Below are positions 1-64,000 of a DNA stretch of 64,000 nucleotides, piece by piece. The notes under the pieces are model-generated. The model saw nothing but the letters and a program-made list of their open reading frames with translations. It ran no database searches and had not been told where the DNA came from. A program made the position numbers and the translations under genes. The DNA is from an uncultured delta proteobacterium (GTDB lineage: Bacteria; Desulfobacterota; Binatia; UBA9968), in contig CAVSLC010000005.1 of assembly GCA_963728565.1 (NCBI GenBank), positions 96,001 through 160,000 of the forward strand, in the 5' to 3' direction. Each line of letters starts with the position of its first letter. Positions within the stretch are counted from its first letter, which is position 1.

Positions 1-675
1 TGACTGTTGCTTCAAAGCGATGCGATCGCGTAGATAGTCGAAAACCAGTTCGTTGTTTGTGCAATAGGTCACGTCACAAGCATAAGCTTGTCGGCGCGCC
101 GCAGTGCTCATCCCGGAGGTGACGATGCCGACGCTGAGTCCGAGCGCGCGATACAGAGGGCGCATCAAGTTGGCATCGCGTCGCGCAAGATAATCGTTGA
201 CAGTGACCACGTGGACGGGTAACCCCGCTAGAGCCGCGGTTGCACTGGGCAATGTCGCCGTCAATGTCTTGCCTTCTCCGGTATCCATCTCCGCGATCAT
301 GCCGTTTAGCAGAATCCAGCCGCCCATGACCTGTACATCAAAGGGTCGCATGGCGAGCACGCGGGCAGCGGTTTCCCGGATGAGCGCGAATGCTTGCGTC
401 ACTATTTCAAACTTCCAGGTGTGACCCCGCAGGTGATGGCGCAATTGCTCGGCGCAGGAGCGCAGCTCGCTGCTGTCAAGTGTCTGGAGTCGAAGGCCCT
501 GAATCGACACGGCTTCAACAAAGCGTTGACAATGGAGTGCATGAATACGGAAATAGCGGACTGCCGGGCCAAGCAGGCGCGCGCAAGCCCGGTCGAGGCG
601 ATTCTCGAAAGTGTGCCGGCGCTCCGCATATGCGCCACGCGGAAGCCCCATCGCTGGAAAACGCACGTCAGACAT
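1..675 (-). CDS. SecA-like ATPase paralog, N-terminal part (runs off window edge)
   Basis: Not in the ORF track because it has no stop in the window. Manual translation from ATG 675 gives MSDVRFPAMGLPRGAYAER...AFALIRETAARVLAMRPFDVQVMGGWILLNGMIAEMDTGEGKTLTATL...VHVVTVNDYLARRDA...YACDVTYCTNNELVFDYLRD, which are SecA NBD1 motifs. The start overlaps the stop of the upstream M50-HlyD gene. Confidence 0.9.
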   Translation of the reverse strand, partial: MSDVRFPAMGLPRGAYAERRHTFENRLDRACARLLGPAVRYFRIHALHCQRFVEAVSIQGLRLQTLDSSELRSCAEQLRHHLRGHTWKFEIVTQAFALIRETAARVLAMRPFDVQVMGGWILLNGMIAEMDTGEGKTLTATLPSATAALAGLPVHVVTVNDYLARRDANLMRPLYRALGLSVGIVTSGMSTAARRQAYACDVTYCTNNELVFDYLRDRIALKQQS

Positions 676-2812
676 GGAACCTCGCAAGAAAAAGCTGACG
701 CAACTGGCGATGCCAGCGGCTCGCTATAGGCTCCCAGCCATGGTCGAAGCGCACATGTACTCGTCCGCCGAACGACTGAATGCTGGCGCTTGCTGGAAGC
801 GCCAGGTCGAACTGAAAAGTTTTTTCGACAGTCCTCAATCCATCCTTGTCGAGCGGATCGACCGCCATCCTGCCGCCGCCCTGATTGCCCAATGCGCTCG
901 TCGGCAATTTTTCGCTGGCGGCAGGAACCTCGCGTTGTACCGTGGTCGTAAAGATCTCGTGAGGACGACCGATCAATCGCAGCTCGATGCGCTTGGTTTG
1001 ATGGCGCACCAGCTCGACATCGGCTTCGGGAACCACCACACGAGCGGTAAGCGCAGAGGTATCGAGTACGTATCCAAGCGTCGCGCCCTGATTGATAAAA
1101 CGCCCGGGCAGCTTTGCGGCATCAGGAATTTCAAAAATGCCGTCAGTACGGCTCCGAATCAAAAGATCGTTTACTCGTTCAGTGGCACGAGCGAGTCGTT
1201 GCTCGACGTGGACGATCTCGTCTCGCACAATCTGCGCTTGGCGGATGTCAATCAGGAGGAGCGCGCGATAGCGGGTATCCAGTTCGTCGAGCCGGGCTTG
1301 AAGCACCCTGACTCGGGCGGTGAGCTGCGGGTCGTAACACTCAATAAGAATATCGCCGCTTCGAACTGGCGAACCGGCGCGTGCGACAATGCGCTTGACG
1401 AACCCGTCGGTTGCCGCGCGCAGACGCGCCTGTTCGGGGAGCCAGATCACGCCTTCGGCGCCGGTGCGGAGGGGTAGCGGCAGCCAAAGGATCGCGGTCG
1501 ACAGAGCAACCGTCGCCAGCAAGCTTGTAGCTAGAGCTCGGCGGCGAACGATGCGAATGCCCGGGTCGGTGCATAAGTAGACTAAAGCTTTGACCAGCGG
1601 TCCGAGTATCCAGAGGACGATACCCGCCAGTGCCAACAAAACACCCACGAAGAAAAACTTGCCGGCAATAAAGAGCGTAATCGCCGCGAGGGCGAAAAGC
1701 CGATACAGAAACGCGGCGATGGGATACACCGTCAGCCAGACTCGTTCGGCGAGCTCTGCGGTTTGCGCTTGTGCGTCCTGACGGCCGAACACATAGCGCT
1801 CGCAGAGATACACCAGATAACGATGCGAGCGGGCACGCAGGTTCGGTATTTCCAGGTAGTCGGAAAGCATGTAGTACCCGTCATAGCGCAGCAGAGGGTT
1901 GGCATTGAAGAGGATCGTGGATATACCGGCAAGGAATAGGACGTTATATGCTGCCGTTCGGATCGCACCCGCTTCGATGTTCAACCAAAGAAACAGCGCG
2001 CATGATGCGATAAACAGTTCCACCATCATCCCCGCGGCGCCAACTACAATACGCTGCCACTTGGACGGAAAGGCAGAGGCGGACGAAGCATCAACATAGG
2101 GTATGGGTTGGAAGGCGATCAGCAGCACTCCCATCTCATGGACTTCCCCCCCATAGGCTCTTGTCGCCAAGCCGTGGCCGAACTCATGGAGAATCTTGAT
2201 CAGCGGAAATAGCAGCCACAAAACTGCGATATTCTGAGGCGTGAGAATCCGATCGGCGACCGTCAGGGTCAACTCCGACCAGTGGATTGCCGCTTGGCTT
2301 GCCGCCGTTCCGACCACAGCAAGCCATAGGATCAGAGCGCCGCGACATAGCAGTGGCCGTACCAGCGGCAGCAATGGCGTCATGATCCGTTCTGGATCGA
2401 AGAGCGGAAATTTCGTCGAAAGTGGATTCAGGAACCGGCTCTGTCGCTCCGTGCGGCACTCCCGTTCCTGACGCAGGAGCAGTTCCGCAAGATCCGCAGG
2501 GACGTCGCACTGCATCAGCTCTCCAGTGTGCAGCTGAGCCAAAAGTTGCACAACATCATTCTGTGTCGGCGCCTGGTCGCCGAGGTTTGCTTCCGCGGCT
2601 TGATACATTTCCTGCACTGTCAGGCTGCCGTTCATCAGGCCTAGGAAAGCGTACGCAGCCGAGGAAACGCGGTGTTGGCGGTATCTCGTATGATCCTGGA
2701 GCACGTACCAGCGTTTTCCTCGATACTGATGGCGCCGCACTTCCACGTGGCTGCGCAGGCGCGGCCGGAGAGGAGCAATGCGGTACCAATACGGATGGGA
2801 TAACTGCGGCAT
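668..2812 (-). CDS. Site-2 protease (M50) / HlyD-type membrane-fusion adaptor fusion with N-terminal PqqD-like domain
   Basis: HEFGH zinc motif and NANPLLRYDG (NxxPxxxxDG) within multiple TM segments. C-terminal lipoyl-like/coiled-coil/beta-barrel adaptor region. The N-terminal ~100 aa (WYVLQD...AYAFLGLMNGSLTVQEMY...VVQLLAQL) resemble a PqqD/winged-helix domain. Confidence 0.85.
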   Translation of the reverse strand: MPQLSHPYWYRIAPLRPRLRSHVEVRRHQYRGKRWYVLQDHTRYRQHRVSSAAYAFLGLMNGSLTVQEMYQAAEANLGDQAPTQNDVVQLLAQLHTGELMQCDVPADLAELLLRQERECRTERQSRFLNPLSTKFPLFDPERIMTPLLPLVRPLLCRGALILWLAVVGTAASQAAIHWSELTLTVADRILTPQNIAVLWLLFPLIKILHEFGHGLATRAYGGEVHEMGVLLIAFQPIPYVDASSASAFPSKWQRIVVGAAGMMVELFIASCALFLWLNIEAGAIRTAAYNVLFLAGISTILFNANPLLRYDGYYMLSDYLEIPNLRARSHRYLVYLCERYVFGRQDAQAQTAELAERVWLTVYPIAAFLYRLFALAAITLFIAGKFFFVGVLLALAGIVLWILGPLVKALVYLCTDPGIRIVRRRALATSLLATVALSTAILWLPLPLRTGAEGVIWLPEQARLRAATDGFVKRIVARAGSPVRSGDILIECYDPQLTARVRVLQARLDELDTRYRALLLIDIRQAQIVRDEIVHVEQRLARATERVNDLLIRSRTDGIFEIPDAAKLPGRFINQGATLGYVLDTSALTARVVVPEADVELVRHQTKRIELRLIGRPHEIFTTTVQREVPAASEKLPTSALGNQGGGRMAVDPLDKDGLRTVEKTFQFDLALPASASIQSFGGRVHVRFDHGWEPIASRWHRQLRQLFLARFHV

Positions 2813-2824
2813 AGAAGAATCAGG

Positions 2825-4684
2825 CTACGGCGCCCAGGACCAAGCAAAGAGACGCAGCCAATCCAAAGCGCGATGGGTCCAGATCCAAATCAAACGACGA
2901 CGGCCGATCTCAATCTTAGCGACTCCTTCCATACCGGGCCGTAACTGTGGCAGAGCTTTTTCCAGTGCAGCCTCTACCCGGAAATAATTGCGTCCTTCGC
3001 TTGCCGCCGATACCGGTGTGATTTTCTGCACTCGGAAAGGCAAAGGCCTGGTTGGAAATGCAGCCAACGCGAGATCTCCGCGCTGTCCGACCACGACTTC
3101 CGCGGCGTCGCGTTCATCGACCTGCAGGACGACGCGGTAGGTGTTCAGCGGCGCGACTTCATACAAAATCTGGCCGCGCTCAGTCGGCGCGCCCATGGAT
3201 TGGCTCAGGTCGCCGCTGATCACGACGCCGTCGATTGGAGCGAGAAGGTGAGCGCGCGAGATTTGGTCTTCGATTAGGGCGAGCTCTGCCTCGGCTTGGG
3301 CGACCTGCGCCGCAGCGATCTTCACCTGGGACGCATTCTGCTGCGCCAGTGCGACGTTGTACTGCTTGCCGTACTGCTCTTTTTGGCTAAGCCATTTGAG
3401 CTGTTCGAGATTGAGATCGCGAGTATCCAGGGTCGCGAGAATTTCCCCGGCTTGCACCGTATCACCGGGGCGCGCTCTTGCGGTCGCAATGTAGCCATTG
3501 AAAGGCGCGACCGCGACCCGCTGGCTCTGTGCCTCGATCAGCATCTTGGTGGAAACGCGATATTGACCATTGGCGAAGATGAAAAACAGGATTACTGCGG
3601 CGGCCACCGCACTGCCGAACTTTGCTGCGGCATGGTCTGGTCCGACGACAGCGTTCCATCGCTCTCTTATTGCGTCCACGCCGCGGATTCTGAGCGGGCG
3701 TTCATCGCGCTTTTTCATTTCTAAAATCGGTCCGACGAGCGCTGCAATCGTTTCGCACATTTCGACGGTAGCGCCTTCCAAGGGACGATCGGCAAGCCGC
3801 TCCAAAGTAAGCACGCCGTAGATTTCGCCCTCGCGACCCAACGGCACAGAGCAGATTGCGCTGCTGCCGTGTCGTTGTGCGAGTTCCTGATGATGTTGAG
3901 CGATTGAACATAGTCTGTCTGAACTGGGCGGATACAGGATCGGTGTCTCCTGATCACAAGCTTCCTCCATAGCGGCTTCTATGGCGCGACTCAGGTTTGT
4001 GCGTTTGCCGAAGCGCGCATTGTGGGAAATCGCTTGCAGATTGATCCGGTCTTCGTCGCGAAAGCCCAGACTGACGCGCTCGCAAAACAGCCGTGTTGCC
4101 AGATCCGCTACCAACGCGGTGGCGGCCCGATGAAAGCTCTTCTCTTCGACGACAACCGCAAGTGCGTGGAGAACACCCTGTAAGCGCTCCTTCTGACGCT
4201 CGCTTTCGAGATATCTCTGGCGCTCCAGCATGACTTCCAGCCAGGCTGCGCCCCAGGAAAGCTGCTGGAGCGCGGTCTGGAGTGCGGCGGACGAACGCGG
4301 CGTGAGTCTAAGAACGACAACACCGAAGAGCTGCGGGCCGATCAAGATCGGATATGCGAGCTCATGGAATTCCTGAATGGCGCCGCCCGGACTACTGCGG
4401 ACTTTACGTTGAATGATCAGCGGCGACCGTTCTCGGATGGTCTGTTCGGCGGAAGCATTTAGTTCATCGGAGACTTTGTCGCCCGGCGGCCAACAGCCCT
4501 TGATCTTATAGGGGCCTTCATCGGGAGCGCCGATCAGCACAGATGCTGCGCTCACGCCGCCAATCAGCTGGCATTGATGCACAATCCAGGCTGCACAAAA
4601 ACCGTCCTCCGTGACCGCTCCGGGGACTCCCGTCCAGAGGGAATCTTGGCTGTTATTCGCTAACGCAGCATGGGCAGAACTCAT
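2825..4684 (-). CDS. GAF domain-containing HlyD-family periplasmic adaptor
   Basis: Two GAF-like regions (ELAYPILIGPQLFGVVVL; AICSVPLGREGEIYGVLTLER), one TM helix, then the adaptor signature VAPFNGYI...RPGDTVQAGEILATLD...LLAPIDGVV...LRPGMEG. ATG 4684 preferred over the 4864 start in the ORF track. Confidence 0.85.
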   Translation of the reverse strand: MSSAHAALANNSQDSLWTGVPGAVTEDGFCAAWIVHQCQLIGGVSAASVLIGAPDEGPYKIKGCWPPGDKVSDELNASAEQTIRERSPLIIQRKVRSSPGGAIQEFHELAYPILIGPQLFGVVVLRLTPRSSAALQTALQQLSWGAAWLEVMLERQRYLESERQKERLQGVLHALAVVVEEKSFHRAATALVADLATRLFCERVSLGFRDEDRINLQAISHNARFGKRTNLSRAIEAAMEEACDQETPILYPPSSDRLCSIAQHHQELAQRHGSSAICSVPLGREGEIYGVLTLERLADRPLEGATVEMCETIAALVGPILEMKKRDERPLRIRGVDAIRERWNAVVGPDHAAAKFGSAVAAAVILFFIFANGQYRVSTKMLIEAQSQRVAVAPFNGYIATARARPGDTVQAGEILATLDTRDLNLEQLKWLSQKEQYGKQYNVALAQQNASQVKIAAAQVAQAEAELALIEDQISRAHLLAPIDGVVISGDLSQSMGAPTERGQILYEVAPLNTYRVVLQVDERDAAEVVVGQRGDLALAAFPTRPLPFRVQKITPVSAASEGRNYFRVEAALEKALPQLRPGMEGVAKIEIGRRRLIWIWTHRALDWLRLFAWSWAP

Positions 4685-4702
4685 GATCGTCCGGCCACAG
4701 AC

Positions 4703-4718
4703 GGCAAGAACTATGCCG
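4703..4718 (-). promoter_or_regulatory. Putative sigma54 (-24/-12) promoter of the adaptor/M50/SecA operon
   Basis: Minus strand reads CGGCATAGTTCTTGCC: GG-N10-GC with TTGC, about 20 nt upstream of ATG 4684. Confidence 0.5.
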
Positions 4719-4903
4719 ACATTCCAGCAAGCGCGCTCTCTTGGTTGAGTCAGGGTTGTCGTCGCAGAGCGCGCCTCACAAGGAATCCAAGGGTGAAGAA
4801 ATCCCGAAAGACGAATCATGGAGCCCGGCAAGGTGAGTGAGTTTATGGCGAGACATGACCTCAAATCTGCCAGTTGCTGTGCGGAAACGTACGAAAAATG
4901 AGT

Positions 4904-5971
4904 TCAGGGAGACTCGGCGGCCGGTGCAAGACCAATCTCGATCAGAAAAACAGGACCATGATCGTGATTGCTCACCGTCACCGTGCCGTCGTGAGCCTCG
5001 ATGATCTGCCTGGAGATCGCCAGGCTCAAACCGGAGCCTTGATGGTGATGCGCGATATCCTGCACGGATAGCAGGTTGAAAATTTCTTCCTGCTGCTCCA
5101 TCGGAATCTTCTCTCCGTCGTTGGCAACTTCGATCCGCAGTCGGTCTCCAAGTCTATGAGCGCGTACCTCGACGGCACTGCCTTCGCGAGCGAATTTCAC
5201 GGCATTGTCCAACAGCGCGCTGATCGCAATCGTGAACAGCTTTAGATCTGCATCAATGCGCAAAGTTTCGTCGCCGGAAAACCGCAACGTGCAATGTTGT
5301 TCATTTTGCTGAAATGTTTGCCGATACTCTGAAAAGAATAAGCTGAGCGGGGCATTGGCCTTTTCGATCCGAACCTCTCCTAACTTTAGATCGCTTAACA
5401 AGAGTGTCTTTTCGCACGATTGCAAGAGTTTTTCGCCGCATCTCTGAATCTCATCGACAAATGTTTTTTCCTCGCCGACGAGGTGTTCGCTTTCACGCAG
5501 CAACCGAATGTAGCCAAAGATCGCGGTGAGCGGAGTGCGCGTTTCGTGACTGAGCAGATTGATGAGATTGGTCTTGATTTTGTTGATTTCCTCGGCATTT
5601 TTCAGCCGAAGAAAGACCTTTACCTTGGCGAGGAGTTCGCTCGCTTCGAACGGTTTCATGATGTAGTCATCCGCCCCAATTTCGTATCCGAAAAGTCTAT
5701 CTTCAAGCAACATTTTCGAGGACACGAGAATGATCTTCAGATTCGAAAACACGTTATTGCTCCGAATCCTGCGACACACTTCATATCCATCGATATCGGG
5801 CATCATGATATCCAGCAAGATTAGATCGACTTTCGGGCAAGTATTTAAATAAGCGAGCGCTTCTTCGCCCGAGGAGACGAGATGGATGGTATGTTCGTTC
5901 TCCAGGATCAGCCTGTAAATTTCCAAAATAATTGGGTCGTCGTCGACCGCCAGGATGGTTGCCGTCATCAT
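4904..5971 (-). CDS. Response-regulator/histidine kinase hybrid (REC-HisKA-HATPase)
   Basis: ILAVDDD...LILLDIMMP...DYIMKPF receiver; H-box SHETRTPL; N-box LLDNAVKF; GSGLSLAI. Confidence 0.9.
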   Translation of the reverse strand: MMTATILAVDDDPIILEIYRLILENEHTIHLVSSGEEALAYLNTCPKVDLILLDIMMPDIDGYEVCRRIRSNNVFSNLKIILVSSKMLLEDRLFGYEIGADDYIMKPFEASELLAKVKVFLRLKNAEEINKIKTNLINLLSHETRTPLTAIFGYIRLLRESEHLVGEEKTFVDEIQRCGEKLLQSCEKTLLLSDLKLGEVRIEKANAPLSLFFSEYRQTFQQNEQHCTLRFSGDETLRIDADLKLFTIAISALLDNAVKFAREGSAVEVRAHRLGDRLRIEVANDGEKIPMEQQEEIFNLLSVQDIAHHHQGSGLSLAISRQIIEAHDGTVTVSNHDHGPVFLIEIGLAPAAESP

Positions 5972-6057
5972 ATATTGCTCATGCGCATCCGCCGTATCTT
6001 AACACGAGATCAGAAGCAGGACTGGAAATTTCAATTTGCTGTCCCTCGCAATCCTGT

Positions 6058-6073
6058 TGGCTCCGGCATTGCG
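6058..6073 (+). promoter_or_regulatory. Putative sigma54 promoter of the adhesin operon
   Basis: TGGCTCCGGCATTGCG: GG-N10-GC with TTGC, about 40 nt upstream of ATG 6114. Confidence 0.6.
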
Positions 6074-6113
6074 TAAACCGCACTTCCTTTAGAAGAGGGA
6101 ACGACAAAACCGT

Positions 6114-9100
6114 ATGAAAGCGCCTTTAAGCGCCATCAGGCATCGTGATCTGGACGGCTGTTCAGTTAAACTACTCCAGAGAGCGGCCAAATTCGTCCAT
6201 CGGCTGGCTTTAAAACGGATCAGCAAGCACCGAGCAGCCGGTGCCATCCGCAGTCCAAGTGAGTTCATCATTGAACCTTTGGAAGAACGGCTGTTGATGT
6301 CGGCGGACCCCATTTCCGGCGGCATCGTGACTGTTGAGCCGGTTTCATTGCCAAGAAGCGATCCGGCGGCGATCAGCGCGCCGCTTTTGGACGAGTTGCA
6401 TACTACGATTTCGGTCAGCCAGGGAGAAGCGTCATCAATCGGCAGCGCATCACCGGCGAGGCAAGCGCGCAGCGAAGTCGTGTTCCTCGATTCGAGGATT
6501 GAATCTCGCGAGGATTTCGTTCGGGATCTCCTCGCCAACTCGAGTGCAATTCGTCAGATTGATGTTTTCGTGCTTGACGCGGAGCGCGACGGCATCGAGC
6601 AGGTAAGCGAAGCTCTGGCAGGTTACACGAACTTGGATGCTGTGCATTTTATTTCCCATGGCTCTGGTGGTGTGGTGCAATTGGGTGACACACGGCTCGA
6701 CCACGATTCGACACAGATTCGGGCGCAGGCCCTTGCTGCCTGGAGCGCGGCGTTGAGCATCGACGCTGACCTGCTCTTTTACGGCTGCGATGTAGCGAGC
6801 TCTCCATCAGGAATTGCGCTAGTTGAAAGATTGAGTCTCCTTACCGGTAGCGATATCGCCGCGAGCATTAATCGGACTGGTTTCGGCGAGTCCGGGGCCG
6901 ACTGGATACTTGAGCATCGGGTGGGGGAAATAGAAGCCGCAATCGCTGTGAGTCCATCGCTGCAAGCGGCTTGGGCAGGGATTCTGGCGACGCCGACCGC
7001 CTCCAACCTGAACACCGCGGAGAAGTACACCCTGAATACGCCGCTGAACCTCGCCGACATCGTGGTCAATGATGCGGATGGCGATGCCGTGACGGTGACC
7101 CTGACCGTGTCGAACACTGCGGCGGGGCGCCTCTCGACGGGCGCTTCGGGCGCCGTCACCTCCACCTACAATACGATCACCGGAGTCTGGTCGGCAAGCG
7201 GCGCGGTTGACGACGTCAATGTCCTGCTGGCCAATGTGAGGTATACCCCGAGCCTTCTTTTCCTCGGCAACTTTACGATCGCCACTCGTGTCGATGACGG
7301 GGGTTCTCCGCCGCTCAGCGGCGTTAAGAATATGTCCGCGGCACTTATCAACCTGCCGCCAACCGCAACCAATCTGAGCGCACCCGAAACGTTTACCGAG
7401 GATTCGGCGATCAATTTAACAAATATCGTCATCAGCGATCCTGACAGCCCCAATGTAACGGCGCGGTTGACCTTGTCGAATCCTGCGGCGGGAAGTCTCA
7501 ATACAGGCAGCTCGGGAGCGGTGACTTCAACTTTCAACCCGGTCACGGGCATGTGGTTGGCGAGTGGCGCGATCGCCGACGTCAACGCGCTGCTGGCGGG
7601 GCTCATCTTTACGCCGGCCGCCGATTACGATGATAACTTCACGATCAGTACCCGGGTGGACGACGGCGTCGCTGCCGCGATCACCGGAACAAAGAGTATG
7701 ACGGCAGTTCCCATCAACGACGCACCGACGGCCTCGAACCTGAATGCCGCGGAAACCTACACAGAAAATCAGTCGTTGAACCTGGCGGACATTGTGATCG
7801 TCGATGTGGATGGTCCGAGCGTCACTGCGATCCTGACTCTTTCCGATACCTCGGCCGGCAGTCTCAATACCGCAACTTCCGGCTCGGTGACCTCGACCTA
7901 TACTGCCGGAACCGGCGTGTGGTCGGCAAGCGGCGCTCTCAACGACGTCAATGCGCTTCTTGCGGGGCTGACCTTCACACCGACCGCTCTTTACAGCAGC
8001 AGTTTCACTATCGCCACAAGCGTCGATGATGGCGTGGCGCCGGCGATCACCGGCACGAAGAGCATAACGGCAAATATCATTAATGTGGGGCCGCTGGCGT
8101 CCAACTTGAGCGAGCCGGAAACGTACACAGAGGATATTGCACTCGACTTGATCGACATCGTCGCGAGCGATCTCGACAGTCCCAACGTGACCGTCACGCT
8201 TACCCTCTCCGACCCTGCGGCGGGCACCCTCGCTACAGCGACATCGGGACAAGTGACGTCGACATTCGAATCGCTGACCGGCACATGGTCGGCAAGCGGC
8301 GCGATTGCCGATGTGAACACGCTGCTGGCAGGCCTGACCTTTACTCCGGCAGCGGACTACAACAGCAACTTTACTATCGCCACCAGCGTCGATGACGGCG
8401 TGGCGCCGCCCGTCACTGGGCTTAAAATCCTGACCGCGGTCGCCGTCAACGATGCACCGGTGGCGAGCAATCTCAGTGAACCGCAGACTTACACGGAAGA
8501 TACGGCGCTCGACCTGACCGATATTGTGGTGAGCGACGTGGACAGCGCGAATGTGACGGTGACTTTGACGCTGTCGGATCCGGCCGCCGGCAGTCTCAAT
8601 ACCGCCACGGCGGGAGCCGTGACCTCGACCTACAACGCAGGGACGGGGGCGTGGAGCGCGAGTGGCGCGGTGGCGGATGTGAACACGCTGCTGGCAGGGC
8701 TGACGTTTAGTCCGGCGCTGAACTACAACAGCGACTTCACGATTGCCACCAGCGTCGATGACGGCGTGGCGCCGCCCGTCACTGGAGTCAAAACCATGAT
8801 CGCCGCGGCCGTCAACGATGCGCCTGTTAACAACCTACCACCGCCGCAAGCGACACCGCAGGATACTTCGTTGAGCTTCGGTGCGGGCGGCGGAAATGCC
8901 ATCTCCGTCACCGACGTCGATGCGGGAACGGATCAAATCGAGGTGACGCTGACGGCCGGCAACGGAACGCTTACGCTGCATTGGCCGTCCGGGACCGCCG
9001 CGCCCGCGGGTAGCGAATTCCGGATCAACACGATCACGACCGACCGTCAGGCAATGCTCAATGGCGAGTTCTATGGTGCCACCACCTCGAGTTCGGTGGG

Positions 9101-12100
9101 CCCCGAGCAGTTGCCACGGATCCGAACGGCAATTTTGTTGTGGTCTGGTCGAGCAAAAATCAAGACGGTGACGGCTGGGGGATTTACGCGCAAAGATACA
9201 ACGCCGCCGGCGCGGCACAGGGTGGCGAATTCCGCATCAATACCACTGTCGTGAAAGATCAGCTGCATGCGTCGGTGGCCATGGACGATGCCGGCAACTT
9301 CGTCGTTGTTTGGGCGAGCAAGGACCAAGACGGCGACAATTGGGGAGTCTACGCCCAACGCTACGATTCGAGCGGTGTTGCACAGGGCGGCGAGTTTCAA
9401 GTCAACACAAACATCACCAAGGAGCAACTCGGGCCCAGCATCGCCATGTCCGCCGACGGCGACTTTGTGATCGTATGGTCGAGCAATGATCAGGACGGAG
9501 ACGACTGGGGCGTTTACGCCAAGCGCTATTATGCGGCCGGAATGGTGCAAGGCGGTGAGTTCCGCGTCAATACCACCACCACCAAAGATCAGACCGCCTC
9601 CGCGGTGGCCATGGATGCCGAAGGCAATTTCTCGTCACTTGGTCCAGCAAAGACCAGGACGGAGATAACTGGGGAGTTTACGCTAAGCGCTACAATGCCG
9701 CCGGACTGGCGCAGGGCGGTGAGTTCCGCGTCAACACGTATACCGGCAAAGAGCAAGAGTTTCCCTCGGTCGCAATGGACGCCGCCGGCAATTTCGTCGT
9801 CACCTGGTCGAGCAAAGATCAGGACGGCAACAACTGGGGCATTTATGCCAAGCGCTATGACGCCGGCGGCGTCGCCCAGGGAGCCGAGTTCCTGGTCAAT
9901 CAGACGACAGCAATGAGCAGCTGCACTCGTCGGTCTCGATGGACGCCGACGGCGATTTTGTCATCACCTGGTCGAGCAAGGATCAGGACGGCAATGGTTG
10001 GGGAGTCTACGCACGCCAATACACGGCAGACGGCACGGCCAAATCAGGTGAGGTGCTGATCAATACGACGACTGCGGGGGACCAGCATCTGTCTTCTGTC
10101 GCGATGGATGCCAGCGGCGACTTCGTGGTTGTCTGGACAGGCGCCGGGCCGGGCGACTCGCTGGGCGTGTTCGGACAGCGCTTCACTATCTCCAGCCCTT
10201 TGACGTTCGCCGCCGGCGATGGAACCCGCGACGCAACGATGACTTTTCGTGGAACGGCGGCGGAGGTGAATGCGGCGCTCGATGGCTTGGTCTTTACGCC
10301 GACTGCCGGTTTCAACGGCCTTGCTTCCATTACGGTCAGCACAAGCGACTTGGGGAACAGCGGCACCGGCGGTCCTCAGTCAAGCAGCGCCACCGTCAAC
10401 ATCGCTGTCGGAAATGGAAATCTCCCTCCTACCCTGAACCTCACAGGCGGTGCGGTCACTTATACCGAGAACGACCCGGCAACCGTGATCGATCCAGCTG
10501 CGACCGTGGGTGATCCCGACTCGGCAGACTTCGACGGTGGGCAGCTGAGTGTATTCCTGAGCGCGGGCGGCACGGACAACGACCGCCTCGGTATACGAAA
10601 CGAGGGCACGGGCGTGGGACAGATCGGCGTCTCAGGCAATATCGTCACCTATAACTTCGGCGCAGGCGCGGTGGCAATCGGCACGTTCGACGGCGGCATG
10701 GACGGTGTCACGCCTCTGGTGGTGACGTTCACCGCGAGTGCGACACCGGCAGCTGTCCAGGCGCTTGCGCGCAACATCACGTACCAGAACCTGTCCGACG
10801 ATCCGTCTACTTTGAATCGCATCGTGGAATTCACCCTGACGGACGGCGACGGCGGCACGAGCAGCGCGGCGAGTCGAAACATCAATGTAACCGCGATCAA
10901 TGACGCGCCTATGGCAACGAACCTCAGTGCCGGGGAGACTTACACAGAGGACACGGCGCTCGATCTGACCGATATCGTGGTGAGCGACGTGGACAGCGCC
11001 AATGTGACGGTGACTTTGACGCTGTCGGACTCGGCCGCCGGCAGTCTCAATACCGCCACCTCGGGAGCCGTGACCTCGACCTACAATGCCGCAACCGGCC
11101 TCTGGACAGCGAGCGGCGCGGTGGCGGACGTGAACACGCTGCTGGCAGGGCTGACGTTTAGTCCGGCGCGGACTACAACAGCGACTTCACCATTGCCACC
11201 AGCGTCGATGACGGCGTGGCGCCGGCCGTCACCGGAGTCAAAGCCATGACTGCCGTCGCCGTCAACGACGCGCCTATGGCAACGAACCTCAGTGCCGGGG
11301 AGACTTACACAGAGGACACGGCGCTCGAATCTGACCGACATTGTGGTGAGCGACGTGGACAGCGCCAATGTGACGGTGACTTTGACGCTGTCGGACTCGT
11401 CCGCCGGGAGTCTCAATACCGCCACCTCGGGAGCCGTGACCTCGACCTATAATGCCGCAACCGGCCTCTGGACAGCGAGCGGCGCGGTGGCAGATGTGAA
11501 CACGCTGCTGGCAGGGCTGACGTTTAGTCCGGCAGCGGATTACAACAGCGACTTCACGATTGCCACCAGCGTCGATGACGGCGTGGCGCCGGCCGTCACC
11601 GGAGTTAAAACCATGACCGCCATCGCCGTCAACGATGCACCGGTTCTGGTCAATAATACGCTGACCATCAACGAGGGCGGTAGCGTGACGCTTTCCGGCA
11701 CTGAGATGTCGGCGACGGATGTGGACAATGCGAGTGGGACTCTGACGTTTTCGGTATCCAACGTCACCGGCGGTCAATTTGAGCTTGTTGCCAGCCCGGG
11801 AGCAGCAATTACCACCTTCACGCAGGCCCAAGTAACGGCTGGCGCAGTTCGTTTCATCCACGACGGCGGAGAGGCTGCGCCGAGCTACAATCTGACCGTG
11901 TCTGACGGCTCTCTCACCGATGGTCCCGCCGCTGCCAGCATCACTTTCGCCAATATCAACGACGCGCCTATGGCAACGAACCTCAGTGCCGGGGAGACTT
12001 ACACAGAGGACACGGCGCTCGATCTGACCGATATCGTGGTGAGCGACGTGGACAGCGCCAATGTGACGGTGACTTTGACGCTGTCGGATCCAGCCGCCGG

Positions 12101-14113
12101 CAGTCTCAATACCGCCACCTCGGGAGCCGTGACCTCGACCTACAATGCCGCAACCGGCCTCTGGACAGCGAGCGGCGCGGTGGCGGATGTGAACACGCTG
12201 CTGGCAGGGCTGACGTTTACGTCCGGCAGCGGACTACAACAGCGACTTCACGATTGCCACCAGCGTCGATGACGGCGTGGCGCCGGCCGTCACCGGAGTC
12301 AAAGCCATGACTGCCGTCGCCGTCAACGACGCACCTATGGCAACGAACCTCAGTGCCGGGGAGACTTACACAGAGGATACAGCGCTGGATCTGACCGACA
12401 TTGTGGTGAGCGATGTGGACAGCGCCAATGTGACGGTGACTTTGACGCTGTCGGACTCGTCCGCCGGGCAGTCTCAATACCGCCACCTCGGGGGCCGTGA
12501 CCTCGACCTACAATGCCGCAACCGGCCTCTGGACAGCGAGCGGCGCGGTGGCAGATGTGAACACGCTGCTGGCAGGGCTGACGTTTAGTCCGGCAGCGGA
12601 TTACAACAGCGACTTCACCATTGCCACCAGCGTCGATGACGGCGTGGCGCCGGCCGTCACCGGAGTTAAAACCATGACCGCCATCGCCGTCAACGATGCA
12701 CCGGTTCTGGTCAATAATACGCTGACCATCAACGAGGGCGGTAGCGTGACGCTTTCCGGCACTGAGATGTCGGCGACGGATGTGGACAATGCGAGTGGGA
12801 CTCTGACGTTTTCGGTATCCAACGTCACCGGCGGTCAATTTGAGCTTGTTGCCAGCCCGGGAGCAGCAATTACCACCTTCACGCAGGCCCAAGTAACGGC
12901 TGGCGCAGTTCGTTTCATCCACGACGGCGGAGAGGCTGCGCCGAGCTACAATCTGACCGTGTCTGACGGCTCTCTCACCGATGGTCCCGCCGCTGCCAGC
13001 ATCACTTTCGCCAATATCAACGACGCACCTATTCTAATCAACAATCACTTGGTCATCCGGCAAGGCTCGTCGGCCGTGCTCAGCAGCGCAAATCTTTCCG
13101 CTTCGGATGTAGATAACCCTCCTGCCGGTTTGACCTTCGACGTGTCCAATATAAACGGCGGCCGTTTCGAACGAACTTCAGGCCCGGGTGTTGCCATTAC
13201 GAGCTTTAGCCAGGCAGAGGTAACCGGCGGCGGCATTCGCTTCGTACATACCGGCGGTAACACAGCGCCGAGCTACGATGTGACTGTGTCTGATGGCAGT
13301 CTTTCCGTCGGCCCGCTTCCAGCGGCAGTGGCTTTTGAGCCTCTGGATGACAGCGGCGAGGATCTCACGCCTACACAGACCACGCCGCTGGCACCGATAG
13401 CTCCGACGCTGCCCATACCGGAGATAACTCCACCGCTCGTGTTGCCTCCGAATTCCACCGGTGGCCCTGTCGGAAAGACTGACGTTGACACCAATCCTTC
13501 GAACGCGTCGCTCGGGGTGGATACGTTGGCTGAGGTGCAGCCCTATCAGAGTCCCGATAGCACGCAAGAAGCGAGTACGACAAGCAGGCCGCTGCCGGCC
13601 CGGACCACCGAAAAGGGGGCTGAGATTCGGGACGGCCTCTCTCTGAAAACAGATTCGTCTGTGACAGCGACCGATGTGACTGTCGATGAAACTGAGACAG
13701 ACACGGTTCAGCGCGGCGAACTGGGTTCAATCGTCGATGGGCAAAGTTTTGTGCAAGAGTTGAATAGGCTGCGAGAGGAACTTGCCGAGGAAATCGATTC
13801 GGAGAGACTTGTTGTCGGCTCCTCGGTTACCGTCGCGACGGGCTTCTCGATCGGTTATGTGCTCTGGCTGCTGCGCGGCGAAGTGTTGCTGACCAGCCTG
13901 TTGGCGTCCTTGCCCGCCTGGCGCCTCATCGATCCGCTGCCGGTGCTCTCGTTTGTAAGCAAGCGTTCCGAGGACGATGACGACGATGACTCCATTGAAG
14001 CCGCGGTCCAGAAAGGTGCAGCTATTGCTCCGGCCGAAGCCGACTCTGCGCGCGTGCCACAGCAAGGAACCCGATCGATCCGCTGGCGCATGGTGGCGGA
14101 GCCGGCTGAATAG
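6114..14113 (+). CDS. Giant repeat adhesin (~2660 aa if joined): LEPRxLL-type motif, DUF4347-like domain, Ig/cadherin-like repeats, 7-repeat propeller-like insert, C-terminal hydrophobic tail; split by about 7 single-base indels
   Basis: ORFs 6114-9254, 9140-9916, 9775-10059, 9939-11249, 11216-11452, 11292-12272, 12277-12588 and 12497-14113 continue the same repeats across frames. Motifs: [11 protein letters not shown]; EVVFLDSR...[12 protein letters not shown]...[10 protein letters not shown]; NDAP repeats; GYVLWLLRG...[13 protein letters not shown]. Confidence 0.85.
6990..8813 (+). repeat. Five diverged ~122-aa (366 bp) Ig/cadherin-like coding repeats
   Basis: Recurring NL(S/N)xxETYTED...[32 protein letters not shown]...VDDG units; starts at ~7716, 8082 and 8448 are 366 bp apart. 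Confidence 0.9.
9007..10185 (+). repeat. Seven ~55-aa repeats (GGEFRVNT...SVAMDAxGNFVVxWSSxDQDGxxWGVYAxRY), probable beta-propeller
   Basis: 165-bp period (9221 to 9386 to 9551); seven copies counted across frames. Confidence 0.8.
10899..13018 (+). repeat. Near-identical nucleotide tandem duplication, (A-A-B)x2, unit ~1.06 kb
   Basis: A units start at ~10899, 11263, 11958 and 12325. B units at 11631 and 12692 are essentially identical in DNA (offset 1061). Confidence 0.9.
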
Positions 14114-14121
14114 AAAGCGGA

Positions 14122-16668
14122 GTGCAGTTCGTGAAACGTCTGAGCGCAAAATGCCACATTGCTTTGGGGCTGACGTTTTTGCTGGTCAGCCTAGTGCTCG
14201 CTTGTTTCTATCTGGGGCTCATACCCGATCGCCTCGGCGCGATCCGCGCCGGTCGAGCGGCTCTCGCTGAGTCGATTGCTGCCAATAGCTCGGTGTTCAT
14301 CAGCCAATCGGATCTACGGCGGTTAGAGATGACGCTTCGATTTGTCGTCGCACGCAATCCCGAGATTCTCTCGGCTGCGATGCGGCGCGCCGACGGCGAA
14401 ATCGTTGTGAATATCGGCGACCACGGTCGCCACTGGCGTAATTTGCACGATGAACATTCGACTGACTCGCAGCTGCGAGTGCCGATAATGGCCAGTAAGC
14501 AGAAGTGGGGAAGCCTGGAACTTCGTTTGCAGCCTCTGACCCCGACCGCTTGGTACGGCTTCGTTTTCGACCCGAGATTCAAGTTGCCCCTATTTCTCGC
14601 GCTTTGCGCTTTTCCCCTATTTTACTTTTACCTGGGCAAAATGCTCCGCGAACTCAACCCGTCGCAGGCAATTCCAGCCCGGGTGCGCTCCGCGCTCGAT
14701 ACGATGGTGGAAGGTCTCCTGGTGATCGACGCCAACGGCCGTATCGTATTGGCGAACCAGGCTTTCGCTTCCATAGTCGGCAAGATACCCGATGAACTCA
14801 TCGGCCTGAGCGCGTCCGAGTTCTCATGGTCAAACAGCGACGGCACGGCGCTCGAGCAGGATTCAGCACCGTGGCTCAAAGCGCTTCGTGATCAGTGCCT
14901 GCAAAAGAATTTGATGGTCGCGCTCAGCGACTATCAGCAGAAGCGCCGCGCGTTCATCGTGAACTGCTCGCCGATCTTTGTCGGCAAAGGGCGGACCGGC
15001 GGTGTCTTAATCAGCTTGGACGATGTTACGGAACTGGAAGAGAAAGAGATCGAACTCCGCCAGTCCAAGGAAGCCGCCGAGATTGCCAACCGCGCGAAAA
15101 GCGAATTCCTCGCGAATATGAGCCATGAGATCAGGACGCCGATGAATGCCATTCTCGGCTTTACCGAGGTGCTCAGGCGCGGCTACGGCCAAAACGAGCA
15201 AACCTGGCAGAAGCACCTGCACACGATTCACTCCAGCGGCAAACATTTGCTCGAGTTGATCAATGACATCCTGGATCTGTCCAAAATTGAAGCAGGCGGC
15301 TTGCGGGTCGAGAAGATCCCGTGCAAACCGCACGAGGTCGTCCGAGACGTGGTTCAGGTCTTGTCGGTCAAAGCGCGGGAAAAATCCGTTTCGTTGGATA
15401 TCGAGTTCGCCAGTGCCGTACCGGAAACAATTCTGAGCGATCCTTCGCGCCTGCGTCAGATTCTCACGAATCTGGCCGGCAACTCCATCAAGTTTACCGA
15501 AGAGGGTGGGGTCAAGATTGTGCTTGGTCTGTCGCGGAGCGATAGTGACGCGCAACTGACTCTGGCGGTGATCGACACTGGAATCGGCATAGCCGAAGAC
15601 AAGCAGCAAGCGATCTTCGATCCTTTCGTCCAGGCGGACACGTCGGTTACCCGGAAATTCGGCGGCACCGGACTCGGACTCGCGATCAGTCGCCGGTTCG
15701 CGCAGGCTCTCGGCGGTGACATAACGCTGCGCAGCGAACCCGGCAAGGGGAGCGTCTTTACTGTCAGGATCGACACAGGACCGCTTGATGGCGTTCGAAT
15801 GCTCCAGCCCGCCGAAGCGTTGGCGGCGAGCGAACAGATTTCTACCGAGACTCGCCCTCGCTGGGATTTTCCTCCCGCCCGAGTGCTCGTGGTCGACGAT
15901 GGCGATGAAAACCGGGAGCTGGTCACGGTGGTTCTGCAGGAGATCGGGCTCAAAGTCGAGGGCGCTGAAAACGGCCAAGTGGCGGTTGCAAAGGCCCTCC
16001 AGGAGGAATTTGCGGTCATCTTTATGGACGTGCAGATGCCGGTGATGGATGGTTTGACGGCCACCCGTCAACTGCGCCTACGTGGGCTCAAGACCCCAAT
16101 TATCGCGTTGACCGCGCACGCGATGAAGGGCTTCGAAGAAGAGATTCTGGCCGTGGGATTTTCCGGCTATCTCACGAAGCCGATCGATATAGATGCCTTG
16201 ATCCACAAACTGGCCGAGTTGCTGCGAGCGCGCAGCATCGAAGCCACGCCTCCCGAGACTCAAGTAGCCGCAGGTCCAATTTCTGCGGCAATCGGCTCGG
16301 CCCGGCAAGCGGACGAGCCGCCGCTGGTCTCGCGTCTGGCAGCAAATAATCCGCGTTTCGTTCCAATCATCGAAAAATTTGCGCGACGTCTTACCGATCA
16401 GCTCGATGCCATGGCGAAGGCTTGGGAGGAAAAAAACTATGACGAGCTGGCGAGCCTCGGGCACTGGCTCAAAGGAGCCGGCGGCACCGTCGGATTCGAT
16501 GCTTTCACCGAGCCTGCCTACGTTCTTGAGCAATCGGCGAAGGGGCGCAAAGAGGAAGAGACCGAGGCGGCACTCGCGGAACTTCGCCGACTCGCCGGTC
16601 GCGTCAGGGTTGGCAGCGAAGCCCTGTCGCCCTCGATTGCTGTCGTTGCCGGCTCGGCCAACGGCTAA
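14122..16668 (+). CDS. Membrane hybrid sensor kinase (2 TM, PAS, HisKA, HATPase, REC, Hpt)
   Basis: [14 protein letters not shown]; LAGNSIKFT; DTGIGI; FGGTGLGL; VIFMDVQMP; Hpt motif [13 protein letters not shown]. Starts 8 nt after the adhesin stop. Confidence 0.95.
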
Positions 16669-16688
16669 CAACTGCAAGGAGCAGCTTT

Positions 16689-18542
16689 ATGAATGCCCAA
16701 CAAATTCAAATTGATTTTGCCGTAGGCGAACAGGAGGCATTGACCCGTACCGACACACTGGGGAACGCGGTGTCAAATAGCTCAGACGTCGACTACGGCG
16801 ATCTTTATGAGCCATTGCGCGACGCCACCGTGATGATGGTCGATGATGAGCCGACGACAATCGACGTCTTGCAGGCATTTCTTGAGAACGAGGGATACAC
16901 GCGATTCGTTACGATCAGCGACTCTAGTCGTGCGATGGATCTCGTTGCGAGCGAAAACCCCGACGTCCTGCTCCTCGATTTGCACATGCCGCAAGTGACC
17001 GGATTCGACATTCTGACGCTGCTCCGCCGCGATGCCCGCTTTCGGCACATGCCGGTGATTGTTCTGACGTCCGCCTCCGACCCCGCCACCAAGTTGAAGG
17101 CACTGAAGTTAGGCGCCAGTGATTTTCTGGCCAAGCCTGTGGATCCAAGTGAGTTGGCGCTTCGGTTGCGCAACACCCTTGCCGCTAAGGCCTATCAAGA
17201 TCGGCTTACATTCTATGATTCACTTACCGGTTTGCCTAATCGGCGCCTGTTCTGGGATCGACTCCTCTGGTCGCTGCGATGCGCCATTCGTGAAGGAACG
17301 ATGGGTGCGGTGCTGCACATCGACCTGGATCATTTCAAAAAGATCAATGACAGCTTGGGGCATGAGATCGGCGATGGCTTACTTGTAGAAGTTGCCCGAC
17401 GGCTGCAGTCGTGCATACCGGAGTTAAACGTCACTAGTGATAAGGGCGCCGCAGATTTGCAGCCGTTCCTTTCCCGTGTTGGCGGTGACGAATTCAACCT
17501 GTTGCTGCCCGAGATGAGGCGGGTGGAGGAAGTTGTCCGCACTGCCGGCGCGCTCCTCGCAGCCATGAAAGAACCTTTTTTCATCGATCAGCACGAAGTG
17601 TTCATCACTGGGACGATCGGGGTAGCCGTTTTCCCGAATGATGGAGAGTCCGGCGACGCACTCCTCCAGCACGCAGGCGTGGCGCTGAACCAGGCGAAGC
17701 AGCGGGGACGAAACACCTATGAGTTCTATTCGCCGAAAATGAACGCGCGGGCGCTCGAGCGCCTGAAACTTGAAAATGACCTGCGCCGTGCGTTGGACCG
17801 TGACGAATTGCTGCCGTTTTATCAACCGAAGGTGAATTTGCAAACCGGAAGAGTCGTCGGAGCGGAAGTGCTGCTGCGCTGGAACCACCCCTTCCGAGGA
17901 TTCATATCTCCTGCGGAATTCATCCCGTTAGCGGAGGAGAACGGCATGATTATCGACTTCGGCGCCTGGATACTCAATGCCGCGTGTATGCAAAACAAGG
18001 CATGGCAAACTGCGGGTTTGGAAAATATTCGCGTCGCAGTTAACGTCTCTCCACAGCAATTCCGCGACAGTAGCTTCTTGGCAAGACTGCGCGCGACGCT
18101 GGAGTCAAGCAAGCTTGCTCCGGAATTTCTCACTCTTGAACTCACCGAAAATACTATAATGGGAAATGCCCAACGCAACTTGGACCTTCTGAATGAGATT
18201 CGCGCGATGGGCGTCAAGCTCTCGGTCGATGACTTCGGAACGGGATACTCTTCGCTCAGTTACCTGAAAAGGCTGCCTCTTGATGAGCTCAAAATCGACC
18301 GTTCATTTATCATCGATATCCGGTCAGACAAAGATGATGCGCCGATTGTCACAGCGATCATCGCCATGGCACACAGCTTGAATTTACGTGTCGTGATGGA
18401 GGGAATCGAAACTGAACATCAGCTGGTGTTCTCGCGCGATCGCGGCTGTGATGAATATCAAGGATTTTTTTTCAGTAAGCCTGTACCTAGCCAAGAATTT
18501 GAGACTCTTCTTGAGAGATCGCTGACCCATGCCTCACAATAG
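16689..18542 (+). CDS. REC-GGDEF-EAL diguanylate cyclase/phosphodiesterase
   Basis: Receiver (LLLDLHMP); DSLTGLPNR; GGDEF intact; EVLLRW; DDFGTGYSSLSYL; EGIET. No RxxD I-site. Confidence 0.95.
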   Translation: MNAQQIQIDFAVGEQEALTRTDTLGNAVSNSSDVDYGDLYEPLRDATVMMVDDEPTTIDVLQAFLENEGYTRFVTISDSSRAMDLVASENPDVLLLDLHMPQVTGFDILTLLRRDARFRHMPVIVLTSASDPATKLKALKLGASDFLAKPVDPSELALRLRNTLAAKAYQDRLTFYDSLTGLPNRRLFWDRLLWSLRCAIREGTMGAVLHIDLDHFKKINDSLGHEIGDGLLVEVARRLQSCIPELNVTSDKGAADLQPFLSRVGGDEFNLLLPEMRRVEEVVRTAGALLAAMKEPFFIDQHEVFITGTIGVAVFPNDGESGDALLQHAGVALNQAKQRGRNTYEFYSPKMNARALERLKLENDLRRALDRDELLPFYQPKVNLQTGRVVGAEVLLRWNHPFRGFISPAEFIPLAEENGMIIDFGAWILNAACMQNKAWQTAGLENIRVAVNVSPQQFRDSSFLARLRATLESSKLAPEFLTLELTENTIMGNAQRNLDLLNEIRAMGVKLSVDDFGTGYSSLSYLKRLPLDELKIDRSFIIDIRSDKDDAPIVTAIIAMAHSLNLRVVMEGIETEHQLVFSRDRGCDEYQGFFFSKPVPSQEFETLLERSLTHASQ

Positions 18543-19237
18543 TCAAGCTAATTGATTTTCTGCTCTACGGAGACTTCGTAGCGGACAGCCGCATTTGCAA
18601 TAACCTCCTACATCTTCTGTCGTCAAGCATGCTAGATCCAACGACCGAACCCGTATTCCGCAGTCGAGCCAAAAATGCCGGAAGCGAGGTGGAATCCTGG
18701 AGCAGCGAAGGCGTCCGGCTGTGAAGTTTCAAAGCTATTTTGCGGCTCCCGCCCGACGTTGCTATGAGGCTTCCACATTCCCTCGAAGCACCGCTGAGTG
18801 ATCGCTGCTCAGAGGCACAAACCCATCGACTTCGCTACGGAAGGGTTCTGCCTCGCGCTTCCTGTCCAATCGCAACTGCGTTATCCGGGCTGAACAGAAT
18901 AATTCACCGATACTGCTGCCGGGAGTTAGGGTTAAAGATGTGCATTGGTATCGTGGGGAAATGGATTATTGGAGTGGTCGAAACTACCTTTTAGGTTGAG
19001 TCAAAGCCCCCGAGCTAATTCCTGCCCCAACTAAGTGGAATTTGGTGCGCAAGGGATCGTTGAGCATCTCTCTAAATAGGATCAGATGAAAGTCCGAAGA
19101 GCAACTATAGCGAAATAACGATATTAGCTTCGGGGCAACAAGCGCTTTTCTTGCCTGCAGTATGTAAGTAGTTCAGGTAAATATAGCCACGCCGTTCCCC
19201 CCGCCAATCGAGATATATACTGACTGAAGGTCAGGGC

Positions 19238-19281
19238 AAAAGCAGCGCAGCCTCTGCTCCTAGGAGCAGAGGCTGCGCTGC
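19238..19281 (-). terminator. Probable intrinsic terminator of the sigma-factor gene (40-bp perfect palindrome plus TTTT)
   Basis: gcagcgcagcctctgctcc-ta-ggagcagaggctgcgctgc at 19242-19281, followed on the minus strand by TTTT, 35 nt after the stop at 19317. Confidence 0.7.
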
Positions 19282-19316
19282 ATGTCACGCTAGCTCTGAT
19301 ACAGATGCTGCGAGCG

Positions 19317-20849
19317 TTACGCCGCATCGCTGGTCGGCGGTATTGGTTTCCGCCGATTAGGATTGCGCAGAATCTGAAGTGATTTCTGCTCGATCTGTCG
19401 GATTCGCTCTCGGGTAACGGCAAAGATCTCACCGAGTTCCTCTAATGTATAGTCTCTTTCTTCCTCGATACCGAAGCGCATTCTCAACACGGTTTCCTGC
19501 CGAGGTGTCAGAACTGCCAGAGCTTTTCTGACATCGGTTCTCAGGACTCCTTCCATTGCTTCTTTATCAGGTTGAGGATTGATACGGTCCTCGACGAAAT
19601 CGGCGAGCTGATCACCGTCTTCCCAAACCGGTGTCTGTAGTGAGACAGGTTCTCCCTGTGTTTGCATGACTCTAAGCATTTCTGGAACAGACATGTCCAT
19701 CTCTTTTGCCAGTTCTTCCGGCTTAGGCTCCCGGCCCAGGGTCCGTTGTAAATGATGAGCCGTCTGAATAACTTTGTTCCTTAGTTCAACTCGGTGGACC
19801 GGAATGCGAATCATCCGTCCGGTATCGATCAAACCGCGTGTGATCCCTTGTCGGATCCACCAACTTGCATAAGTAGAGAACCGGTACCCTAAGCGGTAAT
19901 CAAATTTCTCAACCGCTCTCATTAGCCCGAGGTTACCCTCCTGAATCAAATCCAATAGACTCAAGCCTCGATTCGTGTACTTCTTCGCGATGCTGACAAC
20001 CAATCGGAGATTAGCTTCGGTGAATTCAGTTTTAGCTACATTCACCAAGCTCTCGGTTTCAGTAATTCGGGTAGCAAGGGCGTGTATTTCGCCCGCTCTG
20101 AAGCCCGACATGGGCTTCAATCTGCTCAATTTGAGTTACAAGCCCGGCGCGTCTGGACTTGGTAGCCGCATGTGCGCGTTCCTCGAGTTCAGTGATGCTC
20201 TTGGACGATTGTTTTAGTTTCTGCACCATGGATTCGAGACGGGAAGAGGAAAGTCCAACCTCGCGCAGCAGGCCGACGATTCTGTTGACCAGATTTGCGT
20301 GGGTTTTATTGAGAGCATTCCGGCGCTGTTCCGATACGCGTTTTTGATTCAGCTGCCGGCGAACCTTATCTTGCTCGTGCCTGAGACGCTTGAGTTTGCT
20401 TATGGCTCTCAGAAAAGGCTTGGGATCGAAGCTTATCCGGTTCTCGTCTTCCTCGGCGTCCGATTTTTCTAAAACTTCTCGGAGATCGAGTTCGCCACTG
20501 GCCACGGCATCGCCAAGGCTGATGGTGTAGTGCAGGCACATCGGAGCATTAAACAGGGCTTCAATGATCGCATTTTTGCCCAAATCCATTTTCCTGGCGA
20601 GCTCGACTTCTCGTTCTCGGCTAAGTAGCGGAATGGATCCAATTTCATGTAAGTAGGTTGTAATTGGATCGACTGTCAGTCCTTTTTCTTCAGGCTGCGC
20701 TTCTGCTTCCCCGCCCTGTTCCTCCTCTGTCGCACATCGGAACCGAGCTCCAACTCGGGTTCATCCGCGTCTAGCTCGTCTGATTCATCTTTTTCGATTT
20801 CCAACAATTCATCGTTGGGTCTATTGGTGGGTTCGATATCTGTCCGCAT
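19317..20849 (-). CDS. RpoD/sigma70-family sigma factor paralog (frameshifted near ~20735 and ~20120)
   Basis: ATG 20849 follows a GAGGAG RBS. Region 1.2 [25 protein letters not shown]; region 2 [13 protein letters not shown]...[35 protein letters not shown]; region 4 [20 protein letters not shown]. Confidence 0.88.
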
Positions 20850-20944
20850 GGTTTCTCCTCAAATCTTTAGACGATAAGGGCCGTCACTTCTCAGCCCGGC
20901 GGTATCATTTCGCTGATGCGCGTCTGCTTTAACTTAAAAATTCA

Positions 20945-20960
20945 AGCGAATTCGATGCCA
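20945..20960 (-). promoter_or_regulatory. Putative sigma54 promoter of the sigma70 paralog
   Basis: Minus strand reads TGGCATCGAATTCGCT (GG-N10-GC), ~95 nt upstream of the ATG, with an AT-rich tract upstream. Confidence 0.55.
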
Positions 20961-21360
20961 TTTTGCCTTCTTCAATTGTTTCGTTGTTGTTTCTTAATAA
21001 ATTCTCATAACTGAGACACGGCCACAAGCGATGGTCTCCTCTAATGTGAGAATCGACAGGATGATCACAGGAACTTTGGCTTTGAGTTACGGCGCTGGTC
21101 TGGTGGCTACTTGGTTCGCGTCGCGGGCATCGTAAAATCTAAGGATCGTCACCTGGCATGTCAAGCTAAAGTATTAAAAAGTTTAATTAAGATGCCTCTT
21201 TCAAAGGTATTTCGACGAGAATTCCGCGCCGAGGTCATGTAAGAGCGGTAACCCCGCCGCGGCTGAAGCCGCTTGCGTGGCGATTTCTGGGTGAAGCCAA
21301 CCCCCAAAAACTCAGATCTCGGCGTCAGCAGTTAGCTATGACAACCCGCAAACGCGAAAT

Positions 21361-22492
21361 TTAAACGGAGTTAGATAATGCCTCGCCGCCTGTCGGTTTT
21401 ACCAGCAGCGCGGCACCGAGTTGCAATCCTACTTTGTAGTCGCGGGTGATCGGGTTGGGCTGGATGACGTGAACCATTTCAATTAAGGTCCGATGAGCGG
21501 CGCTTCGCGTCCCTCATTCGGGCGCCTTCCCGCTGCGCCGTGGAGCACACTGCCATAGGTCTTAAATCCGTTTTGTTTAATTACCGAAGACGCGGCGATG
21601 AGTTCCTCGCTCGTAACACCGGGCCGGCAAATACTTTTGACATTTTCGTAATACTCTGGAGCGACATCAAAGAGCTTACGATAGAGCGGCGAGGGCTCGC
21701 GCCGCACGGCAAAGGGACGGTGAATTGAGTCGAATAGCCCAGTAGCTCACAGTCAATTCGGAAATAACGACGCTGCCGGTGTTCAAGACTCTTTCGGTTG
21801 CGTGCTGTCAAGGGACAAACCGGTCGGGCTCGTCCATACGGGTGCTGGCTATGAAGTGGATGCCTGGGTCGCCGCCGTGTTACGGCAGGCATCACAGATG
21901 ACCCCAAGAATCTCCTGGTCGTTCATTCCAGGATGAAGACGCTGCTCAAACGCGATGCAGGCGAGATCGGTCAAGAATCCGCTGCGCCTGAGGTAGATTA
22001 ATTCCTCCTCGCTACGGACTCCTCCGGATTCGGTTAAACAAGGGACCGAACTCTCTACGAGATCTGCTTCGGGAAGGAGACGCTTGAGTTCCGTAACGTG
22101 GCCATAGGGAATGGCGCGCAAAGTCACGAGACCAATTCTGCACTTAGCGAGGGCTTTACACCGGATCTCTTCAACGAGCGTCGGTATAGGCGAAGGCCTG
22201 TACCAGCGCACATCGGAAATTATCGATCGGGCTTTAGCACACGGCTGATGATTGAAGAAGTGAATAAAACAGGTCGCTTCTCCATCGCGGGGAACCAAAA
22301 CCCAGCAGGGTGATTGCGCGAGATAATTCGAAATGAAATATAGTGGACCTCGGAAGAGCCCCGTGCACCGACGATTAGAATCGCGTGAACGTCTTGTTCT
22401 TCCATGGCCTGCCGCACGGCGCGGATAGCGGCGACGTACTCTTCATCGGAAAAGCATGGGAATAAGTTGGTTTGCTTTTCAACTGCCGTCAT
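21361..22492 (-). pseudogene. M24 (Xaa-Pro peptidase/creatinase-like) family protein, multiply frameshifted
   Basis: Fragments FSDEEY...VRQAMEEQDVHAILIVG, VRSEEELIYLRRSG and VHVIQPNPITRDYKVGLQLG lie in different frames. Could be decay or assembly error. Confidence 0.65.
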
Positions 22493-22754
22493 GTTTGCTC
22501 CTACACCGATTTGCCGTCTCGTGGTCTTGTTTCTTTAGATCAGCCGGCTGGCACTTTACCGACCTAAGCGCCTTCCGGAATATCAAGCATTCGCAACCGT
22601 TATGGGTTCGCCCCGAATACTTGACAATCCTTAAACGGATCGGCTAGTGCTTACAACTGATTGCCGAGATTGTTGACCATGGGGGCGCGGCTTTTTGCGG
22701 CTATCTTGCATTGCGACGAATCTCATTTTGATTCACCCCTTAGGAGGACCTTCC

Positions 22755-23462
22755 ATGAAAGCACAGGAATGGCGTCAGGAATTAGGTGAATGTGTGCGCT
22801 ACTTGTTTCGATCTTCTGAGATGGAGCACTTCTATTCCGTCGCAATGACCACGCAACGGGCGCGGATTTATCTCTTGCAACTGAGCCTTTACGTCCGGCA
22901 GCGCCGTAACTTCTGGCCGCAAGTGGCTGCAAATTGCCCCGAATTCGACGTAAAACAGCGAATTCTGTCTCATGAGTACGAGGAGTTAGTTGAGGACGAG
23001 CACTCGAAACACGGTCATCTCGATCTGATTTTTCGTCAAGGCAAAGAGGTTGGGCTCAGTTTGGACGAGATCGTGAACGCGGAACCGTTACCGACAACGA
23101 CAGCGGCGATTTACGCTTGGTTCTGGATTGCCCGTAACCGCCCCTGGCAGGAGGCAATCGCGGCATCGACGATTGCGGAATGGACCAACGATGATCGGCT
23201 ACTGGGGGACCTTGGCGGCGGGAATTGCAGTCGTTTGTATAAAATCTGGAAAACGGATTTAAATCTTAGCGATGCGCAAATGCCGAATTTTACAGCCCAC
23301 AGCAAGGCTGATGTAAAACATTCCGACATGTTTATCGATGTACTGGAAAGATACGTCGGGCCCGGGCGTGAGCAAGACGTGCTGAAGACTGCGAAAGAAT
23401 CGATGGACATCCATCGGGCGTACTTTGGAGGAATGGCTCAAGCTATGTCGAAAGCGCCGTAA
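22755..23462 (+). CDS. Heme-oxygenase-like diiron enzyme (TenA/PqqC/CADD-like iron-containing redox enzyme)
   Basis: AGGAGG RBS; HEYEELVEDEHSKHGH and FTAHSKADVKH (HxxxDxxH) metal-ligand patterns. Confidence 0.7.
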   Translation: MKAQEWRQELGECVRYLFRSSEMEHFYSVAMTTQRARIYLLQLSLYVRQRRNFWPQVAANCPEFDVKQRILSHEYEELVEDEHSKHGHLDLIFRQGKEVGLSLDEIVNAEPLPTTTAAIYAWFWIARNRPWQEAIAASTIAEWTNDDRLLGDLGGGNCSRLYKIWKTDLNLSDAQMPNFTAHSKADVKHSDMFIDVLERYVGPGREQDVLKTAKESMDIHRAYFGGMAQAMSKAP

Positions 23463-23480
23463 ACCATTCAGGAGAATCTT

Positions 23481-24497
23481 ATGAAACTAGCCGAATTAGA
23501 CGGCCAGTTAGCAAAAAACCAACTAGCCGGCTTCTGGAACACCCGTGTTCCAGGTCATTCCGCGGAAGCGCCGTACCTCTGGAAATGGGAGGCGCTGCTG
23601 GATGGCTTATTGAAGGCAAGCGAGACGATTGGGATCGAGCAGGCGGAGCGTCGCGCCATTCGGCTGGTAAGCCCGCACGTACCAAACAAATCGACTTCTC
23701 ACACCGTGCAGCTCACATTCTCAATCGTCAATCCGGGAGAGGTCGCGAGAGCGCATCGCCATAACATGGCTGCGATCCGCTTCGTTGTCCAAGGGAAGGG
23801 TGCCTATACCGCAGTTCAGGGTGAAAAGTTTCCCATGGAAGAGGGTGATTTGGTGCTGACACCCAACTGGACCTGGCACGAGCATCACAACGAGTCTGAA
23901 GATCCAATCATCTGGCTCGACGGCTTGGACGGCCCATTGATCCAAGCGCTGAACGTTCTGTTCTTCGAGGAGTCTGAAAAACCCGAACTACCGATCACAC
24001 GCGCAACCGGCGAATCGCTGAGCCGTTTAGGCTTTGCCCGCGCGCCGAAAGTGGATAACACGCCGGCTCGCGGTGTTCCCTTCCGGTATGGATGGCAGGA
24101 TACCTACAAAACGCTCAAACTCCTGAGCAGAAGCGAGCAGGATCCATACGACGGAACTTTGCTGCGTTACATCAATCCCGCCACGGGCGGGTATACTTAT
24201 CCAACGATGTCGTGTGAGATACAGCTTTTCAAGCCGAAATGCATAACCAACTCACATAGGCATACGAGCACGGCAGTTTACCATGTTTTTAAAGGCCGGG
24301 GCCGGACTGCCGTAGGAGAAAGTCATCTCGAATGGAAGAAAGGCGATTCTTTCGTGATCCCGCTTTGGCAGTGGCATTCACACGAAAACCCATTCGAAGA
24401 AGAAGCAATTCTTTTTTCGATCAATGACCGTCCGGTGATGGAAACACTGCAACTCTATCGCGAAGAGTTCAGCAACGGCAACAAGAGTGCTGAATGA
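23481..24497 (+). CDS. Gentisate 1,2-dioxygenase-like bicupin
   Basis: AERRAIRLVSP; GEVARAHRHNMAAIRFV; TPNWTWHEH; WLDGLD; second cupin HRHTSTAVYHV...WQWHSH. Confidence 0.85.
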   Translation: MKLAELDGQLAKNQLAGFWNTRVPGHSAEAPYLWKWEALLDGLLKASETIGIEQAERRAIRLVSPHVPNKSTSHTVQLTFSIVNPGEVARAHRHNMAAIRFVVQGKGAYTAVQGEKFPMEEGDLVLTPNWTWHEHHNESEDPIIWLDGLDGPLIQALNVLFFEESEKPELPITRATGESLSRLGFARAPKVDNTPARGVPFRYGWQDTYKTLKLLSRSEQDPYDGTLLRYINPATGGYTYPTMSCEIQLFKPKCITNSHRHTSTAVYHVFKGRGRTAVGESHLEWKKGDSFVIPLWQWHSHENPFEEEAILFSINDRPVMETLQLYREEFSNGNKSAE

Positions 24498-24623
24498 AGT
24501 ACATTCTTTGCTTTCATGGAGCGTGAACTTCATCCGACGTTCGTTTCTAGACAGTGCCGCCGACTCCTGCGCAGCGGTAGTCACTAAGAGACAATTATGA
24601 ACTAACTCCACCTGGTTAACTGG

Positions 24624-25628
24624 ATGGCTTCTACAACAAGCATTAGGCTCGCGAGTCGAACTTACGATGGCATTCTGCCGATCCTGCGCGGCCAAATGCA
24701 GGTTCCGGGATTTGACCTGCATATCACCGAGACGAGCGATGTCGCTGGTATGTTCGCCGGGATGTTCAAAGGTCAGTATGACGTTGGCGAAATGTCGCTG
24801 GGCGAGTTGATTTACTATACTTCACGATCCAAAGCTGAATTCATCGGCATCCCGGTCTTTCCTTCCAGAATGTTTCGGCATGGGTTTATATTTTGCCGCC
24901 GCTCTGCCGGGGTGAACAGTCCCGGTGATCTGAGCGGCAAAAGCGTAGGATTTCTACGCTGGGTGCAAACAGCGGCGATATGGATGCGCGGCATGCTTGT
25001 CGATGAATACGGTATTTCGGCCTCTGCCACTAAATGGTGCATTGCTTCGATGCATCATTGGGACGATGTGGATCCCGGTGCCACAGTCCAGCCGCGCGAC
25101 GGTTCGATTATTCATCGGATCGAAAGCACGGGAAAGAATGCATCCGAGCGCGCTTGTCGCGCATTGTTCGACGGCGAAGTTGACGCCCTCGGAGTAACAG
25201 AGTCGCAACTGCCGACGTTGCTAGCGAATGATGCAGTCTGCCGATTATTCAATAATCCGCGGGAGGTGGAGGTCAGCTACTTCCGCAAGACGAGAATTTT
25301 GCCGATTATGCATGTTGTCGCATTGCGAAAAGATTTGGCTGATCAGCATCCGAAACTGCCGGAGAACCTTTTTCGCCTTTACTCAGGTGCCAAAAGGTGG
25401 GCACAGCAGTGGCGAAGGACGATTCCGAGTTTGGTTGAGGCTTGGCCGGTTCATTATTTGTCTGAAGAAGAAAAAATTTTTCAGACCGATCCCTGGGAGT
25501 ACGGCTTGGAGCCGAATCGGCACGTGATCGATAAGTTTCTTGCCTACTGCTACGCACAAGGCGTTAGCGCGAAGCAAATTGCGCCTGATGAGTTGTTCTC
25601 TCCTAGCACTTTGAAACTCGTGGAATGA
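24624..25628 (+). CDS. 4,5-dihydroxyphthalate decarboxylase-like protein (periplasmic-binding-protein fold)
   Basis: YDVGEMSL; IPVFPSRMFRHG; QTAAIWMRGML; YFRKTRILPIMHVV; DPWEYGLEPNR. Confidence 0.75.
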   Translation: MASTTSIRLASRTYDGILPILRGQMQVPGFDLHITETSDVAGMFAGMFKGQYDVGEMSLGELIYYTSRSKAEFIGIPVFPSRMFRHGFIFCRRSAGVNSPGDLSGKSVGFLRWVQTAAIWMRGMLVDEYGISASATKWCIASMHHWDDVDPGATVQPRDGSIIHRIESTGKNASERACRALFDGEVDALGVTESQLPTLLANDAVCRLFNNPREVEVSYFRKTRILPIMHVVALRKDLADQHPKLPENLFRLYSGAKRWAQQWRRTIPSLVEAWPVHYLSEEEKIFQTDPWEYGLEPNRHVIDKFLAYCYAQGVSAKQIAPDELFSPSTLKLVE

Positions 25629-25656
25629 GTTTCACAACCTGAACGAAAGGAAATCC

Positions 25657-27153
25657 TTGATGTCTACTGCACTGGCCAGCAAAACTCAAAGCGTTGCCGC
25701 CTGCGATCTGCGCGATTGGCTCGGACAAGTGGAAGCCATGGGACAATTGGCGAGCATCTCCGGCGCTCATTGGGATGTGGAACTCGGCGCGCTTACCGAG
25801 ATGATACTCGAGCGAATGCCTACGCCACCGGCCGTCATGTTCGATTCTGTTCCCGGTTACGAGCCGAATCGCCGAGTTCTTGCCAATATGCTGGAGAGCT
25901 TGGAACGCACTGCGGTGACTCTGAATCTGCCGATTGAGCTCAACACGATATCCTTAATCGATGCTCTGCGGGCAAGGCTTCGAGCGCTTCAACCGATCAA
26001 ACCAAATGTCGTCTCCACTGGCGCTGTAATGGAAAATGTTGAACGCGGCGATCAAGTTGATTTGCTCAGATTTCCTGTGCCGCGCTGGCACGAGGGCGAC
26101 GGAGGACGCTATTTGGGAACAGCGCATCTCGTGATTACTCGTGATCCGGAGAGTGGGGTGGAAAACGTCGGCTGTTATCGCGTCATGCTTCAGGATAAGG
26201 ACAAGGTCGGCCTTTATATCTCGCCGGGTAAACATGGACGAATGCACTATGAGAAAGCGATGAAAGCTGGTAAATCATTTCCGGTTGCCATGGTGTTTGG
26301 GCAACATCCATTGCTATTCATCGCCGCGTCCCAAGCAGTGCCATTCGGCGTTAATGAATATGACTGGACCGGCGGGATCCTGGGTCAGCCCATCGACGTT
26401 ATCAAGGGGCCTCTCACTGGACTCCATTTCCCGGCCTCGGCGGAAATTGCAATCGAAGGCGAAATTACACCCGGGGAAATGCTTCCGGAAGGTCCTTTTG
26501 GCGAATGGCCTGGTTATTACGCTAGCGCTCGCCGCGCCGAGCCGTTTGTACGCGTTAAGGCGTTATATTATCGAAATGACCCGATCATTTGCGGTGCCGC
26601 TCCTTTCAAACCGACGATTCATGGCATGTATCGTTCCTGTTTGCGCGCCGCTACAGTATGGAACGGTATGGAGCAAGCCGGCGTGCCGGATATTCGTGGT
26701 GTTTATCTACCACCGCCGGCGCAGCGCTTCATGATTGTTGTAGCGATCAAGCAACGCTATCCAGGCCATGCAAAGCAAGCTGCCTTGGTGGCGTCGCAAT
26801 GTCATGCGGGTGCCTACCTGGGTCGGTACGTGATTGTTGTCGATGAGGACATCGATATCACAAACATAAACGAAGTGGTCTGGGCCATAGCTACTCGCTC
26901 AGACCCGGCAACCTCGGTCGATATCCTGCGCCGCACATGGAGTGGTCCCCTGGATCCGATCATTCAGCCGGGTCAAAAGGGACATAACTCGCGCATGATC
27001 ATTGAAGCGGTACGGCCTTATGAGTGGCGTGATCGTTTTCCAGCGACCAGCGCGATCAGCGATGAAACCCGTAAAGAATACTCCGCAAAATGGGCGAAGG
27101 AGCTGGGCGAAATCGAAGGTCGATATACGCGAACGCGTGCGCGACCCGTTTGA
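25657..27153 (+). CDS. UbiD-family prFMN-dependent (de)carboxylase
   Basis: DLRDWL; HEGDGGRY; NVGCYR; EGPFGEWPGYY; VVDEDIDI...VVWAIATRSDP. Confidence 0.92.
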   Translation: MMSTALASKTQSVAACDLRDWLGQVEAMGQLASISGAHWDVELGALTEMILERMPTPPAVMFDSVPGYEPNRRVLANMLESLERTAVTLNLPIELNTISLIDALRARLRALQPIKPNVVSTGAVMENVERGDQVDLLRFPVPRWHEGDGGRYLGTAHLVITRDPESGVENVGCYRVMLQDKDKVGLYISPGKHGRMHYEKAMKAGKSFPVAMVFGQHPLLFIAASQAVPFGVNEYDWTGGILGQPIDVIKGPLTGLHFPASAEIAIEGEITPGEMLPEGPFGEWPGYYASARRAEPFVRVKALYYRNDPIICGAAPFKPTIHGMYRSCLRAATVWNGMEQAGVPDIRGVYLPPPAQRFMIVVAIKQRYPGHAKQAALVASQCHAGAYLGRYVIVVDEDIDITNINEVVWAIATRSDPATSVDILRRTWSGPLDPIIQPGQKGHNSRMIIEAVRPYEWRDRFPATSAISDETRKEYSAKWAKELGEIEGRYTRTRARPV

Positions 27154-27391
27154 TACTGAGCAGACTGAGAGCCAACGTCAGTATCGCGCATCCTCACAGC
27201 TTCCCTATTGAAATGCAGTCTTATCCGTTCTCGGAGAATCTCGAGTAGACGAAAATTGTAATATTTGGTCAATATTGTCCATAGCCAGAGATTCTCAGCG
27301 CCTCTTGCCCCTGCCTAGCGTTCCCCGCCTACTAGAGGAATTATTTGGAATTATCGGTCCTTACGCCAGTGAGCCTGTGGCTCGACTTCTC

Positions 27392-27407
27392 TGGCATGCC
27401 TTGTGCT
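27392..27407 (+). promoter_or_regulatory. Putative sigma54 promoter
   Basis: TGGCATGCCTTGTGCT (GG-N10-GC), ~48 nt upstream of ATG 27455. Confidence 0.55.
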
Positions 27408-27454
27408 CCATGGCATTACTGAACTCGCGAAAAAATTCGGAAGGAGAACTACGG

Positions 27455-27676
27455 ATGGAAGAGATAATGACCCCCTCTGAGGTTGCAAATTTACTGAAAA
27501 TCCACCTGAAGACTGTCTATAAGCTAGCGGAGAAGGGAGTTATTCCCGGTAACCGTATTGGGCGGAGTTGGAGATTCAGCCGAAGCGATGTACTCGAATT
27601 AGTCTCCAGTAAGCCCATCAATCTGTCGGACAGCGACACCGACGATCAGGTCGGCAGACTAGCCGCTGTAAAGTGA
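27455..27676 (+). CDS. Small excisionase/MerR-like (BldC-like) helix-turn-helix DNA-binding protein
   Basis: AAGGAG RBS; MEEIMTPSEVANLLKIHLKTVYKLAEKGVIPGNRIGRSWRF. Confidence 0.88.
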   Translation: MEEIMTPSEVANLLKIHLKTVYKLAEKGVIPGNRIGRSWRFSRSDVLELVSSKPINLSDSDTDDQVGRLAAVK

Positions 27677-28044
27677 CGCAGAGTCCCCAGACTCGGGAGT
27701 AGATTACGCTGCCGGCGTTGCTCGACTGAGTTTTGTTACGCCCCTACTCAGGTGAGGTAGATAAACGTTTTGGGCGCTCGGTCGAGGCGAGACTAGGAGG
27801 CATTGATGCCTCGCGTGAACCAGATTCGGAAGCGCTCTACGCTGCCCAATCGCCTCGACGAGCACAAGCAAGTATTCGGTTCTGACTGCATGGAAGAGAG
27901 ACTTGGGAACTTGGGCGACAGCGGCTTGAACTGCCATCGCATGTCGTTCCAACAAACCCCGATGCTTTGATCTTGGCGCGAATCGAAACCTTAGAACTGC
28001 AAGGCAAATATCGCCTAAAATATCGCCTAATCAGATAACGTCGA

Positions 28045-28783
28045 TTGCAAATGGAAACATTAATCGCTGTTTTCAGTGGCGTGGCCTTCCTGGCACTCAT
28101 CGTCTATCTGTGGAACTCCGATCCTGCTGCGAAGCATGACAAAAACGAAGCAATCAAAGAAGCACGTTGGCCGGCGGAAGTTAATCAAGCCAACGAAAGT
28201 ACTTCGCCCACCCTCCAGTTCAAACACGTCGCGCAGCTAGAGGAGAAGATCCAATCATCAAAAAGCGAGCATGCTGAAGCCTTCAACGAAGTTGCTGACT
28301 GCACGCAAAAAGCTACGACTAATCATTTGGATTTACAGGAGGCGCAGGCAAGTGCCGACCGTAGTTCGCAACGAGTCGTCGAATTGGAAACGAGAGAATT
28401 CACTTTTGCAGCGCCGATTAGCTGAACTCAGCAGTCAACAGAGCAGTCGCGAGAGTGAGATGGCTTCACTCAAGCAGGAACTAGCGAAACTCCGCGCGTT
28501 TGGACATGAAGTTGAGAATCTTCAGAAAGAAAAAGCACAACTAATCGAACAGCTGGCAAAATCCGAGATCGAGAACGCGACGAATGCGCGAGCATCGGTC
28601 GCGCTACAAGATTTGGCAGCGAAGCAATCCGAATTCGAAGACAAACTCAGGAGCTTGCGCGAGGAAAATACACGCCTCCTTGGCGAAATAACCGCGCTCC
28701 GCTCATCCCTTCGTGACAAAATCAAAACTCAACTGGATGGACTTCAGGAACTCTATCGTAATCTCACTCCCGAGCTGAACTAA
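28045..28783 (+). CDS. Hypothetical membrane-anchored coiled-coil protein (frameshift near 28395)
   Basis: N-terminal TM (LIAVFSGVAFLALIVYLW) in ORF 28045-28425; the heptad-rich continuation is in ORF 28271-28783. Confidence 0.6.
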
Positions 28784-28898
28784 ATCCTTTCGCGCGACGC
28801 TCACGATTACTGACTGAACTCTCCTCTCATCGATGCGTGACGTGGTTGCCATCGCGCCGTAATAGCCAAAACACATCAGTTTAGACCATAACCGTAGC

Positions 28899-28973
28899 TG
28901 GTGCGCCCGACAGGAATCGAACCTGTACTTAGGGTTCCGGAGACCCTCGTGATGTCCTTTTCACTACGGGCGC
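28899..28973 (-). tRNA. tRNA-Arg(CCG)
   Basis: GCGCCCG/CGGGCGC acceptor stem; anticodon arm AGGGT-CTCCGGA-ACCCT; T-loop TTCGATT; encoded CCA. Confidence 0.95.
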
Positions 28974-29163
28974 CTTCAATTCTCTTACATCCGCGACTTG
29001 TCAGAGTCAATGTGAGAATGGCTCGCTGCAATGGCGTGTGACATGTCTCACAGCAACAGCGGTTCAATCGGTTGAGGAGAGTCGAATTCGCGCTTTTTCA
29101 TGCTTGTGCTGCCTTGGATTGGGCACTCATCTAAAAATAGTATTTGGCTATCGCAAGTTGCTT

Positions 29164-30043
29164 ATGCTACCGATAAGCGTGAGGATTCGAGCTCCGGCAA
29201 AAATCAATCTGGGATTACGCATCGTAGGCCAACGAGATGATGGATATCATCTGCTGGACACCATTATGGTCCCGGTTTCTTTGTATGATGAGATCCACAT
29301 TTTTGCTAAATCCGCCAGAGAGGTGTGCGGTAGCAGTTCAAAGTTGACTGTGACCTGTGATAATCCCGCGGTGCCGAGCGACGAAGGGAATATTGTTTTC
29401 CGCGCCGCGAACCTGATCATCGAGGAAAATTCGATTCGGGAGAGAGTAGAAATTCACATTAAAAAAACGAATTCCCATTGGGGCAGGATTGGGAGGCGGC
29501 AGTTCCGATGCGGCGGCGACGCTCATTGCAATGAATTCTCTCTTTGGGCTCAACTACTCTACGCGGCAGCTTAAGAAACGAGCATATGGGCTAGGCGCTG
29601 ATGTTCCGTTCTTCATCGATTGTAGACCTGCGCGCGCCAGAGGTATCGGCGAACGCCTTACGCCAATCAAATCTCTGCCCTGGAAATGGGCAGTGATTGT
29701 CTACCCTGGATTTCCTGTGGCGACTAGTTGGGTATACCGGGAATTTGCTGCTAAGTTGACAAAACTTATGGCAAATACTAGCATTATTTCACCACTTAGG
29801 AAGTCATCTGGTCAACAAAGATTGCTAGTCAATGACTTGGAAAGTGTAACTATGGCTCGATATCCCCGTATAAAATCGCTGAAAAGAGAATTGATTGCGG
29901 AGGGCGCAGCCGGAGCTCTAATGTCGGGTAGTGGCTCTGCGGTTTTTGGCCTATTTGATTCCAGAGGAAACGCTGCACGGGCGTTGTCCCGATTGCAGAA
30001 GGAGGATGGGGTAGATACGTTTCTAGTGCGTTTGTTAATCTAA
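29164..30043 (+). CDS. ispE: 4-diphosphocytidyl-2-C-methyl-D-erythritol kinase (one extra A in a run near 29465)
   Basis: APAKINLGL...GYHLLDT; (IP.GAG)LGGGSSDAA; LGADVPFF; LMSGSGS. Confidence 0.92.
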
Positions 30044-30116
30044 AGATCGATATAGGCAAAGCCCAATCAGAGCAAAAGTCAGGAAGTCGGTTAACCTGTC
30101 AAAAGAGGAGGTCTCG

Positions 30117-30404
30117 ATGCAGGTTACGGAAGTAAGAGTCTTTCCTGTCGACGAAGATAAGCTGAGGGCTTACGTAACTATCACTCTCGATCATTGTTTT
30201 GTGATCAGAGATTTAAAAATTATCAAAGGAACCACTGGATACTTTGTGTCGATGCCCAGTAAGAAACGAAAAGATGGGACCTATAAAGATATCGCGCATC
30301 CCATCAATAACGAAACACGTAGAATGTTAGAAGAGAAAGTAATCGCCGAATATGAGAAAGTTGCTGCGGAGGGTGGGAGCCAGAGGGCTCTAGGAAATGG
30401 TTAG
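30117..30404 (+). CDS. spoVG: SpoVG family nucleic-acid-binding protein
   Basis: MQVTEVRV...FVIRDLKII...FVSMPSKKRKDGTYKDIAHPIN; GAGGAGG RBS. Confidence 0.95.
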   Translation: MQVTEVRVFPVDEDKLRAYVTITLDHCFVIRDLKIIKGTTGYFVSMPSKKRKDGTYKDIAHPINNETRRMLEEKVIAEYEKVAAEGGSQRALGNG

Positions 30405-30455
30405 TTGATCCTCTGCCCCAGGGCCGGATTAGCTTCTCTCGAGAAGTTTGGGGAT

Positions 30456-30529
30456 TGGGCGGTCGCCAAGCGGTAAGGCCCCGGACTTTGGATCCGGTAT
30501 CGAAGGTTCGAATCCTTCCCGCCCAGCCA
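30456..30529 (+). tRNA. tRNA-Gln(TTG)
   Basis: TGGGCGG/CCGCCCA acceptor stem; CCGGA-CTTTGGA-TCCGG anticodon arm; GGTTCGAATCC; CCA; typical ispE-tRNAGln-prs position. Confidence 0.95.
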
Positions 30530-30570
30530 GTCTTAATCTTGTAATCATCAACAGATTATCATAGTTTAGG

Positions 30571-30606
30571 TTGCGCCGTTCATAGTCGAACGGCGCAATT
30601 CGTTTT
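30571..30606 (+). terminator. Hairpin/terminator after tRNA-Gln
   Basis: ttgcgccgttc-atagtc-gaacggcgcaa, followed by ttcgtttt. Confidence 0.55.
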
Positions 30607-30711
30607 GGCAGTAGACACTTTCATTTTACTCTCCGTCTGTTGTGTTGGAGCTGTAGTGCCAGTGATGTTGTAGGGGAAGTATGTAAAAAGCGGAAATGGG
30701 AATTCATCACT

Positions 30712-31666
30712 ATGAGCCAGCAGAATACCGACATAAAGATCTTTGCCGGAAACTCCAATCCTCCCCTTGCCAGGGAAATTAGTAATTACCTGGCAGTGCC
30801 GCTAGGAAAAGCGACAGTGGAAACCTTTAGCGATGGCGAAAGCAAGGTCGAGATTAAGGAGAATGTGCGCGGCGCTGATGTGTTTGTTTTGCAATCTACT
30901 TCAGCGCCAGGAAATCATCATTTGATGGAGCTCTTGTTGATGCTGGATGCGTTCAAGAGAGCTTCGGCAAAGCGTATCACCGCCGTGATGCCTTACTACG
31001 GTTATGCGCGCCAAGATCGGAAAGTGCTCCCTCGAGTTCCAATCAGCGCTAAACTGGTGGCCGACTTGATTACAACAGCGGGCGCCTCACGAATGCTGAC
31101 ATTGGATCTTCACTCGGGACAGATTCAAGGTTTTTTTGACATTCCGGTGGATAATTTGTATGCGACGCCAGTTTTACTCCAGCATCTTGAAAAAGCAGCT
31201 GAACCACAACGAAGTGACGATCATTTCTCCTGATGCGGGCGGCGTTGAGCGGGCTCGGGCCATCGCAACTCGGCTGGACGCATCGTTGGCGATTATCGAC
31301 AAGCGGCGAGTAGGGCCAAATGTAGTCGCCGAAATGAAGATCATCGGTGAAGTGCAGGATCAGGTCGCGATTTTAGTCGATGATATGGTGGATACTGCTG
31401 GAACATTGACGATGGCCGCAGAAGCGCTCAAAAAAGAAGGTGCCAAGAGAATCATCGGTTGTTGCACTCATGCGGTTCTTTCCGGCCCGGCGATCCAGCG
31501 GATTCAGGATTCACCCCTAGAGGAGCTAATCGTTACCAATACTATTCCGTTGCAATCTGAAGCGACTCATTGCGGCAAGATGAAGGTTCTATCTGTCGCG
31601 CATCTCATCGGAGAAGCCATCCGGCGCACGCACGAGGAAGAATCCATTAGTTCTTTATTTGTGTAG
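30712..31666 (+). CDS. prs: Ribose-phosphate pyrophosphokinase (frameshift near 31188)
   Basis: FSDGE; [11 protein letters not shown]; [11 protein letters not shown]; [10 protein letters not shown]; DDMVDTAGT; EESISSLF. Confidence 0.95.
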
Positions 31667-31691
31667 CCGGATCTAACAGGAGGTCAGTTTC

Positions 31692-32334
31692 TTGGAAACT
31701 TTAGATATTGAAGTCAACGCCCGCGAACCGGGAAGCAAGCACCAAGCCCGGCGGTTGCGGCGGGAAGGAAAGATCCCTGCGGTTCTGTATGGACCGAAAG
31801 TTCAACCACTTGCAATGGAGCTAAACCGGAAAGAGTTTTCGAGTCGAGTTGCCGGATTAGAGGGGTCGCATTTAGTTCGATTGAAATCGGCTTCCAGCGC
31901 GCTTGCTGACAAAGTCGCTTTGGTGAAGGAGATGCAATATCATCCGATTACCGGGGATGTGATTCACGCTGATTTCTATGAGGTCGATCTCTCAGCAAGA
32001 ATTGAAGTCAGTGTGCCTCTTCACTTCGTCGGCAAGGGCGCAGGGGTTGTGCGAGGCGGGATACTTCAACCCATCGTGCGCGAGATTCAAGTAGAATGTT
32101 TGCCGCTGGATATCCCTCAGTTCTTCAACGTAGACGTCAGTGGGCTGGATATCGGAGACTCCGTTCATATAGAAGATTTGCCGATGCCGGAGGGCGTCAC
32201 GGCTGTTTACGAGTCAAATTTTGCCCTAGTAACCGTCGCGACACCCACTGTGGAGGAGGAGCCGACCGCGGCTGCTGCCACAGGCGGAAGCGGCGCCGGT
32301 AGCATCTCCGGAGGAAAAAAAGGAAGAGGCGTAA
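31692..32334 (+). CDS. rplY: 50S ribosomal protein L25/Ctc (1-nt loss near 32279; true tail likely ...ASPEEKKEEA*)
   Basis: ARRLRREGKIPAVLYG; QYHPITGDVIHADF; GVVRGGIL; LDIGDSVHI. Confidence 0.93.
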
Positions 32335-32372
32335 TTGCTACCTGGAAGATTTTCACGGATTAGAACCGACGT

Positions 32373-32939
32373 GTGAAGTTGATAGTTGGGCTGGGAAATC
32401 CGGGTAGGAAGTACGATCAAACCCGACACAATATAGGGTTTCGCGTCGTCGATGATATAGCTAAACAGAATAGGGTTGCGATCAGAAACAGAGCTTGTGA
32501 TTCTCTGGTAGGTGAGTTGATCGTTATGGGTGAACGGGTATTACTTGCCAAGCCTCAGACCTACATGAATCTAAGTGGTCAGGCTGTCAAAGCACTGCTC
32601 AAAGACACTCGATCTTCACCCGAAAACCTGGTCGTTATATACGACGAATTGGATTTACCGTTTGGTCGCATACGCGTTCGGCAAAAGGGTAGTGCTGCTG
32701 GCCATCGGGGCGCGATGTCGATCATGGAAAGCCTGGCAGGGGCGCCATTCTACCGCGTTCGAGTAGGGATCGGACGGCCGCCAGAGGGCGTTGAGCCAGC
32801 GGATTTTGTATTGGAACCCTTTTTTCGCGACGAGGTCGACCAATTGGATGCGCTTGTTGCCCGCGCCGCCAAAGCAGCATTGTCTATTATTCAAGAAGGC
32901 GGTCAGCGCGCAATGGAAAAATTTAACCGAGTCGACTAA
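32373..32939 (+). CDS. pth: Peptidyl-tRNA hydrolase
   Basis: LIVGLGNPGRKYDQTRHNIGF; KPQTYMNLSG; YDELDLP; RVGIGRP. Confidence 0.97.
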   Translation: MKLIVGLGNPGRKYDQTRHNIGFRVVDDIAKQNRVAIRNRACDSLVGELIVMGERVLLAKPQTYMNLSGQAVKALLKDTRSSPENLVVIYDELDLPFGRIRVRQKGSAAGHRGAMSIMESLAGAPFYRVRVGIGRPPEGVEPADFVLEPFFRDEVDQLDALVARAAKAALSIIQEGGQRAMEKFNRVD

Positions 32940-33003
32940 GTATTCGGCTAACGCTACATCGAATTTTAAACGGGAAACGGAGCTTTATCATTTGAGGGGA
33001 AAT

Positions 33004-33393
33004 ATGACTGTGACAAACTATGAAACCCTTTTCATTGTCCATCCGGAAAAGGGACCGCGGATCAAAGAATTAATTGAAAGATTCAAAAAGGTTATCGAGG
33101 GGCAAGAGGGAGTCGTCTCTCAAGTCGAAGAATGGGGATTGCGAGATCTTGCATACCGTATTCAGAAACAGGGGAAGGGCTATTATACCTTGCTTCAGTA
33201 TCGCGCATCCGGACGGGCGGTGGAGGAATTAGAACGCAATCTGCGGCTCACCGATGGTATCTTGCGTTACTTAACCGTGCGCGATGACGAAGCTAATCAG
33301 GCTGCCGCTCAAGCTCCTGCCGTCGATGGGCCGGAGCAGGGCGATAATCCGCCGCCTGCGACAGATGCGACGACGACAGATACTCCGGTGTAA
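33004..33393 (+). CDS. rpsF: 30S ribosomal protein S6
   Basis: YETLFIVHP; EEWGLRDLAYRIQK; ILRYLTVR. Confidence 0.95.
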   Translation: MTVTNYETLFIVHPEKGPRIKELIERFKKVIEGQEGVVSQVEEWGLRDLAYRIQKQGKGYYTLLQYRASGRAVEELERNLRLTDGILRYLTVRDDEANQAAAQAPAVDGPEQGDNPPPATDATTTDTPV

Positions 33394-33686
33394 CGAATCG
33401 GCCTCGAGTGTGCCTGTGGCTGGGTATAAGGTATTGCAGCGATTATCTGTCGAGCCCAAACTTCATTGAGACCGCCCGGAAATGAGATTAATCCTTGATG
33501 AGTGCCGCTCGGGGGAGCTTGAGACCTGATAGAGTTACTGAAGAAAGCCGTCGGATAAGCTCCTCGAGGTGGTTTGACACGCAAAATTGGACGATTGTAG
33601 CAGCGTCGCGAGTTCTACTTGCCGCGGCTACCGGAAGCATATTGTTGGAAGACTAAGAAATCATAAGGAAGAAGGTAGAATAGCTT

Positions 33687-33983
33687 ATGGCTCAGAGGGA
33701 ATCTGGCGCGAGAGTCAACCGCGATCGCATGGATGACGATAAAGGCGGTGGTTCACGTCGGCGGCCGATGTTTCGGCGAAAAGTATGTCGCTTCTGTGCG
33801 GACAAGACACTCAGAATTGACTATAAGGATGTTCGGACTATTGCTTCCTTTGTAACGGAACGCGGGAAAATGACTCCCAGCCGCATAACAGGAAACTGTG
33901 CTCGTCACCAGAGATTGCTAACAACCGCAATCAAGCGAGCGCGCAGTGTCGCGTTGCTGCCGTTTACGACTGCAAAAAGCTAA
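33687..33983 (+). CDS. rpsR: 30S ribosomal protein S18
   Basis: RRKVCRFC...IDYKD...[19 protein letters not shown]...AIKRAR..ALLPF. Confidence 0.97.
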
Positions 33984-34953
33984 GAAAACGATTCTAATTC
34001 GATCGCGGCTGGAGATCATTGCCAGGGGTTTTCTCGCTACGGCTTTCACGGCAATGCTTTTCTTAGGCGGCGTGACAGCTCCACCGTTCGCCTTCGCGCT
34101 CTTCCCCCTAGTGCCGCAGCCGGTACTCTGGTTCGGGATAAAGTATGGTCTTATGCGAGGGATGAGCGTCGCAGTCCTTGCTCTGGTGATTTTGCTGTTA
34201 TGGGGCGGAGAGCAACTCGGGTATGTTTTTTCAATGTTCGTTCTGCTGATCGGGCTATTGTTTTTCTTTCTCGGCCGCATCCGAGTACTCGAAACGTTAG
34301 TCTTTTCAACCGCGGCCTTAGTGTTTACTGCCTTCAGCGCTTTGTTATTTATTCTATATGGCTCCTGGCAAGCGATCTTTCACGATGTGAGTCAAAGCCT
34401 CAATAGTAGCCTCACGTCTGCTGTTGAGATGCATGAGAAAATGGGGTTCCCGGAGGAAAGCATTGCGGTTCTGAAGGAACGCGCTGCCGAGATCGCCGGG
34501 ACGATTCTCCAGCTTCTCCCGGCGGCTGCTTTCGTCAGTCTCAGCCTAGTAGTATTATTCAATGTGGTTTTGTTATGCCGTCGATTCCCTGAAAAAAGGC
34601 CGCATTGGCTGACGCTTGTCAGCCTACGAGAGTGGAAAGCGCCTGATTTTCTGGTTTGGGGTGTGATCGTCTCTGGCTTCATTATGTTTATCCCCGGATT
34701 GGAATCGGTTAAGACGCTCGCAGCCAATTTTCTGCTGGTTTTTGGCGCATGCTACTTTTTCCAGGGACTGGCAATTATCGCGTTTTATTTCAACAAAAAT
34801 AATGTGCCCCGATTTGTTCGCGGGGTGGTTTACTTGTTTATCGTTTTTCAGCAGATATTCACATTATTAGTGGTCGGCCTTGGTTTATTCGACTTGTGGG
34901 TTGATTTTCGCCGGTTGAGAAAGCGGGATCTAAATCCCAGTCAGGCATCGTAA
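33946..34953 (+). CDS. YybS/DUF2232-family membrane protein (start uncertain)
   Basis: Multi-TM protein between rpsR and rplI; YFFQGLAII and [13 protein letters not shown] motifs. Confidence 0.8.
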
Positions 34954-34963
34954 GGGAGGGGAT

Positions 34964-35410
34964 ATGGAAGTCATTTTAAAAGAAGACGTCGCCAACGTCG
35001 GCAAAATCGGTGAAGTGGTGCGTGTTCGCGACGGCTATGCGAGAAATTACCTTCTGCCTCGCGGCCTCGTCTTATTGGCCAATAAGAAAAATCTGAAGAC
35101 ATTCGAGCATCACAAGAAAGTTGTCGCTGATCAAAAACAAAAGATCACAAGGGAGGCGCAGTCGGTGGGACAGAGCATTAGCGCCGTTTCACTGACCATT
35201 CGCATGCGAGTCGGCGAGGAAGGGAAGCTCTTCGGTTCGGTGACCAATATCCAGATCGAAAAAGCTTTGAAGGCGCAAGGACTCATCGTCGACCGACGCA
35301 AGATCCAATTGGAAGAGCCGATCAAGGTCGCCGGCGACTATGAGGTGCCCATCCGTATGACCGCCGATCTTACAGTTCCGCTAAAGGTATCCGTCATACC
35401 GGAAGAATAG
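34964..35410 (+). CDS. rplI: 50S ribosomal protein L9
   Basis: MEVILKEDV...GEVVRVRDGYARNYLLPRG; GKLFGSVT. Confidence 0.97.
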   Translation: MEVILKEDVANVGKIGEVVRVRDGYARNYLLPRGLVLLANKKNLKTFEHHKKVVADQKQKITREAQSVGQSISAVSLTIRMRVGEEGKLFGSVTNIQIEKALKAQGLIVDRRKIQLEEPIKVAGDYEVPIRMTADLTVPLKVSVIPEE

Positions 35411-35546
35411 GCGGTGTGGGCAACCGAGCTCGAGCCGATACGCGATGACATCGTGCGCGCCTGGTTTAGCCGGTCACATCGATCCCATCTGAGTTGTTGA
35501 AATCTTCAGCCGCAACGGTAGCCGCGACTTTGACTCACGGCTGAAG

Positions 35547-36410
35547 ATGGTGATTTCGACGGCCATAGGCTCCAAGCGCGAGCTAGATCGCAGCCGACTT
35601 CTGATTTTTCTGGCCGCTTTGCTCTGGAGTCTGGCCGGGGTTTTCATCAAGCTCCTCGAGATCCACGCATTGACGATTGTTTTCTACCGAAGTTTCTTTG
35701 CGTCACTTGTTTTCGTCCCTTTTCTAAAATCCTCGAAGTTTCAGTTCAACGCGCCGATCATCGTTTCAGTGATCAGCTATACGGCCGCTATTACCGCCTT
35801 TGTGTCCGCAAATAAGTTGACGACGGCCGCCAATGCCATCGTTCTGCAGTACACGGCTCCAGTTCTGGTTTATATATTTTCTCGTTTGGTGCTGGGCGAA
35901 AAGATTTCGTATCCCAATGCCCTGGCATTGGCGGTTAGCATGGTCGGCGTCGGATTTATTTCCTTCGATAACGCCGGTCAGCCGGAGATGTCCGGGGTTC
36001 TGCTAGCTCTTTTGAGCGGGGTTCTGTTCGCCATTTACATGGTGAATCTGCAGCGAGTAAAAGAATTCAGCGCAACTTATCTGACCTGGTTGAACAATCT
36101 CGTCTGCGCGCTGCTGGTCTTGCCGTTCGTAAAACAGCCGTTGGCGCTTTCAATCGATCAACTTCTGATCGTGGCGATCATGGGAGCTGTGCAGCTGGGA
36201 CTCCCGTACTTTCTTTTTTCCAGGGGGTTACAGAGAATTCCACTGCAGGAAGCGGCGCTGATCGCATTGATTGAACCCGTACTAAATCCTGTCTGGGTGG
36301 CGCTGACCGTTGGCGAAATTCCGTCGTTCGCCACCTTGCTAGGGGGTAGCATGATTCTCGTCGCTCTGGCAGTTCGTTATCTGGGTCCGCTTCTAAGTAG
36401 ATCACGGTAA
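35547..36410 (+). CDS. EamA/DMT family transporter
   Basis: About 10 TM in two repeats; ANAIVLQYTAP and LIEPVLNPVWV. Confidence 0.88.
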   Translation: MVISTAIGSKRELDRSRLLIFLAALLWSLAGVFIKLLEIHALTIVFYRSFFASLVFVPFLKSSKFQFNAPIIVSVISYTAAITAFVSANKLTTAANAIVLQYTAPVLVYIFSRLVLGEKISYPNALALAVSMVGVGFISFDNAGQPEMSGVLLALLSGVLFAIYMVNLQRVKEFSATYLTWLNNLVCALLVLPFVKQPLALSIDQLLIVAIMGAVQLGLPYFLFSRGLQRIPLQEAALIALIEPVLNPVWVALTVGEIPSFATLLGGSMILVALAVRYLGPLLSRSR

Positions 36411-36495
36411 CCGGTCAAAGTTTTGACGGTGCTGGCTTAGATCCTAAGTCGTTCTGTGATACGGTTGCTTAACTTTACACTCTGACACAAGGAGG

Positions 36496-37308
36496 ATGAG
36501 ATCTATGAATTGGGGAATGGAGAATCGATTAGCTCGAATTATCAAGCCGGCGGATAAGCGCGCGGTTATGCTCGCCGTAGACCATGGTTACTTTCTCGGT
36601 CCTACCAGCGGCTTGGAAGATCCGCGGCAAACAATTGAACCACTCATGCCGCACGCCGACTCGATCATGTTGACTCGCGGTGTGCTAAGAACGTCCGTCG
36701 ATCCCAACTTCGACAAGCCTGTTGTTCTCCGGGTTTCCGGCGGCGCTAGCATCCTTAAAGAACTTTCCAACGAAGACATCACGGTCTCAATCGACGATTG
36801 CATTCGTCTCAACGTATCGGCGATGGCGCTTTCGATCTTTGTCGGATCGGAGTTCGAGAAGGAGACGCTGGTGAGTCTGGCCAAACTGGTGGATGAGGGA
36901 GAGAAGTTTGGCATTCCGGTGCTCGCAGTAACGGCGGTAGGCAAGGACATGGCGCGTGATGTTCGCTACTTAGGCTTGGCCTGCCGCATTGCCGCGGAGC
37001 TTGGCGCTCACATCGTCAAAACCTATTACTGTGACGAATTCGAGCAGTTAATCGAGAGCTGCCCAATCCCGGTGATCGTAGCTGGTGGCAAAAAGACGCC
37101 AGAGCTTGAAGCTTTGGAACTAACCTACAATTCCGTTAAGGGCGGCGCCGTCGGGGTTGACATGGGGCGAAATATTTTCCAGTCCGATTGCCCCGTGGGG
37201 ATGATCCAAGCGGTGCGGGCGATCGTACATGACAACGTTTCGGTCAAAGAAGCATACAAGATTTATGAGGGCGCCAAAGGAGCCATCGCGAAGCGGGCAG
37301 CCGGCTAA
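36496..37308 (+). CDS. lsrF: LsrF-like class I aldolase/thiolase (DhnA family)
   Basis: MNWGMENRLARI...MLAVDHGYFLGPTSGLE; RIAAELGAHIVKTYY; AGGKK; GVDMGRNIFQS. Confidence 0.85.
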   Translation: MRSMNWGMENRLARIIKPADKRAVMLAVDHGYFLGPTSGLEDPRQTIEPLMPHADSIMLTRGVLRTSVDPNFDKPVVLRVSGGASILKELSNEDITVSIDDCIRLNVSAMALSIFVGSEFEKETLVSLAKLVDEGEKFGIPVLAVTAVGKDMARDVRYLGLACRIAAELGAHIVKTYYCDEFEQLIESCPIPVIVAGGKKTPELEALELTYNSVKGGAVGVDMGRNIFQSDCPVGMIQAVRAIVHDNVSVKEAYKIYEGAKGAIAKRAAG

Positions 37309-37370
37309 AGTATTTTAGGAGCTCTACGTATCTCCGCCTGAATTGAGCACCACCTCGAGCATTCTCGCGC

Positions 37371-37398
37371 GTTCTTGGTCAGAAGACCAAGAACTTTT
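37371..37398 (+). terminator. Intrinsic terminator-like hairpin after lsrF
   Basis: gttcttggtc-agaa-gaccaagaac-tttt. Confidence 0.55.
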
Positions 37399-37496
37399 GC
37401 TCGGGAAACAATTCGGGCGGGCAGCTTTGTGATAACCGTATGTCCTCATCACATAAGCATCTGAATAACTCTAAGCAGAAACCTCGCCGCAGCAGC

Positions 37497-38522
37497 ATGC
37501 GAGTGGCCATGTATTACAGTAATCACGACGTGCGGCTTGAAGAGATGCGCGTTCCGAAGATCGGATCCGGTGAGTTACTGGTGCGCATTCGCGCCAGCGG
37601 CATTTGCGGCAGCGATCTGATGGAATGGTACCGCATCAAAAAAGCGCCGCTTGTCCTGGGGCACGAGATTACCGGGGACGTCATCGAAGTCGGCACCGGT
37701 GTTGGAAACTTCCGTGTTGGGGACCGAGTCTTCTCCTCGCATCATGTGCCGTGCGGGAAGTGCCGGTATTGTCATGCCGGTCATCAGTCGGTATGCGAAA
37801 TGCTCCGCACCACGCATTTCGATCCGGGCGGCTTCTCTGAATTCGTCCGTGTGCCCAGGATCAATGTAGATCTGGGGACGCTTCTTTTACCTGACGAGAT
37901 AAGCTTTGATGAAGGATCATTTATCGAACCGCTCGCTTGTGTGGTCCGTGCGCAACGATTCGCTCGACTTGCAACCGGCCAAACTGTGCTAGTGATCGGC
38001 AGCGGGATTTCGGGTTTGTTGCACATCCAGCTTGCGCGTGCTCGCGGCGCGCATCGAATCATAGCCACCGACGTCAGTGATTTTCGGTTGACGGCAGCGG
38101 CACGGTTTGGAGCGCATGCAACGATTCACGGTGCCGAGCAGGTTCCGGATCGATTACGTGAGCTGAACGAAGGCCGGTTAGCTGATGTGGTAATCGTCTG
38201 CACGGCCGCCATGCCCGCCATTCAACAAGCTATACAATCCGTTGATCGCGGTGGTACGCTGCTATTCTTTGCGCCAACGGCGGCTGGAGTTGATGTGCCG
38301 ATACCCTTGTTTGAATTTTGGCGAGATGAAATTTCCGTCGTCACTTCGTATGCCGGCAGTGGCGATGATTTGCTTGAATCGCTGGAACTTATCCGAACTC
38401 GTCAAGTGCGGGTTGGAGAGATGATCACGCATCGATTGCCGTTGTCGCAGGCGGGTTTAGGATTTCAACTTACCGCCAGCGGCTCGGAATCGATCAAAGT
38501 GATTCTCGATCCTTTGATTTGA
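37497..38522 (+). CDS. Zinc-dependent alcohol/polyol dehydrogenase
   Basis: GICGSD; LGHE; structural zinc CGKCRYCHAGHQSVC; GSGISG. Confidence 0.92.
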   Translation: MRVAMYYSNHDVRLEEMRVPKIGSGELLVRIRASGICGSDLMEWYRIKKAPLVLGHEITGDVIEVGTGVGNFRVGDRVFSSHHVPCGKCRYCHAGHQSVCEMLRTTHFDPGGFSEFVRVPRINVDLGTLLLPDEISFDEGSFIEPLACVVRAQRFARLATGQTVLVIGSGISGLLHIQLARARGAHRIIATDVSDFRLTAAARFGAHATIHGAEQVPDRLRELNEGRLADVVIVCTAAMPAIQQAIQSVDRGGTLLFFAPTAAGVDVPIPLFEFWRDEISVVTSYAGSGDDLLESLELIRTRQVRVGEMITHRLPLSQAGLGFQLTASGSESIKVILDPLI

Positions 38523-38539
38523 GCGGCGCGTGCTTCCGG

Positions 38540-39541
38540 TCATTTCGTCACCCCTAACTCTTTGCGAGCTTTGTTTAGAAAAGAAAAATCGACGATATCG
38601 GAAACAGGGATCGGTTTTGTCACGTTGGCGTTTTCGCGGGCGAGGTCAATGAGCACTTGGACGGATTCCGGCCGAACATAGGCGTCCTTGGTTAACACCC
38701 GGCTCACGTGCCGGAACATTTCTCCGGCCATTCTTCTATCGTTTATGTTCCATTGCTTCATCAGAATATTGGTCACCGCATCGCTATTATTTCTGTCCCA
38801 GATAAACTGCAGGCCGCGTACTGTGGCGCGCACCATTCGATAAACCTCGTCGGGGTTCTCACGGATCCTCTTGTGTGAAGTCCCGAAGCCATTTTGGGCA
38901 AACTCCACAATATCGCCAAGAAATAGCAGCTCATTGTAGCCCTTCTCAAGTGCCACGATGTTCTCCGGGACGGAAAGCAGCGAGGCGTCGACGACGCCGG
39001 ACTCGAGAACCGCGAAGCGGCTGGCTGCGTTCCCTGACATCTGCAAAACCGAGACATCTTTACCAGGCTCGAGTCCGATTTGTTTCAATGCTTGATTGGC
39101 GAGAAGTGTGGCTGAGCCTCCCGGCGAGCTTCCGGCAATTTTTTTGCCCTTCAACTGTTTGACGTCTTTGATATTTTTTTGACCAACGAGAAACAACAGT
39201 GGCTTAGAGACGGTGAAGAGCAAAACCTTCATCGGCTGATCCCGAACCGCCGCGCCGATGGTGCCGGTCACAGCGCCGTTGTAGTCGACGTCTCCATTCA
39301 ACACGGCCGTGCTTGCCAGGTTCGCGGGCATAAAGATGATTTCCAAATCGATCCCTTCATCCTTAAAAAATCCACGGTGGAGCGCCGTATAAATAGCCAG
39401 GAAGGAGACATTGGTGGAAGAACTGCCCATTCGCACTTTCTTCAACTGAGACTGGGCATGGCCAGCAGAAGGAAAATGAACAGCACCCAGCGCCACGGCG
39501 AACATTAAAACGACTCTTGTCATGGGTTGGAAAAGTTTCAT
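38540..39541 (-). CDS. SsuA/NMT1-type substrate-binding protein
   Basis: Signal peptide; GFFKDEGIDLE; LKGKKIAGSSPG; RENPDEV. Confidence 0.85.
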   Translation of the reverse strand: MKLFQPMTRVVLMFAVALGAVHFPSAGHAQSQLKKVRMGSSSTNVSFLAIYTALHRGFFKDEGIDLEIIFMPANLASTAVLNGDVDYNGAVTGTIGAAVRDQPMKVLLFTVSKPLLFLVGQKNIKDVKQLKGKKIAGSSPGGSATLLANQALKQIGLEPGKDVSVLQMSGNAASRFAVLESGVVDASLLSVPENIVALEKGYNELLFLGDIVEFAQNGFGTSHKRIRENPDEVYRMVRATVRGLQFIWDRNNSDAVTNILMKQWNINDRRMAGEMFRHVSRVLTKDAYVRPESVQVLIDLARENANVTKPIPVSDIVDFSFLNKARKELGVTK

Positions 39542-39574
39542 AGCTGCATCCTTGCTTAGGTTGGTCTCTGAGGA

Positions 39575-41485
39575 TCAATCCAGTTGACTCCATTGTTTGA
39601 ACTCTTCAAGCCCCAAGCGGGTTAGTGTGTCCACATAGGGCCGACCGGTTCTTTCATGCCGCCCGGATAAACGATAGTACTCGAAAATGAGCTCGGGCAA
39701 CCATTTCGCAATGGTGAAGCCCTTGTACTTGCCGTCAGGAATTGGCTCGAGAAAGCGCGGTCCCACGTCTTGCCAATCATGGTCGGCAATCCACCCGCGC
39801 TGAGTGCCGAAAACGCTTTGAAGGATGATGCTGCGGTGACCGACGTCAATGGTTTCGTCGAGGCTGACGTTCCACCCTGTGGTCGCATTGAGCGCGTCCA
39901 CCATGCTTTTCACGCCGTCCGGCGGTTTGTCGTTTAAGGCGAACCAGCAACCACCCATGACTCCACAGGCCTGGCGAATTTGCTCCGTTAGAAGATGCGA
40001 ATTCGTCCAGCCATCGGGCTGAGTCGGATCGAGCGGACCCCACCTCTCTCGATATAACAGATCAGCGGGCGGCTCTGTGCCGCCAGCACCCTGCGGTTTC
40101 ATGCCGCCGCTTGCCACCAGTTCGCGCAACATTTGGCTGAGCAGTGGCCGCCATTCATGTTGCGCCGGTGTCCCGCCCTTTGTGTGCACCACCCAATTTT
40201 TTGCTTCGCCCCCCAGTGCTTCGGCAAGTTCTTTAGGTCCATCAGCGAGAATATTGCCGAGCCATGTTTCGCGGCGCGCGCAGCGTTCCAGCAGAGTTTC
40301 GGCTGCGCGCAAATTGCCCCATTCCAATTTCAAACCGTCGGTACGATCTGGCCCAAGAACACCCTTTTCCCAGGCCTCGAAGGCTAGTCCGGCGCCGCAG
40401 GCGAAATGGCTGCACTCGATTCCCAAATCGTTGATGCGCTCTGATAGATAGAGCACGTCGTTACCCTTGAAACCAAGATTGTAGAAAGTGTCCATCCATT
40501 CGCTGCCCGCGTTGAAGTGTCCGATTGCGCCTTTGAAGCGGCCTTCGCCGACTTTCACGTCCCAGGGGCACATGCGCGGGCACTGGAAGCAGGGCCTCAA
40601 GACGACTTGGTTCTGATCCAGGCCCTTGGCCTCATCGGTGATGACGGTACTGCGCCAATTAAGTTTCGTAATCGCGCCCCAATCCTCGCCGTGGCCGACG
40701 CTGGTCAGACGTTTTTGTACTGTCGTTGTGCGCGCCGCGATTGCTTTGCGCCAGCGCAGTCCGGCTTCGATCAGCGTATTCTTGTCGTGCACCCGGGGAC
40801 GCTTGGTGCCCCACGCGACAATGGCCTTAAGTTTTTTCGAGCCCATCACAGCGCCCAGGCCATGGGCTGCGTTATGATTGTAGTCATTGACGAACATAGC
40901 GGCACGAATCAGACTTTCGCCGGCCGGTCCGATACACCCCACCCGCGCGTCCTGATGACCGGATTCGTCTCGGAGCAAGTCTTCGGTGTCGCGCGACCCT
41001 TTACCCCACACGCGCCCCGCATCGCGCAATTCAACCTTGTCTTCGCCGATATAAAGATAGGTCGGCGCCTGGGCTGCACCGGTGATGATGACACCGTCAT
41101 AGCCGGCTGCTTTAAGTGATGTGCCGAAATAGCCGCTGGTTGCGCCTCGACCTAGGGTGTAGCGAGTTGCCGGGCTGAGATAAACGAAGCACATTTTCGT
41201 GCCCCCCGGGGTAAAGCCGGTTCCGGTAATGGGTCCGGTCATGCCAACGATGACGTTGCGGGCATCATAGGGATCGATATTGATCGGCAATTCGTTAAGG
41301 AGAACGTACTCAGCGAAGAGTTGACCGCCCCAGTATTTTCGCAATATCGGCTCTTCCGGAAGATGCAAATCGATCAGTTCTCCCGTGCTGAGATTGACGC
41401 GCAGGATCTTACCCATATACCCGCCGGGCAAGCGCGTCCGGCGTTGGACCGGAAAAAAGTTTCTATAGTCGGAGCTCTCACTCAT
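39575..41485 (-). CDS. Aldehyde:ferredoxin oxidoreductase (AOR/WOR) family protein, intact copy
   Basis: GGYMGKILRVNLS; LKAAGYDGVII; CIGPAGE; GLGAVMGSKKLKAI; CFQCPRMC Fe-S motif; LTRLGL. Confidence 0.9.
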   Translation of the reverse strand: MSESSDYRNFFPVQRRTRLPGGYMGKILRVNLSTGELIDLHLPEEPILRKYWGGQLFAEYVLLNELPINIDPYDARNVIVGMTGPITGTGFTPGGTKMCFVYLSPATRYTLGRGATSGYFGTSLKAAGYDGVIITGAAQAPTYLYIGEDKVELRDAGRVWGKGSRDTEDLLRDESGHQDARVGCIGPAGESLIRAAMFVNDYNHNAAHGLGAVMGSKKLKAIVAWGTKRPRVHDKNTLIEAGLRWRKAIAARTTTVQKRLTSVGHGEDWGAITKLNWRSTVITDEAKGLDQNQVVLRPCFQCPRMCPWDVKVGEGRFKGAIGHFNAGSEWMDTFYNLGFKGNDVLYLSERINDLGIECSHFACGAGLAFEAWEKGVLGPDRTDGLKLEWGNLRAAETLLERCARRETWLGNILADGPKELAEALGGEAKNWVVHTKGGTPAQHEWRPLLSQMLRELVASGGMKPQGAGGTEPPADLLYRERWGPLDPTQPDGWTNSHLLTEQIRQACGVMGGCWFALNDKPPDGVKSMVDALNATTGWNVSLDETIDVGHRSIILQSVFGTQRGWIADHDWQDVGPRFLEPIPDGKYKGFTIAKWLPELIFEYYRLSGRHERTGRPYVDTLTRLGLEEFKQWSQLD

Positions 41486-41528
41486 TGATGCCTCACTCGG
41501 GCTTATAGTTTGAAATTGCCTAAAACGT

Positions 41529-41918
41529 TCAAGCCGTTAAGTCCAATCTCCGCGCAAGCATGAAAGTGATTCCTGTGAGACCGTTCTCGGCGGGCTCCCA
41601 ACCTTGCTCGGGTTTGTCACCGGTAAAAAAACGCGCGCGCTGGCGACGTAATATCGATCCATTCGCGTCGGCAGATTGGCGATGAAGTGGATATCCAGAT
41701 AATCGCTGCCCTTGCTGACATCCTCCCAACTCTTACCGCGGTCGAAGCTGCGCACCATACCGCCATGTTCGATGGAAGATAGACGATGCTAGTGTTGTCC
41801 GGATGGATGAAGATATTGCCAATGCGGCCGTTATGGGGCGGCTGTGGACACCACCAATTTTTCGCCAAATTATCAGTCCAGCCTGCGTTCCCGCGTAACC
41901 ACGAACTCCTTCGTTCAT
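41529..41918 (-). pseudogene. Internally deleted remnant of a BNR/YVTN beta-propeller protein
   Basis: MNEGVRGYAGTQAGLIIWR jumps directly to ...IFIHPD...VRSFDRGKSWEDVS.G.DYLDIH; paralog of 45592-46647. Confidence 0.75.
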
Positions 41919-42098
41919 CGGACCTCTCCTTGTCTGCCGGTGATTGTTCACCGACAGTGATAGTCAATGCATTGGGACTGACCCTTGGTTTCTTCAAACC
42001 GTTCGAGCAGTTCAAAAGTTTTCAAATGACCTCGGAAAAATATTGAGGTCCTGTTTGAACGGATTTCACGATTTGAATGACTTGGACTGTTTCTCCGC

Positions 42099-42827
42099 TT
42101 AAGGAAAGAGCTCCATCCTTCCGGTTCCGCCTTGCCGATCCCAGGTGGATTCCAAGCGCGTGAAAAATTCCCAAGCGCGCCGGGAACGGCGTTCGAAATC
42201 AATTTCGGCGTTAAAGCCACGGCATTCTTCTGCGCTGAAATGATCGATAGGACCGAGGGTCAAGGCCTGCATGGTCTTTTTGCTATCGTCTTCTAAAATC
42301 ATCGAGGCAAACAAAACTTCGGCGAGACTCTTGCCGGCAACTACGATACCATGCCCGCGCATAAGCACGGCGCGATGATCGCCCATCGTCTTCAACAGAT
42401 TGTCGCCACGTTGGGGCGTCGTCACCAGATGAGCTTCTTTGTAGAGTGGCACGCCTTCGCCGAAGATCGTCCCTTGCAAAGTGACCGGGTGAAACTCACG
42501 GCGAGCTATGCTGAACAATGTGGCATAAGGCGTATGGAGATGAGCCACGGCTAATGCGTCCGTGCGGGCACCATGCAGCGCCGTATGAATCGGCCACTCG
42601 ACCGGAGGCAGTGTCTTGCCGTCGAGCGGTTTGCCATCCAGGTGAATGGGAATCATGTCACCCGCCTGAAAATGTGGTTTGTCCGAACCTGATCCGGGTG
42701 TGACAAAGATCGTCTTGGTCTCGCGTTGATAAACACTGACGTGGCCGAACAGGCCAATTAGCCCCTGCATCGCGAAGATGCGCGTACACGTGGCAAGCTG
42801 CTCGCGTAAGTCTTTCTCCGGTGTCAT
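42099..42827 (-). CDS. Class II aldolase/adducin family protein
   Basis: FGHVS; PVEWPIHTALH; VAHLHTP; LMRGHGIV. Confidence 0.9.
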   Translation of the reverse strand: MTPEKDLREQLATCTRIFAMQGLIGLFGHVSVYQRETKTIFVTPGSGSDKPHFQAGDMIPIHLDGKPLDGKTLPPVEWPIHTALHGARTDALAVAHLHTPYATLFSIARREFHPVTLQGTIFGEGVPLYKEAHLVTTPQRGDNLLKTMGDHRAVLMRGHGIVVAGKSLAEVLFASMILEDDSKKTMQALTLGPIDHFSAEECRGFNAEIDFERRSRRAWEFFTRLESTWDRQGGTGRMELFP

Positions 42828-43840
42828 CGACTGGGTCTCCTTTGTACGGCTTCCAATTCCTTCTTTACTTCTTCAACGAGTTGCAGATGTAATAACCGCT
42901 CCGGAGGGACATCTTCTTTGATCTGCAGCGGGACCTTTATGTCGTACTCAAGAAAGTTTCTTATTCCTTGAGCCGTGGGAAGCCCCGGAACACCCTGCGG
43001 TAAGGCACGGGCATAGTTTTTCGTTCCTTCGACAATCATCGGACGAGTAGCTTTGCCTAGTTGAAGGTTTTTAATACCGAGATTTACCGCTTCCTCAGGT
43101 TGGTCGCGCACGAACATAAGCCCGCGAATCGCTGCTTTGAGCCAGCGCTTTATTTGACCTGGGTCTTCGCGAATTTTTCTATCGAGAGTAACAAAACCCT
43201 GAAACGGCATGGGAAAGAGATCACCGAGAAAACCCAAAGAAACCAGTCCCTCTTTTTGAGCAAACACGAGGCCGCCGGGATCTACGGCGCTGGCGTGGGC
43301 GGCGCCTGACTTGAGTGCGAGAATTCGACTGTTGGTGTCCGAGCCCATGGCGATGCGGGTAATATCTCTGCTGGAGACTCCGCCGCGCTCCGCAAACATC
43401 GTGATCATGCGGTCCTGCGTATCGCCTGAACTCCCCACCGCGACCTTTTTGCCCTTCAGGTCGGCGGCGGTCTTAATGCTTGGATCCGCAATCAGGTAAA
43501 ACGTAACTTTTTCTGTTTGAAAAAAAATGCCCTTGACCGGGGCGCCCTTGAGCGCCGCGCGCATACCGCTGCCGCCACCTCCGCTAAAATCGATATCGCC
43601 GCTCAACAGCGCCGCAGTGGCAAGTGGTCCCGAGATCACGACCGTTTCGTTCTCAAGGCCCTCATCGCGGAAGAAGCCTTTGCCGTCAGCTACGTAGATG
43701 GAAAGATAGTTAAGGTTGGCCTGCGGAATGGCGGTTCTTATTTTCTCGGCCCAAACCTCGGACGTAAATGGGATCATTAATACAACCGTGAAAATCCATT
43801 TGTACGCGATGGAAGAACTGCTGAAGGTGGATGTTCTCAT
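42824..43840 (-). CDS. SsuA/NMT1-type substrate-binding protein
   Basis: Signal peptide; KGFFRDEGLE; DLKGKKVAV. Confidence 0.85.
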   Translation of the reverse strand: MRTSTFSSSSIAYKWIFTVVLMIPFTSEVWAEKIRTAIPQANLNYLSIYVADGKGFFRDEGLENETVVISGPLATAALLSGDIDFSGGGGSGMRAALKGAPVKGIFFQTEKVTFYLIADPSIKTAADLKGKKVAVGSSGDTQDRMITMFAERGGVSSRDITRIAMGSDTNSRILALKSGAAHASAVDPGGLVFAQKEGLVSLGFLGDLFPMPFQGFVTLDRKIREDPGQIKRWLKAAIRGLMFVRDQPEEAVNLGIKNLQLGKATRPMIVEGTKNYARALPQGVPGLPTAQGIRNFLEYDIKVPLQIKEDVPPERLLHLQLVEEVKKELEAVQRRPSR

Positions 43841-43907
43841 GTTTGATGGTCCCTATGTTTGCGCTTCTTGAATTTAGCGGGCGGGCTCGCGTCAGCGGTC
43901 GTGACGC

Positions 43908-44715
43908 TCACGAGAAATAACGATAGATCAGCCGCCGCGGATGGATGATAGCCAAAAAGAGAGCGCGCAACTTGCCCCTGATACCGCAGCGCGTTGTGAA
44001 CAGATCTTTCAGCATCAAGCCGAGCGGTATCTTGTGTTTCGGAAACCTCTGCTCGCCGATATGGCGCAGCCCGTATCGTTCCTGGTTTTCTTTGAGGACG
44101 TAAATCACGTTGCCGCCGCCGGCTTCTTTGTCGCCATACGTGTAACCGCCAACGGTTTCCGCCTGCTTCTTTGCCTTCACGGTAATCTCTTCCGTGAGAC
44201 CGAAATCCAACGCTTGCGTTGGGCAGGCTTGGACACAAAATGGGTGCTTGTCTTCGCTGATTCGGTCGCTGCACATGGTGCATTTGCTGGCTTTATGCGT
44301 AATGTCATCGTTGGTAATGACATCCCATGGACAAGCGTGAATGCAGTACTCGCACCCGATGCAGACTTCCTGATTGATTACTACCGGGCCTTCTTCGTAC
44401 TTGGTGATCGCTTCCACCGGGCACACCGCCGCACAGGCGGCGAACTCGCAATGCATACAACTGTTTCGTGCCCACAGCGGCGAGAGCCCCTCGAGCACAG
44501 GCGGCTCCATAGTTATCCAGTTGGTGCTGGAGAGAGCATAGAGGTTGGTGCGGTCGTGATCGTTCCAATCCTTACAAGCCTGGACACAGTGACGGCAGCC
44601 GATGCATTGGGTCGCATCGAATAGAATGCTTCTTGCTTTGCCATCGCGGAGCCTCGCCGTCGGCACCAGGCTGCCGTATTGTTGAGTTCAGAGTATCGGT
44701 CGGACTGTTCGCCAT
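43908..44715 (-). CDS. 4Fe-4S dicluster protein (FdnH/DmsB-like beta subunit); RBS-ATG at 44715 is one base out of frame with the ORF from 44666
   Basis: CIGCRHCVQAC; CMHCEFAACAAVCP; CIGCEYCIHACP; KCTMC...CVQACP. Confidence 0.9.
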
Positions 44716-44859
44716 GAGCTTCCTTTTTAACTTATCGCTGATCATGCACCGGATGTATCACTTCTTTTTATGTCGTCATAACTGCGGCGAAGATGAATAC
44801 TGGAAATGCAGAAAAGGGAAGGTAGTGACTATGTTTGCTAGCAATACAACAACCTGCAT

Positions 44860-45370
44860 GAATGCGCTGACGGCAGAGCGCGGCTATCTGACTGAGAAGA
44901 CTTTGAGTCAAGCTGATAAGAAGCGATGGAGCTTTTAGGCCGACGCGTCCTGATTTCTATAAGGGTCCTTACAATGCAGATGTCTTACATGTCGGCATAG
45001 AGGCGCGCCAGGCCGTTCCGCAGGGCAATTTAAACACTCAGTGCAGTCACATTCGGCACGCTTGCTGAGATACAGTACTACCAGATTCAACGGCACAACC
45101 AGTGCGATGGCTGCTCTGTACAAGACAGTGTACGCATGAGTGGACGGCGGATCTTAGTGGTCGGCTGCGTCAAGACCTAATAGAGAAACGACGAAAGGAA
45201 ATGAGAGAGGCGAAGTTTTCCACAAAGATGTATCAGAGAAACGGCATTGAGGGAACACACAGCGAATTGGTGCGCGGTCACGGGCTTAGACGGACGAAAT
45301 ACCGGGACTAAGCCGAGTCATCTTATCGCATTACTTCACGGGGGCTTGCAATGAGAAACGATAGTTAGAT
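44860..45370 (+). mobile_element. Degraded IS1182-like transposase C-terminal remnant
   Basis: MYQRNGIEGTHSELVRGHGLRRTKYR(GL) resembles the IS1182/IS5-group DDE C-terminus. Upstream TAERGY resembles ADRGY. Frames are broken and no TIRs were recognised. Confidence 0.6.
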
Positions 45371-45591
45371 TTGCGGGCTTCCAAATGAGCATGGCCGCTC
45401 TGAACACCTTTTCAGGGCTAAGAACAGTTCATGTTCGTGAGTTAGGAGAAAAAGTCGATGAAATTTGTTTTATTCTCAAACTTTGCATTTGAATCGCAAG
45501 CATTCTGCGCGTTGATCAAAAGCAAGAAATCGGGTTTGCAGCAGAATCAAATGCGTTCGTTCGCAGGCCTCCTCCGCCTGTTCTTGGCTGC

Positions 45592-46647
45592 TTAAAGATC
45601 CGAGGCAACACAGAGCACGCGATCCGCCGGCAGCTCCAGGGGCAATCGTTCCCAAGTGTCTCTTTGATCTTTGCTGACCAGGATATCTCCACTGCCTTTC
45701 TGTGAAGCGTCTGCTGAACGGCCGCGGGAAACGGCGCCTAAACCCGCATAGACGATTGAAGGATCCTCCGGATGTTGCGTAAGCGCTCAGACCATCTGCT
45801 TCATGTCTTGCGGTAGCCACTGTCCGACACCGACGCGTTCCCAAGTATCTGCCAGGCTGCGACTGCGAAAAACGGCTCCCTGGGCCTTCTCCGGTCGATC
45901 CCAATAGCCCGGAGATTTGTCCGCTGTCGCCACTAGCATGACGGGTGGAGTTCCAGGTAGGAACACAAAATCGTGAAAATAGTCTCGCGTGAATCCGTTC
46001 TCAGCGCGCCTCCAGCCATTGCCCGGATCAGTGCTGCTGAAAAATCCCCTGGCAGTGGCAAGGAAGTAGAGATCGTTGCGACCCGGCGCGCTGCTGATGT
46101 GGTGAATGTCGAGGTAGTCAATTCCACCGCTTACATCCTGCCATGACTTGCCCCGATCAAAGCTGCGAATTACTCCGCCGTGTTCCAGACAAACATGGAG
46201 CAGATTCGGATCATCCGGATGCACGAAGATATGTCGCACGTGCTCTCTGTGCGGTGGCAGCGGATAAGTCCATTGCTTCTTGATCTCCGGCGGTAAGTCG
46301 TGGACGCCCGTCAGCTCTTCCCAGCTTCGCCCGCCATCTTCGCTCCTGTGGAGATGGATGGGTTCGGTGCCAACGTAAACGACTTTTTCATCCGTTGGAT
46401 CGACGGTTACTGCCCTGATATTGCCCTCGAAGACTCGCCCCCAGCTCTTGCCGGCGTCTTCCGTGCGGTAAACTCCATCACGAGTGAGCTCTAAGTAGAC
46501 AACGTTCGGCTGTTGCCGCGGCCCATCCATGGAATCGATGGTTCCTGTCTCAAATGAAACCGACACTTTGTCGCAGGAACCATTGCGCGAACGCCAGATA
46601 AATAATCCCTCCTGGGTACCGGCGTAAATACGGATGCGACTTGCCAT
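45592..46647 (-). pseudogene. BNR/YVTN beta-propeller protein with in-frame TGA at 45787-45789
   Basis: Asp-box repeats RTEDAGKSW, RSEDGGRSW and RSFDRGKSW. The frame continues past TGA as ALTQHPEDPSIVYAGLG...SKDQRDTW to TAA 45592. Confidence 0.8.
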
Positions 46648-46732
46648 GGCTGCTCCTTCTTTTGGTGCGTGGATGTTTTCGGAACCTACTCTAAATACAC
46701 TTCCTGTGTCGGTAATCGCTGTGGCTTTGCTC

Positions 46733-47464
46733 TCATGGAAGCAAGGGGCACGCTCCCGTGCCTGGCTGGCGGTCCCATTGAGCCTCCACCTCCGCGAAGT
46801 AGTCCCAGGTTCGATGCGATCTACGCTGCAAACCGTCTTCGCCGTCGAAAGCGTTGCATTCCTCCAAGCTAATGAACCCAACCTCGCCGAGGCTCGCTGC
46901 TTGGAGAGTTTTTTGTGCGTCGTCCTCAAAGATCAGCGAAGAGAACAGCGCCTCTTCAATGTCCCTGCCAACTATGACGACGCCATGGCCACGGAGGAGC
47001 GCTGCCCGCTTATCGCGAATCACATCCACCAGACCGAGGCCCTGATCCGGAGTTTTTATCAACTGAGCCGTCTCATAAAGAGGCACTCCGCGGGCAAAAA
47101 GAGCTCCTTGCAAGGTGACCGGGCGAAACTCGCGGATGGCAATGGCGAAGAGTGTCGCGAACGGCGAATGCAGATGAGCCACCGCCAGAGCGTCGGATCG
47201 CGCCGCATGCAGGGCGGTATGGATGGGCCATTCCACAGGAATTCCTCCCTCGCCTTCCTCCAGAATTTTTCCTGAGTGGTCGAGCACGAATATGCTCTCT
47301 GCACGTGTCTTTGCTCTGTTGCAGCCCATGCCGGGAGAGAGCAGGACGCGGCGAGTGGCGGGCAGGTACATGCTGATGTGCCCGAATAGCGTCAATAACC
47401 CTTGCATGGCAAAAATCCGGGTGCAGGTCGCGAGTTTTTCTCTAGCTGCGCTATCATCGCTCAT
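46733..47464 (-). CDS. Class II aldolase/adducin family protein (paralog of 42099-42827)
   Basis: REKLATCTRIFAMQGL; PVEWPIHTALH; LLRGHGVV. Confidence 0.9.
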   Translation of the reverse strand: MSDDSAAREKLATCTRIFAMQGLLTLFGHISMYLPATRRVLLSPGMGCNRAKTRAESIFVLDHSGKILEEGEGGIPVEWPIHTALHAARSDALAVAHLHSPFATLFAIAIREFRPVTLQGALFARGVPLYETAQLIKTPDQGLGLVDVIRDKRAALLRGHGVVIVGRDIEEALFSSLIFEDDAQKTLQAASLGEVGFISLEECNAFDGEDGLQRRSHRTWDYFAEVEAQWDRQPGTGACPLLP

Positions 47465-47551
47465 GAAAAGTATTTCTCCTTCCGGTGACTGTGGCCGGGT
47501 TTTTTTGATGGCCGACAGCTTGTCGTCATGGGTCCAAATCTCGACTCTCAT

Positions 47552-48598
47552 TTATCGCGCCGCCGCTATGTCCTTCCTGGCTTTGTCGACAAAGCGAAAA
47601 TCGGCGATCTCGGAGACCGTAATCGGCCGAGTCACCTTGGCATTTTCCCGAACCATGTCCACCAAAAACTGAACGGATTCCGTCTTGACTGAGGCGTCTT
47701 TCGTCAGCACCCGGGTGAGATGCCTGAACATCTCGGCCGCCATAGCGCGATTGCCGATCTTCCATTGACGCATGACAATATTCATAACCTCGTCATAGTT
47801 CTGCTTGTCCCAGACAAACGCGAGCCCGCGCAGCGACGCGCGCACCATTTTATAAACCTCGTCGGGGTTTTCACGGATTTTTTTCTCTGCGGCGCCGAAC
47901 CCGTTTTGGGGAAACTCGGCGAAGTCTCCAAGAAAAATGAGCTCGTTATATCCTTTTTGTTGCGCAACGATATTATAGGGCAGCTCGAGCACCGCGGCGT
48001 CTACGACGCCGCTCTCCAAGGCGGCAAACCGGCCGGCCCCGGTCCCTCCCATAGGATTAAGCTCGACATCGCGATCGGGGTCGAGGCCGACTTTGCCGAG
48101 AACCAGCCTAGACAGCATCGTGGCTACCGCGCCTGGAGAGCTGCCGGCGAGTTTTTTCCCTTTCAGCTGGGCGGGTTCCTTGATCTCGTTCTTGCTGATA
48201 AAGAACATGAGCGGGCGTTCAGTCGTGAAAATTAGGGCGCGCATCGACCGCCCCTGAATTTGCGCCGTGATCACGCCGCTGATAGCGCCGTTGTAGTCCA
48301 GATCTCCTGAAAGAACCGCGGTGCTCGCCAAGTTGGCCGGCATCACAATTAACTCCAGATCTATTCCTTCTTGCCGGTAGAAGCCTTTCTCCAGCGCGGC
48401 ATAGAAAGCCAAATAACCTATGTGCGAGGAAGGAAGCGACATGCGAACCTTCTTGAGCTCTGTTTGGGCGAAAGAAGTTCCTGAACCAGTGATGGTTAAC
48501 GTTACGATGGCAAGCGGCATGATCACCTTTAGCGAACAAACCACTCGCCGCACTGCTCTGATTTGCAGTAACATCGTAAGCCTCCTTGGGTCTGTCAA
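47552..48598 (-). CDS. SsuA/NMT1-type substrate-binding protein (paralog of 38540-39541; start uncertain)
   Basis: MPANLASTAVL, YNELIFLGD and RENPDEVYKMVRA are shared with the other copy. Confidence 0.85.
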   Translation of the reverse strand: MTDPRRLTMLLQIRAVRRVVCSLKVIMPLAIVTLTITGSGTSFAQTELKKVRMSLPSSHIGYLAFYAALEKGFYRQEGIDLELIVMPANLASTAVLSGDLDYNGAISGVITAQIQGRSMRALIFTTERPLMFFISKNEIKEPAQLKGKKLAGSSPGAVATMLSRLVLGKVGLDPDRDVELNPMGGTGAGRFAALESGVVDAAVLELPYNIVAQQKGYNELIFLGDFAEFPQNGFGAAEKKIRENPDEVYKMVRASLRGLAFVWDKQNYDEVMNIVMRQWKIGNRAMAAEMFRHLTRVLTKDASVKTESVQFLVDMVRENAKVTRPITVSEIADFRFVDKARKDIAAAR

Positions 48599-48602
48599 GA
48601 AT

Positions 48603-50535
48603 TCAGTCTAAGTGACTCCAGGACGCGAACTCATCCAAACCTAGCTGGATCAGTGTATCCCGGAAAGGACGCCCCGTCTTCTCGTGCCTCCCGGAAATCC
48701 GGTAATACTCGTGCACCAGATCCGGAAGCCATTGTGCTATGGTAAAGCCTTTGAATTTGCCGTCAGGAATCGGTTCTAAAAACCTCGGCCCTACATCCTT
48801 CCAATCATGCTCGGCTGTCCATCCCCGCTGAGTCCCGAAAATGCTCTGCAGGATGATGCTTCGGTGGCCGGCCTCCAGAGTCTCATCCAGAGTGACGTCC
48901 CAACCGGTCGTAGCATTAAGCGAGTCCACGAGACTATGAAGTCCGTCGGGCTGTTTGTAACTGAGCGCAAACCAGCAACCTCCCATCAGCCCGCAAGCCT
49001 GGCGGATCTTTTCTGCGAGCAGGTGAGAGCGCGCCCAGCCGTCGGGCAAAGTCGGGTCGAGCGGTCCCCACTGCTCCCGGCTTGCCAGATCCGGCGGCGG
49101 TGAATTGTCTCCCGAACCTGTTCCACCCCCTTGCGGTTTCATGCCGCCGGTCGCGGTTAGTTCACTCAGCATGCTGCTCAGTAACGGTCGCCAGTCGTGC
49201 TGCGCCGGGGTCCCTCCCTTGACGTGTACGACCCAGTTCAGCGCTACTCCGCCGAGAGCCTGATGCGAGCTCATATGGCCTATCAGCCAACAAGTTCCCT
49301 AACCAGCGGATCCTGCGAGCGCAGCGGTAGAGCAGAATCTCCGTAGCTTCGAGGTTCCCCCACGTCAATTCCAAACCGTCCGTCCGATCAGTTCCCAGGA
49401 GGCCCTTCTCCCAGGCTTCAAACGCCAGACCAGCGCTGTTGGCAAAATGACTGCACTCGATTCCTAAATCATTGATTCGTTCAGAGAGATAGAGCACGTC
49501 ATTTCCTTTGAACCCGAGGTTGTAGAAGGTGTCCATCCATTGCTTCCGGCATTGAAGTGGCCGACCTTTCCCCTGTGCACTCCCTCTCCGATTTCCACAT
49601 CCCAGGGGCATAAACGAGGGCATTGAAAGCAAGGGCGGAGAGTGACACGGTTCTGATCAAATCCCTTGTTCTCATCCGCGATGAGGGTGCTACGCCAGTT
49701 ATATTTGGTGAGTGCTCCCCAGTCCTCCCCATGACCGACACTTTTCTTGCGCTTGGCTACCGTATAGATGCGTGGAGTCAGCGCTACCTTCCAACGTTCC
49801 CCCGCGTCAATCAAAGCGAGCTTATCGAACAACTGCGGGCGCTTGGTTCCCCAGGCTACAATGGCCTTGAGTTTTTTCGATCCCATGACCGCGCGCAAGC
49901 CATGCGCCGCGCTGTGATTGTAATCGTTTACCAACATGGCCGCCCGAACCAAGTGTTCGCCTGCTGGCCCTATGCAGCCGATCTTCGCATCGCGATGGCC
50001 GGCCTCGGAGCGCAGACTTTCCTCCGTGGCCCGGGTGCCTTTGCCCCAAACGTGAGAGGCGTCGCGCAACTCCAGTCGGTCCTCACCCACATATGAAATA
50101 AACCGGCTGCTGCGCAGCGCCGGTGATGATTAGACCGTCATAACCCGCCGCCTTGAGTGTCGTCGCTAAAAAACCACTCGTCGCTCCCCGCCCCAATGTG
50201 TAACTTGTGGCCGGGCTCAAATAAACAAAATTTATTTTGGTGCCACCGGGAGATAAATCCGGTTCCGGTAATCGGACCCGTGATTCCCACGATGACGCTT
50301 TGAGCATCATAAGCATCGGTGCCGATCTAGAGTTCGTGAAGTAAAATGTATTCGGCCAGGAGTTGCCCGCCCCAGAGTTTGCGCAATACCGGCTCCTCAG
50401 GAAGGTTCTCGTAAAGCAGCTCACCTTTGCTCAGGTCCACTCTGAGTATTTTTCCCATATAACCACGGGAAGACGGGTGTGCCGCTGCGCTGGAAAAATA
50501 TTCTGATGCGCTCTGATGCTTTGAGCGACTTTCAT
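48603..50535 (-). pseudogene. Second AOR-family gene, multiply frameshifted
   Basis: Pieces 50083-50424, 49464-50090, 49162-49632 and 48603-49274 align in order with the intact AOR (CFQCPRLC, HVKGGTPAQHDWRPLL). Confidence 0.85.
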
Positions 50536-50879
50536 AGGAAGTTTCCGCTAAGCGTCAAACGCTTACAAATGGCGGTCTGAAGACGCATAGGCTGCATAGC
50601 TTCGTGGATTGAGAGAGGTTTCCGCATCCGGCCGGCAAGCGGAAGGGTGGCCAGTTTATGTGTACCTTTAGCTTTCGCTAAATATGACTAGCCTGTAGCG
50701 TAGCGTTCCAAAGTTGTCAACGACTCTTCCCAACTCTCAGTGGTGAGCAGCGTTAGTAGGAGGCAGCTGAGATAACAATCGACCATCATTGGATAAGCAT
50801 TTTGTATGGACACAAGATCACAACTCTTTTTTGAGATATCGAGATTGCCGCCAGCTTGGCGACGCGCTGCAGTATCGTC

Positions 50880-51240
50880 CTGCGAGAAATAACGATAGAT
50901 AAGGCGCCTCGGATGAATGAGGGCTAAGTAAAGAGCGCGCAACTTGCACTTGATACCGCAACGCGTTGTGAACAGATCTTTCAGCATCAAGCCGAGCGGT
51001 ATCTTGTGCTCGAAAACTTCTGCGCGCCGATATTGTGGAGCCCCTATTGTTCCTTTTTTTCTTTGAAGCACAAACTACGTTGCCGCCCCGCTTCTTTGTC
51101 GCCGTAAGTGTAAACACCAGCGGTTTCCGCTTGCTTCTTTGCTTTTACGGTAATCTCATCCGTTAAACCGAATCTAACGCTTCGGTGGGGGCAGGCTTGG
51201 ACACAAACGGTTGCTTGTTCTTCGCTGATTCGATCGCCGT
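50880..51240 (-). pseudogene. 3' remnant of a second 4Fe-4S subunit gene
   Basis: HKIPLGLMLKDLFTTRCGI...HPRRLIYRYFS and CVQAC; DNA closely matches 43910-44270; 5' half absent. Confidence 0.8.
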
Positions 51241-51451
51241 CAACTATTGGCGGGCGTACGAAAAGCGGTACAGGCGATTAGAAACGTCGAATCGAACACT
51301 GAACGAAAGTGGAAAACAATTTTTGGCTAGTGAGAAGGGATGACGCAAGAGATACTTCCGATTCGGCTTGCCGGAGCATGGCGTTGCGCGCATCCTCGGC
51401 AAGCCGAATCGGTCGACGTTAGTCCAAGAAAATTAACCCTTGTCCAACAAT

Positions 51452-52045
51452 TTAAACATCATCACGGCGGCGAACGGTGCCGGAGGCATCACGCGGAAGC
51501 GGCTTGTCGGTTTCCGCGAAATCGGCGCTGGCCTCGCCGGCAGAGGACACATCCTGAGCTCCGGTTCTCTCCAGTATGTCTTTAGCGCGGCTGGTCCATT
51601 CAGAATTGTCACAATGAACCGAGACTAGAATCCCGCCGTCCTTGATTCGACCTTCATACCTCTTGGCCTCGTATTCGGGGATACCCGCGCCGACCAGAGC
51701 GCCGGTCAGGCCGCCCACCGCCCCGCCGACTCCAGCGCCGGCAAGTGCAGCCATGATGGGACCGGCCGCAATGAACGGACCGACGCCCGGGATTGCGATC
51801 GCGCCTATGCCAGCTAACCAGCCCAAGACGCCGCCGGCTACTGCTCCTGTGCCCGCGCCACTCGCCGCGCCTTCAGGAGCTTTGGTGCCCTTTCTATGCG
51901 CAAAATCCTTGGTGCCTTCGTTCTCTGGAAACAGGACCGAAATGTCTTCATTCCTATAACCGGCGCTTTGCAGAGCGCTAATTCCGTTCTCTAGAGCCGT
52001 TTCATTCGGGTATATTCCGAATGCCGCAGTATTTTTGCCTGCCAT
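51452..52045 (-). CDS. General-stress/DUF3341-like glycine-zipper membrane protein
   Basis: AAFGIY...GYRNEDISVL...KGTKAPEGAASG...IPGVGPFIAAGP...GIPEYEAKRYEGRIKDGGILVSVH. Confidence 0.8.
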   Translation of the reverse strand: MAGKNTAAFGIYPNETALENGISALQSAGYRNEDISVLFPENEGTKDFAHRKGTKAPEGAASGAGTGAVAGGVLGWLAGIGAIAIPGVGPFIAAGPIMAALAGAGVGGAVGGLTGALVGAGIPEYEAKRYEGRIKDGGILVSVHCDNSEWTSRAKDILERTGAQDVSSAGEASADFAETDKPLPRDASGTVRRRDDV

Positions 52046-52084
52046 AATATTTACTCCTTTCCGTTTTTCGCTGTCATAGCGAAG

Positions 52085-52100
52085 AGCGAATCACGTGCCA
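52085..52100 (-). promoter_or_regulatory. Putative sigma54 promoter
   Basis: Minus strand reads TGGCACGTGATTCGCT, near-consensus TGGCAC with GG-N10-GC, 40 nt upstream of ATG 52045 and its AAGGAG RBS. Confidence 0.65.
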
Positions 52101-52332
52101 AGCACCGCGGGGTAAACGTGCAGGCAATGGACGCGCGTTTGTGAACCCATGTCCCAAAGAGGAGAAACATACTCTTAGATAGAGCCCACAACTGGGACAG
52201 AATCTCAAGCTGATGTGAAGCGTAACAATCGTTGGATGACTTTCGTCGTCAGAGCGCACAACCTGCGTGCTCGGACGCGAACCCGGACAGCTCGTTGCTT
52301 CCTCTTCTATCTCTGATTATGATCTGGCATCT

Positions 52333-53571
52333 ATGGCGCAAACCTTTTTTAAAGTGCTAGCTCCGCAAGAGGCGTTACGTTTGCTGGTCCAGGTAAATCC
52401 CGTAGGCACAGAGCATGTTGCAACGGTTACAGCGCGCGGCCGGGTGCTCTGCGAGGATCTTCGTTCTGGGGTTGACTTGCCGCATTTTAGGCGCGCCGCA
52501 ATGGATGGCTATGCTGTTCGTTCCAAAGATACCTTCGGCGCGAGTCAGAGCCTGCCGGCTTATTTGAAACTGGTCGGGGTTGTTGAAATGGGCAAAGAGG
52601 CGATCCAGCCGGTGCAGGCGGGCGAAGCGATTCGCATTTCAACCGGCGGCATGATGCCGCCGGGAAGCGATGCCGTAGTCATGGTCGAGTATACCAACGA
52701 AGTTGAAGGCGGCCTGGTGGAGGTTCAGCGCGGTGTGTCGCCGGCGCAGAATGTCATTCAAGTCGGCGATGACATCAAAAAGGGCGAGACGGTTTTTCAA
52801 TGCGGCCGACGATTCAAGGCGCATGACATAGGCGCACTGACGGGCATCGGCATGTCTTCGGTGCCTGTGTTCAAGCGACCGCGGGTTGCGCTTATTTCCA
52901 CAGGCGACGAAATCGTCGACGCTGATGTGACACCGTTGCCAGGGCAGGTGCGCAATATCAATCAGCACTCACTGGCCGGTTTGATTACCGAGTGCGGCGC
53001 CGAATTGAAAGATTTGGGAGTCACCCCTGATGATCGGCAGCGGCTCACAACCGCGTTAACGCAAGCTTTGGATTGGGCCGACCTCGTGCTGTTGTCCGGA
53101 GGCAGCTCGATGGGCGCAAAAGATATTGCCCTTGAAACAATTCTTTCGTTTCCGGATTCGGAGTTTATCTTTCACGGCATATCGGTGGCACCAGGTAAAC
53201 CGACGATTTTTGCCAGGGCCTGCGGTAAGCCGATCATGGGACTGCCCGGATATCCGGTTTCCGCTTTGGTAATCTTTGATCTTTTCGCTGCGCCCCTGAT
53301 CCGCAGATTAGGCGGCGAAGTGATTGCGTCACACGCTCGCTTTGCTAGAACAGCCAAAGCAACCTTGAAGACCAACATTGCCTCCCAGGTCGGCCGTGAA
53401 GATTACATTCGCGTAGCTCTCGAGCAAGAATCTCAAGGACTTTTAGCGACTCCGCTACCGAATAAATCCGGCGCGATTTTCACTCTTGTGAAAGCCGACG
53501 GCATGGTGCGAATTGATCTCAACCAAGACGGTCTGGAAGCCGGAGAAGAGGTCGAAGTCATTTTGTTCTAG
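52333..53571 (+). CDS. moeA: Molybdopterin molybdo/tungsto-transferase MoeA
   Basis: AAMDGYAV; ISTGGMMPPGSDAVVMVE; ISTGDE; SGGSSMG; PGKPT; GLPGYPVS. Confidence 0.93.
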   Translation: MAQTFFKVLAPQEALRLLVQVNPVGTEHVATVTARGRVLCEDLRSGVDLPHFRRAAMDGYAVRSKDTFGASQSLPAYLKLVGVVEMGKEAIQPVQAGEAIRISTGGMMPPGSDAVVMVEYTNEVEGGLVEVQRGVSPAQNVIQVGDDIKKGETVFQCGRRFKAHDIGALTGIGMSSVPVFKRPRVALISTGDEIVDADVTPLPGQVRNINQHSLAGLITECGAELKDLGVTPDDRQRLTTALTQALDWADLVLLSGGSSMGAKDIALETILSFPDSEFIFHGISVAPGKPTIFARACGKPIMGLPGYPVSALVIFDLFAAPLIRRLGGEVIASHARFARTAKATLKTNIASQVGREDYIRVALEQESQGLLATPLPNKSGAIFTLVKADGMVRIDLNQDGLEAGEEVEVILF

Positions 53572-53682
53572 CTCTGCTGACCGCCCCCGTTTTTGTTACG
53601 AGTTGCGGGTGTCATCGTAAGCCTGATTTTCCGGAACAGAATTGTTGCAAACACGTTAGAGGATTGGATTGCCAGGAGAGTG

Positions 53683-55611
53683 ATGGCTCGCAAACGTTAT
53701 CTTAAGAAAACTCCGTTGAAGGAAGCTCAAGAACTCTTCCTGGCCAAAGTCGAGCCGTCACGCATTGGCAATGAATTTATTACGGTAGAAGAGGCTCTCG
53801 ACCGAATCACTGCAGAGCCAGTCTTCGCCAAGATTTCCTCGCCGCACTACCATGCTGCCGCCATGGACGGCATCTGCGTGCGCGCCGAAGATACTTTTGG
53901 CGCTACTGAATTCAATCCCAAAAAACTCCTTAGCGCGAGCAGCGACTCGCCAGGTCCGGACGCGTTCGCTTACGTCGATACCGGCAACTCGCTGCCACCA
54001 TGGGCGAATGCGGTAATCATGATCGAGAAAGTTCGTCAGCTCAAAGATGGGTCGTTGGAGATTTTTGAATCTGTCGGCCCCTGGAATCACGTCCGTTTGG
54101 TGGGCGAAGATGTGGTCGCGACTGAATTGCTTTTGTCGCGCTATCATCGGCTTCGTCCCTATGATCTTGGCGCTTTGCTGGCCTCCGGGCATATTCGGGT
54201 AGAGGTGAAATGCCGGCCCAAGGTCGGGATCATTCCAACCGGTGATGAGTTGATCGCTCCCGGCGAGCAACCCCAGCCCGGAGCCGTTATAGAATTCAAT
54301 TCAACAGTTCTCGCGGCGTTTGTGCGCGAATGGGGTGCAACACCGATCAAATATCCTCGCGTTAAGGACCAATCCGAGCTGCTCGAACAAGCTGTGCGCC
54401 GGGCGGCCGCTGAATGTGATCTGGTGACCATCATCGCCGGTTCTTCCGCGGGGGAACATGACTTGACGGCGGAGGTCGTGGCTGATGCGGGCGAACTCTG
54501 GGCCCATGGAATCGACATCATGCCGGGGAAGCCAGCAGTCTTGGGAGCAGTCGGCGGCAAGCCGGTAATCGGTGTTCCCGGCTACCCTGTTTCCGCCATT
54601 GTTATCGCGCGGGAAATCTTGCGGCCGGCGCTGGAGAAGTTTCTTGGAGCCGCGGCGCCATCTTATCCGCGTGTTCATGCGGTGGTGCCGAAAAAGATCG
54701 CCTCGCACCTCGGTCTGGAAGAATTCATCCGGGTGTCGATGGGGCGGGTAGGAAACAAGCTGGTGGCAGTCCCGCTTGCCAGAGGCGCAGGGGTGATTAC
54801 AACCATGGTTCATGCCGATGGATTATTACGGATTCCAAGTCTCGTCGAAGGATTAAACGAAGGTGAAGAAGTTGAGATCGATTTGCTTCGGCCTCGAGAA
54901 GATATCGAAAACACGATTCTCTGCACCGGCAGTCACGATCTTGCCATCGGTGTAATCGAAGATCAACTTAAGCAGCATCATCCGGAACTCAAGATCGCCG
55001 CTGCGAATGTTGGCAGCCTTGGCGGTTTGCTTGCGCTGCAGCGCGGCGAGACCCATTTGGCCGGCACACATCTGCTCGACCCGGAGACCGGCGTTTACAA
55101 TATTGCTGATATCAGACGAACGATTCCTAAACTGCCGGTGACGCTTGTGCACCTTGCGCAGCGCGAACAAGGGATAGTCGTTGCTCGCGGTAATCCTAAA
55201 TCGGTCGGCAGCCTGAGCGATCTCACCTCTGGAATTCGATTCGTCAATCGGCAAGCGGGATCCGGGACTCGCGTGCTGTTAGACTTTGAGCTCAAGAGAC
55301 TGGGGATTAGTCCGAGCTCAATAAATGGCTATGAACGGGAAGAGTTCACGCATATGTCTGTAGGGGTTGCGATCGCCAGTGGCCTGGCGGACGCTGGTCT
55401 CGCGGTGCGGGCTGCTGCGCAAGCGCTGGGGCTCGACTTTATACCGATCGCCAGTGAACAGTACGACTTGCTGTTTTCCCGCCCCTTTTTCGAATCGGAG
55501 CGCGGCCAGCGGCTGATGTCGGTGCTTCGATCCGGTGCATTCAAAAACGCTGTGGCCGCTCTGGGCGGATATGATAGTAGCGCTTCCGGTAAGGTACTCT
55601 ACCAACAATAG
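53683..55611 (+). CDS. moeA: MoeA paralog fused to a C-terminal periplasmic-binding-protein (molybdate/tungstate-binding) domain
   Basis: AAMDGI; PTGDE; PGKP; GVPGYPVS; then GSHD, VGSLGGL, AGTHLLD and FVNRQAGSGTRVLLD. Confidence 0.92.
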   Translation: MARKRYLKKTPLKEAQELFLAKVEPSRIGNEFITVEEALDRITAEPVFAKISSPHYHAAAMDGICVRAEDTFGATEFNPKKLLSASSDSPGPDAFAYVDTGNSLPPWANAVIMIEKVRQLKDGSLEIFESVGPWNHVRLVGEDVVATELLLSRYHRLRPYDLGALLASGHIRVEVKCRPKVGIIPTGDELIAPGEQPQPGAVIEFNSTVLAAFVREWGATPIKYPRVKDQSELLEQAVRRAAAECDLVTIIAGSSAGEHDLTAEVVADAGELWAHGIDIMPGKPAVLGAVGGKPVIGVPGYPVSAIVIAREILRPALEKFLGAAAPSYPRVHAVVPKKIASHLGLEEFIRVSMGRVGNKLVAVPLARGAGVITTMVHADGLLRIPSLVEGLNEGEEVEIDLLRPREDIENTILCTGSHDLAIGVIEDQLKQHHPELKIAAANVGSLGGLLALQRGETHLAGTHLLDPETGVYNIADIRRTIPKLPVTLVHLAQREQGIVVARGNPKSVGSLSDLTSGIRFVNRQAGSGTRVLLDFELKRLGISPSSINGYEREEFTHMSVGVAIASGLADAGLAVRAAAQALGLDFIPIASEQYDLLFSRPFFESERGQRLMSVLRSGAFKNAVAALGGYDSSASGKVLYQQ

Positions 55612-55856
55612 CTATGGTGATTTTAGGTCGGTTCGCACAAATCGACCGTGTGCTGGACCGGTAACCCTCAGTGCCTATGGCGTTCACTAAGACGCAATGG
55701 CGCTTAAGAGACGTCACTAAATAACTGATCGGTTCCTGATACCGTTTCCTTACTGACGACCTCTGCGTCGCGCCGTCGCAGATTGTCCAGATTTGTCCAC
55801 CCCCGCCTTCGCAGTCTTGTTCGCGATCGTAAATCGCTTTTTATCTCAAATACTTA

Positions 55857-55895
55857 GGCTGCTGACGCAATGGCATTGCCATTGCGTCAGCAGCC
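55857..55895. promoter_or_regulatory. 39-bp palindrome containing sigma54-type motifs on both strands
   Basis: ggctgctgacgcaatggca-t-tgccattgcgtcagcagcc; plus strand TGGCATTGCCATTGCG, minus strand TGGCAATGCCATTGCG. Confidence 0.65.
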
Positions 55896-55916
55896 CCCGG
55901 GAGTTTCTTCAGATTC

Positions 55917-56147
55917 ATGGACCAGAAGTTCGAGAGTATTCGTTTACTGACGCTCGACGAGGCTGCGGCACTGCTTCAGGTCTCCAAGCGCACTCTCCAC
56001 CGGATGATCAAAATCAACGAGCTGCCGGCGTTCAAGGTCGGCGGTCAGTGGCGGGTGCGAGAGAGTCAACTTAGGCAATGGGTTGAACATCGAGAATCCA
56101 GCGGGTCCGAACGAGAAAGAAAAGACGATTTCGGAGAGAATCGTTAA
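55917..56147 (+). CDS. Small excisionase/MerR-like (BldC-like) HTH DNA-binding protein
   Basis: LLTLDEAAALLQVSKRTLHRMIKINELPAFKVGGQWRV. Confidence 0.88.
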   Translation: MDQKFESIRLLTLDEAAALLQVSKRTLHRMIKINELPAFKVGGQWRVRESQLRQWVEHRESSGSERERKDDFGENR

Positions 56148-56317
56148 TCTCTCACCAGACCTGGATGCTTTACTCGTAGAAATCCAACGAAGATGAATAT
56201 GTCGTAATCGGCCGGGAGATGTATCGCTCTCGCGCGTCTTGGACGTGACAGAATCGGTCGGTAGATCTTTGCTGGCAGATAAACACCGTAAGAACTGACG
56301 TTGCAGACGTAGTAGAG

Positions 56318-59300
56318 ATGCCCAAACTTAAGAGCTTGGCCACCCCCAGAAGCTTCGCGCGACCGAAACCTTCCGCCGCCCTGCAAGGCTTGTGGGAATT
56401 TCTGCCTTCCGGCGAATCATTGCCGGCCCCCGTCTGGCAAACCCGGCACCGATTTTTACTTCGACTTACGTGGCTTCATGCGTTGCTGATCGCAGTGATT
56501 GCGGTCGTATTTGGTGATAGCTGGGAATTTACCCTTGCGGCCCTCGTTCGCGATGGCACAGTGCTCCGTACGACCGCGGAAGCGATGATAGTGGGTCTTT
56601 TCGCGAGCGTTGCCGCTCTAACCACCGGCCGTGCTCTTCCGTCTGTAGCGGTTGGTTTTGGCCTTATAAGCGCCTCCGCAATTCTCGTTCAACTCTCCGG
56701 TGGCGCCATCGAGTTTCACTTTCACTTTTTTGTGGTGCTTGCCTTTTTGGCGCTATATCAGGATCGGATTTCGTACCTCCTGGTTCTTGTCTATCTGGTG
56801 ATTTACCACGTTCTTGTCGGTGCGATGTGGCCTCACCACGTTTATAACCATCCGGCGGCTTTGGCTGCTCCGTTGAAGTGGGCCGCCATCCATTCTTTTT
56901 TTTTCATCGCGGCGGCGGTCGGCAACATGTCCGCCTGGCGCTTCAATCAGAAGGCATTCGCGGAAAGCACCTTAATCCTCAATTCTGCGGGCGAAGGAAT
57001 TTTTGGAATTGACCTGCAGCAAAGAATTCTCTTCATGAATTCGGCAGCGGCGGAACTCCTGAATTGTCAAGCGGACGAAGTGCTTGGAAAAACGACGCAG
57101 CAGATACTGCGCCACACGCGCGCAGACGGCAGTGAGTTTTCCAACCAGCCCTCGTCCATTGTCGCTTCGTTAAGAGACGGTGCCAAGCACCAGGCCGCCG
57201 ATGAGCTATTTTGGCGCATTGACGGCACGAGCTTTCCGGTCGAATACAAGTGCGCTCCAATTTTTGAGCGAAACGCGTTGGCGGGAACAATAGTAACGTT
57301 TAGCGATATCAGCAAGCTAAAGAGCAGAGAGACGGCCTTGCGCGAGAGCGAAGAGCGGTTTCGTCAGATTGCCGAAAACGTCAAAGAGGTTTTTTGGATT
57401 ACGGACCCGTCGAATAACGAAAAGCTTTACATCAGCCCCGCATATCGCGAAATTTGGGGACGCGATCCAGCCAAGATCGGTTCTTTATCTAAATCCTGGC
57501 TGGGCCTGCTTCATAAAGATGATCGCACTCGGGTACTTGAAGCGGTAAGCACGAAGCAGTTTACGGGGCAGTACAGCGAGGAGTATCGGATCGTCCGCGA
57601 TGACGGCTCTGTACGTTGGATCAAGGATCGCGCTTTCCCGGTGCGGAGCGAGTCTGGAGAGATTTACCGCATGGTCGGGTTAGCGGCAGATATCACCGAA
57701 CCTAAGCAGGCACAGCAAGATTTGCTGGACCGGTACACTGAGCTGGCGGTTCTGCACGATGTGAGCCAAGCGATCTTGAGCGCTACAGATCTGGAGCCTG
57801 TTTTGGAAAACATTGTCGATCGAGTGCTCGCCACTCTCTCGCTCGACATTGGTAATATTCGCTTGTTTGAGCCTATCGGCGGTACGCCAATCGGAATTTA
57901 TCGAGGCTATGGCAATCAAGAGAATACCCGCGTTTACGCCGACATGAAGAACTCCAGAAGCGATGCTCTTTCAATGCGGATCATCGAGTCGGGAAAAAGT
58001 CTAGTACTGGAAAATCTCGCCGCAGGGGACGGGCTACTTGCCTTTACAAAGGAACAGGTGTGCTCGGCTATTGTGGTGCCGATCATCCTGGAACGAGAGA
58101 CGCTCGGAATGATGGAGGTGGGAAGCCGCAGGCCCTCAACGTTCAGGCCCCAAGACGTTCGTCTGCTGAATGCGATCGGCAACCAAGTGGGCCTCGCCAT
58201 TCAGAAGGCCCGGCTTCTCCACGACACCGAGCGGCGCGCCAATGAACAGGGAGCTCTCAATCTTATCGCCAAAGCTATCAGCCAGTCGCTTCGTACCGAT
58301 GAACTTCTGAAGATTGCGTTGGAAAAAGTCTTCGAAGTGACCGGACGCGAGCGCCTATCAATAAGGCTCAAGAATTCCGCTAATAACGGCATGACCTTGG
58401 CGGCGCACCGGGGGTTTTTGCCGGAGGAGACCGAAGAACTGGTTCGGCCGTCAACCGACTCCATCATCCGTGACGTGTTTGCAAGCGGGCAGCCGCTAGT
58501 TATTAACAATTCTCCCGCAATCGGGAACTCCGAAGAACTGTTACCGCAAAAAAATCCGGCCGGCATGATTCCGATAAAAGCTGGCACTCATGTGGTGGGT
58601 ATCTTGGCGGTATCTGCCGCCCGGCCGGTTCCTTTCGAACTGCGCGAATTGGAACTATTGGAGGCTATCGGAAACATGATCGGTGTGGCGCTCGAAAAGG
58701 CGCGACTGTTCAGTGAAACCGAGGCACGTTATCGAGAACTCAAGACGCTGCAGGCGATTAGTGCCACTATTCTCGAAACTCTTGATGTAACAGTCATGAT
58801 GGAGCGAATCCTTGACAAGGCATTTGAGGTCGGCAGGTTCGATTGCGGCGTGATTCGCCTGCTCGACCGCGACCCTAATAGGTTAAGACTGGTGGCCAGC
58901 CGTGGACATCGCGACCATGAAGGCATCGTCAACCACTATGAAACCAGTGGGCAAAAGTCCACCGCAAGAATTATCGCCGAGGTAATGGCCAGCAAGCAGA
59001 CCAAGGTTAAGGACCTGAGTGCATCAGACGGCATGCGCACGTTTAGACGAGAAGGAGTGTGCACGGTCGTGGCTATTCCGCTCCACACCCAGAACGACGT
59101 GCTGGGGATTATTCAGCTCGGTAGCCGGGCAATCAGAGAGTTTCAGGAGAGTGAGTTGCGAGTTTTCGACGCCATCGGCGGCCAGGCTGGAATCGCCATT
59201 CAAAAGGCTCGGCTCTACGAAGAAAGCCAACAGGCACAGGCGGCGCTGAGAGAGAAGGCTGCGCAGTTGACTCTCTCCAATACAGATCTTCAGCATTCAA

Positions 59301-60076
59301 CCGAGGAGGTAAAATCGGCGAAAGAGAAACTTGAACGGGTGAACAGTTTGCTAACCGTCCAGGCGGCTGAACTGGCTCGCTCCAATACCGAGTTGGAGCA
59401 ATTTGCCTATGTGGCATCGCACGATTTACAAGAGCCGTTAAGAATGGTCGCGAGCTATGTGCAACTGCTTGCCCGGCGCTACAAGGACAAACTCGACAGC
59501 GAGGCCGAAGAATTCATCGGCTTTGCGGTGGATGGGTCCAAGCGCATGCAGGACCTGATCCAGGCTTTGCTTGCTTACTCGCGTATCGGAACCAAGGGCC
59601 GCCAGTTTGAGCCGACAAACTGTGAGGTTGTTCTTCAAACCGCTCTCAAGAATTTGCAGATCGCCATCGAAGACAGTCAGGCGAGAATAACTCACGACCC
59701 TCTGCCGACCGTCATGGGCGATGCCATTCAACTCGGGCAGCTCTTCCAGAATTTGGTCGGTAACGCGATTAAATTTCGCGGTGAAAAGCCTCCTTCCGTC
59801 CATGTGACGGCGGAGCGGCAGGCTGCCGACTGGCTGTTCTCATTTCGCGACGATGGAATCGGAATTGACTCTCAGTATGCGCAGCGGATCTTCGTGATCT
59901 TTCAGCGCTTGCATACCAAGGAGGAATATCCCGGTACGGGGATCGGTCTCGCGCTGTGCAAAAAGATCGTTGAACGACACAACGGGCGAATCTGGGTGGA
60001 GTCAGAGCCGCACAAGGGCTCGACCTTTCGCTTTACGTTGCCGGGGGAATCCGCTGAAGGAGATAAACCCTTATGA
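56318..60076 (+). CDS. Sensor histidine kinase: His-rich membrane domain, 2 PAS, 3 GAF, Cph1-type HisKA/HATPase
   Basis: EFHFHFF TM region; [13 protein letters not shown]; [13 protein letters not shown]; three GAF repeats; [14 protein letters not shown]; GTGIGLA. Confidence 0.92.
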
Positions 60077-60525
60077 GTGTGTATAACGGCTGCATTCAGG
60101 TACTGCTGGTAGAAGACAATCCCGGCGATGTCCGACTGACGAAAGAAGCCTTGAAGGAAGGCAAGCTGCTGAATCAATTGACGGTCGTTGGCGATGGAGT
60201 GGAGGCGCTCTCATTTCTTCGCAAGCAGGGTATATACGCCGACGCGCCTCAACCGGAACTGATTCTTCTGGATTTGAATTTGCCGAAAAAGGACGGCAGG
60301 GAGGTTCTAGCCGAAATCAAAGCCGATCCCAAGCTTCGGCGAATTCCTGTTGTTGTACTTACAACATCTTCCTCGGAAGAGGACATACTCAAAATCTACG
60401 ATTTGCATGCCAACTGCTACATCACAAAACCGGTGGATCTCGAACAATTTATGGGAGTGGTGAAGTCCATCGAAGATTTCTGGGTGAGCGTTGTCAAATT
60501 GCCGTCGCACGAGGCGGCTAAGTGA
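60073..60525 (+). CDS. Single-domain response regulator (Rcp1-like)
   Basis: LLVEDNPGD; [13 protein letters not shown]; VVLTTS; ANCYITKP; overlaps the kinase stop codon. Confidence 0.93.
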
Positions 60526-62159
60526 GCAGCGCGCCTATTCATGTACTGTTGATCGAAGACAATCCGGGCGACGCCCGACTTCTACGCGCGCTCTTGCAAG
60601 AGACGGGAAGCCCGCAATTCGAACTGGTTCACGCGGAACGGTTTAGCGACGCCTTAACGCGGCTGAGCGAGCGGCGATTTGACGTAGTGTTATTGGATCT
60701 TTCGCTTCCCGACGCGCAGGGTATCGAGACGATCAGCCGTTTGGGCGCCCAGGCGGAAGGCACGCCGATTGTAATTTTGACCGGTCTCAATGATGAGGAG
60801 ATTGCCATCAGAGCGCTGCAACAGGGAGCGCAAGATTATCTCGTCAAGGGGCAGGCGGACGGTCAGTTGTTGGCGCGTGCTCTGCGATACTCGATTGAGC
60901 GACATAAAGCCGAAGAGAGTCTGAAAGCACGAAATCGAGAACTGATGGTGCTGAGGAAAATCAGCGAGGCCATATTGGCATCATTGGACCTCAATTCAGT
61001 GCTCGAACACATTCTTGAGCAGGCGATTTTTATAGGTTCGTTCGACCTGGGTAATATCCGACTGCTTCAATCCAACGGTGATACGCTTCAGGTGGTGGTT
61101 GTTCGTGGCTACCGGGATCCGGAAAACGTCGCGAGCCACCGCGCAATCTCCCGCAACAGCGCCACCGCGCAATCCTCTCATTTCAAGGACCAACTATTTC
61201 AGCGGCCGTGCGTGGAGGAATCGGTGCAAAGCTGCGGCGGTTTAAGAACTTTCAAAAAGGAGGGGGTGCAATCGTTCGTCCAGGTGCCGGTTCGCGCCGA
61301 TGGCGCGGTCCTGGGAATTATTCAATTGGCAACGCGAACGCCGCGCAAGTTCAAAAACGAGGAAGTGAGTCTGTGGGATACCATCGGCAATCATGTGGGA
61401 GTTGCGGTGCAGCGAGCGCAGCTTTATGAGGAGACCAAGCGGCAAGCGCGCGAGCTCGAGAAGGCAAGCAAGCTGCAAGCCGACTTCTCGGCAATGATCG
61501 CTCATGATCTGCGGTCCCCGCTGATGAACATTACCGGAGTAACGGAGGTAATGTTGGACGGGATGTTCGGCCCTGTGACCGAGGAGCAAAAAAAATGGTT
61601 GTTACGGGTTCAAGCCAACAGTCACAATCTGATTGACCTAGTGAGCGACTTTCTTGATCTGTCCAAACTAGAGTCTGGCTACGTCAATGTCAGCAAGCAG
61701 GTCGTCAGTGTCACCGACCTGGTTCGAAAAAGCATCGAGAGCTTCCAGATGGTGGCGCAGAACAAAAAAGTGACCGTTGCGGAGGCGATCGATGCGTCGC
61801 TACCATCGATTCTGGCCGATCCGCAGCGCCTGGAGCAAGTCTTAAGTAATCTAATCAGTAACGCCATCAAATTTACTGGCGACGGCGGAGAGGTAAAGGT
61901 CGGGGCAGATTTCGCTAAGACGAGGAGCATTCGGGTTTGGGTTCAGGATAGCGGCGAAGGCATTCCCAGCGAGGAGATAGGTGAGCTTTTCCAAAAATAT
62001 CGACAGGGAGGGAATGCCAACAATTCCAATCACAAGGGTACCGGGCTCGGCCTAGTGATCTGCAAAATGATTGTAGAAGCCCACGGCGGGACAATATGGG
62101 CCGAGAGCGAACAGGGCCACGGGAGCATCTTTTCTTTCTCGCTGCCGATTGACGCTTAA
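60522..62159 (+). CDS. REC-GAF-histidine kinase
   Basis: LLDLSLPD; GAQDYLVK; GAF; AHDLRSPL; NLISNAIKF; GTGLGL. Confidence 0.92.
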
Positions 62160-62182
62160 GCCATCGCGCCTCACATTTAAAG

Positions 62183-63736
62183 TCACACCGGCATCAGGCC
62201 ATGTTTCTTCCTTGGTCGCTCTTCTCTTTTGTTGCGTAGTATCTCTAGAGAACGAATCAGCCGCCGGCGGGTCTCCGCCGGACGAACGGCTGCGTGCGCA
62301 AACTGTTTGGACAAGGCTTCAAAGGGGCCGCTAAAGCGCTCCTGGAACTCGGCGATCTTCTCTCTGCGCGTTTGCTCCGGATCCGCTGATCGTTCGATTT
62401 CTCTTTTATAAAGAACGTTGACCGCTCCGCCGCCACCCATCACCGCGAGCTCGACGCCTGGCCAAACGAACAACTGATCGGCGCCCATTTCACGGGTACA
62501 GAGCGCCTGTTTGGCGCCCCCATAGCCCTTGCGTAAGACAACAGTGATCTTTGGCACCGTCGCCTCGGCATATGCGTAAAGCATCTTAGCGCCGTGGCGA
62601 ATGATGCCTTTTTCTTCCTGTTGTCTTCCGGGAAAAAATCCCGGTACGTCCATCAGTGTGATGATAGGAACATTGAAGGCATCGCAGAAACGAATGAAAC
62701 GAGCGGCTTTATCGGATGCGTCGACATCCAAACTGCCGGCGAGAAACATTGGCTGATTGGCGACGAACCCGACCGGGTGCCCGTCCAACCTGCCGAAGCC
62801 GATCACCAGATTGCGCGCGAATTTCGCTTTCAACTCGAGAAAATCATTATCATCGACGATCGCTTTGATGACTTGTAGAATATTGTAGGCGCGGCGCATA
62901 TCATCTGGGACGATTTGGTTGAGCGAATCGAGGCTGCGCTCCGGATTATCGCTGTTGGATTTGTGCGGCGGCGGCGATTCAAAATTGGCTGGCAAGAAAC
63001 CGAGCAGCCGGCGAACTGTCGCGAGACATTCTTGATCGCTTTTGACCACCAAGTCCGCGACGCCTGAGACTTCGGAGTGAATCTTGGCGCCACCTAACTC
63101 TTCCATGGTGACGGTCTCGCCGAGAACTTCTTTGATCACGGCCGGACCGGTGATGAACATCTGGCTGGAATTCTGGACCATTAAAATGAAATCCGTAAGC
63201 GCCGGCGAATAGGAGCCGACGCCAATACACGGCCCCATAATTGCGGAGATCTGCGGGATGCAGCCTGATGCGATACTGTTCTCGAAAAAGATCTTGCCGA
63301 TGGCGGAAGTGACCGAAAGTCCCTCCTGAATTCGTGCTCCCGCGGAGTCATTAAGACCGATCAGAGGAACGCCCAGTCTGCGCGCCGTCTGAATCACGTA
63401 GGCGATCTTTTCCGCGTGGGCGCTGCCAACACTTCCGGCCATGATGGATCGATCCTGTGAGAAAACATAAACCGGGCGGCCGTCGATCTTTCCGAAACCG
63501 GTCACTACGCCGTCGGACGGCTGTTTTCGCTCTGCCATGCCGAAGTCTGTACATTGCGTTTCCGCCAGCATGAACTCCTCGACGAACGTGCCGGGATCAA
63601 GAAGCGTCTCGACTCGTTCTCGCGCGGTGAGCCTGTCCTCGTCGGGTTGTTTGCCGGCCGCTTTTGCAGCGCCTTCGATGGCTTTTTTTTCTAACGCGGT
63701 AAGTTTTTTTTCGAGATCGTCTCTGGAATTAGCCAT
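62183..63736 (-). CDS. Acyl-CoA carboxyltransferase (methylmalonyl-CoA decarboxylase alpha / PccB-like)
   Basis: TARERVETLLD; DSAGARIQEG; MFITGP; RFIRFCDAFN; DVPGF; GIIRHGAK; RPRKKHG. ATG 63736 preferred. Confidence 0.92.
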   Translation of the reverse strand: MANSRDDLEKKLTALEKKAIEGAAKAAGKQPDEDRLTARERVETLLDPGTFVEEFMLAETQCTDFGMAERKQPSDGVVTGFGKIDGRPVYVFSQDRSIMAGSVGSAHAEKIAYVIQTARRLGVPLIGLNDSAGARIQEGLSVTSAIGKIFFENSIASGCIPQISAIMGPCIGVGSYSPALTDFILMVQNSSQMFITGPAVIKEVLGETVTMEELGGAKIHSEVSGVADLVVKSDQECLATVRRLLGFLPANFESPPPHKSNSDNPERSLDSLNQIVPDDMRRAYNILQVIKAIVDDNDFLELKAKFARNLVIGFGRLDGHPVGFVANQPMFLAGSLDVDASDKAARFIRFCDAFNVPIITLMDVPGFFPGRQQEEKGIIRHGAKMLYAYAEATVPKITVVLRKGYGGAKQALCTREMGADQLFVWPGVELAVMGGGGAVNVLYKREIERSADPEQTRREKIAEFQERFSGPFEALSKQFAHAAVRPAETRRRLIRSLEILRNKREERPRKKHGLMPV

Positions 63737-63747
63737 AATGGTTCCCG

Positions 63748-64000
63748 TCACCCGCCGACGATTCCCATTCCCGTGAGCACCGACAGCATCACCGCGGCTG
63801 CAATGACGGAACCGATCTGCCCACCGGCGTTGGCGCTCATCGCGTGCATCAAGAGATAATTCTTCTTGTTGTACTTCTGACCTTCCGTTTGGGCGACGCG
63901 GGCGGCCATCGGAAATGCTGAAATTCCCGCCGCGCCGATAAGCGGGTTGACCTTGCCGCCGGTAAGTACGCACATCACTTTGCCGAAGAGCACCCCGATG
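63748..64000 (-). CDS. Sodium-translocating decarboxylase beta subunit (OadB/MmdB/GcdB family), C-terminal part
   Basis: KVNPLIGAAGISAFPMAARVAQ...NYLLMHAMSANAGGQIGS. Confidence 0.9.
   Translation of the reverse strand, partial: IGVLFGKVMCVLTGGKVNPLIGAAGISAFPMAARVAQTEGQKYNKKNYLLMHAMSANAGGQIGSVIAAAVMLSVLTGMGIVGG

Follow-up and report, generated by a model that had tools for sequence, protein, structure and literature searches.

The locus described here raises the question of how a very large bacterial surface protein leaves the cell when the genes beside it encode a SecA-like ATPase, an M50 protease and HlyD-type adaptors. Type I secretion is the usual assumption for the export of LEPR-XLL proteins, the class to which the surface protein belongs. 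The window analyzed is a 64,000-nucleotide stretch (positions 96,001 to 160,000) of contig CAVSLC010000005.1 (GCA_963728565.1; Binatia UBA9968), and features are given in window coordinates. A first-pass annotation had proposed that a dedicated SecA-type ATPase powers export through an adaptor/M50 complex that also processes the cargo. With a probability of roughly 0.6, we read the leftward operon as the core of a dedicated machine that recognizes, exports, and probably trims proteins with a LEPR-XLL leader, here a cadherin-repeat protein.

The leftward operon is tightly coupled, as first annotated, and runs on the minus strand from a GAF-HlyD adaptor through a fusion of a PqqD-like RiPP recognition element (RRE), Peptidase_M50, and HlyD (M50-HlyD) to a SecA-like ATPase. 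The first two genes are 12 nt apart, and the second overlaps the third by 8 to 20 nt, according to the start chosen. Left of the window, the operon holds what remains of the SecA-like gene and also a third adaptor gene (HlyD3); the other genes on that side are an unassigned 185-amino-acid (aa) open reading frame (ORF), smpB, a DUF502 gene, panC, panB, a deoxynucleoside kinase gene, and a GH3 enzyme gene. The 185-aa ORF was considered as a fifth component and rejected (no Pfam match, no relative in the 80 loci surveyed below). No ABC, RND, or TolC gene was found in the 16 kb left of the window, which extends the earlier observation that no such partner was seen. The operon does diverge from the ~8-kb adhesin gene (6114 to 14113, plus strand), but a two-component gene lies between them, and the order of adhesin, hybrid kinase, and REC-GGDEF-EAL genes was as described, except that the adhesin is present in the assembly as at least six ORFs.

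The SecA-like ATPase begins in the window (N-terminal 229 codons, 1 to 687, minus strand; SecA_DEAD, 231.9 bits) and runs left to contig position C5:94683, giving ~660 aa in total. It comprises NBD1, PPXD, NBD2, and the start of the scaffold helix (P-loop_SecA, 185.5 bits, and SecA_PP_bind, 58.7 bits, in the remainder of the gene), and its motor motifs are intact (Walker A, DEAD, TGTA, TNMAGRGTDI, and GRCGRQG). It has no wing domain, two-helix finger, or C-terminal tail, and SecA structures can be aligned with it only as far as residue 616 of a 786-residue chain. Its highest-scoring PDB hit is a SecA2 (6sxh_A, 446.7 bits), and the scores on the NCBIfam SecA2 models are all under cut-off (555.3/1085, 479.2/930, 464.1/725, and 413.5/1100). 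Comparable in its proposed role is accessory SecA2 of Gram-positives and mycobacteria, a second SecA paralogue reserved for a small set of special surface proteins that are often large; the window protein differs in lacking the C-terminal half, in falling under all SecA2 cut-offs, and in its partners, which are adaptors and an M50 protease rather than SecY2/Asp or SecYEG, neither of which was noticed among the genes that recur beside the cassette. It is the sole SecA found in the window genome (80.55% complete), and a canonical SecA stands alongside the SecA-like one in five of five other cassette genomes (429 to 457 bits, 853- to 957-codon frames).

The M50-HlyD fusion (714 aa, 668 to 2812, minus strand; Pfam HlyD_3, HlyD_D23, Peptidase_M50, and weak PqqD) consists of an N-terminal RRE part (~2498 to 2812), an M50 membrane domain (~1478 to 2395) and a periplasmic HlyD part (~671 to 1477), with five transmembrane-like segments. 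Judged from its residues, the protease site is intact: HExxH lies at residue 209 and NxxPxxxxDG at residue 303, and across 29 sequences there is no variation at H209, E210, H213, N303, N305, P306, or D311. On the NCBIfam daptide_HExxH model (NF041824), the protein scored 170.2 bits, under the equivalog cut-off of 300. The N-terminal structure model (pLDDT, 88.8) has a three-strand sheet and three helices and aligns with TbiB1 (5v1v_A; Z, 9.6; rmsd, 2.8; 85 aligned), lasso B1 (6jx3_B; Z, 9.4), and PqqD (5sxy; Z, 9.2; 89 aligned), and a Foldseek search with it returned no match at an E value of ≤0.001. The modeling supports an RRE fold for this N terminus.

The cassette has three HlyD-domain proteins. 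Apart from the fusion, these are the GAF-HlyD adaptor (2825 to 4864, minus strand; GAF, 45.4 bits; HlyD_D23, 64.4 bits; HlyD_3, 64.3 bits) and HlyD3 (289 aa, just left of the window in the same leftward operon; HlyD_D23, 73.4 bits). The probable true start of GAF-HlyD is the ATG at 4684, for a protein of ~619 aa built of a cytoplasmic GAF domain, one transmembrane-like segment (residues 412 to 430), and a periplasmic membrane-fusion domain. The window's locus has no OEP gene; six lie elsewhere in the genome, the nearest ~173 kb away.

The predicted cargo is the LEPR-XLL/DUF4347/cadherin-repeat surface protein encoded at 6114 to 14113 (~2,660 codons; NF012209 and PF14252). Its N terminus is free of an obvious hydrophobic Sec signal, as had been noted; a basic stretch precedes the LEPR-XLL motif (6264 to 6317, plus strand; residues 51 to 68; NF012209, 24.1 bits, cut-off 17), which has E where the consensus has P (LEERLL). 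Among 10 leaders, L56, E57, R59, L61, S63, and A64 are invariant. The DUF4347 domain follows (6477 to 6986, plus strand; residues 122 to 291; PF14252, 159.8 bits), and the gene is the sole LEPR match and the sole DUF4347 match in the genome. As a required cargo feature, DUF4347 was rejected (present in 3/5 cassette genomes, versus 5/5 for the LEPR motif). The reported lack of RTX nonapeptides was borne out, with zero GGxGxD in any ORF piece and no HemolysinCabind match (Pfam); the C terminus has a hydrophobic segment and a run of Asp residues in their stead. LEPR-XLL proteins include giant symbiosis proteins of Chlorochromatium (bioRxiv 10.64898/2026.03.19.712371), and their frames reached 19,427 codons in the genomes of our profile survey.

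Gene neighborhoods were surveyed at 80 loci from many phyla, in a scan with 199 confirmed M50-HlyD relatives. GAF-HlyD lies directly upstream of M50-HlyD in 64 of the 65 loci with enough flank, and the SecA-like gene directly downstream in 67 of 68 assessable loci; HlyD3 is present in 54 of 61 assessable loci and escaped detection in the other 7. The genes that recur nearby include no ABC gene, and the comparison supports the cassette as a conserved unit without an ABC pump. The only small recurring ORF encodes a DUF3467 protein (17/80 loci), for which the model (pLDDT, 49.2) is too poor to sustain any SecB-like claim.

Neighborhoods and phylogenetic profiles both support a specific tie between the cassette and LEPR-XLL proteins. 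A giant-type ORF is present in 26 of 40 loci with at least 5 kb on both sides, the M50-HlyD relative usually lies 1 to 5 kb from the giant gene, and the N-terminal leader (...LEPRxL(L/Y)SAD) was seen in ten loci. In five of five genomes tested, the best genome-wide LEPR match was the start of the cassette-abutting frame (3,196 to 15,050 codons), and in five of five genomes whose cassette has no giant neighbor, LEPR proteins were found elsewhere. On the same contig as a listed M50-HlyD match were 41 of 86 LEPR matches, 38 of them within 12 kb. Among Pseudomonadota (n = 351), 51 genomes had both LEPR and M50-HlyD, 2 LEPR only, 39 M50-HlyD only, and 259 neither; in the window's own phylum (n = 401), the counts were 10, 3, 13, and 375. 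An M50-HlyD relative thus accompanies LEPR in 51/53 and 10/13 LEPR-positive genomes, respectively, although these profile statistics overstate the association because related genomes are not independent. None of 14 control genomes had a LEPR match at an E value of ≤0.01. The co-occurrence of M50-HlyD, SecA paralogue, and LEPR proteins across genomes that the first-pass annotation had put forward for checking was found. The M50-HlyD-positive genomes with no LEPR match (39/90 Pseudomonadota, 13/23 in the window's phylum) call for other cargo, leader variants, or assembly gaps.

Structure prediction of complexes, also suggested earlier, adds weak support for leader recognition. M50-HlyD residues 1 to 430 with leader residues 18 to 100 scored 0.59, against 0.00 for the best of three controls; at least 68% of contacts were common to runs, and partner pLDDT was at least 52. 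Of the 80 solved complexes used for calibration, 58 passed the mark applied, as did 2 of the 110 mismatched pairs, but passes at ≤0.60 comprised only 7 of the 80 solved complexes and both passing mismatches, and these counts are approximate for this pair, since the alignments were our own.

For the proposed machine, we infer the following course. On the cytoplasmic side, the RRE would bind the basic-LEPRxLLSAD leader; the unfolded chain would be fed N terminus first by the SecA-like motor into an M50-based membrane complex, and the M50 site would cut off the leader. The three adaptor domains would span the periplasm and reach a TolC-family channel, whose gene is part of the locus in some genomes but would lie at another site in the window genome, and the GAF domain may gate the process. 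The SecA-powered export through an adaptor/M50 complex proposed at first pass is partly supported, by the conserved ABC-less unit, the LEPR link, the intact M50 site, and the RRE fold; the kinases and the REC-GGDEF-EAL protein are not part of the system, and DUF4347 is not required. A bolder version, to which we give even odds, makes this a distinct class of double-membrane secretion: a wingless SecA and an RRE-M50-adaptor fusion would replace the ABC transporter, the leader would be read in RiPP-like fashion and cut by the M50 site, and up to ~19,000 residues would be threaded N terminus first to a TolC-type duct, with subfamilies each serving their own giant and some genomes holding three pairs.

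The proposed machine shares with type I systems (HlyB-HlyD-TolC and LapBCE) the HlyD-type proteins, TolC in some loci, and a very large repetitive likely cargo. Where those systems have an ABC transporter, it has a motor of the SecA type together with the M50 fusion. It also differs in a shared cargo signal that is N-terminal (LEPR-XLL) rather than C-terminal, and, in the window, in a cargo without RTX repeats. A review of type I secretion mentions SecA only with SecYEG/SecDF (PMC8277102).

The strongest competitor, which we consider improbable, is that the cassette is an accessory device that holds, unfolds, or trims the LEPR leader (compare the retention/release device of giant adhesins), transport being left to an ABC-type type I system (C terminus first) or to SecYEG. 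Some neighboring giants do carry RTX repeats (125 bits on HemolysinCabind at locus L067; 4 to 18 GGxGxD in several c0-cluster giants), and in one of five cassette genomes (G005), ABC genes of the PrtD type pass the cut-off, while another (G004) has a full-length C39-type ABC match that is sub-cut-off (506.7 bits). The M50 domain would be the only possible channel former, and S2P-type proteases usually cut their substrates rather than conduct them. We count these RTX repeats, the ABC matches in G005 and G004, the lack of an obvious inner-membrane channel besides the M50 domain, and the fact that no more than 11 of the 80 loci include a TolC-family gene (one at 317.8 bits on TIGR01844, cut-off 225) against the export reading, along with the M50-HlyD-positive genomes that show no LEPR match, the loci in which HlyD3 was not found, the weakness of the complex prediction, and the interruption of the motor and cargo genes in the window assembly. 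Yet ABC genes do not recur beside the cassette, the window cargo has no RTX motif, and three membrane-fusion domains, together with TolC in those 11 loci, are unexpected for a purely cytoplasmic helper. In four of five other genomes with cassette and giant, the PrtD and LssB models gave nothing over cut-off, and in the window genome, nothing passed cut-off either, the best PrtD score being 221.7 (cut-off 510), although absence is defined here by those two models and an ABC exporter that scores under cut-off may still be a partner.

Somewhat less probable is that the window locus is a decaying remnant, with motor and cargo genes as pseudogenes and nothing exported in this genome. A single frameshift near C5:95644, away from any homopolymer, interrupts the SecA-like gene; the giant gene is broken into ORFs at 6114 to 9254, 9140 to 9916, 9939 to 11249, 11292 to 12272, 12277 to 12588, and 12497 to 14113 by frame changes and two in-frame TGA codons; and the rpoC and rpoB frames are intact, which argues that the assembly is not riddled with indels. 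Against decay, contigs of four soil metagenome runs (three studies) have one base fewer exactly at the SecA-like break (change depth/total depth, 3.76/3.76, 13.5/13.5, 2.9/2.9, and 2/5.2) and lack the frameshift. One metagenome contig (X1) has an extra base after window position 9088 that would join frame 0 to frame 2 at the first frame change of the giant gene, the only one judged, as cover over this gene was thin; the comparison used contigs, not reads. The giant-gene breaks lie within near-identical repeats of 165 and 366 nt, and some repeat spacings are 164 and 367 nt, which points to assembly indels. The GAF-HlyD and M50-HlyD genes are intact.

A signaling role for the cassette, in which GAF-sensed, SecA-like-powered regulated intramembrane proteolysis of the S2P type would report on or control giant production, appears very unlikely. 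Regulated proteolysis is the classical role of M50/S2P proteases, the cassette includes a GAF domain, and the window copy is flanked by two-component and cyclic di-GMP genes, namely those for a REC-HisKA-HATPase protein (4904 to 5971, minus strand; Pfam; the gene between operon and adhesin), a PAS-HisKA-HATPase-REC-Hpt hybrid histidine kinase (14122 to 16668, plus strand; profile matches), and a REC-GGDEF-EAL protein (16689 to 18542, plus strand; GGDEF intact, an EVL variant of EAL, and DDFGTG present). Only two of the 80 loci (L033 and L061), however, have relatives of these genes next to the cassette, and the cyclic di-GMP phosphorelay that had been included in the system was removed from it; the kinases and the GGDEF-EAL protein are local neighbors that may regulate the window copy. 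No anti-sigma or sigma genes are among the recurring neighbors, and substrate handling is the better match for an RRE fold combined with a PPXD-bearing motor and three adaptors in the periplasm. The REC-GGDEF-EAL protein scored 149 bits on the LapD model (cut-off 1020), and GC content is 0.487 at 5001 to 6000, against ~0.58 around it. Maturation and export of a small RiPP-like peptide by the cassette, its nearness to giant genes being incidental, would accommodate the RRE fold and the partial daptide protease match but is barely credible given the strong LEPR association by neighborhood and profile and the lack of any recurring small precursor or modifying enzyme, the DUF3467 ORF being the only small one to recur.

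Dedicated export of LEPR-XLL proteins remains our preferred reading, and the locus itself has a history. The statement that no characterized system has this architecture holds for experiments, but Kamneva, Poudel and Ward had already given an in silico account of the locus in 2015 (PMC4452313), from Planctomycetes, Proteobacteria, and other phyla, as a secondary SecA_DEAD protein with GAF/HlyD, Peptidase_M50/HlyD, HlyD/Biotin_lipoyl, and sometimes OEP proteins. In their proposal, the SecA_DEAD protein acts as ATPase and the M50 protein may form a pore; the biological role they called "completely unknown." Methylobacterium extorquens AM1 is reported to carry the cassette, and only the GAF gene was clearly expressed there in exponential phase (PMC4452313). 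The window locus agrees with theirs in a SecA_DEAD protein without C-terminal SecA domains and in all three HlyD-type partners. The main text of that paper names no cargo (LEPR, giant, cargo, PqqD, and DUF4347 each occur zero times), and relative to it, the present analysis adds the connection to LEPR-XLL proteins, the RRE fold of the M50 fusion, and two accessory genes, DUF3467 and SapC. A link between the cassette and LEPR cargo was not found in the literature searched.

Two other systems show partial likeness. According to a preprint (bioRxiv 10.1101/2023.11.21.568195), giant Omnitrophota proteins embed SecA_DEAD and PPXD domains, proposed to serve their own export. As in the cassette, motor and preprotein-binding domain occur there without scaffold and wing and are linked to giants; unlike the separate 660-aa protein of the four-gene cassette, the SecA part is fused into the giant, beside type II-like genes. 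RRE-dependent RiPP handling (PqqD, lasso B1, and the daptide M50 protease) likewise joins an RRE fold to a leader-removing protease of type M50. The presumed cassette substrate, in contrast, has thousands of residues and is not a short precursor peptide, and the cassette protease forms one polypeptide with a periplasmic adaptor and has a SecA-like motor coupled to it.

On this sequence-based case, LEPR-XLL proteins, among the largest bacterial proteins, gain a specific and widespread candidate export machine, which would combine a Sec-type motor and TolC-type adaptors with a recognition module borrowed from RiPP biosynthesis. The pairing of cassette and LEPR proteins across many phyla suggests that some of these giants leave the cell by a dedicated route that has received little study. 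How megadalton proteins exit the cell becomes directly testable, and M. extorquens AM1 is genetically tractable. If true, the proposal would mean a new energizing principle for tripartite envelope systems.

The cassette occupied the minus strand, where the gene for a GAF-HlyD adaptor (2825-4864; GAF, 45.4 bits; HlyD_D23, 64.4 bits), that for a 714-amino-acid (aa) fusion protein, M50-HlyD (668-2812; Peptidase_M50 and HlyD domains plus a weak match to PqqD), and a SecA-like gene (first part, 1-687; SecA_DEAD, 231.9 bits) were translationally coupled. The SecA-like gene crossed the left edge of the window, which covers G000:C5:96001-160000, and extended as far as contig position C5:94683; 12 nt past it lay a third adaptor, HlyD3 (289 aa; HlyD_D23, 73.4 bits). 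Further left came an unassigned 185-aa open reading frame (ORF) and then housekeeping genes, in the order smpB, DUF502, panC, panB, a deoxynucleoside kinase, and a GH3 enzyme. On the plus strand were the adhesin that we take as predicted cargo (6114-14113; LEPR-XLL model NF012209, 24.1 bits against a cut-off of 17; DUF4347, 159.8 bits; cadherin-like repeats), a hybrid histidine kinase with PAS and Hpt domains (14122-16668), and a REC-GGDEF-EAL protein (16689-18542). The operon and facing adhesin described in the first-pass annotation were confirmed, with corrections that include the continuation of the operon to the left and a REC-HisKA-HATPase gene (4904-5971) upstream of the cassette genes that had been absent from its list. 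GC content was 0.487 in 5001-6000 versus ~0.58 on either side, and this gene may have entered the divergent promoter region at a later time. The adhesin accounted for the only LEPR match and the only DUF4347 match in its genome (G000). Its C terminus (13800-14113) carried a hydrophobic, transmembrane-like stretch (maximum KD19, 1.65) ~100 residues before the end, which could be a membrane anchor; six consecutive Asp residues came after it, and neither an RTX motif nor another recognizable secretion signal was found there.

The genome is a draft (completeness, 80.55%; contamination, 5.84%), and two of these genes were broken in the assembly. A single frame change near C5:95644, outside any homopolymer, divided the SecA-like gene into two ORFs (404 and 324 codons), and the adhesin was in six or more ORFs (frame 0, 6093-9251; frame 2, 9014-9913; frame 0, 9861-11246, 11250-12269, and 12273-12497, with in-frame TGA codons between; frame 2, 12446-14110). 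Since the rpoC (1,381 codons) and rpoB (1,373 codons) frames were intact, the assembly is not generally indel ridden. Contigs from four of four soil metagenome runs (three studies) had one base fewer exactly at the SecA-like break (depth with the change/total depth, 3.76/3.76, 13.5/13.5, 2.9/2.9, and 2/5.2), and one low-depth metagenome contig had an extra base after position 9088, which would shift adhesin frame 0 into frame 2. The adhesin breaks sat within tandem repeats with a period of 165 or 366 nt, in which units of 164 or 367 nt also occurred. Given the metagenome contigs without the SecA-like break and these unit lengths, we attribute that break to misassembly or to a private mutation, and at least some of the adhesin fragmentation to errors at the repeats. 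The two in-frame TGA codons (11247-11249 and 12270-12272) lay within the region of 366-nt repeats at a spacing of exactly 1,023 nt and may represent one event copied in a duplicated repeat block, an assembly artifact, or read-through sites.

A scan of species-representative genomes for M50-HlyD gave 199 confirmed relatives, of which the best 80 loci were kept; these came from Beta-, Gamma-, Alpha-, and Deltaproteobacteria-type lineages, Planctomycetota, Gemmatimonadota, Methylomirabilota, Omnitrophota, Acidobacteriota, and Myxococcota. Among loci with sufficient flank, GAF-HlyD lay directly upstream of M50-HlyD in 64 of 65 (the sole miss, L026, does hold GAF-HlyD, which was lost through filtering), the SecA-like gene lay directly downstream in 67 of 68 (in the exception, L010, a LEPR ORF comes next, then the contig end), and HlyD3 was found in 54 of 61. 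The cassette is a conserved four-gene unit, in most loci of which the SecA-like protein was one ORF of ~663 aa. Other genes recurred in fewer loci: a small DUF3467 protein (80.8 bits) between the giant neighbor and GAF-HlyD (17/80 loci), TolC-family genes (11/80, one at 317.8 bits on TIGR01844; cut-off, 225), a SapC-family protein (6/80), and a DUF4344 metallopeptidase-like protein (6/80). None of the four occurred at the window's locus, and DUF3467 was found nowhere in G000. The DUF3467 protein (~105 to 117 aa, e.g., L013:7683-8033 and 16 further loci) had a conserved core, SYAN..N....REE..L.FG ... LS.R..L.P.AAKRL; its predicted structure (pLDDT, 49.2) was too uncertain to judge a chaperone-like fold. 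The SapC-family protein also stood between giant and GAF-HlyD (e.g., L063:7993-8895; 234.5 bits).

The cassette was genomically tied specifically to LEPR-leader proteins. Of the 40 loci flanked by 5 kb or more on each side, 26 had a giant-type neighbor (36/80 overall), defined as an ORF that belonged to either of two BLAST clusters of giants, carried a LEPR pattern at its N terminus, or spanned 1,700 codons or more. The neighbor's start was visible in ten loci, and all ten showed a basic stretch and then (F/L)-E-x-L-E-P-R-x-L-(L/Y)-S-A-D, with L56, E57, R59, L61, S63, and A64 invariant in a leader alignment that included the window's adhesin. As giants upstream of the cassette start beyond the fetched flank, whole genomes were searched instead; in five of five, the best LEPR match opened a frame (3,196, 6,668, 7,943, 8,711, or 15,050 codons) that, by coordinate arithmetic, started or stopped beside the cassette. 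DUF4347 was found in just three of these five genomes versus the LEPR leader in all, and therefore the common feature is the leader, not DUF4347. Eleven of the 14 loci (of 40) with no giant neighbor belonged to one betaproteobacterial group in which housekeeping genes flank the cassette; all five genomes tested from this group encoded one to five LEPR proteins elsewhere. Upstream giants in six loci (L013, L014, L046, L050, L063, and L067) shared a C-terminal module of ~170 residues (...AGYGWF.D.TP.DD.EF ... DLLS...HELGHV.G) that resembles a zinc metallopeptidase motif and might serve self-processing.

Co-occurrence, a check proposed in the first-pass annotation, bore out the link: M50-HlyD was present in 51 of 53 LEPR-positive Pseudomonadota and 10 of 13 LEPR-positive genomes of the window's phylum. 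Among 351 Pseudomonadota genomes, M50-HlyD matched 90 (E ≤ 1e-30) and LEPR 53 (E ≤ 0.01), leaving 2 with LEPR only, 39 with M50-HlyD only, and 259 with neither; among 401 genomes of the window's phylum, the figures were 23 (E ≤ 1e-40), 13 (E ≤ 0.01), 3, 13, and 375, respectively. No LEPR match (E ≤ 0.01) was found in 14 well-known control genomes. Fisher tests gave 5e-34 for Pseudomonadota and 1e-11 for the window's phylum, values that overstate the association because related genomes are not independent. At least 41 of 86 Pseudomonadota LEPR matches, among the matches listed, were on the same contig as an M50-HlyD match, with gaps between giant frame and M50-HlyD of no more than 12 kb in at least 38 of the 41 (typically 1 to 3 kb); both counts are lower bounds, with at most three candidates scored per genome and 24 matches left out. 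Distant M50-HlyD subfamilies (25 to 30% identity) also adjoined LEPR genes, e.g., in G300 and G171 of the window's phylum. Some genomes, such as G432 and G416, held three cassette-giant pairs, every M50-HlyD being next to a separate LEPR giant (11,649 to 15,434 codons per frame), which suggests one machine per cargo.

Judged from its sequence, the SecA-like protein appears to be an intact motor lacking the SecY-engaging C-terminal parts of SecA. The window's copy retained the motifs GEGKT, DEAD, TGTA, TNMAGRGTDI, and GRCGRQG, and an intact orthologue (L013) contained SecA_DEAD, PP_bind, and P-loop_SecA domains and no others. Residues 75 to 654 of that orthologue aligned to residues 51 to 616 of the 786-residue chain 6sxh_A (446.7 bits) in a comparison with solved SecA/SecA2 structures; because the alignment ends at residue 616, the protein stops early in the scaffold helix and lacks the wing domain, two-helix finger, and C-terminal tail. 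It scored under every NCBIfam SecA and SecA2 cut-off (e.g., 634.4 versus 814). Canonical SecA (429 to 457 bits; frames of 853 to 957 codons) was encoded in addition to the short copy in five of five other cassette genomes; no canonical secA was found in the 80.55%-complete G000 draft, where the only SecA_DEAD matches were the two halves of the short copy, and the missing second match is probably due to draft incompleteness.

The M50 site was intact, with H209, E210, and H213 (HExxH) and N303, N305, P306, and D311 (NxxPxxxxDG) invariant in an alignment of 29 M50-HlyD orthologues and five strongly hydrophobic segments in residues 150 to 444. The closest NCBIfam model was the daptide M50 leader protease (170.2 bits, under its cut-off of 300). 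The first 130 residues were modeled as three strands followed by three helices (pLDDT, 88.8), a predicted RiPP recognition element (RRE) fold, with the RRE domain spanning residues 1 to ~105. Foldseek returned no match for this model at E ≤ 0.001. In a VIA comparison, the highest rows (GdmN C-terminal domain; Z, 11.3) shared this general fold, and the model also matched TbiB1 with bound leader peptide (5v1v_A; Z, 9.6; rmsd, 2.8; 85/88 aligned), lasso B1 (6jx3_B; Z, 9.4), PqqD (5sxy; Z, 9.2; 89/94 aligned), and the leader-binding domains of cyanobactin heterocyclases, MccB, and sactisynthases (Z, 7.4 to 8.6). Complex modeling, also proposed earlier, paired M50-HlyD residues 1 to 430 (alignment of 29) with leader residues 18 to 100 (alignment of 10) and gave scores of 0.59, 0.59, and 0.58 (best of three controls, 0.00), with contact agreement between runs of at least 68% and partner pLDDT of at least 52. 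Of 80 solved complexes, 58 reached the mark applied, as did 2 of 110 mismatched pairs; only 7 of the 80 but both passing mismatches did so at scores of 0.60 or less. These counts hold only roughly here, since our own alignments went in. We rate the prediction as weak support for recognition of the LEPR leader by the RRE/M50 protein.

The cassette had three membrane-fusion domains and no ABC partner. The first-pass annotation had named a cognate ABC transporter immediately beyond the window as grounds for refuting its proposal; neither this nor an RND pump or TolC gene was found in the 16 kb to the left, and this refuting condition was thus negative. G000 had no PrtD-type ABC exporter over the cut-off (best, 221.7 bits versus 510) and six TolC-family genes, the nearest ~173 kb from the locus. 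No recurrent ABC transporter cluster was found among the neighbors of the 80 loci. PrtD-type genes over the cut-off occurred in only one of five cassette genomes (G005), on contigs other than the cassette's; another (G004) had a C39-type ABC at 506.7 bits, under the cut-off, and the other three had nothing beyond generic exporters on the two ABC models tried. An unlikely reading, the main rival to the one we prefer, is that the cassette merely assists another translocon, as a module that handles the leader or retains the protein; it would fit the lack of an obvious channel in the cassette and the RTX repeats in some neighboring giants (GGxGxD counts; HemolysinCabind, 125 bits, in L067).

We prefer, at a probability of roughly 60%, the reading that the cassette is a leader-docking, motor-driven, adaptor-to-TolC export machine for LEPR-leader proteins. 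The RRE would dock the LEPR leader, the SecA-like motor, bearing the preprotein-binding part of SecA (PPXD), would push the unfolded chain N terminus first, the M50 domain would provide membrane passage and leader removal, the adaptors would extend to a TolC-type channel, and GAF would gate export. Dedicated export by SecA, M50, and adaptors, as first proposed, is upheld as far as a conserved ABC-less unit tied to LEPR proteins is concerned; the c-di-GMP phosphorelay proposed as part of the system is not, and we regard the kinases and the REC-GGDEF-EAL protein as local context.

The cassette has been published before as an in silico observation, and its kind is experimentally untouched. Kamneva, Poudel and Ward (2015; PMC4452313), in the parts concerned with this locus, describe a secondary SecA_DEAD protein with GAF/HlyD, Peptidase_M50/HlyD, HlyD/Biotin_lipoyl, and sometimes OEP, remark on the absent ABC transporter, propose that the SecA_DEAD protein acts as the ATPase and that the M50 protein may form a pore, and call the broader role "completely unknown." Their paper gives META1p2399-2402 as the cassette genes of Methylobacterium extorquens AM1. 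The terms LEPR, giant, cargo, PqqD, and DUF4347 were absent from a term search of its main text, and a literature search by key phrase found no follow-up save a self-citation listing; other literature searches yielded no further account of the cassette. Wingless SecA domains are described in cis within giant Omnitrophota proteins (https://doi.org/10.1101/2023.11.21.568195). Chlorochromatium giants are described with a LEPRxLL leader and adjoining TolC and SapC, their export being credited to type I components (https://doi.org/10.64898/2026.03.19.712371); SapC likewise adjoins giants in the six SapC-bearing cassette loci. The cargo assignment, RRE domain, and leader model were not found in the literature. 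The link between cassette and LEPR proteins points to a specific route by which the largest bacterial proteins would be exported, one open to experimental test.
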